Virus record (IMG/VR): IMGVR_UViG_3300031867_003838
Location: 1-44,670 of that record
DNA length: 44,670 nucleotides
Origin: a virus
Lineage: Duplodnaviria; Heunggongvirae; Uroviricota; Caudoviricetes
Reading direction: 5' to 3' (one strand)
Part shown: piece after piece, positions 1 to 44,670 of the stretch
Layout: each line of letters begins with the position of its first letter
Position numbering within the stretch: position 1 is the first letter of the stretch
Notes under the pieces: generated by a model
What the model saw: the letters and a program-made list of their open reading frames with translations, nothing else
Databases searched by the model: none
Told to the model about the DNA's origin: nothing
Position numbers and translations under genes: made by a program

Positions 1-20
1 CGCCTGAATCCCTATAAACT

Positions 21-734
21 TTACTTGTCGGCCTTCTTAGCACGCTTTGCACGCTTTTCGGCTTTGGCTGCCTGCTTTGCAATCTCAAGCTTAGCCTTCT
101 GCTCTACCATGGACGGAAGCTCAAGGTCAAACTCACAAGACTCTGTCGAGGTCCTTACGTTAAAAGGACCATAGAAGCGGATCAAGCCGGTATATATCAG
201 CTTGTCCGCAAGGCGTCTCATGACGATCTTTTTAAACTCGGACGGTGTCCGCTTCGTGATTGACCATGTGCCTGTTGTGGTAACCGGTTTACGATTTCCG
301 GACGCGGAATCACCGGATACGGCATCACACAGCGCGTCTACAAAGTCGGTTCCCTCGGCATCGACTCCATACGCCTCAAAGAAGCGTACAAAAGCGTTGT
401 AAATCTGTGCGCGGGTTCCCGCGTTCTCAAAGTCTTTGGTCAGCGTCTTTACTTCTTCGCTGAACTTAATCTTAGTCCACGGACGCACGATTTCATTGTA
501 CGCCTTCGTGTACTTTTCGATCATGTCCTTGCATTCAGCAATCTTGCGGTCAATGTCTTCCGGTGCATCCCATGTGTGGCGCGTCTTTTCAAACGCGCTG
601 ATCATATCCTGCTGCTCCTGGATTGCTTCCGCGAGTTCGTCATGGTATTCCCACGCCCACACGCTGTTATACATGTAATCGAATACCTCGGACGTAAGTC
701 TACGATCTGCTGCCATGATATTGATTTTTTTCAT
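21..734 (-). CDS. Hypothetical phage protein (237 aa, basic C-terminus)
   Basis: ORF track; strong SD (AGGAGG on the minus strand, 743-748) upstream of the ATG; no recognisable motif. Confidence 0.75.
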   Translation of the reverse strand: MKKINIMAADRRLTSEVFDYMYNSVWAWEYHDELAEAIQEQQDMISAFEKTRHTWDAPEDIDRKIAECKDMIEKYTKAYNEIVRPWTKIKFSEEVKTLTKDFENAGTRAQIYNAFVRFFEAYGVDAEGTDFVDALCDAVSGDSASGNRKPVTTTGTWSITKRTPSEFKKIVMRRLADKLIYTGLIRFYGPFNVRTSTESCEFDLELPSMVEQKAKLEIAKQAAKAEKRAKRAKKADK

Positions 735-1376
735 TGTTTTTTCCTCCTGTTTTGGATGTGTTAGTTATTGTGTGCTTATGCACACATTTCATCCGGTAAT
801 CGCGTTATCGGATCAAATGCACGCATAAGCGTACATCGGACAGTGGCGTTCCTGTGCTTCGGCTCATAGCACGTTTCCTTACGCGTAACACGGAAGAATC
901 CATTCCGTGTCATAGGTGCGAGTAACAGGAATTCTTCGCCGACTGCCTGTTTTGCTAGTTGCCCCGCCCGTGTCCGGTTTTAACGACTATATGGGGTAAA
1001 CCCACATATAACCCGCGTAGTATAGTATCCCAATGTAACAATCCCGTGAGGATCCATTCGCCCGTCAAATTACAACGGCTTCCGGTCGCGTTTTCGCTCT
1101 TTTCGTTGCTTCTATCCTGCCTGTCAACGCTTTAGTGGATCCCCGTCCGATTACGTCCCTTTATTTGCGCTTCAGAAGTAAATGACAGTTACTTTCATCA
1201 ACTACTTAGAGTTAATTTGCTATGTATTTGTCATGGTACGAGTGCGTTAGGATTCATGATACCTAATCGCTCACGGCGTATAGCAGAGGCTCAAAAACTA
1301 TACGCGGTTTAGTTGTCTAGTTCCTGTCGTTTCCTCCTTCCTTATTCATGACAGGTAGCGCGGTTAATAGTTACTC

Positions 1377-1425
1377 GCGGAAGTGGCTTCCGCTATGAGA
1401 TATTGATGCGGAAGTGGCTTCCGCT
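1377..1425. repeat. Two identical 18-bp units GCGGAAGTGGCTTCCGCT, each containing the inverted repeat GCGGAAG-tgg-CTTCCGC
   Basis: Exact copies at 1377-1394 and 1408-1425 (31-bp period). Confidence 0.9.
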
Positions 1426-1437
1426 GTTGTTGAGATA

Positions 1438-1465
1438 ACTATATCAAAGGCATAAAAAAATACAA
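1438..1465 (-). promoter_or_regulatory. Putative leftward sigma-A promoter
   Basis: Minus strand TTGTAT-16 nt-TATAGT with an extended -10 (TGa TATAGT). Confidence 0.5.
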
Positions 1466-1937
1466 CAATCTTACATAAAAAAATTTTCGATAGTTGCCAA
1501 AATGCAGTGTTTATGCTGCATTCCGGACACAAAAAATTCAAATCCCACAAATATCTATTTTAGTGAGACGGGGACTTTGGGGTCCCTGGCTCTGGCAGCT
1601 TCGGGGACTGCCAGAAATCCGCACAAAGCCTTACATTTCAAGGGCGCGTGGGGGCTGGTTAAAACCAAGATCATCCGTCAGCCGCCCCGAAGACCTATGG
1701 GTGGTCCACCCCAACACCAACCAAAAATTCCACCACCCTACCACCAAAAATTAAATCCCCGTTCCCCACTACCTACACCAATTCTGCCAAGGAATGAAAC
1801 ATAATTACATATCGCTCGATTTCATCGTGCTGCCCTTATAACTACTACCATTCCGTGTAATAGACCACAAAACTCACCATTCCCCGTCCGCGTCCAGGAT
1901 CACACTATATACCACATAAACAGTGAGAAATCTGCCC

Positions 1938-1971
1938 AAAGAAAAAGGAGGCTGATTTCCATCAACCTCCT
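1938..1971 (-). terminator. Intrinsic terminator (leftward)
   Basis: Minus strand AGGAGGTTGAT-GGAA-ATCAGCCTCCT followed by TTTTCTTT. Confidence 0.65.
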
Positions 1972-2029
1972 GCAAATACTCGATAAACTCCATTTCGTTA
2001 TACAATATATTGCATAACTTAATAGTAGT

Positions 2030-2490
2030 TAAATAGATCTATTTAAACATAAACAGATCTATTTAGTCAATTTAAAATTAAACAGATCTATTTATAAATA
2101 AACAGATCTATTTAGATATAAATAGTCTATTTACAGTTAAATAGATCTATTTAAAGAATAAACAGATCTATTTATAAATAGTCTATTTAAAATAAACACT
2201 TCCATTTATAAACTGTCTATTTAAACATAAATAGATCTATTTAAAGAATAAACAGATCTATTTATAAATAGTTATTAAATATAAACAGTTCCATTTATAA
2301 ATAGTCTATTTAAACATAAATGGATCTATTTATAAATAAATGGATCTGTTTAAAGTAAATAGACTACCTTTTATTAATAGTTCTATTTACATAACCATGT
2401 TCTATTTAAAATCTAAATGGAACTATTTATAAATTAAGGGAGTCTATTGTTCTTTTACACAATAGACTCCCTCATAGTAATAGATCTATA
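2030..2490. repeat. AT-rich array of about 21 copies of a 15-16-bp palindrome, consensus TAAA(T/C)AGATCTATTTA
   Basis: Perfect palindrome TAAATAGATCTATTTA at 2030, 2138 and 2228. TAAACAGATCTATTTA at 2050, 2079, 2099, 2159 and 2249. 15-bp TAAATAGTCTATTTA at 2119, 2175 and 2298. Further degenerate copies run to 2490. A 44-bp block is duplicated exactly (2138-2181 and 2228-2271). Confidence 0.95.
2437..2472. other. Perfect 14-bp inverted repeat (hairpin/cruciform)
   Basis: AGGGAGTCTATTGT-8 nt-ACAATAGACTCCCT. Confidence 0.85.
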
Positions 2491-2499
2491 TATATAAAT

Positions 2500-2529
2500 A
2501 AAATACACTATCCGACCACCGCTTGTCAA
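2500..2529 (-). promoter_or_regulatory. Putative leftward sigma-A promoter pointing into the palindrome array
   Basis: Minus strand TTGACA-18 nt-TATTTT; back-to-back with the rightward promoter. Confidence 0.5.
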
Positions 2530-2555
2530 GCACAAATTTATTTTCCTAGAACATA

Positions 2556-2584
2556 TTGACACTTTCCCGCAGAAATGCTACAAT
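2556..2584 (+). promoter_or_regulatory. Rightward sigma-A promoter of the early/middle operon
   Basis: TTGACA-17 nt-TACAAT with an extended -10 (TGc); SD AGGAGGG precedes ATG 2621. Confidence 0.85.
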
Positions 2585-2620
2585 TCAAATCAGGATTACT
2601 AGATTACAAGGAGGGACGCA

Positions 2621-2998
2621 ATGCTCTATTCAGATTATATCCCATACAATTCAGCCATCACATGGGATGACGTATACCGCTTCACCGGATCCAACAACAT
2701 CGGCAGAAACTCAGCCAACCACATAATCGGCGACGAATGGAACGCCGGAATGGCTTTGGCTAAGCTAGCCGACTATCTGGGCGACGGCAACTTCATTCCC
2801 GCAAATGAGTTTACGGCCTGCTTTGAATACGGCCTGACATATAATCAGTACCACGCAATTGCGCAAACAATCGCCCAAAGCATCTACGACCAGCGCAATC
2901 TGCCTGATGAAGAGCCGTATGAATACTGGCTTTTCATCGTCAATAACTGTTACGGAGTTTTCAAGGAGTGTGTGAAAAATGGACATGATTTATCTTGA
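2621..2998 (+). CDS. Hypothetical protein (125 aa)
   Basis: ORF with strong SD directly downstream of a consensus promoter. Confidence 0.8.
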   Translation: MLYSDYIPYNSAITWDDVYRFTGSNNIGRNSANHIIGDEWNAGMALAKLADYLGDGNFIPANEFTACFEYGLTYNQYHAIAQTIAQSIYDQRNLPDEEPYEYWLFIVNNCYGVFKECVKNGHDLS

Positions 2999-4055
2999 CT
3001 GCGCAGCAACTACCCGGCCGTGTAAGGAAGCGGTGGAAGCCTTCAACTCAGCGCCGTGGCTCAATCCTTCCGCTACATTATACGACTCTTCCGCAAAGCT
3101 TGCAATTGAAACCGCACGGAAGGACGTAGCCTCACAGCTTGGCTGCTCCACGGATCAGATCTTTTTCACGTCCGGCAGCACCGAAGCCGCGAACTGGATC
3201 ATCAGCTCGGCCGTCCGCGCAGGGGACCACATTATCACGGACTTACTTGAGCATCCGTGCGTTTATGAATCAACTCTTCGGGCAGAATCACGAGGCGTAA
3301 ACATTCATTTCGTTAAGAACGAAGGCTGTCTGTTAGATCTCAGCTCTCTCGACGATCTGCTGAAATACTGTACCGCCAGAGGTCGCAAGGCCCTGGTCGC
3401 CATCATGTCAGCGAACAACGAGCTAGGATCCGAATTTAGACCTTCACGAATCGCAGAAATCGTAGGCAGGTTCGAGAACGCTTCCTATTTCTGCGACATG
3501 ACGCAGCTGCAGCAGCCGCTTGATGGAATCGACTTCGCCTGTATGTCGGCTCACAAATTCGGTGGATATAAAGGAACGGGGGTGTGTTTTGCCAGACGGC
3601 CAGAAGAGTTGGTGCCGCTATTATACGGCGGTCACCAGGAGGCAAATCACAGAGCCGGCACGGAAAACGTCGGCGGAATCTGCGCAATGGCTGCAGCTAT
3701 GAAGGCGAGGACGCCGCTAGGATACGGACTGAGAGATCATATTGAAGAGCTCGCCAGGCAAAGCGGAATGACCGTAAACGGCGGTGATTATGTCGTTCCG
3801 AACATCGTCAGTATTACTCTCCCAGATTGTAAAGCACAAGATATGGTAGTCGCGCTGGCAATGGACGGCATATATATTTCGGCAGGATCTGCGTGTAACA
3901 CCGGAACGGCAGAGCCGTCACGGGTTCTGCTAAACGCAGGACTTACGGGAGATGAGGCGCTGAGGACGGTTAGGATCTCGTTTGACCGAAATAATACTGA
4001 GGCGGAAATCGACGAGCTGTTTGAGAGAATGAATTGTTACAGGAGGGTTTTATGA
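2979..4055 (+). CDS. iscS: PLP-dependent cysteine desulfurase (IscS/NifS family)
   Basis: IYLDCAATT, FTSGSTEA, EHPCV, PLP-lysine motif SAHKFGG, RAGTENV, catalytic Cys in SAGSAC, RISF. Confidence 0.93.
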   Translation: MDMIYLDCAATTRPCKEAVEAFNSAPWLNPSATLYDSSAKLAIETARKDVASQLGCSTDQIFFTSGSTEAANWIISSAVRAGDHIITDLLEHPCVYESTLRAESRGVNIHFVKNEGCLLDLSSLDDLLKYCTARGRKALVAIMSANNELGSEFRPSRIAEIVGRFENASYFCDMTQLQQPLDGIDFACMSAHKFGGYKGTGVCFARRPEELVPLLYGGHQEANHRAGTENVGGICAMAAAMKARTPLGYGLRDHIEELARQSGMTVNGGDYVVPNIVSITLPDCKAQDMVVALAMDGIYISAGSACNTGTAEPSRVLLNAGLTGDEALRTVRISFDRNNTEAEIDELFERMNCYRRVL

Positions 4056-4936
4056 TGAACGAATTACAGATTTTTAGTAACGCAGAATTTGGGAATGTTA
4101 GAACTGTCGTAATTGATGATGATCCGTGGTTTGTAGGTAAGGACGTCGCAATTGCACTAGGGTATAGCAATCCAAGAGACGCACTCATAAACCACGTAGA
4201 CCCCGAAGACAAGGGGGTCGCCAAATGCGACACCCTTGGTGGATCCCAAGAAGTAACCGTGATTAATGAATCAGGATTATACTGTCTGGTCCTTGGAAGC
4301 AAGATCGATTCTGCGAGAAAATTTAGAAGATGGATAACTTCGGAGGTAATACCTTCGTTGCTCAGAACCGGCAAATATGAATACGAAGCTTTAAAACAAC
4401 AGCGCCTGAAAGAAGAGGCTGATAACATCTCGTCTCAGATTACAGACGAGAACTGGAAGTATGTACAAGAGAATATTATGAGGCGTTATAACGTCAGTCA
4501 TCTTCTGCTTCCTTCCGCAGAAACAAACCTCACTGCAAAGCTCATCGTTACCGACGAGAAAGATAAGTGGGCAATCGACAACGCCATGAAGGCATACGGA
4601 GATGTATACGAGTACTACCGCACTACTCACGACGACAGAAAGATTAAAGAGTACGTCAATTTACCCGGCAATCAGTGGCTCAGTACAATTGGCAGCGCGA
4701 TCTTGAGTTCAGCATTATTCATTGGCCGCAAAGCTCATGTCAAGTGGGATCCTGCTTCTCCGCAGATGATCTTCAACTGCTCATCACTTCGCAAAGACGG
4801 GTGCGTTACAATCCCGAAGATTGGCGCGTTTGCAATGGATAGAAAGATTACTCTTCCACCAGGCAAGCAGCTCTCAATGGCGATTGTCGAGAAAGAACCT
4901 GATGCGAGTTACAGTATCACGTTCAAGTACAAGTGA
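4052..4936 (+). CDS. BRO-N domain (antirepressor-like) DNA-binding protein
   Basis: N-terminus MNELQIFSNAEFGNVRTVVIDDDPWFVGKDVAIALGY...INESGLY...FRRWITSEVIPS is typical of BRO-N; SD AGGAGG at 4041; start coupled to the iscS stop. Confidence 0.88.
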   Translation: MMNELQIFSNAEFGNVRTVVIDDDPWFVGKDVAIALGYSNPRDALINHVDPEDKGVAKCDTLGGSQEVTVINESGLYCLVLGSKIDSARKFRRWITSEVIPSLLRTGKYEYEALKQQRLKEEADNISSQITDENWKYVQENIMRRYNVSHLLLPSAETNLTAKLIVTDEKDKWAIDNAMKAYGDVYEYYRTTHDDRKIKEYVNLPGNQWLSTIGSAILSSALFIGRKAHVKWDPASPQMIFNCSSLRKDGCVTIPKIGAFAMDRKITLPPGKQLSMAIVEKEPDASYSITFKYK

Positions 4937-4945
4937 GGTGCACAC

Positions 4946-5134
4946 ATGACTTGGGACGAATTTACTAAGAAACACACGGAACGGATTACCGTATACGGCG
5001 ATTTCGCAAAGACGAACATCACTTGCCCAGATTGCGGCGAGTGGATTTACCGCGACATGTCGGTAGTTGTGCCGACCAATCCGCCGAGGTTCAAGTACTT
5101 CTGTGGCAAATGTGGTTGGGAAAGGTGGTCATAA
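4946..5134 (+). CDS. Small zinc-ribbon protein (62 aa)
   Basis: CPDC...CGKC; SD GAGGTG. Confidence 0.75.
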   Translation: MTWDEFTKKHTERITVYGDFAKTNITCPDCGEWIYRDMSVVVPTNPPRFKYFCGKCGWERWS

Positions 5135-5409
5135 TGAAAGAACTGCACGACAACGTAATTGAATTCTTCAGCGAGGAGGACACTGCCACTCTCTCACTGC
5201 ATAGAAGAAAGTATATATCAAGAATTAAGAAACTAAAGAAGCTTCGCCCTGACGAAGTTGATTATGTTGAGAATGCAGATGGAACAATCTGCGCACATGT
5301 ACCAGTCAGCTGGATCAAAATTAATCCGACCAAGATCTTAACTCCAGATGAGCAGGAGGAACGTCGCTTACGTTTGTTGAAAACTCCCTGTGCACAGGAA
5401 GAGATTTGA
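5134..5409 (+). CDS. Hypothetical phage protein (91 aa)
   Basis: ATG overlaps the upstream TAA (TAATG); 3' part of the tracked 5023 ORF. Confidence 0.7.
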   Translation: MKELHDNVIEFFSEEDTATLSLHRRKYISRIKKLKKLRPDEVDYVENADGTICAHVPVSWIKINPTKILTPDEQEERRLRLLKTPCAQEEI

Positions 5410-5586
5410 ATCAATTTCGAACGGTAATAATATAGATGGACAATTGTAAGGGTGTTGAGTTGTATCACAAAATTGCATACAAAAAACACGCTGTAGAATT
5501 AAGCGCCCGGGAAACGGACAATTAAAAACGCTCAACATATTCCATCGCACGATTTTTATAACAACAGAGATTAAAAGGAGAAACGC

Positions 5587-6048
5587 ATGAGAAAAGTTTG
5601 GTGTGAAGGCGAGGCCGCGCTTGCGGCCGTAGCCGAGTATCTCAGGCAGAATGACATTGTAGTATATGATTGGGGAACCGTTGTCGATCCTTTATGTTAT
5701 GCCTTGCCAATTGGATTTTCTTTTGATGAATCTGCTGAAAAAGGCGAGGTCTTTTACGACCGTGGCGCCTTCAACAGATGTGACGCGACAGAGATCTCGT
5801 CTGCCGGAATCGCGTACCTTGTTGACGATCCCGTCAATCACCCGTCGCATTACACCGGCGGGAAGGTCGAATGCATCGAAGCAATGGAGCGCGTCTTTGG
5901 AAAGGAAGCGGTGATCTCCTTCTCAATCCTTAACGCGTGGAAGTACCTCTGGCGTAGAAAAGGAAAAGGCAATGAGAAGCAGGACGTGAAGAAAGCGCTC
6001 TGGTATTTTGACAAAGCAAAGGAGTTGCTAAATGACAGTACTGAATGA
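5587..6048 (+). CDS. DUF3310-like protein (T7 gp1.7 nucleotide-kinase-like family)
   Basis: DPVNHPSHY...ECIEAM...NAWKYLWR..KG...QDVKKALWY signature; SD AAGGAG. Confidence 0.8.
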   Translation: MRKVWCEGEAALAAVAEYLRQNDIVVYDWGTVVDPLCYALPIGFSFDESAEKGEVFYDRGAFNRCDATEISSAGIAYLVDDPVNHPSHYTGGKVECIEAMERVFGKEAVISFSILNAWKYLWRRKGKGNEKQDVKKALWYFDKAKELLNDSTE

Positions 6049-6379
6049 GACGACAGAATTTTTCGCAAATCAAAGGGCTATGACCTTGATTGTGATCATG
6101 ATGGTTCTAGTATCGGTGTTTTTCACTTTATATTGTGTTGCACGCGATGTTACCGAAAAGGCATGGCTGTACATCCTTTCCGCACTCATATGCATAGGTG
6201 TCGCCATCTTAACGGCCTTGGTTACTCCGACGGTTTCCAAAACGTACAAGTACTATGACGTCACCCTTGACAATACTTACCCGGCAAAGGATCTCTTAGA
6301 TGAATATGAAATCGTTGAGCGGCGAGGCGAGATATTCACAATTAGAAAGGAGGTGCAAGATGATCAAGCTGACGGATGA
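6032..6379 (+). CDS. Small membrane protein with two predicted TM helices
   Basis: Hydrophobic runs LIVIMMVLVSVFFTLYCV and WLYILSALICIGVAILTALV. Confidence 0.7.
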   Translation: MTVLNETTEFFANQRAMTLIVIMMVLVSVFFTLYCVARDVTEKAWLYILSALICIGVAILTALVTPTVSKTYKYYDVTLDNTYPAKDLLDEYEIVERRGEIFTIRKEVQDDQADG

Positions 6380-6608
6380 GTATTACATTGAAGCAGATGA
6401 CTCACCGCCGCGCTACGCTCTGTGTGAGGCCGGCGGCAAAGTCATAAGTTATCACGCGACGCTTGAGGGCGCGGTCGGTTGGCTCCCGAACGTCATAGGC
6501 GCTAAGAAGCTAAAAGAAATATCTTGCCTGAGTCTTGATGATGCGCTTGCGCAGATTATTGAACTTAGGCAAGAGCTAATAAATGTAGTGAAGGAGAATT
6601 GTGTATGA
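6360..6608 (+). CDS. Hypothetical protein (82 aa)
   Basis: SD AAAGGAGGTG before ATG 6360; 3' part of the tracked 6300 ORF. Confidence 0.7.
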   Translation: MIKLTDEYYIEADDSPPRYALCEAGGKVISYHATLEGAVGWLPNVIGAKKLKEISCLSLDDALAQIIELRQELINVVKENCV

Positions 6609-7360
6609 ACAAAAGAAAGATTGCTGAACTATTGACAGACAAATTTGAAACGGTGGCGTTCAAAGAGTATCTGATAGATATGGCTGAGAAGATCCCGGAC
6701 TACTTCTTTACAATGCCGAGTTCTACTTCCGGCAAATACCACAACGCTACGCAGTGTCAGACATACGGCCAGCTGTACCATGTATTCATGTTTCAGAGTG
6801 TGCTTGAGCATCTGCTGCGTCTTGAGGGTAACAAGGAACGCTTTCCTATTACGCAGGAGCGTGACTGCATGAGATGTGTTCCGCTTTTGCACGATGCAGT
6901 CAAGTGTGGTTGGGACGGATCGCAGTATACGGTTCCGGATCATCCTGTTCTTGCGGCAAAGTTCGTGATGGATACTGTCGTTGAGCATGACATTGATCGA
7001 CAGTGGAAACTGATCATTGCAGATATGTGTGAGGCTCACTCCGGAGAATGGAACACTGATAGGTCTGGAAAGGTCATCATGTCAAAACCGAGGAATACAA
7101 GAGAATTCCTGATTCATGAGTGCGACATCCTGTCGAGCAGAAACGACCTTGACTGGAAGATCTCGGATGAACTGAAAGCACTTCTGCCGAGTCCTAAGCC
7201 GACTGTTGAGAACTATGTAATCCCAATTGGTAAGTACAAAGGCCGTGATCTCCTTGAGGTATTTGCGCTCGACAGAGATTACTGTAATTGGATGGCAGAT
7301 AACATTGAAAAGGAGCCGCTCAGGACGCTGGTGAGAAAACTTGTTTATGGGGAGGAATGA
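6605..7360 (+). CDS. HD-domain phosphohydrolase with a short C-terminal GKYKG domain
   Basis: SSTSGKYH, LLHDAVKCG (HD), AHSGEW, HECDILSSR; C-terminal IPIGKYKG...YCNWM. Confidence 0.8.
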   Translation: MNKRKIAELLTDKFETVAFKEYLIDMAEKIPDYFFTMPSSTSGKYHNATQCQTYGQLYHVFMFQSVLEHLLRLEGNKERFPITQERDCMRCVPLLHDAVKCGWDGSQYTVPDHPVLAAKFVMDTVVEHDIDRQWKLIIADMCEAHSGEWNTDRSGKVIMSKPRNTREFLIHECDILSSRNDLDWKISDELKALLPSPKPTVENYVIPIGKYKGRDLLEVFALDRDYCNWMADNIEKEPLRTLVRKLVYGEE

Positions 7361-10217
7361 TGTCGGAATATGGAGTTAAGTCTCGTCTAATAAATGCAGC
7401 TAGTATAGAAGAATGCAACCAGGGCGTGAGAAATAATCTTGACTCTAAAGACTGTCTTATTACGAATAGCTTGTTTCTTGACTGGTTGTCCAATAATGGA
7501 TTAAACGTTCATAACGGATGCACGCTGGATTGTTTAAGTTTAGCATTTGATTATGGAACACGAAGCTACGAAGACGAACGAAAACATGTTGATTCATTAA
7601 TTAAGAGCTGTGATCCGAATGATACTGAGAAAATGGAGCGTCTCAAGAATTTATCAGATAATGTCGAGGCGAATAAAGATAAGTATGTAAAGATATCAAA
7701 GGATAAGCTCCGCTATAAGTATTACACAGAAGGCGTAGTGATAAACTGGAGGCATTACAACAAAGATGGTACAGTGAGAAGTATTGAGCCAATAAAATAT
7801 AAGATGTTGTACAGGACGCCCGGAAAAGCCAAAGCCGGCAAGATCGTCGTAATCCGAGAGGAGCTGCATGAAAAAGCATTAAATTTTCTACGCATGGGAA
7901 TTGAGATGCCAGATGAAAATGCACCAATAGTTGAAATGGGGGCGTATTCTTCTTTGGTGACAAGCTCGATTATTGGATATGTTCCTATACCACCAGAAGA
8001 TATTTTAATTCTTGATGATTGTCCTGCGTCGTACAAAACAGATGTTATAAGCGTCGAAGTTAATGACAACAATGAGTGTATTGCTGTGCCGCGAAATGAT
8101 TACGTGATGGAGACGGACATGTTCGACGGATCCGCTCTTATTGATCGTGATTTGTTTCCTCCGTGGGCAGATGGCTATGTTCTACTTCGCCATCATATGA
8201 CAAAGTCAGCGGCGTTTCGTACTGATATTCAACAGTACTATAAAGATTATTGTGCAGAAAAAGGTATTGATTATGAAACATTCGTACTTAAAGACAAGTG
8301 GGGCAATCCTCATTTCGCAAAAGACATTAAACTGATAATGTCAACAAACAGTTGCAAGTGGCTGAAGTTTAATGTTTCATATGAATATTGGTGTAGTTGG
8401 GTCCATAAAAACGGTTGTTCCTTTGGTGTTGTCAAGACATCGCATAAATCTAAACTTGGCGATGTTCAGCAGATGTCATACCAAATGGTCAATGTACTTG
8501 GGATAGATAGTATGTTTTCAGTTATGCATACTACTTCAGAATACATCAATGCATTACAAACAGATGATGCTGTGTTTTTGGAATATCTTGAACGCAACAA
8601 GAATTTTTCAAATGATTATGATGTATTGATAGCACTTGTAAACCACAACAGTGATTTCATAAAGAGCGAATATTTTAAAGAGAGAAGACAAACAATAATC
8701 CAGGCGTACATTAAAAATATGAAAACTGGCAAGCTTATTCAAAACGCAGATAATCTCACGTTGGTTGGGTCGCCTTATGCTTTCTTGATGCATAGCGTAG
8801 GGCTAGATCCTCATGATGATCCTACGTTCGAACATGAGGATGGAGCAATTCAATGTTATACTAATAGGTTTGACGACGGTGAGTATTTGGCGGAGTTCAG
8901 AAACCCGTTCAACTCAAGAGAGAATCTTGGATTCTTGCATAATCATCGTCATCCATTGTTAGACAAATACTTCTTGTTAGGCGATTGTATTATTGCTGTC
9001 AATGTAAATGGTACTGATTTTTGTGAGAGGAATAACGGTTCTGATTTTGACAGTGATAGTATTTATACCACAAACCAGTCAGACATAGTAACACACGCAC
9101 AGTATTGCTACAAAAACCATAAGACCATAGTCAATAACATACCAAAATCATCAAAGACATATTCAAATACAATGAAAGATTTTGCGACAGTAGACAATTC
9201 ATTAGCAAAAGCACAAGTTGCGATTGGCTCTAGCTCGAATCTCGCACAGTGCTGCTTGACATATACATTCAACTACAATGACCAAAAGTACAGAGATTAT
9301 GTATGCATCTTGGCGGTGTTGGCTTAAAGTACTGGGCCAGTTGAATGGAGACATTCTTCTAAAGATATCCGAAGGATTGCTGGAAAGCTTTGGCTAATCA
9401 GCAGGCGAGCCGGATGAACCTTTTTGTAATTCGGAAGCTTCAGAGACTAACTTTTTGAGGAGGGATACCAATAAGAAAAGACACGAGAATCGGACACCCT
9501 AACGTATAGTCGAGGGTGATGATATAGTCCAATCGGCCTGACAGGTCAGGCGCTCAGATAAAGAGCTGAGCATAAGCGATGCAGGCCGCTATAGATAGTA
9601 CGAAAAGACTTTACTCAGTAGATATACCATCAGAAATCAACCGTATAAAGTCAGATATGGATATTAAGAGTAATGGATATCCGTCGTTCTGGCGAAATAT
9701 ACGCCCCGGTTTCAATGGGTTTATAAATAACAAACTCAAGTGCCCAATGAACGAATTGGCGCATTACAAGGCTCAGAGGCCACATCATAATCCAAATCCA
9801 ATCCCAAATCAGGAATTCTTTCATAAACATGAATTAACAGATAGCAGGCGCAAATGCAGGCGCGTTGAGAATTTAATAGAGAAGTATTCGCTGGAATTAT
9901 ATGACTATAATATGTCAGATGACAAAGAGTATGAATCATTCCTTTTACTTCGCAAAGATTTTGACGATCTTATTAGTGACATCCAGCGTACATATATATC
10001 AAATAATTACCTCGGTCTCATGTCGTGGCTGATTGATCGCGCTCTTCTGATCACTCCTGACGTCGTCAGAACAGTTGATCAGATGCAGTCGACGCTTCAC
10101 AAGAACAGATCCTTGCTTTTGAAGGTACTGTATGACGTGAGTCCGAACCAGTTTCTGCAGTGTTTCGTGCAGAAAAGTGAACAGTGCGGCGATTTTGATC
10201 GACGAAAACCCGCATAA
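7357..10217 (+). CDS. yonO: YonO-like single-subunit RNA polymerase; exons 7357-9324 and 9582-10217 (about 867 aa spliced)
   Basis: MFDGSALI, FRNP and catalytic NGSDFDSD (DxDxD) motifs; removing 9325-9581 gives a continuous ILAVLA|QAAIDSTK; position upstream of HU and the morphogenesis genes matches SPbeta yonO-yonN. Confidence 0.85.
9325..9581 (+). mobile_element. Group I intron (257 nt, ORF-less) in the RNAP gene
   Basis: Exon ends in U, intron ends in G. P1: UUGGCU pairs with GGCCAG (U.G at the splice site). P10: CUG/CAG. Core elements UUGCUGGAAA, AAUCAGCAG, CAGAGACUA and GAUAUAGUCC (P7 GACUA/UAGUC). Confidence 0.92.
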
Positions 10218-10307
10218 ACTCTAGTGTTTAGTACATCAAAATATTATGGTCTAATGAGGAGAAAGGGAATCCTCGTGAATAAAACAGAATTAAGGAGAAA
10301 GAAATAT

Positions 10308-10601
10308 ATGACTAAGAAAGAATTTGTTAAGAAAGTATCTGAAAATGTAACTGAGAACTCAAAGATGGTAGTTAGCCAGGCGGCTGTTGATCTCGTGATG
10401 AGCGGAATCTACAATGTGGTTGTTGAAGCGCTTAAGAACGGCGACACGGTTAGACCGTTTGAAGGGCTGGCACTCTCTGCTATTGATGTTCCGGAGAAAC
10501 TGGGGCGCAATCCGAGAACCGGCGAGTCTATGACTGTAGCTGCCCATGTCAGACCGAAGGCAAAATTCGGCGTCTCGCTGAAGAACGCACTTAATCAGTA
10601 A
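10308..10601 (+). CDS. hup: HU-family histone-like DNA-binding protein
   Basis: MTKKEFV..., GRNPRTGE, RPKAKFG..LKNAL; SD AAGGAG. Confidence 0.92.
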   Translation: MTKKEFVKKVSENVTENSKMVVSQAAVDLVMSGIYNVVVEALKNGDTVRPFEGLALSAIDVPEKLGRNPRTGESMTVAAHVRPKAKFGVSLKNALNQ

Positions 10602-10669
10602 TAAGAATACGGGGCTGTGGGGTTGCTGTTATGGCAGCTCTGCGGCTTCGAGTAACAAGGGGGAAGCCT

Positions 10670-11410
10670 ATGTCTTCCAGAAAGAAACTGAGTATTCAAA
10701 GTGAAACACCACCTGAGAATCTTATGGATCACCCGTTCTACGGCATTCCGCTTGATGATGAGCAGCGAGCATTTGCTCAGGCAATTTGGGACCCAGAGAA
10801 CGACATTATATTTTGCAACGCAAAGGCCGGCACTGGTAAGACGACCATTGCAACCGGAGCTGCTAACCTGCTCTGCATGTACGGATTCTTTGACTCAATT
10901 ATTTATATTATGAGTCCTTACGGCGAGAAGCTTGGGTATCTCCCTGGTGATATAACGGAAAAGAGTTCTGTGTATTTCGAACCGTTCTATCAGGCCATGG
11001 TCAGTTGCAACATTAATCCGTACACGGCCGTGAATGACGAGAGTCTTGTAAACCAGAAGAACGGATCGGGGTACATTACCTGCATCACAGATACATATCT
11101 GAGAGGCAGTAACCTGAATAACTGCGTTGTCATTATTGACGAGGCGCAGAACTACACGACGTCACAGCTCAAGAAAGTTTTAACGCGAGTTGGAGACAGG
11201 GCGAAGGTTATAGTGATTGGACACGACCTTCAGTGTGACCTTAAGAAGAAAGAGCTTAGTGGATTTGTTTCATACATTAATCACTTCGCCGGTCAAGACC
11301 GGTGCGCTGTTTGCCAGTTGACGACAAATCATAGAGGTTGGATTAGTCGGTGGGCAGACGAACTTGATGAGAGAACAAAAGGAGAAACAGTAAATGCCGA
11401 TTGCAATTGA
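10670..11410 (+). CDS. phoH: PhoH-family ATPase
   Basis: Walker A AKAGTGKT, LGYLPG, YLRG, DEAQN, GHDLQCD. Confidence 0.92.
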   Translation: MSSRKKLSIQSETPPENLMDHPFYGIPLDDEQRAFAQAIWDPENDIIFCNAKAGTGKTTIATGAANLLCMYGFFDSIIYIMSPYGEKLGYLPGDITEKSSVYFEPFYQAMVSCNINPYTAVNDESLVNQKNGSGYITCITDTYLRGSNLNNCVVIIDEAQNYTTSQLKKVLTRVGDRAKVIVIGHDLQCDLKKKELSGFVSYINHFAGQDRCAVCQLTTNHRGWISRWADELDERTKGETVNADCN

Positions 11411-11993
11411 TTTAGCAGAAATTCTGGCGAAACAGCCCGGATGTCTTCCGGACTTTGCCGATTATCAATATTATAAGAATCTGATGGAACGTAGGTTAAT
11501 CCTTAACGCAGGTATTGATGATGACCTGCTTGAACTAATCATTCTGCCGTATATGGAGATGGATAATGATGGAACGGGCAAACCGATTGAAATCATTTTG
11601 AACAGCGGGGGCGGGGAGGTTTATTCCGGATTCAACCTCGTGGATCAAATCGAACGGGCAAAGACACCTACTACCATTCATATTATGAGCATGGCTGCGT
11701 CAATGGGAACATTGATTGCTATGGCCGGGAAGAACAACCCGAATGTAAAGACGGTTTGTCATCCGTTCAGCGTTGGCCTGCTTCATGGCGGATCGCAGTA
11801 TATGGAAGGTTCTGCCCATGCAGTAAAGGATCTGTTCAACTTTACTGAACAGTATGAGAACAAGATTAAAGATTTCATCCTGACGCATTCAAATATTACG
11901 GAAGACTACTACGAGAAGATCGAGCGCAAGGAACTCTGGCTTGATGCAGATGAGATGCTTAGGCTTGGGATCGTTGATGAGATTATTAAATGA
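11394..11993 (+). CDS. clpP: ClpP-like protease subunit
   Basis: PIEIILNSGGG, AASMG (catalytic Ser), LLH, WLDADE...GIVDEI. Confidence 0.85.
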   Translation: MPIAIDLAEILAKQPGCLPDFADYQYYKNLMERRLILNAGIDDDLLELIILPYMEMDNDGTGKPIEIILNSGGGEVYSGFNLVDQIERAKTPTTIHIMSMAASMGTLIAMAGKNNPNVKTVCHPFSVGLLHGGSQYMEGSAHAVKDLFNFTEQYENKIKDFILTHSNITEDYYEKIERKELWLDADEMLRLGIVDEIIK

Positions 11994-12070
11994 CAATGAA
12001 ATCTGCCGTAGGAGACGGTAGATATTATTAAATGATAATGAAATCTATCGTAGTAAACGGTAGATATTAT
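11982..12070 (+). repeat. Tandem 42-bp direct repeat (2 copies plus a partial), each with a hairpin
   Basis: ATTATTAAATGACAATGAAATCTGCCGTAGGAGACGGTAGAT and ATTATTAAATGATAATGAAATCTATCGTAGTAAACGGTAGAT, then ATTAT. Confidence 0.85.
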
Positions 12071-12074
12071 AAAG

Positions 12075-12106
12075 GCCGTCACGCGAGTGGCGGCTCATTT
12101 TTATTT
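12075..12106 (+). terminator. Intrinsic terminator
   Basis: GCCGTCAC-GCGA-GTGGCGGC followed by TCATTTTTATTT. Confidence 0.7.
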
Positions 12107-12122
12107 GGAGAAAAACAGAGAG

Positions 12123-12290
12123 ATGAAAAAGAAAAAGCTGAATACTATTCAGGAAAAGTATAGGAAAGACTACGAGATGCAAAGCTACGTTGATCGCGTT
12201 CAGAAAGTAAGGCCGTACGTTGATACGGAAACATGTACGGTTTACTGGGGAACCGATTCCAGTAATCACGACAGAGGAGACGCGAATTGA
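12123..12290 (+). CDS. Hypothetical small protein (55 aa)
   Basis: ATG after a GGAG/AGAG purine tract; stop overlaps the next start. Confidence 0.55.
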   Translation: MKKKKLNTIQEKYRKDYEMQSYVDRVQKVRPYVDTETCTVYWGTDSSNHDRGDAN

Positions 12291-13480
12291 CAAAGTATAC
12301 ATATGTGAGACTTGAAAATGAGCAGGATGACGAGCTTATTTACCGCGTATGCAAGGACAAGGAATTGATCGGATCATGGGAGGATGTAAAGGATATTCTT
12401 AATGATCTGCTCGGATACGACTATGGGGAAAGCACGTACCGAAAGAAGTATGCTGCTTTCTGCAAAATGTTTGAAGCGAACCGCTCTAAGTTCGTGGATT
12501 CAGACAGCCAGGTCAAAGCATTGCGTGATGAGCAGCGTCGTCTTGAGATTGAGAAGATAAAGTTTAGAGATGAACGCAATGCATGGGCTCAGCAAAACCG
12601 GATCCAGGCTAGAGCTGAGGCCAAGCTTGATAACATTGAACAGGCACTGATGGACTTTGGAAGAATTAATTTCCCGGAACACAAGCGATCTGATTCTAAG
12701 AATGCTGACCGGGCTATGATTATTATGCTGAATGATTTTCACATTGGCCAGACGTTTGACAATTTCTTTGGCAAATATAACACGGAGATTGCCGAGCGTC
12801 GCATGGCTCAGCTATTAGATGAAGCAAAAGAGATTGCTCAAAGACATGGATGCGGTTCGTGCATCGTGTCTTTAGGCGGTGATAACTGCAGTGGGAATAT
12901 CCATAAAACCATTCAGGTTACAAATCGGGAAGATGTTATTCAGCAGATTAAAAAGGCTGCTGAGATGGTCACGTCATTCTGCTATGAGCTGACGCAGATA
13001 TTCGACATAGTAAAATTGGTAGCTGTTGATGGTAACCACTCCAGATTGGATAAGAAGGAAGAGGCTATACATGATGAACGATTGGATAGTCTTGTCCCGT
13101 ATTGTGTCAATTTGGCGCTAGGTCATTTGGATAATTTCCAGTATTTGGATAGTGCAAATATTGATAGCGGTATTGCTATGTTTAATGTGTATGGGAATTA
13201 TTTCCTGAGCGTTCATGGTGATTATGATGACTTCACAAAGAATGGAGTTAATAACTTAATAACGATGGTTGGCTGCATTCCGAAGTATATTCTCTTCGGT
13301 CATCACCACACCTGTTCTGTTGATGAGGCAAATGGGATTGTGATGATCCGTGGTGGATCTCTAGTTGGAACCGGTGATCAACATACGGTTGAACGGAGGA
13401 TCCGTGGGCATGCAAGTCAGATGATTTGCGTGTGCGGTGAGAATGGAGTCGAAGCTTATTATCCGGTGAGATTGGATTGA
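12287..13480 (+). CDS. Calcineurin-like metallophosphoesterase with N-terminal coiled coil
   Basis: Motifs NDFHIG, GGDNCSG, GNHSR, HGD and GHHH; TTG start with SD AGAGGAG. Confidence 0.85.
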   Translation: MTKYTYVRLENEQDDELIYRVCKDKELIGSWEDVKDILNDLLGYDYGESTYRKKYAAFCKMFEANRSKFVDSDSQVKALRDEQRRLEIEKIKFRDERNAWAQQNRIQARAEAKLDNIEQALMDFGRINFPEHKRSDSKNADRAMIIMLNDFHIGQTFDNFFGKYNTEIAERRMAQLLDEAKEIAQRHGCGSCIVSLGGDNCSGNIHKTIQVTNREDVIQQIKKAAEMVTSFCYELTQIFDIVKLVAVDGNHSRLDKKEEAIHDERLDSLVPYCVNLALGHLDNFQYLDSANIDSGIAMFNVYGNYFLSVHGDYDDFTKNGVNNLITMVGCIPKYILFGHHHTCSVDEANGIVMIRGGSLVGTGDQHTVERRIRGHASQMICVCGENGVEAYYPVRLD

Positions 13481-13558
13481 CGCGACGGTGAATAATGACG
13501 TTCCGCCGCGTCGTTTTGTTAAGACAGGTGATCAATGATGGTCACATACAGATTCTAT

Positions 13559-13592
13559 TAGAGGCAGTTAAATCTGCCTCTATATTTTTTTT
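13559..13592 (+). terminator. Intrinsic terminator
   Basis: TAGAGGCAG-TTAAAT-CTGCCTCTA followed by a T8 tract. Confidence 0.75.
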
Positions 13593-13604
13593 GAGGATAG
13601 TGAA

Positions 13605-13778
13605 ATGGATAAATTGTATTGTTGTTATTCATTGAATTTAAGACAGTTCCTTTATGAACATGGTGTGAAGTATGAATTGGCGGCATTAAACCCAAATACC
13701 AATAAGTTGTTTTGGGTATATGTAAAAGATGAAAAGTTAGATTGTCTTTTAACGAAGTGGTCGAACCGAGAGGAATAG
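13605..13778 (+). CDS. Small hypothetical protein (57 aa; MDKLYCCYSLNLRQFLYEHGVKY...KW), below the ORF-track cutoff
   Basis: SD GAGGA; open frame ATG 13605 to TAG 13778; resembles small Firmicutes phage proteins (possibly DUF5659-like, from memory). Confidence 0.7.
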   Translation: MDKLYCCYSLNLRQFLYEHGVKYELAALNPNTNKLFWVYVKDEKLDCLLTKWSNREE

Positions 13779-13813
13779 ACCACTTATTTTATGTAAAAAT
13801 ATAGGAGGTTCGT

Positions 13814-14728
13814 ATGGAAGAAAAGATCTGTGGTATTTATAGAATCACTAATACAGTAAATGGTAAGTCTTATGTTGGTCAAAGTGTTGATGTTAAGTCT
13901 CGTATAAGTCATCATCGTTCTGAGCTGAGAAATAATAGGCATGAAAATAGTTATTTACAAAATGCGTGGAACAAATACGGTGAGGAAAATTTCACATTTG
14001 AAATATTAGAACGATGTTCTCGCAATGAATTAGATGAACGAGAGATTTATTATATTGATCACTTTAAGACCTACAAGACTTTTAATGGATATAATTTAAC
14101 TCTCGGTGGAGATGGGACCCATATTGTCAACGAGGTATTACAGTTTGATGCATATGGAAATTTTATAAAAGAATATGAAAATGGAATAGTTGCAAGCGAG
14201 GAACTTAATATTAGCGCGGGTACAATTTACGCGTGCCTAACAAAAAGAATCAAGAAGGCTGATATGTATATTTTTGTGTATAAATCAGAATATAAAGATA
14301 AGTCTTCATTAGAATGGTGGCTCGATTCAAATAGAAATACTCCCGTTGAACAATATGATTTGTATGGCAATTTATTAAACACGTGGGCATCATGTGCTGA
14401 AATAGTTAGAGAGTTGGGGTTTAATCCAATTCAATGTTTAATTCATGTAACAAAATCATGCCATGGTTATATATGGAAAAGAATTAATGATAATGACATT
14501 CTAATTACGCCTGAATACTGCGAGGCGGTTCGAACCGCTGTAGAGAAGAGAAAGAAAAAGAAAATATATCAGTATGATTTAGATAATAATCTTGTAGCTG
14601 TTTTTAACAGCACAGGAGAATTACAAAAGGAAGGATACAGCGATTGGGTGGTGAAAGAATGCTGTACCGGCATAAGAGAGCAATATAGAGGATACAAATG
14701 GAGTTATGAAGAATTAGAGGTGGCTTAA
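13814..14728 (+). CDS. Free-standing GIY-YIG homing endonuclease with NUMOD1-type repeats
   Basis: GIYRITNTVNGKSYVGQS...FEILE...EREIYYI; three [VI]xQ[FY]DxxGN-like repeats; AT-rich. Confidence 0.92.
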   Translation: MEEKICGIYRITNTVNGKSYVGQSVDVKSRISHHRSELRNNRHENSYLQNAWNKYGEENFTFEILERCSRNELDEREIYYIDHFKTYKTFNGYNLTLGGDGTHIVNEVLQFDAYGNFIKEYENGIVASEELNISAGTIYACLTKRIKKADMYIFVYKSEYKDKSSLEWWLDSNRNTPVEQYDLYGNLLNTWASCAEIVRELGFNPIQCLIHVTKSCHGYIWKRINDNDILITPEYCEAVRTAVEKRKKKKIYQYDLDNNLVAVFNSTGELQKEGYSDWVVKECCTGIREQYRGYKWSYEELEVA

Positions 14729-16053
14729 TGGCAAATGCTTTAGTTAAAAAGAAGAAGGCTGGACCTGCCCCTGCCCCAAAGATTACTGCGGCTGAAGCTA
14801 GAAGTAAGTTAGCGAAGCTTGAGAATGATTATGACAAACTTAAGAATGGTGCATATTGTTATATGTGCGATTCGTTCAAGGCAAAGACGCAATTTCATTC
14901 AAGTACTAATCCAAGAATACGAAGTGGCATAACGCCTATATGTAAAAGGTGTGCTTACTTACTTGCTGTCCCAAATCCAGATAAACCAATGACAAATGAA
15001 GAAGCGGAAGAAAATGCCAAAATAGCATTACGTTATTTGGATAAACCATTCATTAGATCTTTGTGGAACGCAAGTATTAGGGAGGGTGAGAACCTGGCAT
15101 CTGGTAAAGTGCGAGGAACAGTGTTTGCCTACTATATTAAGAATATTAGTATGAACCAGTATTCTGGTTTAACTTGGGATGATTCTGATATGTTTAAACA
15201 ACCATCAGAGATTAAAACTTTCGAGACCAAAACTGAGGATGAGCTGATTGACGAGCATGCAGGTCAAGATACCTTTGAAAGTTTTAAAAAGAACAAATTC
15301 GATGTGATTAGATTATTGGATTATGACCCATTTGAAAAAGAAGCTGTTGAGGATCAACCATTTTTATACTCACAATTACTTGGGCTACTTGATGCTTCAG
15401 AAGATGCCAATGAGGATATGATGCGTGTATCTTCTGCTATTCAGATAGTAAGGGCATTTCTCCAGTCTGCAAAGATTGATGATACGATTGCAAAGTTGAT
15501 GGGTGATGTGCAGATGATTACGCAAAATTCAGCGACTATCAAATCACTTCAAGATAGTAAACAGAAGTTGACAAACATGATTACTAATCTTGCAGCAGAG
15601 AATTGTTTGAGTTTGAAGAATAGTAAGAAAAGTACTAGGGGATCTGATAGCTGGACAGGGAAAATTGCCGCCATACGGGGGCTTAACCTCAGAGATGGAA
15701 TGGTCAACGGATTTGATATTAAAACAGCTCGTGCTATGGCTCAGGTTCAGGAGATCAGTGATGCATCTATAATGAAACAATTAGCCCTTGATGATTCAGA
15801 ATGGTCTGACATAGTTGCGGATATGAGGGTTGATAATCAACGTCTTCGGAAAGAGAAGGAAAGTTATAAGGAAATTAATCGCATTCTACTAAAAGAGAAT
15901 TTGGACTTAAAGGATTATGCTGAGGAGAAAGGTATTAAACTTCCGGAAGGCACTCCATTAAAAGAATTATATTCCGTATTCAGTGATGAAGATGATGGAA
16001 TAGTATTTGCGGGAGGTGAAGCGGACGATGAGTCAGATAATCCTGCCGTATGA
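14728..16053 (+). CDS. Putative terminase small subunit / packaging accessory protein with N-terminal Zn finger
   Basis: CYMC...ITPICKRC; overlaps the start of TerL; assignment rests mainly on position. Confidence 0.55.
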   Translation: MANALVKKKKAGPAPAPKITAAEARSKLAKLENDYDKLKNGAYCYMCDSFKAKTQFHSSTNPRIRSGITPICKRCAYLLAVPNPDKPMTNEEAEENAKIALRYLDKPFIRSLWNASIREGENLASGKVRGTVFAYYIKNISMNQYSGLTWDDSDMFKQPSEIKTFETKTEDELIDEHAGQDTFESFKKNKFDVIRLLDYDPFEKEAVEDQPFLYSQLLGLLDASEDANEDMMRVSSAIQIVRAFLQSAKIDDTIAKLMGDVQMITQNSATIKSLQDSKQKLTNMITNLAAENCLSLKNSKKSTRGSDSWTGKIAAIRGLNLRDGMVNGFDIKTARAMAQVQEISDASIMKQLALDDSEWSDIVADMRVDNQRLRKEKESYKEINRILLKENLDLKDYAEEKGIKLPEGTPLKELYSVFSDEDDGIVFAGGEADDESDNPAV

Positions 16054-18855
16054 TGAAGAGTTTTATAATGAGTATGGAGTATTTATAAAGCCAGTTACAT
16101 ACCCTATGTCAAGTAAAAAGATAGATGGGTTTATTGAGATAGCTAAGATCCAAAAGTATTTTCAATGTAATCCAGTAAAGTTTATTGACATCATGTTCAA
16201 TATTGAATTGCTTGATGCTCAGGCACTGATCGTGCAACGCTCCTTTTTTACTAAGGTCGTATGTTGCGTTTGCTCGCGCGGAATCGGAAAGAGCACAGTT
16301 ATTGATTTGGAGCTGATGGCAAAAGATATGTTGTTTAGCAACTTATGGACATATATAGCTAGTGGTTCTGGTTCTCAAGCTGAACAAACATTTCTAACTT
16401 TGGAGAGGTTGGCAAATGATAATATAGAAACTTTTCAGGGTTCAACTGGGAAGATCTTTAAGAATGAACTGGTGATTAAGAATGCAACCGGTGATGGGTT
16501 TTCACATAACCCAAATGGTTTTACTTATGAGACATATAATGGGTCTGCTACATGGACTCTAAATAGTAATGTAGATAAGAAAAGAGGTAAATCACAACAC
16601 CACGTAAGCCTCGCCTGCCAGAAATGGCAGGATTATTTATTTAGTGCGGAAGAAATCTGGAATGCTGGAATGCGAACCAGAGTGGAAGGCCAACAACAAC
16701 ATGTTGGCCACACGCAGAGCGTAGAGATTGAAACTGTGTTACAGAATATAACATCTCCAAGAGTCCGCGCCCCTAAACGTTAAGACGTAGGTGAAAAGGT
16801 ACGCCGAACTTATGCGAAGGATAAGCATAAGATGTGGAGGATAAAAAGCTTCCACGGTAACATGATTGATGCGTGGTTCTGTTATATACGATGAAGCGCA
16901 GCACTTGGACGAAAATCTTATAAATGTGTACGATGCATTCGCGATTGTTGATAAAAACTTAAAGACTGGTAAGGATGAGAGTGGTCGTTCTATTGATCCG
17001 ATTAGACAAAGAACATTTGCCACCAATATTCCAAACCAGAGATTCTATATTGGAAGCGCAAGTTCTGTAGATATGCGTTTTTATAAGATATATAGGGATG
17101 CCGCCAAGAAGCAAATTGAGGGTGATCCTGATTATTGTGTATTACATATTGATTGCGAGCAAGCGTTTCACCCGACATTACATGGTGAAACCATTGCTCC
17201 GCTTTTGCAGAAGTCTCAAGTCGAAGCAGAAATGCGAATAAACCCCGAAAAGGCAAAACATATAAATGCGAATACAATGCGAAGTATTTATATTTACCGT
17301 CTATGAATAAGTCAGATATTTCATAGATTATTATTGAGGAATTAAACTGGGAAGCCCTTTGCTAGGGTAATCAGAGAGTGAAGGCTGTTGCTAAAACAAT
17401 AGTCAACCGCAACGCATAGAAAGTGAACCTGGTATTGAGATGTATCAGAATATAATCTTTCCACGAGTCCTCAACCCCGCTGATATAATATGCAGAGTAT
17501 TATGGGGAATAGATATGCTGAGCTAAATTGTAATGATTTAGATATCAAGATAAAAAGCTTGATGATAACAAATCTGAAGAAGGGAATATTATTGCATTTT
17601 TACAACCGAAGCTGGGACTGATGCCATTATTAAACGTGGTGTTATTACACGGAACGAAGAGACGAGAAGTCCATTACTGTATAATGATACAGGAGACAAG
17701 AAGTTTATTCTTGCATACGACCCTGCAAGAAGTTATGACAATTCTGTTATAACGGTATTAGAAGTTTATGAGGTTGAACAAGTAGATGGCAGTAAAGATT
17801 TGCGTGCAAGAATTGTCAATTGTGTAAATCTTATGGACGTAGGGAAGAAGACAAAAACTCCGATGCAAACGCCGGATCAAGTAAAGTATCTCAAACAGAT
17901 GATACTTGATTATAATGGCGGAGCTGATGCATATGGCAACATTGTTGCCGTTGTTATTGACGCGGGTAGTGGTGGAGCAGGCGTAAATATAGCCGACTAT
18001 CTGATGGAAGATTGGGAAACTACTGATGGTATAGTACATCGTGGTTTGATAGATCGAGAATATTCAAAAGATTATGTCTCTCGTTTCCCGAACGCAGTTG
18101 ACAAAATTAAGCTATTATCACCAAGTGCTTATAAGTCAGTTATCTATGAATCAATGATAGAAATGTTAAACCAAGACAAAGTTAGTTTTACGGCGTCTTA
18201 TGACAATAAAGGATACCTTACTATTTTTGATGTAGATAATGAACTTATGGCTAGGGAGAAAGAACGTATTATTGCTGAGTTGAAAAAGAAAAAACTTAAC
18301 CAAATAGATTTTGAGGACAAACTCCATGAAGAACTAAGTAAGATTCAATCTGTTAACACAAAGATAGTTAAATTGGATTGGAAGGAAGAACTTGCTTTGG
18401 CAAATATAGACGCTTTAAAAGAAGAAGTTGTGAGTATGGTTCGTAAGCGACGCGAGACTAAAGATAGTTTTGAGCTATCACCAGAGAAAGCCAACAGAAT
18501 GCATAAACGTCATTGTGCCTATGCGGCATAATACATAATCCGCATAGTAAACCCGATCTGATTGACTTGGAAACCCAGAAGTGGGCAACAGGGCGCAAGT
18601 TTAAATACAGCGTGAACGACTGAGCGATTGGGGATCACTTCGGTGATTGTGCGACAGTCTGGACTCATACTATAACAAAATGAAATATGAGATTAACAAA
18701 GGGATGACAGAAGCTATACGCTCGCAATGGCATCATGGTGTTTGGCAGAAGAACGCCGCAAACTTATTCTCAACAAGAAACCAAAGCAGGATCCGAAGGA
18801 TCTCGCGAAGCAGTTGATTATCCGTCGTGGTAGTTATGCTGGAAAGATTATATAA
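16028..18855 (+). CDS. terL: Terminase large subunit; exons 16028-16588, 16869-17254, 17577-18504 and 18703-18855 (about 675 aa spliced)
   Basis: Walker A SRGIGKS; Walker B restored across the first junction (KKRG|MRGSVIYDEA); NPEKA|RREYYCIF; nuclease YDPARSYDNS, VIDAGSGG and MH|DDRSY restored by splicing. Confidence 0.9.
16589..16868 (+). mobile_element. Group I intron terL-1 (280 nt, ORF-less)
   Basis: Exon ends GAGGU and pairs with IGS GCCUC; P10 ACCACGUA/UGCGUGGU; P7 GCGUA/UACGC; terminal G. Confidence 0.88.
17255..17576 (+). mobile_element. Group I intron terL-2 (322 nt, ORF-less); boundaries could alternatively be 17262-17583
   Basis: P7 GCAUA/UAUGC; shares GAAUAUAA..UCCA.GAGU and GAUAAAAAGCUU...UAACA segments with terL-1; excision restores NPEKARREYYC. 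Confidence 0.82.
18505..18702 (+). mobile_element. Group I intron terL-3 (198 nt, ORF-less)
   Basis: P1 GCAU/GUGC; P10 GUCAUU/GAUGAC; P7 GACUG/CAGUC; excision restores the HDDR nuclease motif. Confidence 0.88.
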
Positions 18856-18958
18856 ATATACAAGTTAAGTCAGAAATATGAGATCGCAATCGCGGCCTTA
18901 TTTTTTTATGTCTATATGTTAGTGTATGCTAACTATAATTAGAACTGGAGGTGCATGA

Positions 18959-20488
18959 ATGGCACAAGCTAAATCCGGTGCTAATGCACCAATGACAGCT
19001 GCAGAGATGCAGCAATGGATTAAGGACCATGAGAAGCAACTGAAAAACTACGCTGCCATTATGGATCCAATTAAACTTCGGGATGTTACGAAAGGAACTT
19101 CCCGTAGAATTGATTCGCTGACAAAAGACAAGATCGTTACTTATCTGAAGGAACCTATCAAGTATGAGAAGCAGCTACGTAACGCTTCTTATTATATCTT
19201 CTACAGAAGTCAGATATATCAGCGGATCGTAATGTATTACGCGACACTCTTCTGCTTGGACGCTAGGACTGTCATTCCAAATTACGATTTGATTAAGACT
19301 CCGTCCGATCAGGATATACTGAAACAGTTTAACGACACAACGAAAATGCTGAGTAAATGGAATATCAATGCTGAGTTTTTGAAAGTTATTGTAACCTGCT
19401 TCCTACAGGATGTCAGTTACAATTGTGCATATTATGACGAGACAGGATTATTCCTTTTACCACTGCCGCCCGACTACTGCAGAATCTATGGCCAGTATCA
19501 AACGTCTGACTATTCATTTTGCGTGGACATGAGCTACTTCAACGGAAAGAACAAGTGGTTCATTGACGAGTGGGGCGAGCCGTTCACGAGTATGTTCAGA
19601 GAGTACGAGACGACCAGAAACAAATGGGTGCGCATGCCAGATAAGTATGCTGCCTGTTGGAAGGTCAGATCTTATGATTTGGAAACTATTCTCCCACTCT
19701 TCTGTGGATTACTCGGTGACTTGATAAATCTTGGGGACATCCAGGACGTGCAGAATATAGCGGATCAGGCAGAGATATATAAACTTGTATATCTCAAGCT
19801 AAAGACTATTACCGGCGCGAAGATGCCAGACGAGTGGGCTATTAATCCGGCGTCTGCAATGGAGTATTTCTCTAGGTTAATCAATGAAGCGTTACCAGAC
19901 TATGTCTCAGCTGCCATTATCCCTACGAATGATGACTTGGGTGTAATTGACTTTTCGAACACGGATAAGGCAACAGAGACAAACAAAGTACTTAAAACTA
20001 CAAAAGCTGTCCTTAACACGTCTGGCGGTGCTCAGATACTGAACAGTGCTGACATAACCGGAAGTACTGCTTTCAATGCTACGCTCATCGCAGATACGGA
20101 ATTTGCGACTAATCCCCTACTCTATGAGATTGAAGGATGGTTCAACAGGATCATGCAATACTGCGTGAGTAAACCTGCGCAGATTAAGTTCTTCAGGACG
20201 GGCAGACTCATCCTCGACACATTCAGAAAGAATCTGCTTGAGGACGCGCAGTATTCATTGCCGACAAAGCTGGCGATCATGTCGATCAACGGGATTGATC
20301 CGATGCAGGCGTTGTCACTGAACCATTTGGAAGAAGACATATTGAAACTTGGAGACAGGTTTAATGATCCGCTTAGGTCTAGCTATACGTCGTCTGGTAA
20401 TGACGAAGGCGGTAGACCTACACTCGACGATGATCAAATCTCGGACTCGGGTGAGTCTAGTCGTCAAAAATCGGACAAAGCTAATTAA
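18959..20488 (+). CDS. Portal protein (SPbeta YonE-like)
   Basis: 509 aa, directly after TerL; acidic C-terminus with GGRP; SD GGAGGTG. Confidence 0.78.
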   Translation: MAQAKSGANAPMTAAEMQQWIKDHEKQLKNYAAIMDPIKLRDVTKGTSRRIDSLTKDKIVTYLKEPIKYEKQLRNASYYIFYRSQIYQRIVMYYATLFCLDARTVIPNYDLIKTPSDQDILKQFNDTTKMLSKWNINAEFLKVIVTCFLQDVSYNCAYYDETGLFLLPLPPDYCRIYGQYQTSDYSFCVDMSYFNGKNKWFIDEWGEPFTSMFREYETTRNKWVRMPDKYAACWKVRSYDLETILPLFCGLLGDLINLGDIQDVQNIADQAEIYKLVYLKLKTITGAKMPDEWAINPASAMEYFSRLINEALPDYVSAAIIPTNDDLGVIDFSNTDKATETNKVLKTTKAVLNTSGGAQILNSADITGSTAFNATLIADTEFATNPLLYEIEGWFNRIMQYCVSKPAQIKFFRTGRLILDTFRKNLLEDAQYSLPTKLAIMSINGIDPMQALSLNHLEEDILKLGDRFNDPLRSSYTSSGNDEGGRPTLDDDQISDSGESSRQKSDKAN

Positions 20489-20545
20489 TACCGGCGATCA
20501 ACAGGTGATCGTCGCTACCGAATAATAGTTATTCGTAAATGAGTA

Positions 20546-20574
20546 GAGGTAGTGCCGAAGCACTACCTCGTTTT
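20546..20574. terminator. Probable bidirectional terminator between the portal gene and antisense peptide 1
   Basis: GAGGTAGTGC-CGAA-GCACTACCTC then GTTTT on +; the loop reads c(UUCG)g on -. Confidence 0.75.
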
Positions 20575-20590
20575 AAATTGTACGTGCAGT

Positions 20591-20650
20591 TTATCTGCGA
20601 CGAACCTTTACCCGCACAGTAGTGCGAATTTTAACCGTGACTTTAGCCAT
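20591..20650 (-). CDS. 19-aa cationic beta-strand peptide MAKVTVKIRTTVRVKVRRR
   Basis: SD AGGGAGGG 8 nt before ATG; own promoter and terminator; paralogue directly upstream. Confidence 0.8.
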   Translation of the reverse strand: MAKVTVKIRTTVRVKVRRR

Positions 20651-20729
20651 GGCGTCCACCCTCCCTTCTATATGCAGATTGCGGCAGTTGGTCTACCGCT
20701 CACTTTTGAGAAGGGAGTCGTACAATTGT

Positions 20730-20758
20730 ATTATACGGTGGACGTCACAAGACGTCAA
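20730..20758 (-). promoter_or_regulatory. Sigma-A promoter for peptide 1
   Basis: Minus strand TTGACG-17 nt-TATAAT. Confidence 0.85.
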
Positions 20759-20793
20759 TAAAGAAATGGCAGTGAGTGGACACTGCCATTTCT
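20757..20793 (-). terminator. Terminator of the peptide-2 cassette
   Basis: Perfect 13-bp stem AGAAATGGCAGTG/CACTGCCATTTCT followed by TTATT on -; abuts the next -35 box. Confidence 0.75.
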
Positions 20794-20802
20794 CCGCGCA
20801 GA

Positions 20803-20886
20803 TTATCCGCGCTTTTTGGTGGTCTTGATACGTACCTTGACTTTCGTCTTGGTGCGTACCTCAACCTTGATATGAGTTTTAATCAT
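20803..20886 (-). CDS. 27-aa cationic beta-strand peptide MIKTHIKVEVRTKTKVKVRIKTTKKRG
   Basis: SD AAGGAGGG 7 nt before ATG; own promoter and terminator. Confidence 0.82.
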   Translation of the reverse strand: MIKTHIKVEVRTKTKVKVRIKTTKKRG

Positions 20887-20946
20887 ATCTTTGCCCTCCT
20901 TTCCACCGTCACTCAAAGGCAACGAGTTGGTTAGGAGGATAAAGAT

Positions 20947-20975
20947 ATAATAAACCACAAACACCGTGGTGTCAA
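20947..20975 (-). promoter_or_regulatory. Sigma-A promoter for peptide 2
   Basis: Minus strand TTGACA-17 nt-TATTAT. Confidence 0.8.
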
Positions 20976-21060
20976 TTACAACTAAATATTGTTTAAATCA
21001 TGACCGCAATCGTAATGGTTGAGGTCAAATATTTTTACCTCAAGTAAAAAGGGTGATCAA

Positions 21061-21237
21061 ATGGATAAACCGAATTATATAAGGACACAGGATGCGGAAA
21101 CCGCCGAGAAGCTCAAGCAGCTAGGATTTGTTCTTCTGTCTGAGCACAATGGCATTTTCACATTCCTGAATAATATTAAAGATAGAGCAGGCTTCAGCGG
21201 ACTGATTGTGACTCACACGAATAAGCTGGAGTTCTGA
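21061..21237 (+). CDS. Small hypothetical protein (58 aa)
   Basis: SD AAGGGTGA before ATG 21061; 3' part of the tracked 21019 ORF. Confidence 0.7.
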   Translation: MDKPNYIRTQDAETAEKLKQLGFVLLSEHNGIFTFLNNIKDRAGFSGLIVTHTNKLEF

Positions 21238-21252
21238 TCAGGAGGTTGAATT

Positions 21253-22869
21253 ATGACGGCAAATGATTTTAAAACCGTTGTAACCACTCCATCATGTTTC
21301 AAAGTTGAAGATAGTTCTATAGATGATAGGTTCTGCCGTGTAAGGATAGCTTGTATGCACTCAGGCGAGAATCTGAATCATTCATCTTTCTCGACGGATG
21401 TTATCAGAAAGGCGAAGGATTCTTTTAAGAACATCCCAATACTTGCTAATGTCGTGACTTATACAGATGAGAACGGCAGAGAACATCTTGATTATGGAGG
21501 CCACGACACTTTCATCGAAGAGGATAAATTTAAAGAAGGACAATACAGATTGATCTACGAAGAAAGAGTTGTTGGTATTGTACCTGAAACGAATAACTTT
21601 GAAATTGTACATGATGATGAGACTGGTAATGATTTTGTGTATGTCGACAGTCTTCTATACACTGAGTACGGAAATTATTGTGTCGACATTCTTGAGGCGC
21701 GTGGCGGTGTTACATCGGTCAGCGCCGAGATATTCACGGATGTTATTTCTTATGATGCAGCTCGTGAAGTAGTGGTTGTAGATAAGATGCGGATGTCAGG
21801 TATAACCCTCTTGGGCGAAAACGTTATGCCAGCTATGAAGGGTGCTAATGCACAGGTATTCTCTATCAATAAAGAAGATCTGCAATCCCAAATGATTAAG
21901 CTGATGAGCGAGTTAAAAGATTCGCTTGACAGAATATATAATGCCGCCAATACAGGCGAGACTTCTGAGAAAGGAGGAAACCATAACGTGAAGTTTGAAG
22001 AATTGTTAGAACAGTATGGAATTACTGCTGAGGATGTGACTTTTGAATATGATGGTCTTTCTGATGAAGAGCTCGAAGCAGTATTCGCAGAGCATTTTAC
22101 TCAGCCAGAAGAAGATCCCGCAGGGGCGGCGGGACCTGAAGCAGCTGAAGAAGATGGTGCGGCTGATAATGAAGATGAGACTGGCGATGAAGGCGAGGAC
22201 GAAGTTGAAAAGGAGTTTGAGTCTGCTGAAGATGAGACAATCGAACATCCCGAAGACGGTGAATCCGTCCATATGTCAGTATCATATAAAGATAAAGTAA
22301 CAGAGTTTAGTGTATCTCTGAAGAATAAGCTTACAGCATTATATCAGCTTGTGAATGATACATATGCGGATGACTGTACATGGTACGACGTTGATGTTTA
22401 TGAAGAAACTCATCATGTAATCATGGTTGACATGGCGTCTGGCCGCGGTTACAAGCAGAGCTATAAAGTTAAGAAGGATGTCTATACTCTGGTCGGTGAC
22501 CGCGTTGAAGTATTTGCACAGTGGCTTACCGCCGATCAGATTAGTGCACTTGACAGGATGAAGTCAGAATATGCTGAAGCTACTGAGAAGCTGAATCACT
22601 ATGAAGAGGAACCGAAGAAGATGGAGATCCTGAGTTCTGAGGACTACTCTCTCATTGCAGATAACGAAGCATTTGTTGATCTGATGAAACCGGAGAATCA
22701 TTTCAGTCTTAGCATTGATGAGGTCACACAGAAGGCAGATTCGATTCTTACCGAAGCTGCTAAGAAACGTCAGTTCTCAGTTGAGGATTATAACCATGGA
22801 GTGAAACCATTTGCTACTTCTAGTAAGAAGGAAAAGAGATTTGGTTCACTGTTTGATGGAATTATTTAA
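21253..22869 (+). CDS. Prohead protease/scaffold fusion (SPbeta YonD-like)
   Basis: N-terminal domain (MHSGENLNHS, IPILA, SVSAEI, GITLLG...PAM), acidic linker and helical C-terminus; located between portal and capsid genes. Confidence 0.72.
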   Translation: MTANDFKTVVTTPSCFKVEDSSIDDRFCRVRIACMHSGENLNHSSFSTDVIRKAKDSFKNIPILANVVTYTDENGREHLDYGGHDTFIEEDKFKEGQYRLIYEERVVGIVPETNNFEIVHDDETGNDFVYVDSLLYTEYGNYCVDILEARGGVTSVSAEIFTDVISYDAAREVVVVDKMRMSGITLLGENVMPAMKGANAQVFSINKEDLQSQMIKLMSELKDSLDRIYNAANTGETSEKGGNHNVKFEELLEQYGITAEDVTFEYDGLSDEELEAVFAEHFTQPEEDPAGAAGPEAAEEDGAADNEDETGDEGEDEVEKEFESAEDETIEHPEDGESVHMSVSYKDKVTEFSVSLKNKLTALYQLVNDTYADDCTWYDVDVYEETHHVIMVDMASGRGYKQSYKVKKDVYTLVGDRVEVFAQWLTADQISALDRMKSEYAEATEKLNHYEEEPKKMEILSSEDYSLIADNEAFVDLMKPENHFSLSIDEVTQKADSILTEAAKKRQFSVEDYNHGVKPFATSSKKEKRFGSLFDGII

Positions 22870-22895
22870 TTGAATATAGAAACATAACTTTTGAA

Positions 22896-22943
22896 GAGCC
22901 TAGTACCGTCGGGAGACGTTGCCATGATGGCTCTTATTTTTTT
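22896..22943 (+). terminator. Possible terminator-like hairpin
   Basis: GAGCC...CGTC-GGGA-GACG...GGCTC followed by TTATTTTTTT. Confidence 0.45.
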
Positions 22944-23003
22944 GCACTTTTTCAATTCTGACTTATGCGTTAAGCGATCACAAATATATGAAGGAGATAG
23001 ATT

Positions 23004-24167
23004 GTGGGATTATTATCACAGGAAGAAGTAGAGAAAAGATTCAATGATATATACTATGATGATTTTGACATTATAGGCCATTACACAGGATGCAAGAATA
23101 AAATCAAAATACGTTGTAATAAATGTGGGTATGAATTCTACAGACATGCTGGAGATTTGTGGAGAGGAACTTTATCTTGCCCAAATTGCGGAGATGGTTG
23201 CAAAGGTTCCAACTCTCTGTATGTCGGTATAAATGATTTATGGACGGCTCGCCCAGATATAGCTAAGTTATTAGCAAATCCAGAAGATGGTTATAAATAT
23301 TCTTACAGCACTCATTTTAAACTAGATTTTGTTTGTCCAGATTGTGGGTCAATTGTTAATAAGAGACCAAGAGATTTATTTGGTCAGAATAATAATTTTC
23401 GTTGCGAGTATTGTTCAGATGGGTATCCATATCCAGAAAAATTTATTAGATCTCTATTAGATCAATGTGGTATTGAATATACTTATCAGTTTAGTTCTAA
23501 GGACGCCGAATGGTGTAAGGGATATAGGTACGATTTTTGTTTACTTGGTAATAATATACTTTTAGAAGTAAATGGGTTACAGCATTATAGTGCTAATCAC
23601 AAGTTCTTTAAATCATTGGAGGAACAACAAAGTATAGACAAAGCAAAGAAGGATTTGGCAAATAAACATGGGTATATGGTTATAGAAATAGATTGTAGCG
23701 AATCATCTATAGAATATATTCGTGATTCTGTACTTCAAACAGAACTCAATACTATCTTCGATCTATCTCAAGTAGATTGGAATCTATGTGGAGCATTTGC
23801 AATTAGATCAATTTCAAATTTAGTGTGTTCTAAATGGGATGGTGATTATTCATCTGTTGAGAAGATTGCCAATGATCTTCATATTAATGTTGTAACTGCT
23901 GTCAAGTATTTAACTGAAGGATCGTCAATTGGTTTATGTGATTTTGACAGGGATGTATATACACAATATATGAAAGATCTTCATTATAAACATATGGCAT
24001 TGAATAGACATAAGCCAATTAAATGTGTAGAAACAGGCAAGATATATAATTCATTTGCTGAGATCAGAAGAATTGAAAATATGTTTATACAAGGAAATGT
24101 TGTAGATAACCCAAACAGAAAAGCTTATGGCTGTCATTGGGTTTACACAGATGAGGAAGCGTCGTAA
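23004..24167 (+). CDS. Free-standing putative homing endonuclease (Zn ribbons plus Vsr-like/PD-(D/E)xK domain)
   Basis: CNKC/CPNC, CPDC/CEYC; YRYDF...ILLEVNGLQHY; C-terminal KPIKCVETGKIYNS (NUMOD-like); AT-rich; GTG start with SD AAGGAG. Confidence 0.78.
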   Translation: MGLLSQEEVEKRFNDIYYDDFDIIGHYTGCKNKIKIRCNKCGYEFYRHAGDLWRGTLSCPNCGDGCKGSNSLYVGINDLWTARPDIAKLLANPEDGYKYSYSTHFKLDFVCPDCGSIVNKRPRDLFGQNNNFRCEYCSDGYPYPEKFIRSLLDQCGIEYTYQFSSKDAEWCKGYRYDFCLLGNNILLEVNGLQHYSANHKFFKSLEEQQSIDKAKKDLANKHGYMVIEIDCSESSIEYIRDSVLQTELNTIFDLSQVDWNLCGAFAIRSISNLVCSKWDGDYSSVEKIANDLHINVVTAVKYLTEGSSIGLCDFDRDVYTQYMKDLHYKHMALNRHKPIKCVETGKIYNSFAEIRRIENMFIQGNVVDNPNRKAYGCHWVYTDEEAS

Positions 24168-24211
24168 CGACGTTTATTTTTTTGCAAAAAATTACAAGGA
24201 GGAATTAAGAC

Positions 24212-24865
24212 ATGAGCTACATGCATTTGAAATTTTCGGTGGACCAGCATGCAACAGCTTTGCCGTCTAACATGCTCGCACAGCGGTATGCAGGCCATCT
24301 GTACAATATTCAGCTTACGTCTGATTGTGACAATGGCAATCTTGTAGCCGTTGGACCATGGATCGATTTTGATGTATTTGAGGAAGCAGAAGCTTCTGAG
24401 TTTGACGGTGAAATTGTTCAGCAGATGCCGAATGGAAATTGGCTTGTTCTTGTATACGACGCAAAAGGAGCTAAGCTCGTATATCAGACCCCACTTACCG
24501 GATACGAAAGTCCGAGAGAACTGCTGAAAGAATCCGCTTTTTATAACAAGGCAGGAGACATCGTACGCTGCTATGACATAGCTCCTTATGATAGGTTTGA
24601 GGCGTCTGATCTTGCATTCGAGGGAGAACCCGAAGTTGGTGCAAAGATCAAGAGCATCAAAAACAAGAAGATGGTTATTGCTGCTTCTGGTGAAGGTCAA
24701 GGTCAGGGCGCTGATCCTACACCGACAGTCACATATGAAGCAGTTGCATCCCCGACTGGCAATCCGTCCACGTCTGGATATTACGAACTGGTAGAGGGCG
24801 CTTACGTTGCTTCTACCGACACAGAAGTTGATCCGACTAAGACATATTATGTCGTAAAAGCTTGA
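24212..24865 (+). CDS. Putative capsid decoration/cement protein
   Basis: Directly upstream of the major capsid gene; flexible linker and C-terminal TYEAV...GYYE...TKTYY module. Confidence 0.6.
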   Translation: MSYMHLKFSVDQHATALPSNMLAQRYAGHLYNIQLTSDCDNGNLVAVGPWIDFDVFEEAEASEFDGEIVQQMPNGNWLVLVYDAKGAKLVYQTPLTGYESPRELLKESAFYNKAGDIVRCYDIAPYDRFEASDLAFEGEPEVGAKIKSIKNKKMVIAASGEGQGQGADPTPTVTYEAVASPTGNPSTSGYYELVEGAYVASTDTEVDPTKTYYVVKA

Positions 24866-24886
24866 TAGGAAAGGAGGTAAGAAAAG

Positions 24887-26008
24887 ATGATTAAGAATTT
24901 TAGTACACAGAATCTGCGCGAAGTATTCGCGGAAGAAAATAAGTATGAAAATTTCAGAAGCCTTGCCTCTAATCTTGTTCGTGGTAATGCCATCTTCGAA
25001 CTTGATGACAATGGCAATGAAAGAACAGTTAATAAAACTGATGCTAATAAAGCAATCCGTAAAGTTCTTATGGAAGTATGCGGTCTGACAGAGGAAGACC
25101 TGAAGTCTAAGAAGAAACGTGAACGCGCTGAAATGCTCCATGGCGTTGAACTTTTCGAAATCATTGAGGAAGATATAGAATTCGTTATCAATCAGGGCTG
25201 GCGCGAATCGGAATGGTTTGATCAATTCGTTGAATATAAATCTACTGCTCTTGGTGATGCTAACGCATTCATTCCGCCGACAGACAAGAAATATCTGATC
25301 ATTGGCGATGTGGCAGGAGATCATCATGATATTACAATGCAGCAGTTTGCTGAAGGTCAGGAGTTCATGGTCGAATGCAAAGACCATGCGGTTAAGATCG
25401 GCAAGGACATCGACCTTGTTATTCTTGGTCGTTATGACTATACGAAGATGATTAATAAGATTGCGGAAGCATTCACGAAGGATATCCAGGATATGGTATT
25501 CACGGCTGTGTATGCTGCTTCTGATGAAATCCCCGCCTCTGCTCCGCTGAAGATTACCGGTGAACTCAACGCAGATCTTAAAGGCGAATTCGACGAACTG
25601 ATTGAGAATGTCGAAGTCGCTAACGATTCTGAGGTTGTAATCATGGGTACAAAGACAGCTCTTAAGAGACTGAACAACCTGACAGATGTTAAGTGGATCG
25701 CTGACTCTCAGAAAGAGGCTATTGCTAACAGCGGGCGTCTTGGCAACTACGAAGGCACCACACTTATGGAGATTCCGCAGAGGCTGAAGATCGGTTCATT
25801 TGAGAAGCTGATTCCGAATGATACGCTTCTTGTTATGCCGATCCGTAATGATCGCTTTGTTAAGATGTTCGATCTTGGAGAGACACAAATCTACCAAATC
25901 ACTGACAAATTTGATCTCAAAGATGACTTCCAGACATATGAAGTGCATAGATCCTATGGCTGCAAAGTCATCCTTGGTCAGTACTTCGGACGTTGGGATA
26001 AAGAATGA
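24887..26008 (+). CDS. Major capsid protein
   Basis: 373 aa; position in the head module; strongly biased codon usage; strong SD; GRLGNYEGTTLMEIPQ typical of HK97-fold capsid proteins of this phage group. Confidence 0.8.
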   Translation: MIKNFSTQNLREVFAEENKYENFRSLASNLVRGNAIFELDDNGNERTVNKTDANKAIRKVLMEVCGLTEEDLKSKKKRERAEMLHGVELFEIIEEDIEFVINQGWRESEWFDQFVEYKSTALGDANAFIPPTDKKYLIIGDVAGDHHDITMQQFAEGQEFMVECKDHAVKIGKDIDLVILGRYDYTKMINKIAEAFTKDIQDMVFTAVYAASDEIPASAPLKITGELNADLKGEFDELIENVEVANDSEVVIMGTKTALKRLNNLTDVKWIADSQKEAIANSGRLGNYEGTTLMEIPQRLKIGSFEKLIPNDTLLVMPIRNDRFVKMFDLGETQIYQITDKFDLKDDFQTYEVHRSYGCKVILGQYFGRWDKE

Positions 26009-26034
26009 TTACCGATTGAGAAAAGGAGAATACA

Positions 26035-26538
26035 ATGGCAACTGTAAGAAAAACTACAACGTCTGCTGAAACCGCAAGCGTTAAAAAGTTTAAAGACACT
26101 GACATGATCAGATGTGTATCATGCACCGCCGGTAAACTGGTAATGGTCGGTATGAAAACCAAGGATCCGTATATTTGGGTATCTGAGGGTGACACCGTTG
26201 ACGTGCCATATATTGACCTTATTGCAGCGATCCGGTCACGTAGTAACTACGTGTATAGACCTCGCTTTGTAATTGATGATCCAGACTTCATCGCACAGCA
26301 TAAGGATCTCGACACACTGTATAGCCGTCTCTACTCGAAGAGCGATTTAATGAGTGTGTTCGACATGCCGGCAGCACGGATGAAGAAAGCTATTACTCAG
26401 CTTCCGGATGGAGTCAAGGAGACTGTTAAGTCCCTGGCTATCACGGCAATTGAGAATGGATCCATGGATTCCATCAGCAAAATCAAAGCAATCGACGAGA
26501 TCTTCGGTACACAGATGCTCATTAAAATGACGTCATGA
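26035..26538 (+). CDS. Hypothetical virion/head-assembly protein (167 aa)
   Basis: ORF with SD following the capsid gene. Confidence 0.7.
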   Translation: MATVRKTTTSAETASVKKFKDTDMIRCVSCTAGKLVMVGMKTKDPYIWVSEGDTVDVPYIDLIAAIRSRSNYVYRPRFVIDDPDFIAQHKDLDTLYSRLYSKSDLMSVFDMPAARMKKAITQLPDGVKETVKSLAITAIENGSMDSISKIKAIDEIFGTQMLIKMTS

Positions 26539-26554
26539 GAAATGGAGGTGCATT

Positions 26555-27028
26555 ATGGCCTCCATTAATTTTAACGAAATATACTCACGCTTCTTCAGCA
26601 AAGTAGAAGCATTCGACTTCTTATATGAAGAAGCATCCGCAGAGGCTCTGGCGGCGCATATGTCCGAATGGATAGCCGCTACCCTCTCCCACCCACATAT
26701 TCGAAAACTGTTTAAGACTATTGAAGTGAACGACGAGGACGGAACTATTACATACGAGATGAACTACGAGATGGATGAGTATTCAGACAAGCAGTTCCTC
26801 ATCAATGTAATGGCATACGGAATGGTTCGTGCTTGGCTTGAGCCGAAGGTGAGAAGTATCACGAATATTGTACAGAACTTCGGAACTTCGGACGCAAAAT
26901 TTTATAGCCAAAGTTCTCACCTTTCTGAACTTCGTGCACTTCTCGAAGACTCAGAGCGTGAGATACGATCTCTCGTAGGAAACAGAGGAGCTTTCAATAA
27001 TAAATATCTTGACGGAGATAAGCTATGA
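26555..27028 (+). CDS. Putative head-tail adaptor (157 aa)
   Basis: Position and size; SD GGAGGTG. Confidence 0.55.
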   Translation: MASINFNEIYSRFFSKVEAFDFLYEEASAEALAAHMSEWIAATLSHPHIRKLFKTIEVNDEDGTITYEMNYEMDEYSDKQFLINVMAYGMVRAWLEPKVRSITNIVQNFGTSDAKFYSQSSHLSELRALLEDSEREIRSLVGNRGAFNNKYLDGDKL

Positions 27029-27378
27029 TTTCCAAGTATGGTGATTTCTCCGCAAAACAGTTAAACGAATATAGGGAACGACTACACAGTAAAATGTTTT
27101 GGCTCCTGCTATATAAGGATCCTAAAACATCAGATCAATTTGAAACGGTTAATTTCGACAGGTACTTTGAGAATCTGATGAAAGAACTGAATGGCCTCGG
27201 TGATCTTCTACTTCACCCAAATGGTTTGGTTGAAATGATGAGCGAACTTGAGGCCGCATATAACGAATCGATGCACGAAGAATTCAGCTACCCCATCTAC
27301 CGTAAGTTCGTACTGGATGCACATAACATTCTCGACACTATGAATTGGGAGGAAACTGCCGATGATTACAATGGATGA
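27025..27378 (+). CDS. Hypothetical neck-region protein (117 aa)
   Basis: Translationally coupled to both neighbours. Confidence 0.65.
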   Translation: MISKYGDFSAKQLNEYRERLHSKMFWLLLYKDPKTSDQFETVNFDRYFENLMKELNGLGDLLLHPNGLVEMMSELEAAYNESMHEEFSYPIYRKFVLDAHNILDTMNWEETADDYNG

Positions 27379-29224
27379 TTACTTAGCATCTTTGAAGAAT
27401 AAGGGAAACCACTTAGGGGAAGTTAGAAAGAACCGCTCAGATATGTTGATGAATGTTACGTTCACTGGCGATCCGGCATACCGAAAAGTATATATTCTGG
27501 ACCCTGACACCGGCTGGAAATGGTGCGACGCTAAATTCTTCAAGCATCAAACGCCGCAGCTTGCGAGAGATCATGTAGACAGTTGGTTACAGTTCAGGCC
27601 AAAGGATCATCACCCAGTTGGGTGTTACGTCTTTATTCCAGATGATACGTCATATGAGATGGATATAGATTTGGAGCACCCGTTCCGTGGAGATGTCAGT
27701 AACCTTTGGATGATTGTTGATAAGACTGACTATAGACAGTTTCCGCAGTATATGGTGTTGAAGATAAATTGGGATCTCAAGTGGTTATTGGGATCTGGTG
27801 ATAGGAAAAGGATTGAACATTGTTTCGCAGCCGTGAGAGCTGCTAATAGTTACACAAGTTGTGATATTCACACAGCTCGCTGCATTGGGAAACCTTGCAG
27901 TGTATTCCTTCTAATTGACTGGGACACCCTTAGAGACATGTTAACCACAACGCAGTGATGAAACACGCACAGGCGTGAAGGTTTAAAAATAACATGTATT
28001 GGGTAATCAGCAGCCGAGATCCGAATAGGATCGGGTTCATCGACTATTGGCTGAAATGCCATTAGGGGCAAGCGCTCCGAAATGAAGGACACCTACGGCA
28101 GATGCTAGGGTGAATGATATAGTCAGTGCTCTTATGAAAGTAAGAGAAAATCGGTAATACGATCTTTGGCAGAGTAGCGATTTGCCAAAGTAACACAACA
28201 GGGTATTTGGAGAGATTAGTTATACTACGCTAGTCCGCTGTATTCGGAAACGGTACAGTGTATTTCTTTTAACTGCTGGGAACTCTCTACCGCCCTCCCG
28301 CCACAACGTAAGGATGAAATAAGCCTAAGCGTGACGGCTTGAAAAGTGAAGGGATCAGACAATCAGCAGCCAAGCCTCGAACAGAGGAAGGTTCAACGCT
28401 CATCGGCTGAAATGCCGTTAGTGGGAAGTCCCGCGAAATGGAGAACTCCTAAGGCACATGCTACGGAGAATGATATGAGCTAAGCTTACATGAGAGTGTA
28501 AGAAAACTAATTGGTTGAGGCCAATTAGTCTTCGAATCCGTAACGAAGATTTGAAGTAATGGTACTGTTCAGACTTGTGACCCTCGACACCATCACAAAG
28601 ATGTGGGTGCCGGACACATACAATGTATACCATGATCGGCTCAAAGAGTTTGATCTTTGCGACACACGTTCAATCAATCACCAGATGAGGCTGATGATTA
28701 CACACAATCAGCTCCATCCCAAAGTATATGAAGTGTCTAAAGTGGATGACACAACTCCTGCGGGTATTGTTCAGTTAACTTTAAAACAGACACTTTATGA
28801 TCCAAAACGTGATAATCCCGATCTTATGGTCTGTGACTATTATGACGACGGTGGCGACGTAGCCATAACCAAACCGTCCACTTCAGAAGAACCATCTACC
28901 ACAAGTACAATCATGTATATGGCCGTCAATACTGACGGTGAACTTGAACCGGCAGAGGCACCTTTGGCGTTGTCCATTGGTACTCTGTATTATTACGGTG
29001 CAGATTTCGACGGCGCTCAGTGGCGCATAGAGCTCGAAGGAGACTATGACGATGCCACACGTCGTGCACTTGAGAAGTTAATGGTCATACGGAAAGTAGA
29101 TGATTCGACAATCTCAATTCGTCCTGGCAAATCGAATAAGATCAAAGGACTTACATTTAAACTAATTGTCTGTGATATAGATGGTGGTCATGAGTCCTCC
29201 ATCAATTTGGAGGTGGAATCATGA
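27362..29224 (+). CDS. Putative head-closure/neck protein; exons 27362-27859, 28202-28216 and 28568-29224 (about 389 aa spliced)
   Basis: Removing two introns gives ANSYTS|GIWRD|FRLVTLDTITKMWVP in one frame; function inferred from position. Confidence 0.75.
27860..28201 (+). mobile_element. Group I intron neck-A (342 nt, ORF-less)
   Basis: Exon ends AGU and pairs with IGS GCU; AAUCAGCAG; P7 GACUA/UAGUC (AUCGACUAU, GAUAUAGUCA); terminal G. Confidence 0.85.
28217..28567 (+). mobile_element. Group I intron neck-B (351 nt, ORF-less)
   Basis: P1 GAU|UAG pairs with CUAGUC; AACUGCUGGGAA, AAUCAGCAG; P7 GCUCA/UGAGC; 3' end located by analogy with neck-A. Confidence 0.82.
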
Positions 29225-29811
29225 AGAGAGATATAAATAGAATCCTGGATGATGTTAAGAATAGTGACATCATCTACAGGAAGTCGAAGATCAAAGAGAT
29301 CTTTAATAACGACCCTGACATCAAGGATGTCCTTGGACAGCTTCCACCTCGTCCACTGAATAAGTATGCGGATCCGGCGAATCCAACTGAAGAAGAATTG
29401 GAAGAGCGTCAACGGATTCGAGAATACAACAATAAAGTTTCTCACCCGCAGATACTTTCGTTTCTGAAGGTGAATGACATTCAGACAGAGGTACTTAACT
29501 TCATTATGTTCGACATATCTGATGAACGGGCATCCTACGTGAACGAACTTGTAAAACATCAGATACTTACCGTAATGATCTTAGTACAAGAAGATGATAT
29601 GGAAACCGAGTATGGAATAGATCGAGTGGATCTTTTGAGTTACATAGTAAAAGATTTGCTGTGTTGGAGTAATGACACTGGACTGCATTATAGATTAGAG
29701 TCGGACACATTTGGTGTGACTGAATCACAATACTATGCAAGAACCCTTAAGTTCTTGGTCAAAACTCCAAACACCAATACTTTCAAGAATGGTAGAATGA
29801 TAAATGGGTGA
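29221..29811 (+). CDS. Putative tail terminator/completion protein (196 aa)
   Basis: Position between neck and tail-tube genes. Confidence 0.5.
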   Translation: MKRDINRILDDVKNSDIIYRKSKIKEIFNNDPDIKDVLGQLPPRPLNKYADPANPTEEELEERQRIREYNNKVSHPQILSFLKVNDIQTEVLNFIMFDISDERASYVNELVKHQILTVMILVQEDDMETEYGIDRVDLLSYIVKDLLCWSNDTGLHYRLESDTFGVTESQYYARTLKFLVKTPNTNTFKNGRMING

Positions 29812-30646
29812 GTTCACTACTGACCCTCTCAAGATCTATTTCGGAGATCCATATCCTATCACAGATAATATTACAGTTAAACAACCACATATACAAGACA
29901 TTATTGACTATGGAGAGGAACAATTCTTCTCCATGTTTTTTATTTTCATCGGTAATACAACTTACCGAAAACTATTCCTCTGGAACAATGGCATAGACTG
30001 GAACAAGCTCTCAGACTTTGAGCTGTTTTGCAATTTCGCACCAACACTCAAGAAAGAAGATACGCAGGTGCTTTTTGATGACATCGACTTCTCAGAGTTT
30101 GACATCTTCTTGCGTAACGATTTCGAACCAGAACCGGAACCAGTTCCGCCACCTGGAAAGAATAAAGTGCGAGCAATTGATAGGAATAAATACAACATGA
30201 GAATGTATGACAAGTCTCATGTTTTATATAACGACAAGACGGATGTCATGATAACCGCAGATGACTACTACAAGATACGGAAGGTGCTACGAGATATGTC
30301 ACTGATATATCCCAAAACTGAATATGCATCTAGTAAAGCCACAAAAGAACTTCTTATTGAGGAAGAAATTGAAATGATTAAAAAGATTGAAAGAGAACGA
30401 AAAGACGAAAACGTTTCTACTCTTCTGCCCCTCATCTCATTCTGTGTCAATCATCCAGGGTTTAAGTATAAATTGCAAGAATTACGTTCAGTCGGAATCG
30501 CAGAATTTATGGACAGCGTAAAGCGTTTACAGCTTTATGAGTCCACCCGTGCTCTGCTTAACGGAAGCATGAGTGGTATGTGTGACATGAGTAAGGTACC
30601 GCCTGAACGATTCGACTTTACTCGAAGTTTAAATTCAAAATCATAA
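29804..30646 (+). CDS. Hypothetical tail-region protein (280 aa)
   Basis: ORF overlapping the upstream stop. Confidence 0.7.
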   Translation: MGEFTTDPLKIYFGDPYPITDNITVKQPHIQDIIDYGEEQFFSMFFIFIGNTTYRKLFLWNNGIDWNKLSDFELFCNFAPTLKKEDTQVLFDDIDFSEFDIFLRNDFEPEPEPVPPPGKNKVRAIDRNKYNMRMYDKSHVLYNDKTDVMITADDYYKIRKVLRDMSLIYPKTEYASSKATKELLIEEEIEMIKKIERERKDENVSTLLPLISFCVNHPGFKYKLQELRSVGIAEFMDSVKRLQLYESTRALLNGSMSGMCDMSKVPPERFDFTRSLNSKS

Positions 30647-30661
30647 TAGGAGGAAAATATT

Positions 30662-31528
30662 ATGAGTTTCTATCTTGGAGATCTGCTCGTTGACAGAGCT
30701 ATTAATGGTGTCGCCGAGAATTCTAAAGGCGAACTTCTTTACAACCTGACAAACCTTCAGAGCCTGAACATCAATATCACAGCTGATAGTACTGATGCTG
30801 TCGATGGTACCGGCTCTATTATCAAGACTTTCTATCGTGGTAAGCAGGGAGAGTTAACAGCTACTAACTCAACTCTGTCTCTGCCGATTGTTAACGCAAT
30901 GAGCGGTAACGACGAAGTTGATTATGCTTCTGCTGACAATGCAATTGTTATGCCGAGAATCGTAACTGGCGCAAAAGCTCAGTCTACTGATGCTACAGCT
31001 ACAATCTCTCTGCCGGGTCTGACTACAACCGACACGGCTGCTACAGCTAAGATCGTTGTTAACTCTGTAGCTCCGAATGGTGCTCTGGGTGCTGCTTATA
31101 CTCTTGGCACTGCTGCGGCTGCTGGCAAGTTCACATTCACTCCTGCTACTGCTGCTTCTGGTGATACACCGGCAACTGACGCTTCTATCACAATCACACC
31201 GATTGCAGATAGTGGCGACGCTCAGTGGATCATTAAATATGATCGTACTGTAAAAGAGAACGGCGCTAAGATCATTAACCGTTCCGACCTCTTCCCGAAG
31301 AGTGTGAAGCTGACGATCAAGGTCCTTATTGTTGACCCGTGCGAGACAGACGTTGTAAGAGCATGCTATCTCGTCATCCCGAACTTCCAGCCGTCTCCGG
31401 AAGTCAGTATTGACTTCGCTACGGATGCCACGTTGGACTATACGGGACGTCTCCAGACTGCGTATTGTGGCGCTGAAAAATTGCTTTACGAAATTTATAT
31501 CTGCGCAGATGATATTGAGGAAGATTGA
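30662..31528 (+). CDS. Major tail tube protein
   Basis: 288 aa; highly biased codons; beta-rich with an Ala/Thr-rich insert; strong SD; terminator downstream. Confidence 0.72.
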   Translation: MSFYLGDLLVDRAINGVAENSKGELLYNLTNLQSLNINITADSTDAVDGTGSIIKTFYRGKQGELTATNSTLSLPIVNAMSGNDEVDYASADNAIVMPRIVTGAKAQSTDATATISLPGLTTTDTAATAKIVVNSVAPNGALGAAYTLGTAAAAGKFTFTPATAASGDTPATDASITITPIADSGDAQWIIKYDRTVKENGAKIINRSDLFPKSVKLTIKVLIVDPCETDVVRACYLVIPNFQPSPEVSIDFATDATLDYTGRLQTAYCGAEKLLYEIYICADDIEED

Positions 31529-31582
31529 TTAATTATTAATCATAAATAAAAGAATAGATATGGGCTAGCTATCCATGTTGAT

Positions 31583-31616
31583 AAGAGGAGGTTCCCTAGC
31601 CTCCTCTTTCTTTTTG
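31583..31616 (+). terminator. Intrinsic terminator after the tail tube gene
   Basis: AAGAGGAGG...CCTCCTCTT followed by TCTTTTTG. Confidence 0.7.
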
Positions 31617-31646
31617 TATAACACGAAATAACGAGGTGACAACAGC

Positions 31647-31970
31647 ATGAAGCATGGAAGAATATGTACAGTATGCGGTAAAGAATATGCATATTGCAAT
31701 AACTGCTCGCAGTATGATGCTGAACCGCGATGGAAATTCCTGTTTTGTTCAGAGAACTGTATGAGTATATTTGAGATCGTTTCAAAATATAACCGCGGCG
31801 AACTGAATGCAAGACAGGCAAAAAATCTTCTTAGTGGTTGTGATATTAAGAAAGCCGGCAAGCTTGATGCGGGTACTAAAGAGGCGATTGAAAAGATTAA
31901 TGCTGAGACAATGCCTAAGAAAGTTCAAGCAAAAGAAAAAGAAGTAGAACAACACAAAGATAGTGAGTAA
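31647..31970 (+). CDS. Small Cys-rich (Zn-binding) protein (107 aa)
   Basis: CTVC...CNNC...CSENC. Confidence 0.7.
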   Translation: MKHGRICTVCGKEYAYCNNCSQYDAEPRWKFLFCSENCMSIFEIVSKYNRGELNARQAKNLLSGCDIKKAGKLDAGTKEAIEKINAETMPKKVQAKEKEVEQHKDSE

Positions 31971-32023
31971 ACACAATGGCACTATCTTAACGATGGTGCC
32001 TTTTTTGAACAGGAGTTAAACAG

Positions 32024-32254
32024 ATGAAAGATCTAGTGAAAAGTGATAACACGGGAAAAGAATATGACGCAACCAAGGTTGTGAGAATTGTAAATTATAA
32101 ACAGGCGGCCATGTATATGAAGCATGGAGCCGAACTGCTTGATATCTATGTAAGTCATACGTATAAGACTAACGAACCCTTACTTGTATTTATTTTTGAC
32201 AGGGCAAAAACTACGAAGCTGTATGACTCATGGTGCAAGTACGAACTGAAATAA
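32024..32254 (+). CDS. Small hypothetical protein (76 aa)
   Basis: SD AGGAG; LVFIF...LYDSW C-terminus. Confidence 0.7.
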   Translation: MKDLVKSDNTGKEYDATKVVRIVNYKQAAMYMKHGAELLDIYVSHTYKTNEPLLVFIFDRAKTTKLYDSWCKYELK

Positions 32255-32265
32255 GGAGATAGTGA

Positions 32266-32535
32266 ATGTATACAGATACAAGATATGTCGTTGCGACAAC
32301 ATTAGGAAAAAGATTATATGTGAGACGAGAGCCGAAAGCGGCACAGAAGTCCAATACCAAAGTAGAGTACGCCTACTCTCTCACTGATGATCTGAAGGAA
32401 GCGACTAAGTGCACAAATAAAGAAACTGCTAAAACTCTAATTGAATATTATGTATCTGAAACACAATCAACCAAATCATTTGCCCCAAAGAAGTTGATTG
32501 TAAACTATGAGTTGGCGGATGAACCAGATGGGTGA
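32266..32535 (+). CDS. Hypothetical protein (89 aa)
   Basis: SD AAGGAG. Confidence 0.65.
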   Translation: MYTDTRYVVATTLGKRLYVRREPKAAQKSNTKVEYAYSLTDDLKEATKCTNKETAKTLIEYYVSETQSTKSFAPKKLIVNYELADEPDG

Positions 32536-33022
32536 TACCAGGGTTGTCGCTATAGATGGGGCAACAAAGATTACTGGAATGGCATTAGCCGTTAATGGAG
32601 ATTTAAAGGATTACGGTAAGATCGATCTTTCAAGTAATACGGATCCGACTGATGAACGATTACTGCTTATGGGGAAAAAGATTTTGCAGGCGTTAAATAT
32701 CTGGAAGCCAGATATCATATATATGGAAGAGCCACAAGGGCACGGAAAGAACTTGGCCGTATCCGGTATGATTCATGAGTTAATAGGTTTTGCAAAAGCA
32801 TGGGCTGTACTTAATGATGCTTTTATAGAAACTATCGCCCCTTCAGAGTGGAGAAAGTTTCTAAACTTTAAACAAGGTGGAGGTGTCAAACGCTCTGAGC
32901 TTAAGCAGCAAAGCATGGATTATGTACAAGATATGTTTGGATTAAATGTAACGGATGATGTGTCAGATGCTATCTGCATACTCTGTGCATTTATACAGAA
33001 ATACGAAGAGGAAAATGAATAA
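32528..33022 (+). CDS. ruvC: RuvC-like Holliday junction resolvase
   Basis: VVAIDGATKITG, IYMEE, PSEWRK, DDVSDAICI acidic motifs. Confidence 0.85.
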   Translation: MGDTRVVAIDGATKITGMALAVNGDLKDYGKIDLSSNTDPTDERLLLMGKKILQALNIWKPDIIYMEEPQGHGKNLAVSGMIHELIGFAKAWAVLNDAFIETIAPSEWRKFLNFKQGGGVKRSELKQQSMDYVQDMFGLNVTDDVSDAICILCAFIQKYEEENE

Positions 33023-33528
33023 TGGATATAGGAATTTTTATTGACGAATACACGAAAGCTAAGGTAGATAAAGCTAAGGCTGATTTGGTTAAGAAGCATG
33101 TTAAGGCGACCTATGTACCATATGAGACTAAGGTCGCAGAAGCAAAGAACATTCTTAACTTCTGCTGCTATGATAAGGATGGTAAATTTAGAATTAATAG
33201 TACTTTGAGATATGTTTTATTTATCAAGGTTGTCGTAATGTTATATACAGATCTCGAATGGAATGCTGAAAACTTCATGATTCAATTTGACCTCATGGAA
33301 CAATACAAGATTGTTGAGGAGATCCTGAAAGAAATTGGTGATGATGTTCAAAGTTTTGAAACGGTTTTGGCAATGGTATATGATGACATCGTTACCAATG
33401 AAAGAAGTTTACTTAGCAGAATTGAATCTCTTGTTAACTCCGCCAAAGTAACGTTTGATGGGCTGCTAGATGAACTGTCTAACAATGAAGAGTTGACGGA
33501 TTTAATTGATAAGCTAAATCGGAAATAA
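33022..33528 (+). CDS. Hypothetical helical protein, possibly a tail assembly chaperone (168 aa)
   Basis: ORF coupled to ruvC; function inferred from position only. Confidence 0.6.
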   Translation: MDIGIFIDEYTKAKVDKAKADLVKKHVKATYVPYETKVAEAKNILNFCCYDKDGKFRINSTLRYVLFIKVVVMLYTDLEWNAENFMIQFDLMEQYKIVEEILKEIGDDVQSFETVLAMVYDDIVTNERSLLSRIESLVNSAKVTFDGLLDELSNNEELTDLIDKLNRK

Positions 33529-33530
33529 AC

Positions 33531-33602
33531 TTAATACGTATGTGTAGCAAAACTAAGTGCGATCAAAGGAAGGGCTATCAAAATGAACGCCAGTGTATCC
33601 AT
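33531..33602 (-). CDS. 23-aa hydrophobic peptide MDTLAFILIALPLIALSFATHTY (type I toxin-like)
   Basis: Very strong SD AAGAAGGAGGTGA before ATG; minus-strand TAGCCA-17 nt-TATAAT promoter at 33667-33695. Confidence 0.72.
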   Translation of the reverse strand: MDTLAFILIALPLIALSFATHTY

Positions 33603-33635
33603 AGGGTTCACCTCCTTCTTTATGGACGTTAAATC

Positions 33636-33669
33636 GGCGGCGGCAAGAGATGCCGCCGTCTCTTTTATT
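33636..33669 (+). terminator. Intrinsic terminator overlapping the 5' UTR of the antisense peptide
   Basis: GGCGGCGGCA-AGAGA-TGCCGCCGTC followed by TCTTTTATT. Confidence 0.72.
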
Positions 33670-33747
33670 ATACTATGATTTTTGTGGAATGGCTATAACA
33701 GGATTATACCTGTTCCAGAGAAATAATAACCGCGAGGAGGATTAAAT

Positions 33748-34770
33748 ATGAGCGTACAAAAACTTTCGCCGGTTACTGATGAGCAGTGGGCGCAAGTCCC
33801 CTCGCAGAATCGGAAATTATATGATGATTATTTTTTAGACAATGTTGAGTTGAGTTCTCGGACGGTCGAGACATACAGAAGTAATTTAAAGATTTGGTTC
33901 TGGTGGTTATATCAGAACTATGGAGATAAGTTACATACGGATGTGAAGAGCCGTGATTATAAACGCTTCCAGAATTGGTTAGTGGATCGAGGATGTAGTT
34001 CGTCTGATATTAAGACGAAGCGATCTACTATCTCATCTCTTAATAACTATATTATGGTTTACTACGAGGATGAATATCCAACGTTTAGGAACTTTATCAA
34101 TGCATCAATCAAAGTTCCTGAGAACGCATTCGTTAATGAGAAGAATCCGCCAACAAAGGAAGAGCTTGATAAGATGATCGAGGATCTTGAAGGTAGTGAC
34201 TTATGGGATAAGTATCAGAAGATTGCATATCTTAAGTTCACATTCACTACTGGATGTCGTCGGGCAGAAACGAGACAGCTGCTTAAAAGTGATGTGATCG
34301 GTAATGAACCTATTGTTAAGACAATTACTGTGACAGATGAGGACGGCAACAAGGTGCAACGTGAGGCGAAATACTATCTCACTCACGAGATCAGATGTAA
34401 AGGACGTGGCAAGACTGGTAAAGTCAGACGACTTAAGTTCGACGAGGAGACGTACCAGGCTTTGTTAAAGTGGCTTGAGCAAAGGGATGATGATTGTGAG
34501 TATGTGTTCGTGACAAGAGATGGGAACAACGTCAGACAGGTTTCGTTGTCTACATTCAATCAGTGGGGTTCTGGGATTTTCACTAAACTGCTTGGAAGAC
34601 GGTTCCACCCTCATTGTTTGAGAGAAGCGAGGGCTACGGACGCTGTAGTTGAAAGAGGAATTGACATAGAAAAAGTACGTCTTTTATTGGGACACGAGGA
34701 CAGTTCAACGACTCGCATATACATCTGTAAGAATTCCGAAGATGATGAATCAGATGAATTGTTTATATGA
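33748..34770 (+). CDS. Tyrosine recombinase (XerC/D family; SPbeta YomM-like position)
   Basis: Catalytic set R (TGCRRAE), K (KGRGK), HxxR (HCLR), H (LGHED) and Y (TRIY); N-terminal SAM-like domain. Confidence 0.9.
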   Translation: MSVQKLSPVTDEQWAQVPSQNRKLYDDYFLDNVELSSRTVETYRSNLKIWFWWLYQNYGDKLHTDVKSRDYKRFQNWLVDRGCSSSDIKTKRSTISSLNNYIMVYYEDEYPTFRNFINASIKVPENAFVNEKNPPTKEELDKMIEDLEGSDLWDKYQKIAYLKFTFTTGCRRAETRQLLKSDVIGNEPIVKTITVTDEDGNKVQREAKYYLTHEIRCKGRGKTGKVRRLKFDEETYQALLKWLEQRDDDCEYVFVTRDGNNVRQVSLSTFNQWGSGIFTKLLGRRFHPHCLREARATDAVVERGIDIEKVRLLLGHEDSSTTRIYICKNSEDDESDELFI

Positions 34771-34787
34771 AAGGTGGTGAACAGTAC

Positions 34788-35390
34788 GTGGCAAAGAAGC
34801 AAGTAAATAGTATAGATGAAATTAGATCTGCTACTAAGATGGCAATTGGTTATGGAGTCCGTAGAGCTGCAATAGTTTTGGGAAATGAAATAAGTGACGC
34901 ATATGATACTGTAATTAAAAGATTCTATGATCATCTTGATCCTAAAAATTATAAACGTACTGAATCACTATATAAAGCCGCTGTTGGTGTTGGCGAGAAA
35001 AAGAGTAACGGCAAAAACAGATTGCCATATAAACGTCTTGGCGACCACAAATGGCAATGCGGCATAAATGTCGATCATAATAATATACCACCAAATACAT
35101 ATGATAAGAATCCGATGCATGGACGTGAGATGGATACGAAGTATGTATTTTGGCTTGCTTACGACAGAGGTATCCACGGCTTCAACCAAACTATGTATGA
35201 AAACATCCAGAAACATTATGATGCTATTGGGCATGTAAGATGGTATGTACCGAGAGATTCAATACCGGATACCTTGAATAACCCGAGGCCATCAAAACAT
35301 ATGTCGCTTCTGTTTAGACAGATTAATAATCGTTCGCATGTTGGAGAGGTTTTATTCAGATGTATAGACGAATTTGAAGGACGGGCATAG
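34788..35390 (+). CDS. Hypothetical protein upstream of the tape measure gene (about 200 aa)
   Basis: GTG start after SD AAAGGTGGTGA. Confidence 0.65.
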   Translation: MAKKQVNSIDEIRSATKMAIGYGVRRAAIVLGNEISDAYDTVIKRFYDHLDPKNYKRTESLYKAAVGVGEKKSNGKNRLPYKRLGDHKWQCGINVDHNNIPPNTYDKNPMHGREMDTKYVFWLAYDRGIHGFNQTMYENIQKHYDAIGHVRWYVPRDSIPDTLNNPRPSKHMSLLFRQINNRSHVGEVLFRCIDEFEGRA

Positions 35391-35423
35391 CTCGCCCTAT
35401 TTATTTTATAGAAAGGATGAGCT

Positions 35424-38400
35424 ATGAATAACGAGTATATTTTTACCATAGACGTAAATGATAGGCCAGGTAATAAAAAGTTAGATCAGTTTGAAGGTCG
35501 TGTAGAACGATTAAATAAGAATGAAGTCAAACTGCAAATTGATGTCGAAGGGTTAGATAGAGAGAAACTTCTTGACTATAAGAAGCTCGCTGCTTCTGTC
35601 GATCCTAAGATGACAATACAGATGGAATATGAGTACGACAAGAAAAGTATTGATGTCATGAAAAAAGACATCTCAAATCTTGGAGAACTCAAGCTTCATA
35701 TTGAAAAGGGTAATGCGACTGCTGTTGAGCAGTACATTAAACAAACAATCGAAAAACTTAGTAAAGGTATTGAAGCAGGAATTAATCCAAATGAACTTAT
35801 AAAAGATTATAAGTTCGCCATGGATGTGATAGCTCAATACGTCGAGAGTAAAGATATATCCCCCGTTAGTGATAAGACATTTGCTAAACTGCAAGAAGTT
35901 GCAGAGCAGATACAAGGATTTGATAAGAAGTACACGGGTGATACGAAAAGTTCGCTTGATACGATCATTACAAGAAGAACTGAAGAATATAAATCGATGA
36001 TCAGTGATTTTGAAGACGACATGAAGCGGCTATCCAAGATGGGCGCTGTCGAATTCACTGGTGAACCCATCGATGGTTCTAAGATAAAAGAATATATCAA
36101 AGACTATGTTCGTCTTATTAAGTTAAGTGGAGAGCTTAAAAAAACAAACCTTGATACACAAATTTCTCAAGTAAATGACAATGCTAGTTTAAAGGAAAAG
36201 GTTGAAGCAATTAAAGGTTTAGCCAATGAAGCTAGAATCACAGCGGAAGAAATTGAGAAGATTAATAAAGCCATTGCTAGTGGTGATACTTCTCAAGATT
36301 TAAAAGAACAACTTGGATTGTTGCAAAACCTATATGAAAGACAGCTTACAGCATACAATAATTTATTACCATCCAATCAGCAAGAAAGAGCCACTTTCGC
36401 ACAAAATTATTTACCTGATGATTGGCAGAATTGGACTATTAATAATAAAGAATTCAATGTAGCTATAACAGAAGCAGCAGCTGAATTTCGGCGACAGATT
36501 GGGCATGCATTTCAAGAAGCAACTGCAAATCTTGGCGAGGATTTGATAAAGAGCCTTGGTATAGATAAACTTCATTTTGAACCCGGTATCATCTTTGGTG
36601 ACGAGATGGAGGAATTTGTTGAGAAACTTTTTGATGCTTCGATTAAGACTGGAGAGGCTATAGAGAAGGCTGGCAAAGAAGCCAAAGAATTTGCAGATGA
36701 GTTTACAAAAGCTGAGGAAGACGCTACTAAATCAAGTAAGAAGCTTGGAGACCAAGCCAAAGAGACTGGCGAAAAGACAAAGGATGCAAATGATAAAGCC
36801 TCAGCTTCTGCCGATGAACATAGTGAAAAAGTTAAAAAACAAGCGTTAAGTGTAGAGGAATTATCTCAAAAGTTAGAACGACTTAAACAGTTGCAAAATA
36901 CTCTTGATAGAATGGAGGTTGCTCCATTCTTTGGAGACGACGACACGGCGAGAGCATCAAGGGTTGAGGAGCTCGCACGGCAATATATTCAGACTCTTGA
37001 AGAAATAAATCGCATAGAAAATAGCGGTGAGTCTCAAGAAGTCATCAAGCAAAAGATAGGTCTTCTTTCAACATTAGCATCTAAACAGATGGAGGCTATG
37101 AATACCAGCATTCCGACGGGCGTTGATCGTAATGAATATCTTAAGAGTGCTGTCAATTTTGACTTTGGCACAGATGAGGCTGTTAATTCATTAAATAAAG
37201 TTAAGGAAAGGGCGAGAGAATTTGCTGATGATGTTAAAAGAGATTTTTCCAACATTGCCATGGAGATGTATAAAAGGTTCCCTGATGTTGATAGAGGTAG
37301 ATTATTAAATTCTGCTAGGACAAATGTATCTGCGCTCGAAGAATTAGTTGACGTTATGGAACGTATTATGAATGCTTCGAAGGGAGCATCACAAGGGACT
37401 GATGATCTATCTGATTCTCTCAAGAAGAATGAGAATGCAGCAGAAGGAGCCGCTGACGCCGAGAAGAAAGAGGAACAAGCTACACAATCCGGCACCGATG
37501 CCACCAATGAGAAAACCGAAGCGGATAAGAAGGGGGCCCAAGCCGCGGAAGAAAAGGCTAAAGCCGAGAAAGAAGCTGCTGAGGCAACGAGACAAACTGC
37601 AGAGGAGCAAGACAAAGCAAAACAGGAAGCTGAAGAACTGGCAAGAGCCGAGCAAGAAGCTTTAGATAAAACAAAGCAGGCTATAGATGAAAAGACACAA
37701 GCTGAGTCAGAGGCCGCTGATAAATCTAAACAGGCTGCCGAACAACAGATCCAGGCAGAACAGGAAATCGCCGATGCTACTAGGAAGGCTGCAGAAGAAC
37801 AGGAAAAGGCTGCTCAGACTGCTGTTGAAACTGCTGAGAAAAAGATAGAGGCTGAGAAGGAAGTTACCGAGGAAATCAAGAAAGCAGCTGAAGAACAAAG
37901 ACAATTACAGGAACAACAATCTCAGACGCAATCACAGACAGGTGATGACCAGAAGAAGATTGACGTACTTAAAGAAGAAATAGATTTATTTGGTGATCTT
38001 GGCGATGCTTCTAAATTTGCGGATATGTCTTTGGATGAGTTAATCACTAAGTTTAAAGAACTTCGTGAAATTGACGAAATGTCAGTTATGGGCAGATTAT
38101 CGGATGTTTCCGACTTATCCGATGGAAAACTAGGAAAATATATTAATGAGCTTGATCAGAAATATGGCGAGATTATTAATACTATTATCAGATTAGAAAA
38201 AGAGGAAGCAAATACTGAGGGAATTGAAAAACGAATATCTGTACTTAAAGAATATGGTCGATCGCTTGCAACTTATATTGATGAAATTAGTCCTAATATA
38301 AATGGTGATGCATATGAAAAATGGTATAAAAAATATGTAGGCAAATCACCATCTGAATTATTATCATATGAGTTTTATGATATTACGCGTGATGTACCTA

Positions 38401-41400
38401 CAGATGATTGGGACGACGTTCAAGCAGCCTTACGTGCAAAAGGTATTGAAGATAGTAGATCCGTTCTTCCTGAGTATGAATACATTAATGCTAATGCATT
38501 AAAACTGTATATAGGTATGCTTGAAGATTTATCTAATACATCAAAAGATGCGACGGAAAGGGTAGATGGACTATTTCATGTATTAAAGAGAACAGATACT
38601 TGGAATGGTTATAAAAATATACATAAAGAAGAATCTTTAGGCCTTTTTACTCAAGATCAATTAGAAACTCTGTTGAAAGGCACAAAGTCACAAGACATGA
38701 CCTGGAATGTTACACGTGGCAAAAATGACATTAGTTATGAGGTCATGACTAAGTACGGTGAACTATACACCGGAAATGGTATTGTAAACATCGATGATAT
38801 TCTCCCTGAATTATTAAAGCGTCGAAAAGAAGCTCAAGCAGAATTCGAAAGACAACTCGCCTCAATGGAGGCAACAAACCAACAAAATCAACAGCAACAT
38901 GATGAAACCGGCTCTTCTATTGAGAAAGAAACTGAGAAGAGAGAAAAACTTTCTGAGGAAATAAAAGAGCAACAGCAAACAACAGAAGGCGAATCACAAA
39001 CATCCAAGGAGAATGCCCAAATCCATGAAGAGTCGGCTGCATCTCAACAAGCAGATGGTGAATCAAGACAGAAGACAACTGATGAGATCAAGAAGCAACA
39101 GCAGGCAACAGAAGGCGAAACATCTACATCGAAAGGAAGTGCCGATCAACACGAATCAAATGCTGGATCACAGCAGGCAGAAACTGAACAGCGAAGTAAA
39201 GCCACTGATCAGATCGGAGAACAAACTGCAAAGACCGAAGCTGACACTAATGCTACTAATGAGAATAAATCTGCCCATGAAGGACTGACTACAACTCAGC
39301 AAGAAGAAGCTGATGGTAGGCAGAAGGTTACCGACGGATTAACTGAGCAAGTACAACGGACTGAGGCTGACTCCGATGCTGTCAAAGGTAATCAGACTGA
39401 GCATAGTAAGACGGCTGATGTCTTGAAAGAAGAAGGATCTGAAAGAGATACAAACGCTGACAAGATAAAAGAAGGTACAGCCGCAATTGAAGCTGATACT
39501 GCTGCAGCAGACGAGAACGCAAAGGCCCATAAGGAAATGCAGGATGTCAAAGAACAAGGCGGCACTAAGACTACAGGCAGTGGCGAAACTTTAACTGGTG
39601 CAGACTCTAATGCACTCAATGAGTTAGTTACTGCTCTTGAAAAGATTGTATCATCTGCTGCAGATGCGACTGCCAAGAAAGATGAGTTGGCAGCAGCCGA
39701 GAGAACTCTCGCAACTGATACCGGTGTATCTATTGTTAGACTCAACGCGGAGGCAGGCGCACTTGATAGTGTGAGGCGTGCTGCTGATGAAGCGGCTAGA
39801 GCGAAGGAACGATTTATATCTTCTAATCAGACACTGGCTAATCAGACTCGTGATTCATCTGATGCGTTGAACAAAGAAGCGACTGTATTAAGAGAGATCG
39901 CTTCAGCTACTCAGACTAAAGCTGTTGCAGCAAAATTGCCAACAAGCAATGCTGGCTTAATCGTAGATAAAGAAGCAGTATTTTCCGCGTACGACTCATA
40001 CGAGGCCAAGGGCGCTGCAACATATGATACAGACAGATACAACAAAATTACTGCTGCTCTTGCGGCAGATAATCCTGATTATAACAAGATAGCTAAGCTG
40101 ATTGAGACTGGTAATGATGCTGTTGATGCTGCTATTCGCAAACGGGAAGATCTTGAAGGTAGGCTCGCCAAGGCGAATGAGAGAATTAAAGCTCTTGAAG
40201 CTAAAGGTATAGCGACATTTGATGCTGATAGTTATGCAAAACTGCAGAAGTCTCTTGATAAGGTTGATACCTCTGCTACCAAACAAACAGTCACAGCTCT
40301 CGAAAATGCTATAACGCAAACTGAAAAGGATTACGAGAAAACATACCGTGAGCTTTATGACTCTACTCTTAAGCGTTATGAGGAGATGCAGCAGAATGAA
40401 TTCTATCAGAAATCTGATAAACTTTCAGGTCTTGCAGCAAAAGTAAAAGTATCTCCTAACGATGGTGGAATGCTCAATGAGTTTATTCAAGAGCTTGATG
40501 TCGTAAAGAAAAAGATTGAAGAGTCTGAATCATTATTAATTAGTTATAGACACGTTCTTGAGGATGGTCTGAATTTAAGCAATATTATCAATGGTGATAG
40601 CCATTTGACTGAAAAATTCAAGCCACAGTTAGATCAACTTGAAGAGCAGCTAGGCACCATGGAATTGAACCCGGAGTTAGTGACAAAGGCATTTGAGGGT
40701 CTTAAGGATCTCAGCCAAAGTGTTGATAACGAGTTAACTCAATTGGGTTCTTCTGTTGTAAGTATAATGGCTGAGATTGACAGTCTGACGAAACAACGCT
40801 CTGAGTATATGAAGAATGTCAAATTACTTGGTAGTGCTGACTCATCAGATGACCCAAATTATAAGGATATAGCTGCATCAGTTCAACAATACGAAACAAG
40901 ACTTAAAAACGTTCGCGATGCTGTTGCCGGAATAAATAGAACGTGGGACGAGAATAATGAGAGCGTTAAGAAAGCGAATGCGGCTCTTGATGATTATGAA
41001 AATAAGATAAAGAATGTTTCTCGAACCGACATTACCAAGAATGCTCAGGGGATGATTGACAGTATTGATAGGGTTCTTAAGCAGAAGGGTTCTAGTGGTC
41101 TTACAAAGGCTTATACCGAAGAACTTGAAGAGCTCAAAGGTAAGATGCAGGAAGCTATTCGGTATGTCAATAATTTAGGAGATCAACCGATTGACCCGAG
41201 TAAAGTAAGAGCATTCTTTTCAGCTTTCGAAGAAGGTAAAGCAACCGTTAAAGGTGCTAGTGATCAGATCAACAAGCTAGCAACTCTGAGTCAGTTGGAA
41301 GGGCTTCTTTCTAAGATCAATGATGATATTGCCAAAGGTGCAAATAGAGGTGTACTCGGTAGGGAGTATGCAGATCTCAAGGCACAGGTTGAATCTGCAA

Positions 41401-44400
41401 TCAATGAGATCAAGAACTGTACCGATGCAAGCAAAATGTTAAGTAAGATCGACTTCCCAAACTTCGCCAACCTTCAGAAAGATTTACATAATTCAGCTAT
41501 TGAGTCTGGAGCATTAAAAGGCTCAATGGTATCAAAGATGGCAGATGCCATTAATAATCAATCAGCACAATTCTTGGCAACGTACTTTAGTTTCCAGGAT
41601 ATTATCAGATATACAAAAGAAATAACGAATGCTGTTGTGCAGACTGATAGCGCTCTTACGGAATTGAAGAAAGTTTCTGATGAGAGTAATGAAAGAATAC
41701 AACAGAGCTTTAAGAAGTCTGCTGAGACTGCGCAAGAACTTGGTAATACTATTACAAATGTAATCAATAGTACAAGTGATTGGGCGAGGCTTAATATACT
41801 AGGTCTCACATGCGGCGACGCATGTTAAATAAATCCTCTCAAATCGGTAGAACTCCAGAGATGGACAATACCGAGGGTAACGCAAGGCATGTCTTGCATC
41901 CCGTAACGATCACAGTGGTATGAGTAATTGTACCACGTATGGGGACATCTCTATGAGATGAAGGTATGATCTGATCTGCAAATATAATCGAATAATATGA
42001 AATTGCAGAGGATGGCAGAAATGACCATCCCCTTTTCTTTTGAAAAGAGTAACAAAATGTGGTTATACAATTGATGAAGCGGAAGATCTCGCAAGGGTTA
42101 CAACAATATTACAAACTGTCGGTGACAATATGACGCAAGAATCTGCGTCTGAAGGTCTTGTTAGTATTCTCCAAGGATTCCAGCTTGATCCGTCAACCGC
42201 TTTACGAGTAGTCGATTCCATAAATGAAGTGGCGAATCGAATGCCGATTGACACGAGCGGGATCACAGAGGGATTGAAAAGATCAGCGGCAAGTTTCTTT
42301 ACCGCAAATACCGATCTGAACAAATCGATCGCATTGATTACAACATCCAATGCAGTGGTTCAGGACCCTTCATCTGTCGGCACTATGTTCAAAACAAGCA
42401 GTGTTTTTATGTACAGAAATGTGCATATTGCACAAATTTAATTGCAGGTAATACCTAAAGCCTCGCACCACAATAATCGGGAAACCAGATTATGATGGGA
42501 CGAAAGTAGAAACAACGCGAGGATAGCATAAGGCCAAAAACCTAAGTGCTGTTACAATGGTTGTTCTGCAGCGAAGCACCCTAACGTTATCCGTAGACCA
42601 TACGGCATCAGTCGAGGGTGAACGTTCAACGACTAGATTCACGTCGAGTTATAGGCAGGAGAATAAGGGTGGAAATCCCGAATACCTATAACAATAATCG
42701 TAGGGCGCAATCACATATGGCGTGGGTGAAAACCCCTTAAATCGAAAAGGTTTGCTCCTCTTCTACTATTGTAGGAAGGATGAAGAAATAGTCTGGTCTC
42801 ATGCGAAAGCATGAGATTTTTTATGCTGTAAAATAAATAATTGGGAAATAAAAGAAGAAAATATACTGAAGAGGATTATAAGATGAAATGCGAAGAGTTT
42901 GGATTAGAATACATCGGTTTTCATAAAGAGTATCATAAGGGTACTATGATTGATTATATTTGCCCAACGCATAGAGATAAAGGTATACAGAGTACTGAAT
43001 GGAGCCATTTTAGATTGTATGCCCATGGATGTAGATATTGTTCTGGGCGCGGAATGACGACTGAAGAAGCTCAGAAGAAAATAAAGAATCCAAACATAAT
43101 ACTAATATCACCTTATCAAGGCGCTGAAAAACCGGTTCAATGTCATTGTAATGTGTGTGGTAATGATTGGATATCTAATCGTCCAATGGATTTATTTCGT
43201 AGAGAAGGCGGATGTCCTGTGTGTGGAGAAGTAAATCGCAGATTAAATAGAAGAAACACTCATGAGGACTTTGCTAAACGGTTAGAGACGATCAATACAA
43301 ATATTGAACTCGTCGGCGAGTATACCAGAGCACATGATTTTATAAAATGTAAATGCAAGATTCATGGCATTGAATGGGAGTCTATAGCATGTAATCTTCT
43401 AAATGAAACTGCTGGGTGCCCTATATGCAATAGCTCAAAAGGTGAAAGAGAATTAATCGAAGCTTTAATATCATTGAATGTTAATTATACTACTCAAAAG
43501 ATTTTCAAAGATTGTAGAGATAAATTACCATTACGTTTTGATGCTTTTGATATAGATAGAAATATAGCGTTTGAATTTCAAGGGGAACAGCATTATTTTC
43601 CAGTCGATTTTACATTTAATAATCCTGATAAAGCTAAAGAAGATTTTGAGGCTTTGCAGAGGAGAGATGGTATTAAGAAAAGATATTGCGAAGAAAATGA
43701 TATTAAGCTCATATGCATACCATATTGGGAACGCGGTAATGTATTGAAATACTTAATTGAAAGTGTAGATGAATATAAGGAGGTTAATACAGCATAATAA
43801 ATGATGCGATTTGTGACCGCATCAAACATTTCGGCTTAGTGCTAGAATTCGCGGATCAAATATAGAGTAAACTTTTGCTCCCCCGTATGGCGACATGCGG
43901 GTAAACAATCGGCTTAATACGGTGAAAGTCCAGAGATGGATAACACCGTGGGTAAGATTTTAATTTATTAAAAATCCCGTAACGACCACAGTAGCATAAG
44001 TAATTATGCCACGTATGCCGATCATCTCTATGAGATGAAGATATGGTCTGATCTGCAAATATAATCGAATAATATGAAATTGCAGAGGATGGCAGAAATG
44101 ACCATCCCCTTTTCTTTTGAAAAGAGTAACAAAATGTAAAGGAATTAGGAGAGGAAGAAGACGAGTTTACTAAGTCATCTTCAAAACTTCGTAGCACGGT
44201 CAAAGCCATTACCGGTTTTGACATTATGAAAGATGCAAGTACTTATAAAGATATTTATGAAATACTCGATGGTATTGGCAAAAAGTTTAAAGACTTAAGT
44301 GATATTGAGCAGGCAGGATTGCTTGAAGCACTCGGCGGTAAAAGAGCGTCGAATGCTTTGGCAGCTGTTTTAAATAATAGTGAAATGCTCGAAGAAGCAT

Positions 44401-44670
44401 ATGAAATTGCACTTGGTGCCGAGGGCTCAGCGAAAAGAGAGCAAGAGCATTACGCCGAATCTGTCCAATACTCAATCGACAGAGCAAAAGCATCCATCGA
44501 GCAACTTGCCAATGATTTCTTAAGTTCCAAATTACTTAAGTCGATCATCGACGTTGGCAATGGTGCTCTTAAAGTCATAGATAGCGTTGTATCAAAACTC
44601 GGAAGTGTTAAGTCTATACTCTTAGCATTCACCGGAATGTCATTCGTCAAGAGCCTTGTTGGGGCAGATA
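35424..44670 (+). CDS. Tape measure protein, more than 2400 aa, truncated by the window end; exons 35424-41791, 42060-42395, 43834-43868 and 44137 onward
   Basis: Long coiled coil with repeats; TMP core restored by splicing: DWARL|GYTIDEAEDLA...SVGTMFKT|LSARIRGSNIE(L)|KELGEEED...GGKRASN...; reading frame open to the window end. Confidence 0.88.
38898..39527 (+). repeat. Five tandem 42-aa (126-bp) repeats inside the tape measure protein
   Basis: His at exact 126-bp intervals (38898 to 39528); units share H...E..R....D.I.EQ...TE[GA]......N. Confidence 0.8.
41792..42059 (+). mobile_element. Group I intron TMP-1 (268 nt, ORF-less)
   Basis: P1 GAGGCU/GGUCUC; P10 ACUA/UGGU; P7 GAUCA/UGAUC; terminal G. 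Confidence 0.9.
42396..43833 (+). mobile_element. Group I intron TMP-2 (about 1438 nt) carrying a homing endonuclease ORF in the P9 region
   Basis: UUAAUUGCAGG, UUCUGCAGC, CAACGACUAG and AAAUAGUCUG (P7 GACUA/UAGUC); excision restores FKTLSARIRG; boundaries +/-1 nt. Confidence 0.87.
42841..43797 (+). CDS. Intron-encoded homing endonuclease (Zn ribbons plus Vsr-like/PD-(D/E)xK domain)
   Basis: CNVC/CPVC, CKIH/CPIC; SKGE...LRFDAF...FEFQGEQHY...KKRYC...LICIPYW; lies inside intron TMP-2. Confidence 0.88.
   Translation: MGNKRRKYTEEDYKMKCEEFGLEYIGFHKEYHKGTMIDYICPTHRDKGIQSTEWSHFRLYAHGCRYCSGRGMTTEEAQKKIKNPNIILISPYQGAEKPVQCHCNVCGNDWISNRPMDLFRREGGCPVCGEVNRRLNRRNTHEDFAKRLETINTNIELVGEYTRAHDFIKCKCKIHGIEWESIACNLLNETAGCPICNSSKGERELIEALISLNVNYTTQKIFKDCRDKLPLRFDAFDIDRNIAFEFQGEQHYFPVDFTFNNPDKAKEDFEALQRRDGIKKRYCEENDIKLICIPYWERGNVLKYLIESVDEYKEVNTA
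43869..44136 (+). mobile_element. Group I intron TMP-3 (268 nt, ORF-less), paralogue of TMP-1
   Basis: P1 GAGU/GCUC; P10 CUUU/AAAG; P7 GACCA/UGGUC (covaries with TMP-1); last 90 nt identical to TMP-1. Confidence 0.9.

Follow-up and report, generated by a model that had tools for sequence, protein, structure and literature searches.

Four genes of an uncultured phage fall into fragments under plain ORF calling, as the first-pass annotation had expected of gene callers. We asked what interrupts these genes, whether the pieces join into intact frames, and whether the phage or the interruptions themselves profit. The stretch analysed (the window) comprises 44,670 nt, positions 1-44670 of IMGVR_UViG_3300031867_003838. 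It belongs to a 108.7-kb contig from a metagenome assembly that is estimated to be 59% complete, so we assume that this very genome is viable. Some 160 related viral contigs were found. The relatives in its clade measure 120-217 kb, and the clade is related to large Firmicutes siphoviruses; a megablast search with 24 kb found no close relative among cultured phages. As hosts, Lachnospiraceae/Ruminococcus-type Clostridia are suggested. The window is very probably the late, structural part of a large siphovirus-type phage that infects gut or rumen Firmicutes and is uncultured, with nine subgroup-IA-like introns that are selfish mobile elements.

The intron coordinates were determined by tblastn of intron-less homologues against the window and by junction scans. 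Nine insertions of 198-1438 nt each (3,724 nt in sum) cut four genes of the late region: the RNA polymerase gene once, terL three times, a virion-module gene twice and the tape-measure gene three times. They lie within ~37 kb, a local density of one intron per 4 kb. The exons, introns and endonuclease genes are as follows.

7357..9324, + strand, RNA polymerase (putatively YonO/RdRP-like, two-barrel type) exon 1; residues 18-670 of the closest relative's 894-aa uninterrupted ORF
9325..9581, + strand, intron RNAP, 257 nt, ORF-less; RF00028 66.9 bits, E 6e-15; terminal G
9582..10217, + strand, RNA polymerase exon 2; homologue residues 671-890
13814..14728, + strand, free-standing GIY-YIG homing endonuclease gene; PF01541, NUMOD1 and PHROG matches
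16028..16588, + strand, terL exon 1; tblastn of the 685-aa uninterrupted TerL of locus L001; ATG at 16028 predicted from the homologue's start
16589..16868, + strand, intron TerL-1, 280 nt, ORF-less, family F2; junction scan; P1 GAGGU/GCCUC with U.G
16869..17254, + strand, terL exon 2; tblastn with the L001 TerL, junction scan and translation
17255..17576, + strand, intron TerL-2, 322 nt, ORF-less, family F2; EKARREY join; -1 is a C opposite A
17577..18504, + strand, terL exon 3; L001 residues 326-635, 80% identity
18505..18702, + strand, intron TerL-3, 198 nt, ORF-less, family F3; junction scan with -1 U and terminal G; P1 GCAU/GUGC
18703..18855, + strand, terL exon 4; tblastn with the L001 TerL, junction scan and translation
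23004..24167, + strand, free-standing endonuclease-like gene after the capsid gene; phrog_559/4538/9084; distant paralogue of the TMP-B ORF
27362..27859, + strand, virion-module gene exon 1; exon end NSYTS shared with the closest relative
27860..28201, + strand, intron Neck-1, 342 nt, ORF-less; RF00028 50.2 bits
28202..28216, + strand, 15-nt micro-exon, GIWRD; gap-free against intron-less homologues of 421-435 aa
28217..28567, + strand, intron Neck-2, 351 nt, ORF-less; RF00028 24.6 bits; P1 GAUUAG/CUAGUC with U.G
28568..29224, + strand, virion-module gene exon 3; homologue alignment and translation
35424..41791, + strand, tape-measure exon 1; ORF, homologue alignment and junction scan
41792..42059, + strand, intron TMP-A, 268 nt, ORF-less, family F5; junction scan; P1 GAGGCU/GGUCUC
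42060..42395, + strand, tape-measure exon 2; PF10145 PhageMin_Tail
42396..43833 (or one base rightward), + strand, intron TMP-B, 1438 nt; RF00028 46.4 bits; junction scan
42841..43797, + strand, homing-endonuclease-like ORF of TMP-B, 318 aa; phrog_559 'HNH endonuclease' 1.8e-52; phrog_7140 'intron encoded nuclease'
43834..43868, + strand, 35-nt mini-exon, LSARIRGSNIE-; gap-free against the closest relative's 3229-aa uninterrupted tape measure
43869..44136, + strand, intron TMP-C, 268 nt, ORF-less, family F5; RF00028 39.1 bits; -1 U and terminal G; P1 GAGU/GCUC
44137..44670, continuing to contig position 56324, + strand, tape-measure last exon; frame open through the window end

Intron-less homologues from related viral contigs aligned contiguously and without gaps across all nine joins, one of the points at which the first-pass annotation had said its proposal could fail. 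At the best-scoring in-frame junctions, every intron ends in G (omega G). In seven of them (RNAP, TerL-1, TerL-3, Neck-1, Neck-2, TMP-A and TMP-C) a U at -1 pairs with a G of the internal guide (P1). The other two 5' splice sites are not of the U.G type, TerL-2 having C opposite A and TMP-B either C-G or A-U. The spliced frames are open and a multiple of three in length, and their ~23 kb of coding sequence contain neither stops nor frameshifts. All exons translate with the standard code, and no inteins were noticed in the genes examined. Excision restores KKRG/MRGS, EKA/RREY and MH/DDRSY in TerL and VLA/QAAID in the polymerase (slashes mark the joins). The earlier reading, in which these four genes hold nine group I introns and eight of the nine are ORF-less, was thus reproduced with coordinates equal or within a few bases, as was the restoration of conserved protein motifs.

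The polymerase join is contiguous at homologue residues 670/671, the 5' splice site pairs as UGGCU/GGCCA with U.G, and the spliced frame has 868 codons with a single, terminal stop. Look-alikes in a protein atlas (feature score 0.98, structure TM 0.96-0.97) fall in clusters named RdRP and partly PF05183. The metal-binding motif of the DxDxD type is readable as DFDSD in the homologue alignment, and Enterocloster phage PMBT24 has a homologue annotated as RdRP. Searches of Pfam and of PDB sequences gave no match to the polymerase, nor did the polymerase exon as query against related viral loci; the homologues were drawn from the records behind the terL loci. By analogy with YonO, the polymerase would be a late one.

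The spliced TerL has roughly 680 aa. An intron homologous to TerL-1 occupies the identical terL site in loci L076 and L077, and its core helices covary. Since the EKARREY motif is invariant in 80 relatives, the TerL-2 join is fixed within 2 nt, and only 17254/17255...17576 gives a terminal G. The closest relative has, in another gene, an intron with 72% identity to TerL-2. Cores homologous to TerL-3 were found in viral contigs of other samples, where P3, P7 and P8 covary; P6 is nearly absent from TerL-3. No intron-less terL allele was found at >=95% identity, the best being 82%, and two pieces of terL had no tblastn match among cultured phages.

The virion-module gene encodes a spliced protein of 389 aa. 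It had been called a neck gene, a name that we do not retain because its family, phrog_5251, is a PHROG without assigned function. At the same site, the Neck-1 orthologue of the closest relative contains a 368-aa endonuclease ORF. The micro-exon is contiguous with the next exon there, and Neck-2 is absent. Only 15 nt separate Neck-1 from Neck-2, which are 71% identical over 244 nt.

Splicing of the tape-measure gene gives a protein of roughly 6,300 aa. Exon 2 scored 49.7 bits against PF10145 (cut-off 33.2), and both exon 2 and the last exon have PHROG tape-measure matches. In TMP-B, the ribozyme core (42396-42815) is followed by the ORF, whose Pfam matches were restricted to CapR and DUF723 zinc-ribbon repeats. 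TMP-A and TMP-C are twins of equal length and 85% identity with their last 90 nt identical and P7 altered on both strands. TMP-A is also 77% identical to the terL intron of locus L080. An alternative exon end for TMP-C at 43856 was rejected, as it gave a U.C mismatch and a four-residue deletion; the junction at 43868/43869 leaves no gap in the alignment, has U.G and makes the intron 268 nt long. A candidate tenth interruption just past the window (44784-45203) is an in-frame insertion and not an intron, the frame being open to 56324.

The group I identity of the insertions was assessed with the Rfam model RF00028 (gathering threshold 50 bits). RNAP and Neck-1 scored above the threshold and TMP-B, TMP-C and Neck-2 below it. 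These five were aligned over the full model (positions 1-253) at E values from 6e-15 to 0.03. TerL-1, TerL-2, TerL-3 and TMP-A had no RF00028 match, and a search of the 2.3-kb terL region at E up to 10 also gave no group I match. The covariance-model check proposed at first pass matched five introns, two of them above the threshold, and missed four. The same model failed to match the homologous introns of phages phiR1-37 and Goe21 and the Neck-1 orthologue of locus L084, indicating that its sensitivity for such introns is poor. All nine P7 helices can be read in the sequence: GACUA/UAGUC in RNAP, Neck-1 and TMP-B, GCGUA/UACGC in TerL-1, GCAUA/UAUGC in TerL-2, GACUG/CAGUC in TerL-3, GCUCA/UGAGC in Neck-2, GAUCA/UGAUC in TMP-A and GACCA/UGGUC in TMP-C. 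These are the seven compensated pairs, along with the terminal G, that the first-pass annotation had reported.

For the TerL-1/2 family, RNAalifold predicted P3, P4, P5, P6, P7.1, P7.1a and P8 from seven sequences, with both sides changed in 27 of 39 pairs. P7 was added by hand and is paired in 7/7 sequences. In a manual count including P7, 208 of 210 cells were canonical and 17 of 30 pairs compensatory; slid controls, in which the partner was shifted by 1-3 columns, gave 35-40% canonical cells and 3-6 compensatory pairs. TerL-3 covariation was analysed per sequence in the viral contigs from other samples, its column-wise counts being poor because the MAFFT alignment misplaces hairpins. Covariation (TerL-1, TerL-2 and TerL-3) or homology (TMP-A via TMP-C) shows that these four, too, are group I introns. 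P7.1 and P7.1a of the TerL-1/2 family show compensatory changes in the seven sequences, and RNAP, Neck-1, TMP-B and TMP-C carry 25-110-nt inserts after P7 in the Rfam alignments. The introns resemble subgroup IA in this extra hairpin block between P7 and P8.

The introns are polymorphic among relatives. Of 80 relatives compared, 76 have an uninterrupted terL; the TerL-1 site is empty in 76 others and occupied in L076 and L077, and the terL of L080 holds a TMP-A-like intron. The closest relative is without seven of the nine introns, and one of its genes, whose counterpart is uninterrupted here (window 30650-31525), contains a TerL-2-like intron. Further relatives of TerL-2 reside in the endonuclease-split topoisomerase and gyrA genes of phiR1-37 and Goe21. 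In total, the introns fall into ~5 sequence families, which are also found at different sites, in different genes and in different phages. We asked whether the two free-standing endonuclease genes could be intron ORFs. This was rejected, as both lie between complete genes and are simply missing in the collinear region of the closest relative.

We propose the following course of events. Each gene would be transcribed as a precursor RNA in which the intron folds into a P3-P7 pseudoknot core and a P4-P6 domain, while the internal guide forms P1 with the 3' end of the preceding exon. A guanosine-initiated, two-step transesterification would then remove the intron and restore a single open frame. 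Lying in the most conserved codons, and present or absent among close relatives, the introns would not be a built-in control device. TMP-B probably retains its own homing endonuclease. The remaining eight introns (198-351 nt) are too short for an endonuclease gene. They would be remnants after ORF loss or would owe their movement to endonucleases that act in trans, like the two free-standing ones. For splicing itself, a precedent from Bastillevirinae phages is relevant: among nine intron-containing genes tested there, splicing of four was confined to infected cells (PMC11878797), so it is not certain that each intron here splices by itself. Given their cleavage-site pairs, TerL-2 and TMP-B might splice poorly or need help.

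What keeps nine introns in one region? The first-pass annotation had suggested a Mg2+/GTP-sensitive checkpoint, for which the phage would keep the introns so that virion production waits on all nine splicing events. Group I splicing does require guanosine and Mg2+, which is established biochemistry, and all nine introns sit in genes needed late (polymerase, terminase, virion protein and tape measure). Moreover, no further intron was found in the contig's other 64 kb by RF00028, by blastn using all nine as queries, by alignment to the closest relative or by covariance model R1 of the TerL-1/2 family, which detected no more copies of that family anywhere in the contig. However, the clade dispenses with these introns, as evidenced by the many uninterrupted terL genes and the seven absences in the closest relative, and this speaks against the checkpoint. 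Homing endonucleases select for insertion into invariant codons, as seen here, other phages have the same intron families in unrelated genes (topoisomerase, for example), and no conserved regulatory feature was seen. We regard the checkpoint as highly improbable. Retention for competition at co-infection, with the endonucleases cutting the intron-less alleles of relatives, is unlikely as the reason, though less so. The endonuclease-like ORF of TMP-B and the two free-standing genes lie in the region, and in gut samples many related phages occur together whose alleles lack introns. There is also a precedent in PhiPA3, where the endonuclease of the polymerase-gene intron cuts the competitor's intron-less allele at co-infection (PMC11620839). 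Nevertheless, the eight ORF-less introns are unable to cut anything themselves, and the three endonucleases are putative cutters of such alleles. Such a benefit would add to selfish spread and not replace it.

Some of the introns could instead be decayed ribozymes that no longer splice, in a defective genome or dying lineage with a broken terL or tape measure. The non-standard cleavage-site pairs of TerL-2 and TMP-B, the near loss of P6 in TerL-3, the four introns missed by Rfam, the incomplete contig and the classification of some relatives as proviruses are compatible with decay. Quick decay of exons would be expected in dead genes, but the exons are open and free of stops and frameshifts, their motifs are kept, and the core helices are intact with their changes compensated; we consider this reading very unlikely. 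We therefore favour selfish mobile introns, whose splicing and route of spread we infer. As to the route, a tentative and rather doubtful idea is that the intron load grew within the lineage by ectopic transposition of ORF-less introns, which would have moved by reverse splicing or in a similar way that needs no endonuclease, the internal guide being retargeted at every new site. Pairs of sister introns at different sites occur in two of the four genes (TMP-A/TMP-C and Neck-1/Neck-2), the guides of TMP-A and TMP-C differ and each matches its own exon, and family sisters of TerL-2 and TMP-A also occur in other genes of relatives.

Introns of Staphylococcus phage Twort orf142, a gene with three of them, and of T4 td, nrdB and nrdD reportedly belong to subgroup IA2. 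These introns have extra hairpins after P7 and before P8, and some are ORF-less. The introns described here are likewise phage-type group I introns with extra hairpins after P7 and several per gene, their IA2 membership being a matter of likeness; the targets here are genes of morphogenesis and not of nucleotide metabolism. The introns of Yersinia phage phiR1-37 topoisomerase II and Bacillus phage vB_BsuM-Goe21 gyrA have a P3-P9.1 core 58-68% identical to TerL-1/TerL-2, with core helices kept by compensation. In contrast to ours, their core is preceded by an endonuclease ORF and they lie in DNA-metabolism genes, and their records list separate CDSs without an intron feature. The Jug (jumbo gut) phages of Bacteroides/Phocaeicola have short, mostly ORF-less group I introns (~206 nt mean, 18.5 per genome) and a terL in 2-3 pieces, and metatranscriptome reads confirm splicing of 37 of 76 predicted introns (PMC12880540). 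They share with our phage the many ORF-less introns, the split terL, nearby stand-alone HNH and GIY-YIG endonucleases and genes that appear fragmented to callers. However, they are Bacteroidota phages of 360-402 kb, whereas the phage here is smaller, with introns packed in 37 kb and also in the tape-measure and YonO-like polymerase genes. Up to 14 introns per genome, plus inteins, are known from crAss-like Zeta phages (PMC7886860); introns of the Zeta/Delta phages were recognised via endonuclease domains, and stop codons are recoded, unlike the eight ORF-less introns and the standard code here. Cluster J mycobacteriophages, which are large temperate siphoviruses, have group I introns in capsid and tail genes of some members only, spliced in late expression (PMC3706429), with 1-2 per genome against nine here. 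The density called unusual at first pass is so by the standard of T4-type textbook phages, but not beside the crAss Zeta and Jug phages of the current literature.

High intron load in gut phages has already been published, and no new mechanism is established here. The finding extends the pattern of the intron-rich gut phage from Bacteroidota phages (crAss Zeta and Jug) to a large Firmicutes siphovirus, and adds tape-measure and YonO-like polymerase genes to the known intron targets. In this phage clade, automatic annotation will present the terminase, polymerase and tape-measure genes as broken. The standard Rfam model overlooks four of nine introns here, so counts of introns in phage metagenomes are probably too low. 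With hundreds of intron-less relatives, the clade lends itself to following how introns are gained, lost and retargeted. If ectopic transposition did occur, it would be a natural system for stepwise group I transposition and guide re-adaptation, including the C.A cleavage-site pair.

The first-pass annotation had placed nine introns in four genes. All four genes proved to be interrupted, at nine sites in total, and uninterrupted homologues mapped contiguously once the insertions were skipped. The introns are named after their host genes: RNAP (polymerase), TerL-1 to TerL-3 (terL), Neck-1 and Neck-2 (a virion gene putatively labelled neck) and TMP-A to TMP-C (tape measure). The following coding blocks were mapped, several of them against G001, the closest relative.

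Coding blocks of the interrupted genes
16007-16588, 16869-17261, 17578-18504 and 18700-18852, plus strand: terL, four blocks matched by the 685-aa uninterrupted TerL of G001 (locus L001)
7360-9324 and 9582-10202, plus strand: polymerase gene, with an 894-aa homologue contiguous at residues 670/671
up to 41792, 42055-42402 and from 44142, plus strand: tape measure, matched by the 3229-aa tape measure of G001
43834-43868, plus strand: 35-nt tape-measure exon, encoding 11 residues missing between the mapped G001 blocks
28202-28216, plus strand: 15-nt exon (GIWRD) in the middle of the virion gene, gap-free against uninterrupted homologues

Uninterrupted homologues of the virion gene (421-435 aa) were found in three relatives. 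Intron coordinates were taken from junction scans, in which each in-frame pair of cut points was scored against a homologue. The best or equal-best solution gave a terminal G for every one of the nine introns. The spliced terL, polymerase and virion genes had open frames with no internal stop. The tape-measure join, computed with the TMP-C cut placed 12 nt further upstream and the frame unchanged, comprised 6,305 codons without a stop; the final TMP-C junction was read in frame and adds four codons. The spliced tape measure, running from 35424 to contig position 56324, would have about 6,300 residues, roughly twice the 3,229 aa of the closest relative. A candidate tenth interruption just past the window (contig 44784-45203) was rejected as an in-frame 420-nt insertion in the tape-measure gene. 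The GIWRD exon is flanked by two sister introns, serving as 3' exon for one and as 5' exon (P1: GAU) for the other, and splicing order or exon skipping may matter there.

The proposal that all nine are group I introns was only partly borne out by the model search. Five introns matched over the whole of RF00028, the Rfam group I intron model, and TerL-1, TerL-2, TerL-3 and TMP-A had no match, the small search included.

P1 pairing at the 5' splice site and RF00028 score
RNAP: UGGCU/GGCCA, U.G; 66.9 bits
TerL-1: GAGGU/GCCUC, U.G
TerL-3: GCAU/GUGC, U.G
Neck-1: AGU.../...GCU, U.G; 50.2 bits
Neck-2: GAUUAG/CUAGUC, U.G; 24.6 bits
TMP-A: GAGGCU/GGUCUC, U.G
TMP-B: 46.4 bits
TMP-C: GAGU/GCUC, U.G; 39.1 bits

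RF00028 is insensitive to introns of the present kind; it likewise misses the Neck-1 orthologue in G001 and homologous introns of two cultured phages. Since the model left four introns unmatched, these were tested separately. TMP-A is the twin of TMP-C: each is 268 nt long, the final 90 nt are identical, and P7 is changed on both strands between them (GAUCA/UGAUC vs. GACCA/UGGUC). TerL-1 and TerL-2 belong to one intron family, which we aligned as seven sequences: TerL-1, TerL-2, introns at the TerL-1 site in two other relatives (L076 and L077), a G001 virion-gene intron, and insertions in Yersinia phage phiR1-37 and Bacillus phage Goe21. RNAalifold predicted P3, P4, P5, P6 with an outer extension, P7.1, P7.1a and P8, with 27 of 39 pairs changed on both sides. 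P7, which forms a pseudoknot with P3, was added to the family count by hand. In that count, 208 of 210 cells were canonical and 17 of 30 pairs compensatory; in the control, with the 3' partner shifted by 1-3 columns, the values were 35-40% and 3-6 pairs. TerL-3 has a conserved P4-P5 core common to insertions in viral contigs of other samples. The family members compared vary in P7 (GACUG/CAGUC, GACUA/UAGUC, GACUU/AAGUC) and P3 (CCCGAUC/GAUUGGG, UUUUCUC/GAGAAAA, UCUUCUC/GAGAAGA), and each lineage has its own P8 hairpin. Extra hairpins lie between P7 and P8 in all nine introns. In the classification of Michel and Westhof, such hairpins are reportedly the hallmark of subgroup IA, and they would mark all nine as phage-type IA introns.

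The canonical U.G pair was found in P1 of seven of the nine introns. The TMP-B junction could lie at either of two adjacent positions, giving C-G or A-U as the cleavage-site pair. At TerL-2, the join lies in the motif EKARREY, invariant in 80 of 80 relatives. Only the cut 17254|17255...17576|17577 gives a terminal G, and the last base of the 5' exon is therefore C. The guide base opposite is A; the same guide position in the G001 sister intron pairs with U (U.G). A C.A pair can mimic wobble geometry. The TerL-2 5' splice site (17245-17300) may be a natural case of a group I intron cleaved at a C.A pair.

The family has members in cultured phages. Endonuclease-bearing insertions split the topoisomerase II gene of phiR1-37 (L097, 243406-247194) and gyrA of Goe21 (L096, 43681-47387). 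The intervening RNA of both aligned helix for helix with TerL-1/2, and RF00028 had no match to either. In the records, each gene is shown as two separate CDSs with no intron feature, and the ORF between them is annotated as endonuclease (phiR1-37) or hypothetical protein (Goe21). In human faecal phage contig MT837385.1 (6020-8699), a 51%-identical homologue of polymerase exon 1 occurs in two pieces over 2.7 kb, which suggests an interruption at a different site from that in the window.

We compared the occupancy of these sites among relatives. Of 80 terL loci fetched, 76 were uninterrupted, three contained one intron each and one ended at a contig end; about 2,000 full-length terL homologues in a large protein collection had no interruption. 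One relative's terL (L080) contains a TMP-A-like intron. The G001 polymerase, terL and tape-measure genes have no intron, and Neck-2 is also missing. The Neck-1 site is occupied in G001 (L084, 50641-54306, minus strand) by an orthologous intron of about 1.4 kb in which a putative 368-aa endonuclease ORF (phrog_4645, 1.5e-59) follows the ribozyme core. G001 also carries a 321-nt TerL-2-like intron with U.G and a terminal G (L099, 48500-51500, minus strand); its host is the homologue of the virion structural gene at 30650-31525 (phrog_2729), intact in the window. A weak TerL-1/2 covariance-model match (L111:2909-3067; 31 bits, E 8e-5) may be another G001 intron. Across the other 64 kb of the contig, RF00028, blastn with the nine introns and R1, a covariance model of the TerL-1/2 family, detected no additional intron. 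Comparison of that part with G001 also gave none, a comparison that would miss any intron present in both genomes and not recognised by the models.

Among the nine introns, only TMP-B contains an ORF (42841-43797, downstream of the ribozyme core), classed by PHROGs as an HNH or intron-encoded nuclease and by Pfam only as zinc-ribbon DNA-binding repeats. Two further genes are free-standing, between complete genes, and absent from G001.

Free-standing endonuclease genes
13814-14728: GIY-YIG endonuclease gene
23004-24167: putative endonuclease gene, distantly paralogous to the ORF in TMP-B

The distribution of introns and ORFs is the pattern that would be expected if the introns had spread by homing, now and then by transposition, and had later lost the endonuclease ORF.

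The window is the start of a linear contig of 108,670 bases, with an estimated completeness of 59%. On the plus strand, a polymerase-like gene, an exonuclease gene, terL, portal and capsid genes and a virion-gene block are followed by integrase and resolvase genes and the very long tape-measure gene. The RuvC-like resolvase and tyrosine integrase (phrog_1, 6e-45) lie at 32507-34770, within the structural module and immediately before the tape-measure gene; a number of relatives have been classified as proviruses. The portal-capsid spacer (20488-21253) is about 600 nt longer than in the closest relative (192 nt); it had no Rfam match and no long ORF. Related contigs in IMG/VR number at least 164, with lengths of about 120-217 kb, and a DNA-level search of cultured phages with 24 kb of sequence gave no close match. 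Protein comparisons indicate large Firmicutes siphoviruses as probable kin. Brevibacillus phage Sundance, the Lactococcus 949 group, and Bacillus and Clostridioides phages have proteins similar to the one from the capsid region. For the polymerase, similar proteins occur in Enterocloster bolteae phages and Clostridium phage c-st, and one terL homologue carries a name from a Ruminococcus genome.

The load had been called unusually dense. This holds locally, with nine introns in 36.8 kb; heavy loads are already published for gut phages. CrAss-like Zeta genomes have as many as 14 introns, and 3 inteins (PMC7886860). Jug phages average 18.5 introns per genome, mostly ORF-less and of about 206 nt; their terL is divided into two or three parts, and metatranscriptomes confirmed splicing (PMC12880540). 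Cluster J mycobacteriophages have introns in capsid and tail genes (PMC3706429), and Bastillevirinae phages have 45 introns across 37 genes, part of them spliced in vivo only (PMC11878797). Distinctive here are the local density, the host group, the sister-intron pairs, the targets (tape measure and YonO-like polymerase) and the 15-nt and 35-nt exons.

Virion production would need nine predicted splicing events, which had been proposed to act as a checkpoint. We found nothing that points to such a use by the phage: relatives manage without the introns, and the introns sit in invariant codons, the sites that homing selects. It is possible that the endonucleases add an advantage in competition between co-infecting relatives, a role demonstrated for the PhiPA3 endonuclease (PMC11620839). 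The sequences are most simply explained by a burst of selfish group I introns within the putative late region of one lineage. Multi-intron gut phages were already known, and this phage adds to that kind.

Follow-up and report, generated by a model that had tools for sequence, protein, structure and literature searches.

The window analysed here, a 44,670-nt stretch of DNA from a large phage of the cattle rumen, is part of a virus record of 108.7 kb that is 59% complete, and almost every gene in it is carried on the plus strand. Downstream of the portal gene, the segment 20975-20537 holds two units when it is read on the minus strand, arranged head to tail and each with a promoter, a strong SD, a tiny ORF and a terminator. 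The features of the locus are as follows:

18959-20488, plus strand: portal gene, the left neighbour of the array (phrog_2739 portal, E = 9.5e-79)
20489-20536, plus strand: two small hairpins that separate the portal stop codon from the array, conserved with compensatory changes when the window, L165, L169 and L182 are compared
20537-20569, both strands: terminator hairpin of unit 2, with a GC-rich stem of 10 bp at 20546-20569; the same in contig L165
20591-20650, minus strand: ORF 2, 19 codons plus stop, peptide net charge +8, GGGAGG 9 nt upstream of the ATG
20651-20723, minus strand: leader of unit 2, about 73 nt, with the anti-SD CUCCCUUCU at 20717-20709, an internal hairpin and the SD region at 20668-20659
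20730-20758, minus strand: promoter of unit 2, TTGACG-17-TATAAT, 11 of 12 consensus matches (sigma-70-type), kept in units 3 and 4 of contig L165
20759-20794, minus strand: intrinsic terminator of unit 1 (predicted fold), whose U tract enters the -35 box of unit 2
20803-20886, minus strand: ORF 1, 27 codons plus stop, peptide net charge +10, SD AGGAGG 8 nt upstream of the ATG
20887-20940, minus strand: leader of unit 1, about 54 nt, with the anti-SD at 20938-20933, an internal hairpin and the SD AGGAGG at 20900-20895
20947-20975, minus strand: promoter of unit 1, TTGACA-17-TATTAT, 11 of 12 consensus matches (sigma-70-type)
21061-21237, plus strand: conserved 58-aa ORF, the right neighbour of the array, located 10-30 nt past the portal stop codon in most relatives

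The units thus sit antisense inside the late gene block, and the two hairpins at 20489-20536 form the left border of the inserted segment. An initial annotation of this DNA had placed the array between the portal and prohead protease genes. Its portal side is borne out by the phrog_2739 match, but its protease side is not: the 58-aa ORF adjoins the array, and the 538-aa protein encoded next after it belongs to PHROG 3313 and Pfam YonD_N, a family without assigned function. YonJ_N, YonG_N, YonD_N and YonB domains were found in relatives, and the head module therefore resembles the one in Bacillus phage SPbeta. The portal gene also has prophage relatives in one Ruminococcus genome and in one uncultured Clostridia genome. 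The array is carried by large Clostridia phages of the rumen that form a single narrow lineage, with an SPbeta-related head module.

The two promoters are the top two sites within 19500-22000. With 11 of 12 matches each, the best two in the surrounding 2.5 kb, they agree with the two mini-transcription units and near-consensus promoters of the initial annotation, and the peptide sequences given there are identical to the translations of 20886-20803 and 20650-20591. The transcription start of unit 1 was deduced from its -10 box; the homologues of this unit in contigs L165, L169 and L173 have TTGACG or TTAACG, a 17-nt spacer and TATAAT. In the predicted fold of unit 1, the start codon of the ORF lies inside a hairpin, a further hairpin is internal to the ORF and the stop codon forms the loop of a small hairpin (20812-20796). 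A terminator had been assigned to each unit. That of unit 1 stands, and for unit 2 the hairpin is present but its U tract is poor on the minus strand and better on the plus strand; this terminator is bidirectional and may stop portal-sense transcripts as well. The units measure about 215-220 bp and are packed tightly. As predicted from sequence, all units of the family described below have promoters with 10-11 of 12 matches and 17-nt spacers, as well as intrinsic terminators.

Contigs with an identical 58-aa neighbour, that is, near-identical phages, carry from one to four units at the portal junction. ORF sizes across this family are always 27 or 19 codons (long and short units, respectively), in the following arrangements:

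L169: single long unit
Window and L181: long-short array
L183: long-short-long array
L184: long-long-short array
L165-L168 and L170: long-long-short-short array
L180, a more diverged contig: long unit, 5'-truncated remnant and short unit

L172 has also lost 14 codons in frame between two direct repeats of 9 nt, and the decayed copies of L172 and L180 fit dispensable accessory genes. The array region is present in DNA runs of several studies at 95-99% identity. In two rumen metatranscriptomes, the cassette region is represented by contigs, one with 100% identity over 20642-20981; these contigs lack strand and ends and one extends upstream of the predicted start, so they were not counted as expression.

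The initial annotation had described both peptides as alternating V/I/T with K/R. This description is confirmed by a ranking of all ORFs of 10-60 codons in the 108.7-kb record, in which the two window ORFs come first and second for K/R versus V/I/T alternation, and both of these ORFs have an SD and adjoin each other. In the ORF 1 peptide, the alternation of polar and beta-branched residues is strict from residue 2 to residue 22. The alternation is not a product of chance, because the two top-ranked small ORFs are adjacent and SD-bearing, their promoters are the best nearby and their RNA folds, described below, beat shuffles. Across the family, the peptides have a net charge of +8 to +11 and a GRAVY of -0.1 to -1.1. 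No hydrophobic segment was found in them with 15-residue hydropathy windows, of which the best reaches at most 0.62, compared with 2.23 for the hydrophobic peptide of locus L004 (see below). Their hydrophobic moment is 1.1-1.9 when calculated for a beta-strand (170 degrees) as against 0.15-0.9 for a helix (100 degrees), and the shuffle p of the beta moment is 0.004-0.03 for seven of eight family peptides and 0.066 for the eighth. Judged from the alternation of basic residues with Val/Ile/Thr, one face of a beta-strand or beta-hairpin would be cationic and the other apolar. The alternation does not change phase between residues 2 and 22, so only a hairpin with a three-residue turn would be amphipathic; such a turn would set E/D9 opposite K17 and align Val/Ile on one face.

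The pattern of substitution points to the peptide as an object of selection. Pairwise dN/dS is 0.10-0.57 among the long units and 0.04-0.19 among the short ones, at a synonymous divergence of up to 0.73. The short ORF of the window differs from unit 4 of L165 by 10 synonymous changes and two conservative replacements (V to I and K to R; dN/dS 0.04), and the identical long peptide of the window is encoded by four synonymous DNA versions. Within the invariant core (R11, T14 to I20 and T22), three or four codons are used at several positions, and the short units vary at 5 first, 3 second and 13 third codon positions. The alternation is preserved because replacements stay in class (K/R, V/I and T/S). 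Promoter, SD and alternating codon pattern, on whose conservation in homologous loci the initial annotation had staked its proposal, are indeed conserved there, with synonymous bias. By these patterns, the ORFs are genes for peptides under purifying selection.

The RNAs of units 1 and 2 fold better than shuffled sequences (z = -6.25 and -7.15, respectively; 0 of 200 shuffles as good). Their minimum-energy structures agree with the proposal of the initial annotation that the SD of both leaders is paired with a 5'-terminal anti-SD: the 5' end pairs with the SD across the internal hairpin in each, and the predicted probability that the SD is paired is 0.94-1.0 in the window units (1.00 in unit 1). 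The start codon lies in a second hairpin, a feature that was absent from the initial annotation. Across eight units, comprising six long and two of the three short ones, the SD is predicted to pair with the first nucleotides of the transcript (P = 0.80-1.00) and the AUG to be paired in the second hairpin (P = 0.66-1.00). In each of the three short-unit sequences compared, a 5' GUACG additionally pairs with CGUAC just past the stop codon; in the window, these are 20723-20719 and 20584-20580. Unit 4 of L165 has a UA-to-AU exchange at the foot of the anti-SD helix.

Comparative evidence from a structural alignment of 13 distinct long units, in which 95.8% of the alignment cells are paired, bears on the same fold. 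Double-sided changes occur at 13 pairs, versus 6.6 in shuffles (0 of 500 reached this number) and 1-5 with slid partners. Most exchanges fall in the leader hairpin, the stop-codon hairpin and the terminator. The internal hairpin of the leader shows GC/AU, CG/AU and CG/UA exchanges among the 13 paralogues, the terminator helix (helix 7) has seven pairs with double-sided changes, and, in the hairpin within the ORF, a synonymous site of codon 10 shows covariation with one in codon 19. Subtypes differ in the register of their anti-SD and start-codon helices, and the post-SD spacer and the 5' end co-vary, as read from the sequences; such subtype-specific registers are beyond the reach of one consensus structure. 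The helices are rich in G.U pairs, whose plus-strand equivalents would be mismatched A.C, in line with the earlier claim that the wobbles work on the minus strand only. Because many G.U pairs become A.C on the plus strand, the minus-strand RNA is the selected molecule. The mRNA fold is under selection, and a gene family with a locked mRNA is well supported and, in our judgement, very probable.

These data also bear on the view that the ORFs are chance frames in a structured spacer or a functionless decaying remnant. Such a view could draw on the limitation of the family to one narrow phage lineage in the collections searched and on the decayed copies in L172 and L180, but it sits badly with the fixed ORF lengths, a dN/dS well under 1 at high synonymous divergence, promoters of 10-11 of 12 matches with 17-nt spacers in all units, the compensatory changes in the helices and the first and second ranks of the two ORFs for alternation in the record. 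We consider it hardly credible. Two further candidate readings were rejected: a leader peptide or attenuator, given that no gene lies downstream on the minus strand, and a structural head protein, which fits neither the orientation nor the housekeeping-type promoters and locked translation.

The initial annotation had likened the units to type I toxin genes also in their antisense overlap, and had suggested a search for a plus-strand antisense RNA. The first point is not supported, as the units overlap no gene. As for the second, a promoter scan of the plus strand in the window, in L165 and in the other arrays found no dedicated antisense RNA gene. The promoter-like sites on this strand have 8-9 of 12 matches, and their positions differ between units and are not homologous:

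20706-20734, plus strand: promoter-like TTGAGA-17-TATTAT, weak and not conserved between units
20498-20526, plus strand: promoter-like TCAACA-17-AATAAT, weak and not conserved between units
Inside one ORF subtype, plus strand: promoter-like TTGGAA-17-CATAAT, weak and not conserved between units

No complementarity in trans of more than 12 nt was found elsewhere in the 108.7-kb, 59%-complete record, and a structured partner on the plus strand is not suggested, because the helices form preferentially on the minus strand. On the portal-sense strand, all array types have a terminator-like hairpin, with a U tract, within or just past the last unit; in arrays that end in a long unit, the stop-codon hairpin with its U tract is terminator-like on the plus strand. 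Because of this portal-sense terminator, portal transcripts could overlap the 3' end of the last unit's mRNA. Portal-sense transcription would be the only antisense source, and the late transcript could exert the proposed silencing.

The same signals could be read to mean that RNA is the main product. A stable antisense RNA, or convergent transcription, would damp or cut expression at the portal/head junction in the lysogen, and the peptide would be secondary, as in a dual-function RNA. The antisense position within the late gene block, the very stable folds, the conservation of structure inside the ORF with covariation at synonymous positions of codons 10 and 19, the better match of the last terminator to the plus strand and the plus-strand terminator formed by the stop-codon hairpin and U tract in arrays ending in a long unit are all consistent with this view. 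However, purifying selection on the amino acids shows that the peptide itself matters, most relatives have no insert at all at the junction, and a copy number that ranges from 1 to 4 fits tuned regulation poorly. An RNA as the main product therefore seems improbable to us.

The proposal of an undescribed family was assessed by homologue searches. Neither blastn nor tblastn, the latter named as a check in the initial annotation, found a match in 50,697 phage records. Back-translated peptide patterns yielded no relative in IMG/VR and GTDB species genomes, and the peptide HMM gave chance matches only in 400 sampled Clostridia genomes (one that was inspected sits between rpoA and rplQ) and no match in three host-type genomes and five related phage records. 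In a positive control, the long peptide was recovered at 51.5 bits and the long model missed the short paralogue, so the blanks of these searches exclude only close relatives. A large protein collection requires at least 40 residues, so a 53-codon upstream-extended frame was used for it; the only matches to this frame were one near-identical copy and a diverged one (P0122). Pfam-A, NCBIfam, PHROGs and PADLOC gave no match apart from that of one member to PF17444 at E = 0.063, and Rfam 15 gave none at gathering score, the best sub-threshold match reaching 20 bits against a cut-off of 100. The sole similarity in the PDB is to strands of a designed beta protein. No comparable system was found in the literature searched. 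In the public libraries and papers searched, the family is undescribed, as had been proposed, and to judge from sequence it appears confined to one narrow phage lineage in these collections. The cassette genes are missed by standard gene callers because 27 and 19 codons are below the usual cut-offs.

The portal junction was also compared more widely. Among about 160 loci with a related portal gene, the 58-aa ORF lies about 10-30 nt past the portal stop codon wherever it is recognisable, which is the case in most loci, and no relative of the Lys/Arg-Val peptides was found among them. The other inserts at the junction include homing endonuclease genes on the plus strand (GIY-YIG-like or HNH-like). 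At locus L004, the same spot is occupied by a minus-strand cassette for a 32-residue hydrophobic peptide; its -10 box is extended, a hairpin sequesters its SD, its 5' and 3' parts fold back on each other (z = -5.3) and a terminator is present. By these sequence features, it is a classical type I toxin-like gene. Because L004 holds a toxin-like cassette there and other loci hold endonuclease genes or nothing, the junction is a moron insertion site. Morons, a concept that comes from lambdoid phages, are phage genes with their own promoter and terminator inserted between conserved genes. The window units are alike in being present or absent at one junction, in having their own predicted promoter and terminator and in an orientation independent of the late operon, and differ in their tandem amplification and far smaller products. 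They are copies of a copy-number-variable moron, an accessory insert with predicted transcription of its own.

The SPbeta-like context invites comparison with type I toxin modules. SPbeta carries the type I pairs bsrG/SR4 and yonT/SR6 (PMC5848175, PMC8309996), and RNase III of B. subtilis silences such prophage toxins (PMC3531473). SD sequestration is a recognised trait of type I toxin mRNAs, and the toxins themselves are described as hydrophobic membrane helices, with the cytosolic nucleases SymE and RalR as the sole exceptions (PMC8309996). The window units resemble bsrG/SR4 and yonT/SR6 of SPbeta and txpA/RatA of skin as small autonomous units in an SPbeta-kind phage or prophage, and they share with Bacillota type I modules a hidden SD, a peptide of fewer than 60 residues, a basic C-terminus and a stable structured mRNA (PMC8309996, PMC5848175, PMC3531473). 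In the window, a peptide of fewer than 60 aa is indeed encoded on its own short mRNA, and a predicted cis structure hides the SD. Unlike in the Bacillota modules, however, there is no hydrophobic helix, no antisense RNA gene was found in the arrays scanned and no sequence or Rfam match was obtained; with a best hydropathy window of at most 0.62, the peptides lack the transmembrane alpha-helix of the membrane class.

A second group of comparable systems, hok of plasmid R1, aapA1 of Helicobacter pylori and tisB, zorO and dinQ of E. coli, comes from Proteobacteria and has mapped processing, known antisense RNAs and hydrophobic peptides. The likeness of the window units to these lies in a transcript that is predicted to be translationally inert through pairing of its 5' end with the SD, and the short type of the window likewise pairs its 5' end with the region past the stop codon, as in mRNAs locked by a 5'-3' fold-back. 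Cationic amphipathic beta-hairpin peptides include the MAX1-type Val-Lys designs, tachyplesin, protegrin and thanatin. As far as their sequences suggest, the family peptides share with the MAX1 and tachyplesin types the alternation of basic and beta-branched residues and a high beta hydrophobic moment, but they have no turn motif, disulfides or signal peptide, and with their single-phase alternation a two-residue turn would not yield an amphipathic hairpin. Fibril or amyloid formation, membrane damage and nucleic-acid condensation, all raised by the initial annotation, are analogies to designed peptides.

Taken together, we propose by analogy that the units may form a type I-toxin-like module whose cationic, beta-amphipathic peptide is non-canonical, a reading to which we give a probability of about 45%. 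In its favour are a stable fold that locks SD and AUG alike, copies that are amplified in tandem and decay, the L004 cassette and the SPbeta precedent. The likeness to type I toxin mRNAs that had been pointed out at the outset is real, and it is strengthened by the classical hydrophobic toxin-like cassette at the L004 junction. Against a toxin stand the peptides without a hydrophobic helix and the outcome of the scans of arrays and record, in which an antitoxin gene was not found. Purifying selection on the peptide is compatible with any peptide function, toxic or otherwise.

Each unit would be transcribed from its own housekeeping-type promoter in opposition to the late genes, and the product would be a compact mRNA of about 160-190 nt. 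Its first nucleotides would pair with the SD and its start codon would lie in the second hairpin; in the short type, the 5' end would pair also with the sequence past the stop codon. From the 5'-SD pairing and the start-codon hairpin, it would follow that the primary transcript is stable yet nearly untranslatable. Once opened, for which 5'-end processing, loss of an antisense partner or some other trigger are candidates, the mRNA would give a 27- or 19-residue peptide with a net charge of +8 to +11. As a type I-toxin-like gene, the module would keep a silent, stable mRNA for a harmful peptide, restrained by its own fold and by portal-sense antisense transcription, and it might serve to maintain the prophage, exclude other phages or shut down the host. 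The targets of the peptide would be anionic sites, either the membrane surface or nucleic acids and ribosomes, and it would not act as a membrane helix. A broader version, in which the units would be part of an undescribed and widespread type I-like class with a mainly self-locking mRNA and a cationic beta-amphipathic effector directed at nucleic acids, ribosomes or the membrane surface, is more speculative, and we regard it as rather unlikely.

The peptide could also be a non-toxic cytosolic effector, a small nucleic-acid-binding beta-hairpin that tunes a host or phage process, with the lock serving only to time its synthesis. A charge of +8 to +11 without a hydrophobic segment, a strongly conserved peptide core, the absence of an antitoxin from the arrays scanned and the analogy with arginine-rich RNA-binding peptides would suit such an effector, as would a hairpin with a three-residue turn, which places the single conserved acidic residue, E/D9, opposite K17 and Val/Ile on one face. 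However, toxin genes are the more typical setting for a lock on both SD and AUG, for tandem amplification and for frequent copy loss, and a classical toxin-like cassette occupies the same junction in L004. We therefore look on the non-toxic effector as a doubtful alternative, clearly less probable than the type I-toxin-like module.

Whatever the activity of the peptide, the array marks a recombination hot spot of a large phage clade from gut and rumen. It joins the design of a type I toxin mRNA to a physically different peptide that is under clear purifying selection, in a system whose small size allows it to be tested directly with synthetic peptides and reporter fusions. If the peptides are toxic, the effector range of type I-like modules would widen, and the family would provide a natural, genetically encoded counterpart of the designed Val-Lys beta-peptides. 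If they are non-toxic, they would be phage micropeptides of a new kind, with RNA structure as the gate to their synthesis.

The array of minus-strand cationic-micropeptide units is flanked by hairpins:

window 20489-20536, plus strand favoured: two small hairpins in the gap that separates the array from the portal stop codon
window 20990-21045: hairpin of 7 bp with an 11-nt loop, between the promoter of unit 1 (the long unit) and the SD of the conserved 58-aa ORF

Every array keeps the two left-hand hairpins, whose stems show compensatory changes (CGAATAA/TTATTCG vs CGGATAA/TTATCCG, for instance); a G.U pair in them favours the plus strand. The hairpin on the other side may mark the right-hand edge of the insert.

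We also observed decayed or altered copies. At L172:239-280, in a related phage, 14 codons were deleted in frame between two 9-nt direct repeats, leaving a 13-aa ORF, and the long ORF at L180:700-790 is 5'-truncated and lacks both promoter and start codon. In contigs of two runs, 10 nt of the spacer of promoter 2, which precedes the short unit, are absent (window 20741-20750). This loss would wreck the 17-nt spacing of the promoter; the variant may be a silenced copy or, alternatively, another junction between unit types.

Other elements were found elsewhere in the window:

window 9314-9550: group I intron, reaching the Rfam gathering score
window 27850-28146: group I intron, likewise reaching that score
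window 23004-24167: ORF of 387 aa that matches HNH or homing-endonuclease PHROGs and DUF7836; the YonD_N-like gene lies on one side of it and the capsid-region genes on the other

At the portal/58-aa-ORF junction itself, related phages carry different inserts:

L004:5545-5760, minus strand: cassette encoding a 32-aa hydrophobic peptide
L035:5051-6079, plus strand: homing endonuclease gene, GIY-YIG-like or HNH-like
L047:4386-5558, plus strand: homing endonuclease gene, same description
L078:4202-5401, plus strand: homing endonuclease gene, same description

The cassette in L004 also has an extended -10 box, an SD-sequestering hairpin, 5'-3' fold-back and a terminator, and is a candidate for a type I toxin gene of the classical kind. 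The homing endonuclease inserts in these other relatives thus mark the region of the portal stop as a general hot spot for insertion.

Follow-up and report, generated by a model that had tools for sequence, protein, structure and literature searches.

Very short exons enclosed between two group I introns have been described in several systems. In Staphylococcus phage Twort, introns I2 and I3 of orf142 (Landthaler and Shub 1999, as cited in PMC10136302, PMC11878797, and PMC3073962) are two IA2 introns that resemble each other and enclose a very short exon; the gene encodes a virion structural protein, the tail tube. According to these later accounts, the Twort gene contains three introns, its exon of 23 nt can be skipped, and skipping shifts the frame, while in the phage gene analyzed here there are two introns, the exon of 15 nt would be skipped in frame, and only the inclusion product has been seen; the two introns are about 70% alike in their cores and differ in P1, P7, and P9.0. 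Multi-intron genes of the Bastillevirinae (PMC11878797) are likewise found in Bacillota phages, where two or three group I introns interrupt a gene and leave small internal exons, one of which has been described in phiNIT1 rNDPL, and substantial exon skipping has been reported for SIOphi. Unlike the present locus, these are DNA-metabolism and terminase genes rather than neck genes, and skipping has been measured there. In Coxiella burnetii, as presented in PMC10136302, a 34-nt exon also lies between two group I introns, but it belongs to 23S rRNA, the introns are of different subgroups, and skipping was observed. In placozoan cox1 (PMC5436844), a micro-exon made by intron insertion is likewise required for an invariant residue, although this mitochondrial exon of 1 nt between two group IB introns is far more extreme. 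Finally, crAss-like Delta/Zeta phages resemble our case as gut phages with group I introns splitting capsid genes; they belong to a different phage order, and the passages considered (PMC7886860) describe no micro-exon or RNA analysis.

The layout thus has published precedents, and the mechanism is not a new one. What we describe is an RNA-backed, apparently self-spliced micro-exon in a structural gene of an uncultured (rumen) phage, and its added value lies in the RNA evidence, a probable three-site insertion hotspot, and a natural series of differently differentiated intron pairs. The window, i.e., the whole stretch of 44,670 nt that was analyzed, comprises bases 1-44670 of an incomplete 108.7-kb phage record. 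Exon 1 of the neck gene (27362..27859; all features are on the plus strand) bears codons 1-166 ending in SYTS, with ACA AGT as its last codons up to 27859. It is followed by intron A (27860..28201), an ORF-less, IA2-like group I intron of 342 nt that ends in ACAACAG, by the 15-nt micro-exon (28202..28216; codons 167-171, GIWRD), by intron B (28217..28567), also ORF-less and IA2-like, with 351 nt and a final G, and by exon 3 (28568..29224), whose codons 172-389 encode the rest of a second stopper-like barrel and the C-terminal Ig-like domain. These boundaries had been placed by an earlier note written from the sequence alone, and they proved exact to the base, as did the in-frame TAG with which intron B opens at 28217. 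The motif G/GGx-xxx-TGG...T occurs once in the 708-nt insert, precisely in the 15-mer, and the longest ORFs inside introns A and B have 23 aa. Joining exons 1-3 yields an open frame of 389 aa; retention of intron A gives a 198-aa product and that of intron B a 171-aa product, while skipping of the micro-exon keeps the frame, as the note had foreseen, and leaves a 384-aa protein without GIWRD. The annotation should be corrected, since gene callers split the neck gene and its relatives into false products of 171-236 aa.

The product is a head-closure or stopper-type neck protein, an assignment well supported by the predicted fold and gene position and in agreement with the earlier note; its presence in the virion is predicted. 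The model of an intron-less homologue (P0001, 66% identical to the spliced protein; pLDDT 83-84) consists of two tandem stopper-like barrels (residues 15-137 and 130-268) and an Ig-like domain. Among solved structures, its top match is the Chi neck protein (Z 8.7, rmsd 3.6, 102 aligned residues), followed by P1 (Z 8.4) and the R4C stopper (Z 8.1), and 22 of the top 24 matches are chains of phage necks/connectors or phage-like elements. A BFVD match is called ‘head closure knob’ (E 3e-11); in Foldseek searches with the full-length model, the Ig domain dominates the matches. Searches of Pfam, PDB sequences, and INPHARED gave no named homologue. As modeled, this two-barrel plus Ig-like neck protein is longer than the usual single-barrel stoppers. 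The gene order in relatives, read from precomputed Pfam calls at their loci and linked to the window through synteny with the relative L081, is YonD, YonB capsid, three small genes, the neck gene, YomW, and YomU tube, so that the head-tail module appears to be arranged as in SPbeta-like phages; a direct Pfam scan of the window ORFs gave no match to the YonD/YonB/YomW/YomU module. Two distant homologues are located in Lachnospiraceae and Clostridiales MAGs, which may be a weak hint to the phage host.

That the 15-nt segment is a real coding exon, as the earlier note had suggested, follows from an ungapped alignment with homologues and from an exact join in an RNA library (see below). The spliced protein was aligned to full-length intron-less homologues, and in 88 of 88 there is no gap at either junction. 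S163, Y164, and G167 are invariant among these 88 proteins, W169 is found in 87, and the closest homologue has SYTSGIWRD. The note had named homologues devoid of a GxWxD segment as evidence against its reading; the homologues do carry GxW at this position. The spacing of the motif is the same in all 133 intron-less loci, and a shorter motif was found in none of the 88 proteins and none of the 133 loci. In the monomer model, the peptide sits in a low-confidence hairpin (residues 165-170, pLDDT <50), and this hairpin, carrying the G and W, would presumably become ordered on assembly. A skipped product lacking the invariant G and W is more likely waste than an isoform.

Both interruptions bear the hallmarks of group I introns, as had been proposed: a P1 with a U.G pair, a P3-P7 core, and a terminal G with P9.0. 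Intron A matches the Rfam model RF00028 over 27850-28146 with 50.2 bits (E 6e-10; cut-off 50). Intron B, with 24.6 bits (E 0.029) over 28207-28502, is below the cut-off, and its group I status rests on 71% identity to intron A over 244 nt (E 5e-25) together with the full set of core helices, all of which are retained, compared with A, by compensatory substitutions, among them three double changes in P7. Among the sequences of the 108.7-kb genome, B is the sole clear relative of A. In intron A, P1 (27857-27863/27871-27877) has 7 bp with the pair U27859.G27875; P3 is formed by 27906-27911/28084-28089, P7 by 28042-28046/28120-28124, and P9.0 (UG/CA) by 28127-28128/28199-28200, before the terminal G 28201. 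In intron B, P1 (28214-28220/28229-28235) likewise has 7 bp with U28216.G28233, P3 is formed by 28264-28269/28440-28445, P7 by 28398-28402/28476-28480, and P9.0 (AG/CU) by 28483-28484/28565-28566, before the terminal G 28567. Subgroup IA2 is marked by two hairpins, P7.1 and P7.2, that separate P7 from the 3′ strand of P3, and both introns have them. In intron A, they occupy 28048-28061 and 28065-28078, and it is this region that forms the internal segment noticed earlier as common to A and B; the IA2 call rests on this criterion, RF00028 being a generic model and the only one scored. Across 26 related introns, the proportions of paired cells are 154/156 for P3, 103/104 for P4, 130/130 for P7, and 182/182 for P9, with compensatory changes in the paired core helices; P7.1 (85/88) and P7.2 (129/130) are also paired, and both hairpins appear in folds. 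The 5′ exon ends with U in 26 of 26, removal restores the frame in 26 of 26, and the terminal G is present in 25. Folding of the sequence gave a z of -4.9 for intron A, while the unconstrained fold of intron B (z -1.6) is not significant alone, as expected for a pseudoknot. Taken on their sequence and structure, introns A and B are thus genuine group I introns, from which we infer self-splicing chemistry.

A search for truncated homologues returned 41 proteins, in most of which the break falls after ANS, ANSYTS, or GxWxD. From 23 loci, a sample picked for interrupted genes, 26 introns were delimited; site A alone is occupied in 13 loci, site B alone in four, an upstream site alone in three, and both A and B in three, namely the window, L081, and L172. 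Outside these 23, 138 loci are uninterrupted; all 80 IMG/VR loci obtained with a full-length profile have an uninterrupted neck gene, which is a selection effect of the ranking. A scan of viral contigs with the single protein gave no match, and a DNA pattern for double occupancy gave 14 matches in viral contigs, none of which encodes either the protein or any of the introns. The target sites of the family, after codons 163, 166, and 171, all fall within 24 nt of a single invariant motif. The first of them (ANS/YTS; window equivalent 27850/27851) lies 9 nt upstream of site A and is used in L112, L160, L165, L083, and P0089, the last being 95% identical to the window in exon 1 and having, judging from gene coordinates, the upstream-site intron only. 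In this small sampling, no allele combining the upstream site with A or B (exons of 9 or 24 nt) was found; a hypothetical triple allele would hold exons of 9 and 15 nt, and none was found. The upstream-site intron of L112 (L112:3508-4931) has A instead of G as its last base at the protein-restoring position; it may be a terminal-A variant, an intron that has lost its activity, or the result of an error.

The distribution of the introns is that of mobile elements. On the host tree, intron state requires 20 changes against a shuffled mean of 20.8, i.e., there is no clustering, and near-identical host proteins occur with and without an intron (L189/P0082, L115/P0080, and L149/P0013). Fourteen of the 26 introns are 1.36-1.53 kb long and contain an ORF, several of these called LAGLIDADG_3; introns A and B of the window encode no endonuclease, and tblastn with the intron ORFs of relatives found no match in the incomplete phage record. 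In a tree built on cores without P1, the window intron A clusters with L081_A and the lone L171_A (100/94), to which it is 87% and 84% identical, while intron B clusters with L081_B and the lone L161_B (100/100), being 81% identical to each; a single clade of the window introns is rejected (p-AU 1.3e-24). The common ancestry of A and B suggested in the earlier note thus holds at the level of the family but not as a local duplication. The L172 pair derives from different intron lineages and sits on a different host branch, so double occupancy would have arisen at least twice, the two origins resting on starred branches. Judged by these patterns, the motif A-N-S-Y-T-S-G-x-W-x-D serves as a hotspot for a single family of mobile group I introns of IA2-like type that target invariant codons. 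The phage lineage would have gained its two introns, at 166 and 171, from different intron lineages, both introns would since have lost their endonucleases, and the 15-nt exon would be the coding remainder between the two targets.

Contigs of the locus were found in metatranscriptomes. In run X1, from bovine gut, a 4,132-nt contig shows 0 differences over 2,793 exon nt and consists of the pieces 26500-27859 and 28568-30000 with the exact 15 exon bases between them. It corresponds to the doubly spliced product with the micro-exon included and is very probably mRNA, since the long contigs of other runs differ by about 2-9%; the evidence consists of a single contig from a single study, and RNA libraries can contain DNA. 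For the earlier note, a single excision of 27860-28567 as the only cDNA product would have spoken against its reading; the contig shows inclusion instead. In run X14, contigs span the borders of exon 1, intron A, the micro-exon, and intron B, so that the unspliced layout exists in another sample too. Exon-skipped or half-spliced junctions are not listed among the contigs of four runs, which is not evidence against skipping because contigs lose rare variants. Read depth in X1 and X2 is lower over the introns and was not counted as evidence of splicing.

Each ribozyme would have its own P9.0 and be guided by a sequence of its own, AGU in A and GAU in B. The earlier note supposed that the same 15 nt have to serve A as the P10 partner and B as P1, forcing ordered or competing splicing. 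Both introns do use the exon, but at opposite ends: P10 of A, which is weak, involves exon nt +2, +3, and +5, and P1 of B involves nt 13-15 (GAT), so there is no competition for the same bases, and the splicing order does not appear to be forced by the sequence. Routes to skipping look unfavorable. On the end of exon 1 after removal of A, intron B finds two wobbles only (forced fold +2.6 vs -7.6 kcal/mol), with the A core acting on the 3′ site of B one of the two P9.0 pairs is lost along with most of P10, P10 of A on exon 3 has just one pair near the splice site, and a chimeric core with a crossover after P6 has a broken P7. A crossover in L2 leaves a hybrid P2 with 6/7 pairs, a hybrid P3 between A and B would have 5/6 pairs, and a chimeric A/B ribozyme is possible. 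According to Ueda et al. (2023, PMC10136302), differentiation of the splice-site elements selects for inclusion of the exon; the differences between A and B in P1, P7, and P9.0 should thus favor it. The two introns would then splice independently and in either order to give a single 389-aa protein including GIWRD, with skipping as a minor by-product at most. We regard this whole explanation, from the hotspot and two separate invasions to independent splicing and the inclusion product, as probable with good confidence.

The alternatives touch either the RNA contig or the fate of the micro-exon. The contig might derive from the intron-less genome of a sister strain, in which case splicing here would be predicted from structure; the evidence consists of assembled contigs from RNA libraries, and near-identical relatives differ in whether they have an intron. 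Such a strain would have to match the exons perfectly where other runs diverge and lack both introns at exactly the predicted sites, while the contigs of X14 do cross the intron borders, which makes this origin rather improbable. Appreciable skipping of the Twort type, through a chimeric ribozyme made of P1 and 5′ P2 of A and the rest of B, would give a 384-aa, probably non-functional product. It draws on the similarity of the introns, on the mostly pairing hybrid P2 and P3, on the preserved frame, and on the precedents of Twort orf142 and SIOphi, but it is unlikely given that P1, P7, P9.0, and P10 differ, that the assembled RNA form contains the micro-exon, and that selection should oppose the loss of an invariant G and W from a structural protein.

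The strong reading of the earlier note, namely that the layout is kept so that a virion protein has two functional forms, or so that splicing follows an ordered switch, is very improbable. Double occupancy in three loci with two origins might be invoked for it, as might the low-confidence hairpin, which could tolerate a deletion; the in-frame skip, however, is automatic, being a side effect of all three sites falling between codons. The skip would remove G167 and W169, the shortened motif is absent from all proteins and loci inspected, most relatives have zero or one intron, P0089 has, by its gene coordinates, just the upstream-site intron, and the exon bases in P10 of A are distinct from those in P1 of B. 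Regulated skipping in doubly invaded alleles of the neck gene that produces an assembly-modulating (e.g., dominant-negative) neck isoform without GIWRD has a very slim chance; if true, it would represent functional alternative splicing by ribozymes alone. A local tandem duplication of A as the source of B has hardly any chance at all. It would account for the identity of about 70% and for B being the only clear relative of A in the genome, but each intron is closer to site-matched introns of other loci (84-87% for A, 81% for B), and under the tree model used, with one clade rejected at p-AU 1e-24, the duplication is ruled out.

The locus and its relatives are mainly of use as a natural panel for testing how tandem ribozymes avoid skipping. 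While the window pair differs in P1, P7, and P9.0, the introns of L081 (L081:3499-4196) share the same P9.0 and an identical 13-nt 3′ end, perhaps as a result of conversion between neighboring introns, and this pair is a better candidate than that of the window for 3′ splice-site confusion. In L172 (L172:3999-4697), an independent double-intron allele with the exon GVWND, the introns have P7 and P9.0 in common, and this allele offers the strongest natural candidate for skipping of the Twort type. Under the model of Ueda et al. 2023 (PMC10136302), skipping should decrease from L172 through L081 to the window.

Aside from introns A and B, the window contains further RF00028 matches at 9314-9550 (66.9 bits), 42386-42815 (46.4), and 43827-44070 (39.1), which are not close kin of A or B; the last two flank an endonuclease ORF (42841-43797) in the tape-measure region. 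Window ORFs 13814-14728 and 23004-24167 match homing-endonuclease PHROGs. In tblastn, the LAGLIDADG ORFs of site-A, site-B, and upstream-site introns did not match these two ORFs, i.e., no trans-acting mobiliser was found in the incomplete phage record. In a 96%-identical relative (L082:1090-2530), the second gene upstream (window 26555-27028) contains 1.44 kb of inserted sequence at a conserved AKFYSQ motif corresponding to window position 26901; the insert includes an A-like intron core with 79% identity to A. The window lacks such an insert at 26901, and run X14 has a matching junction. In L082, L150, L159, and L170, a conserved element starting CCAGACAGCGGG is located just after P9 of A-like cores. 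Behind it come a hairpin, a ribosome-binding site, and then the downstream ORF, an endonuclease gene where checked; the element is possibly a phage promoter or a translational control element.
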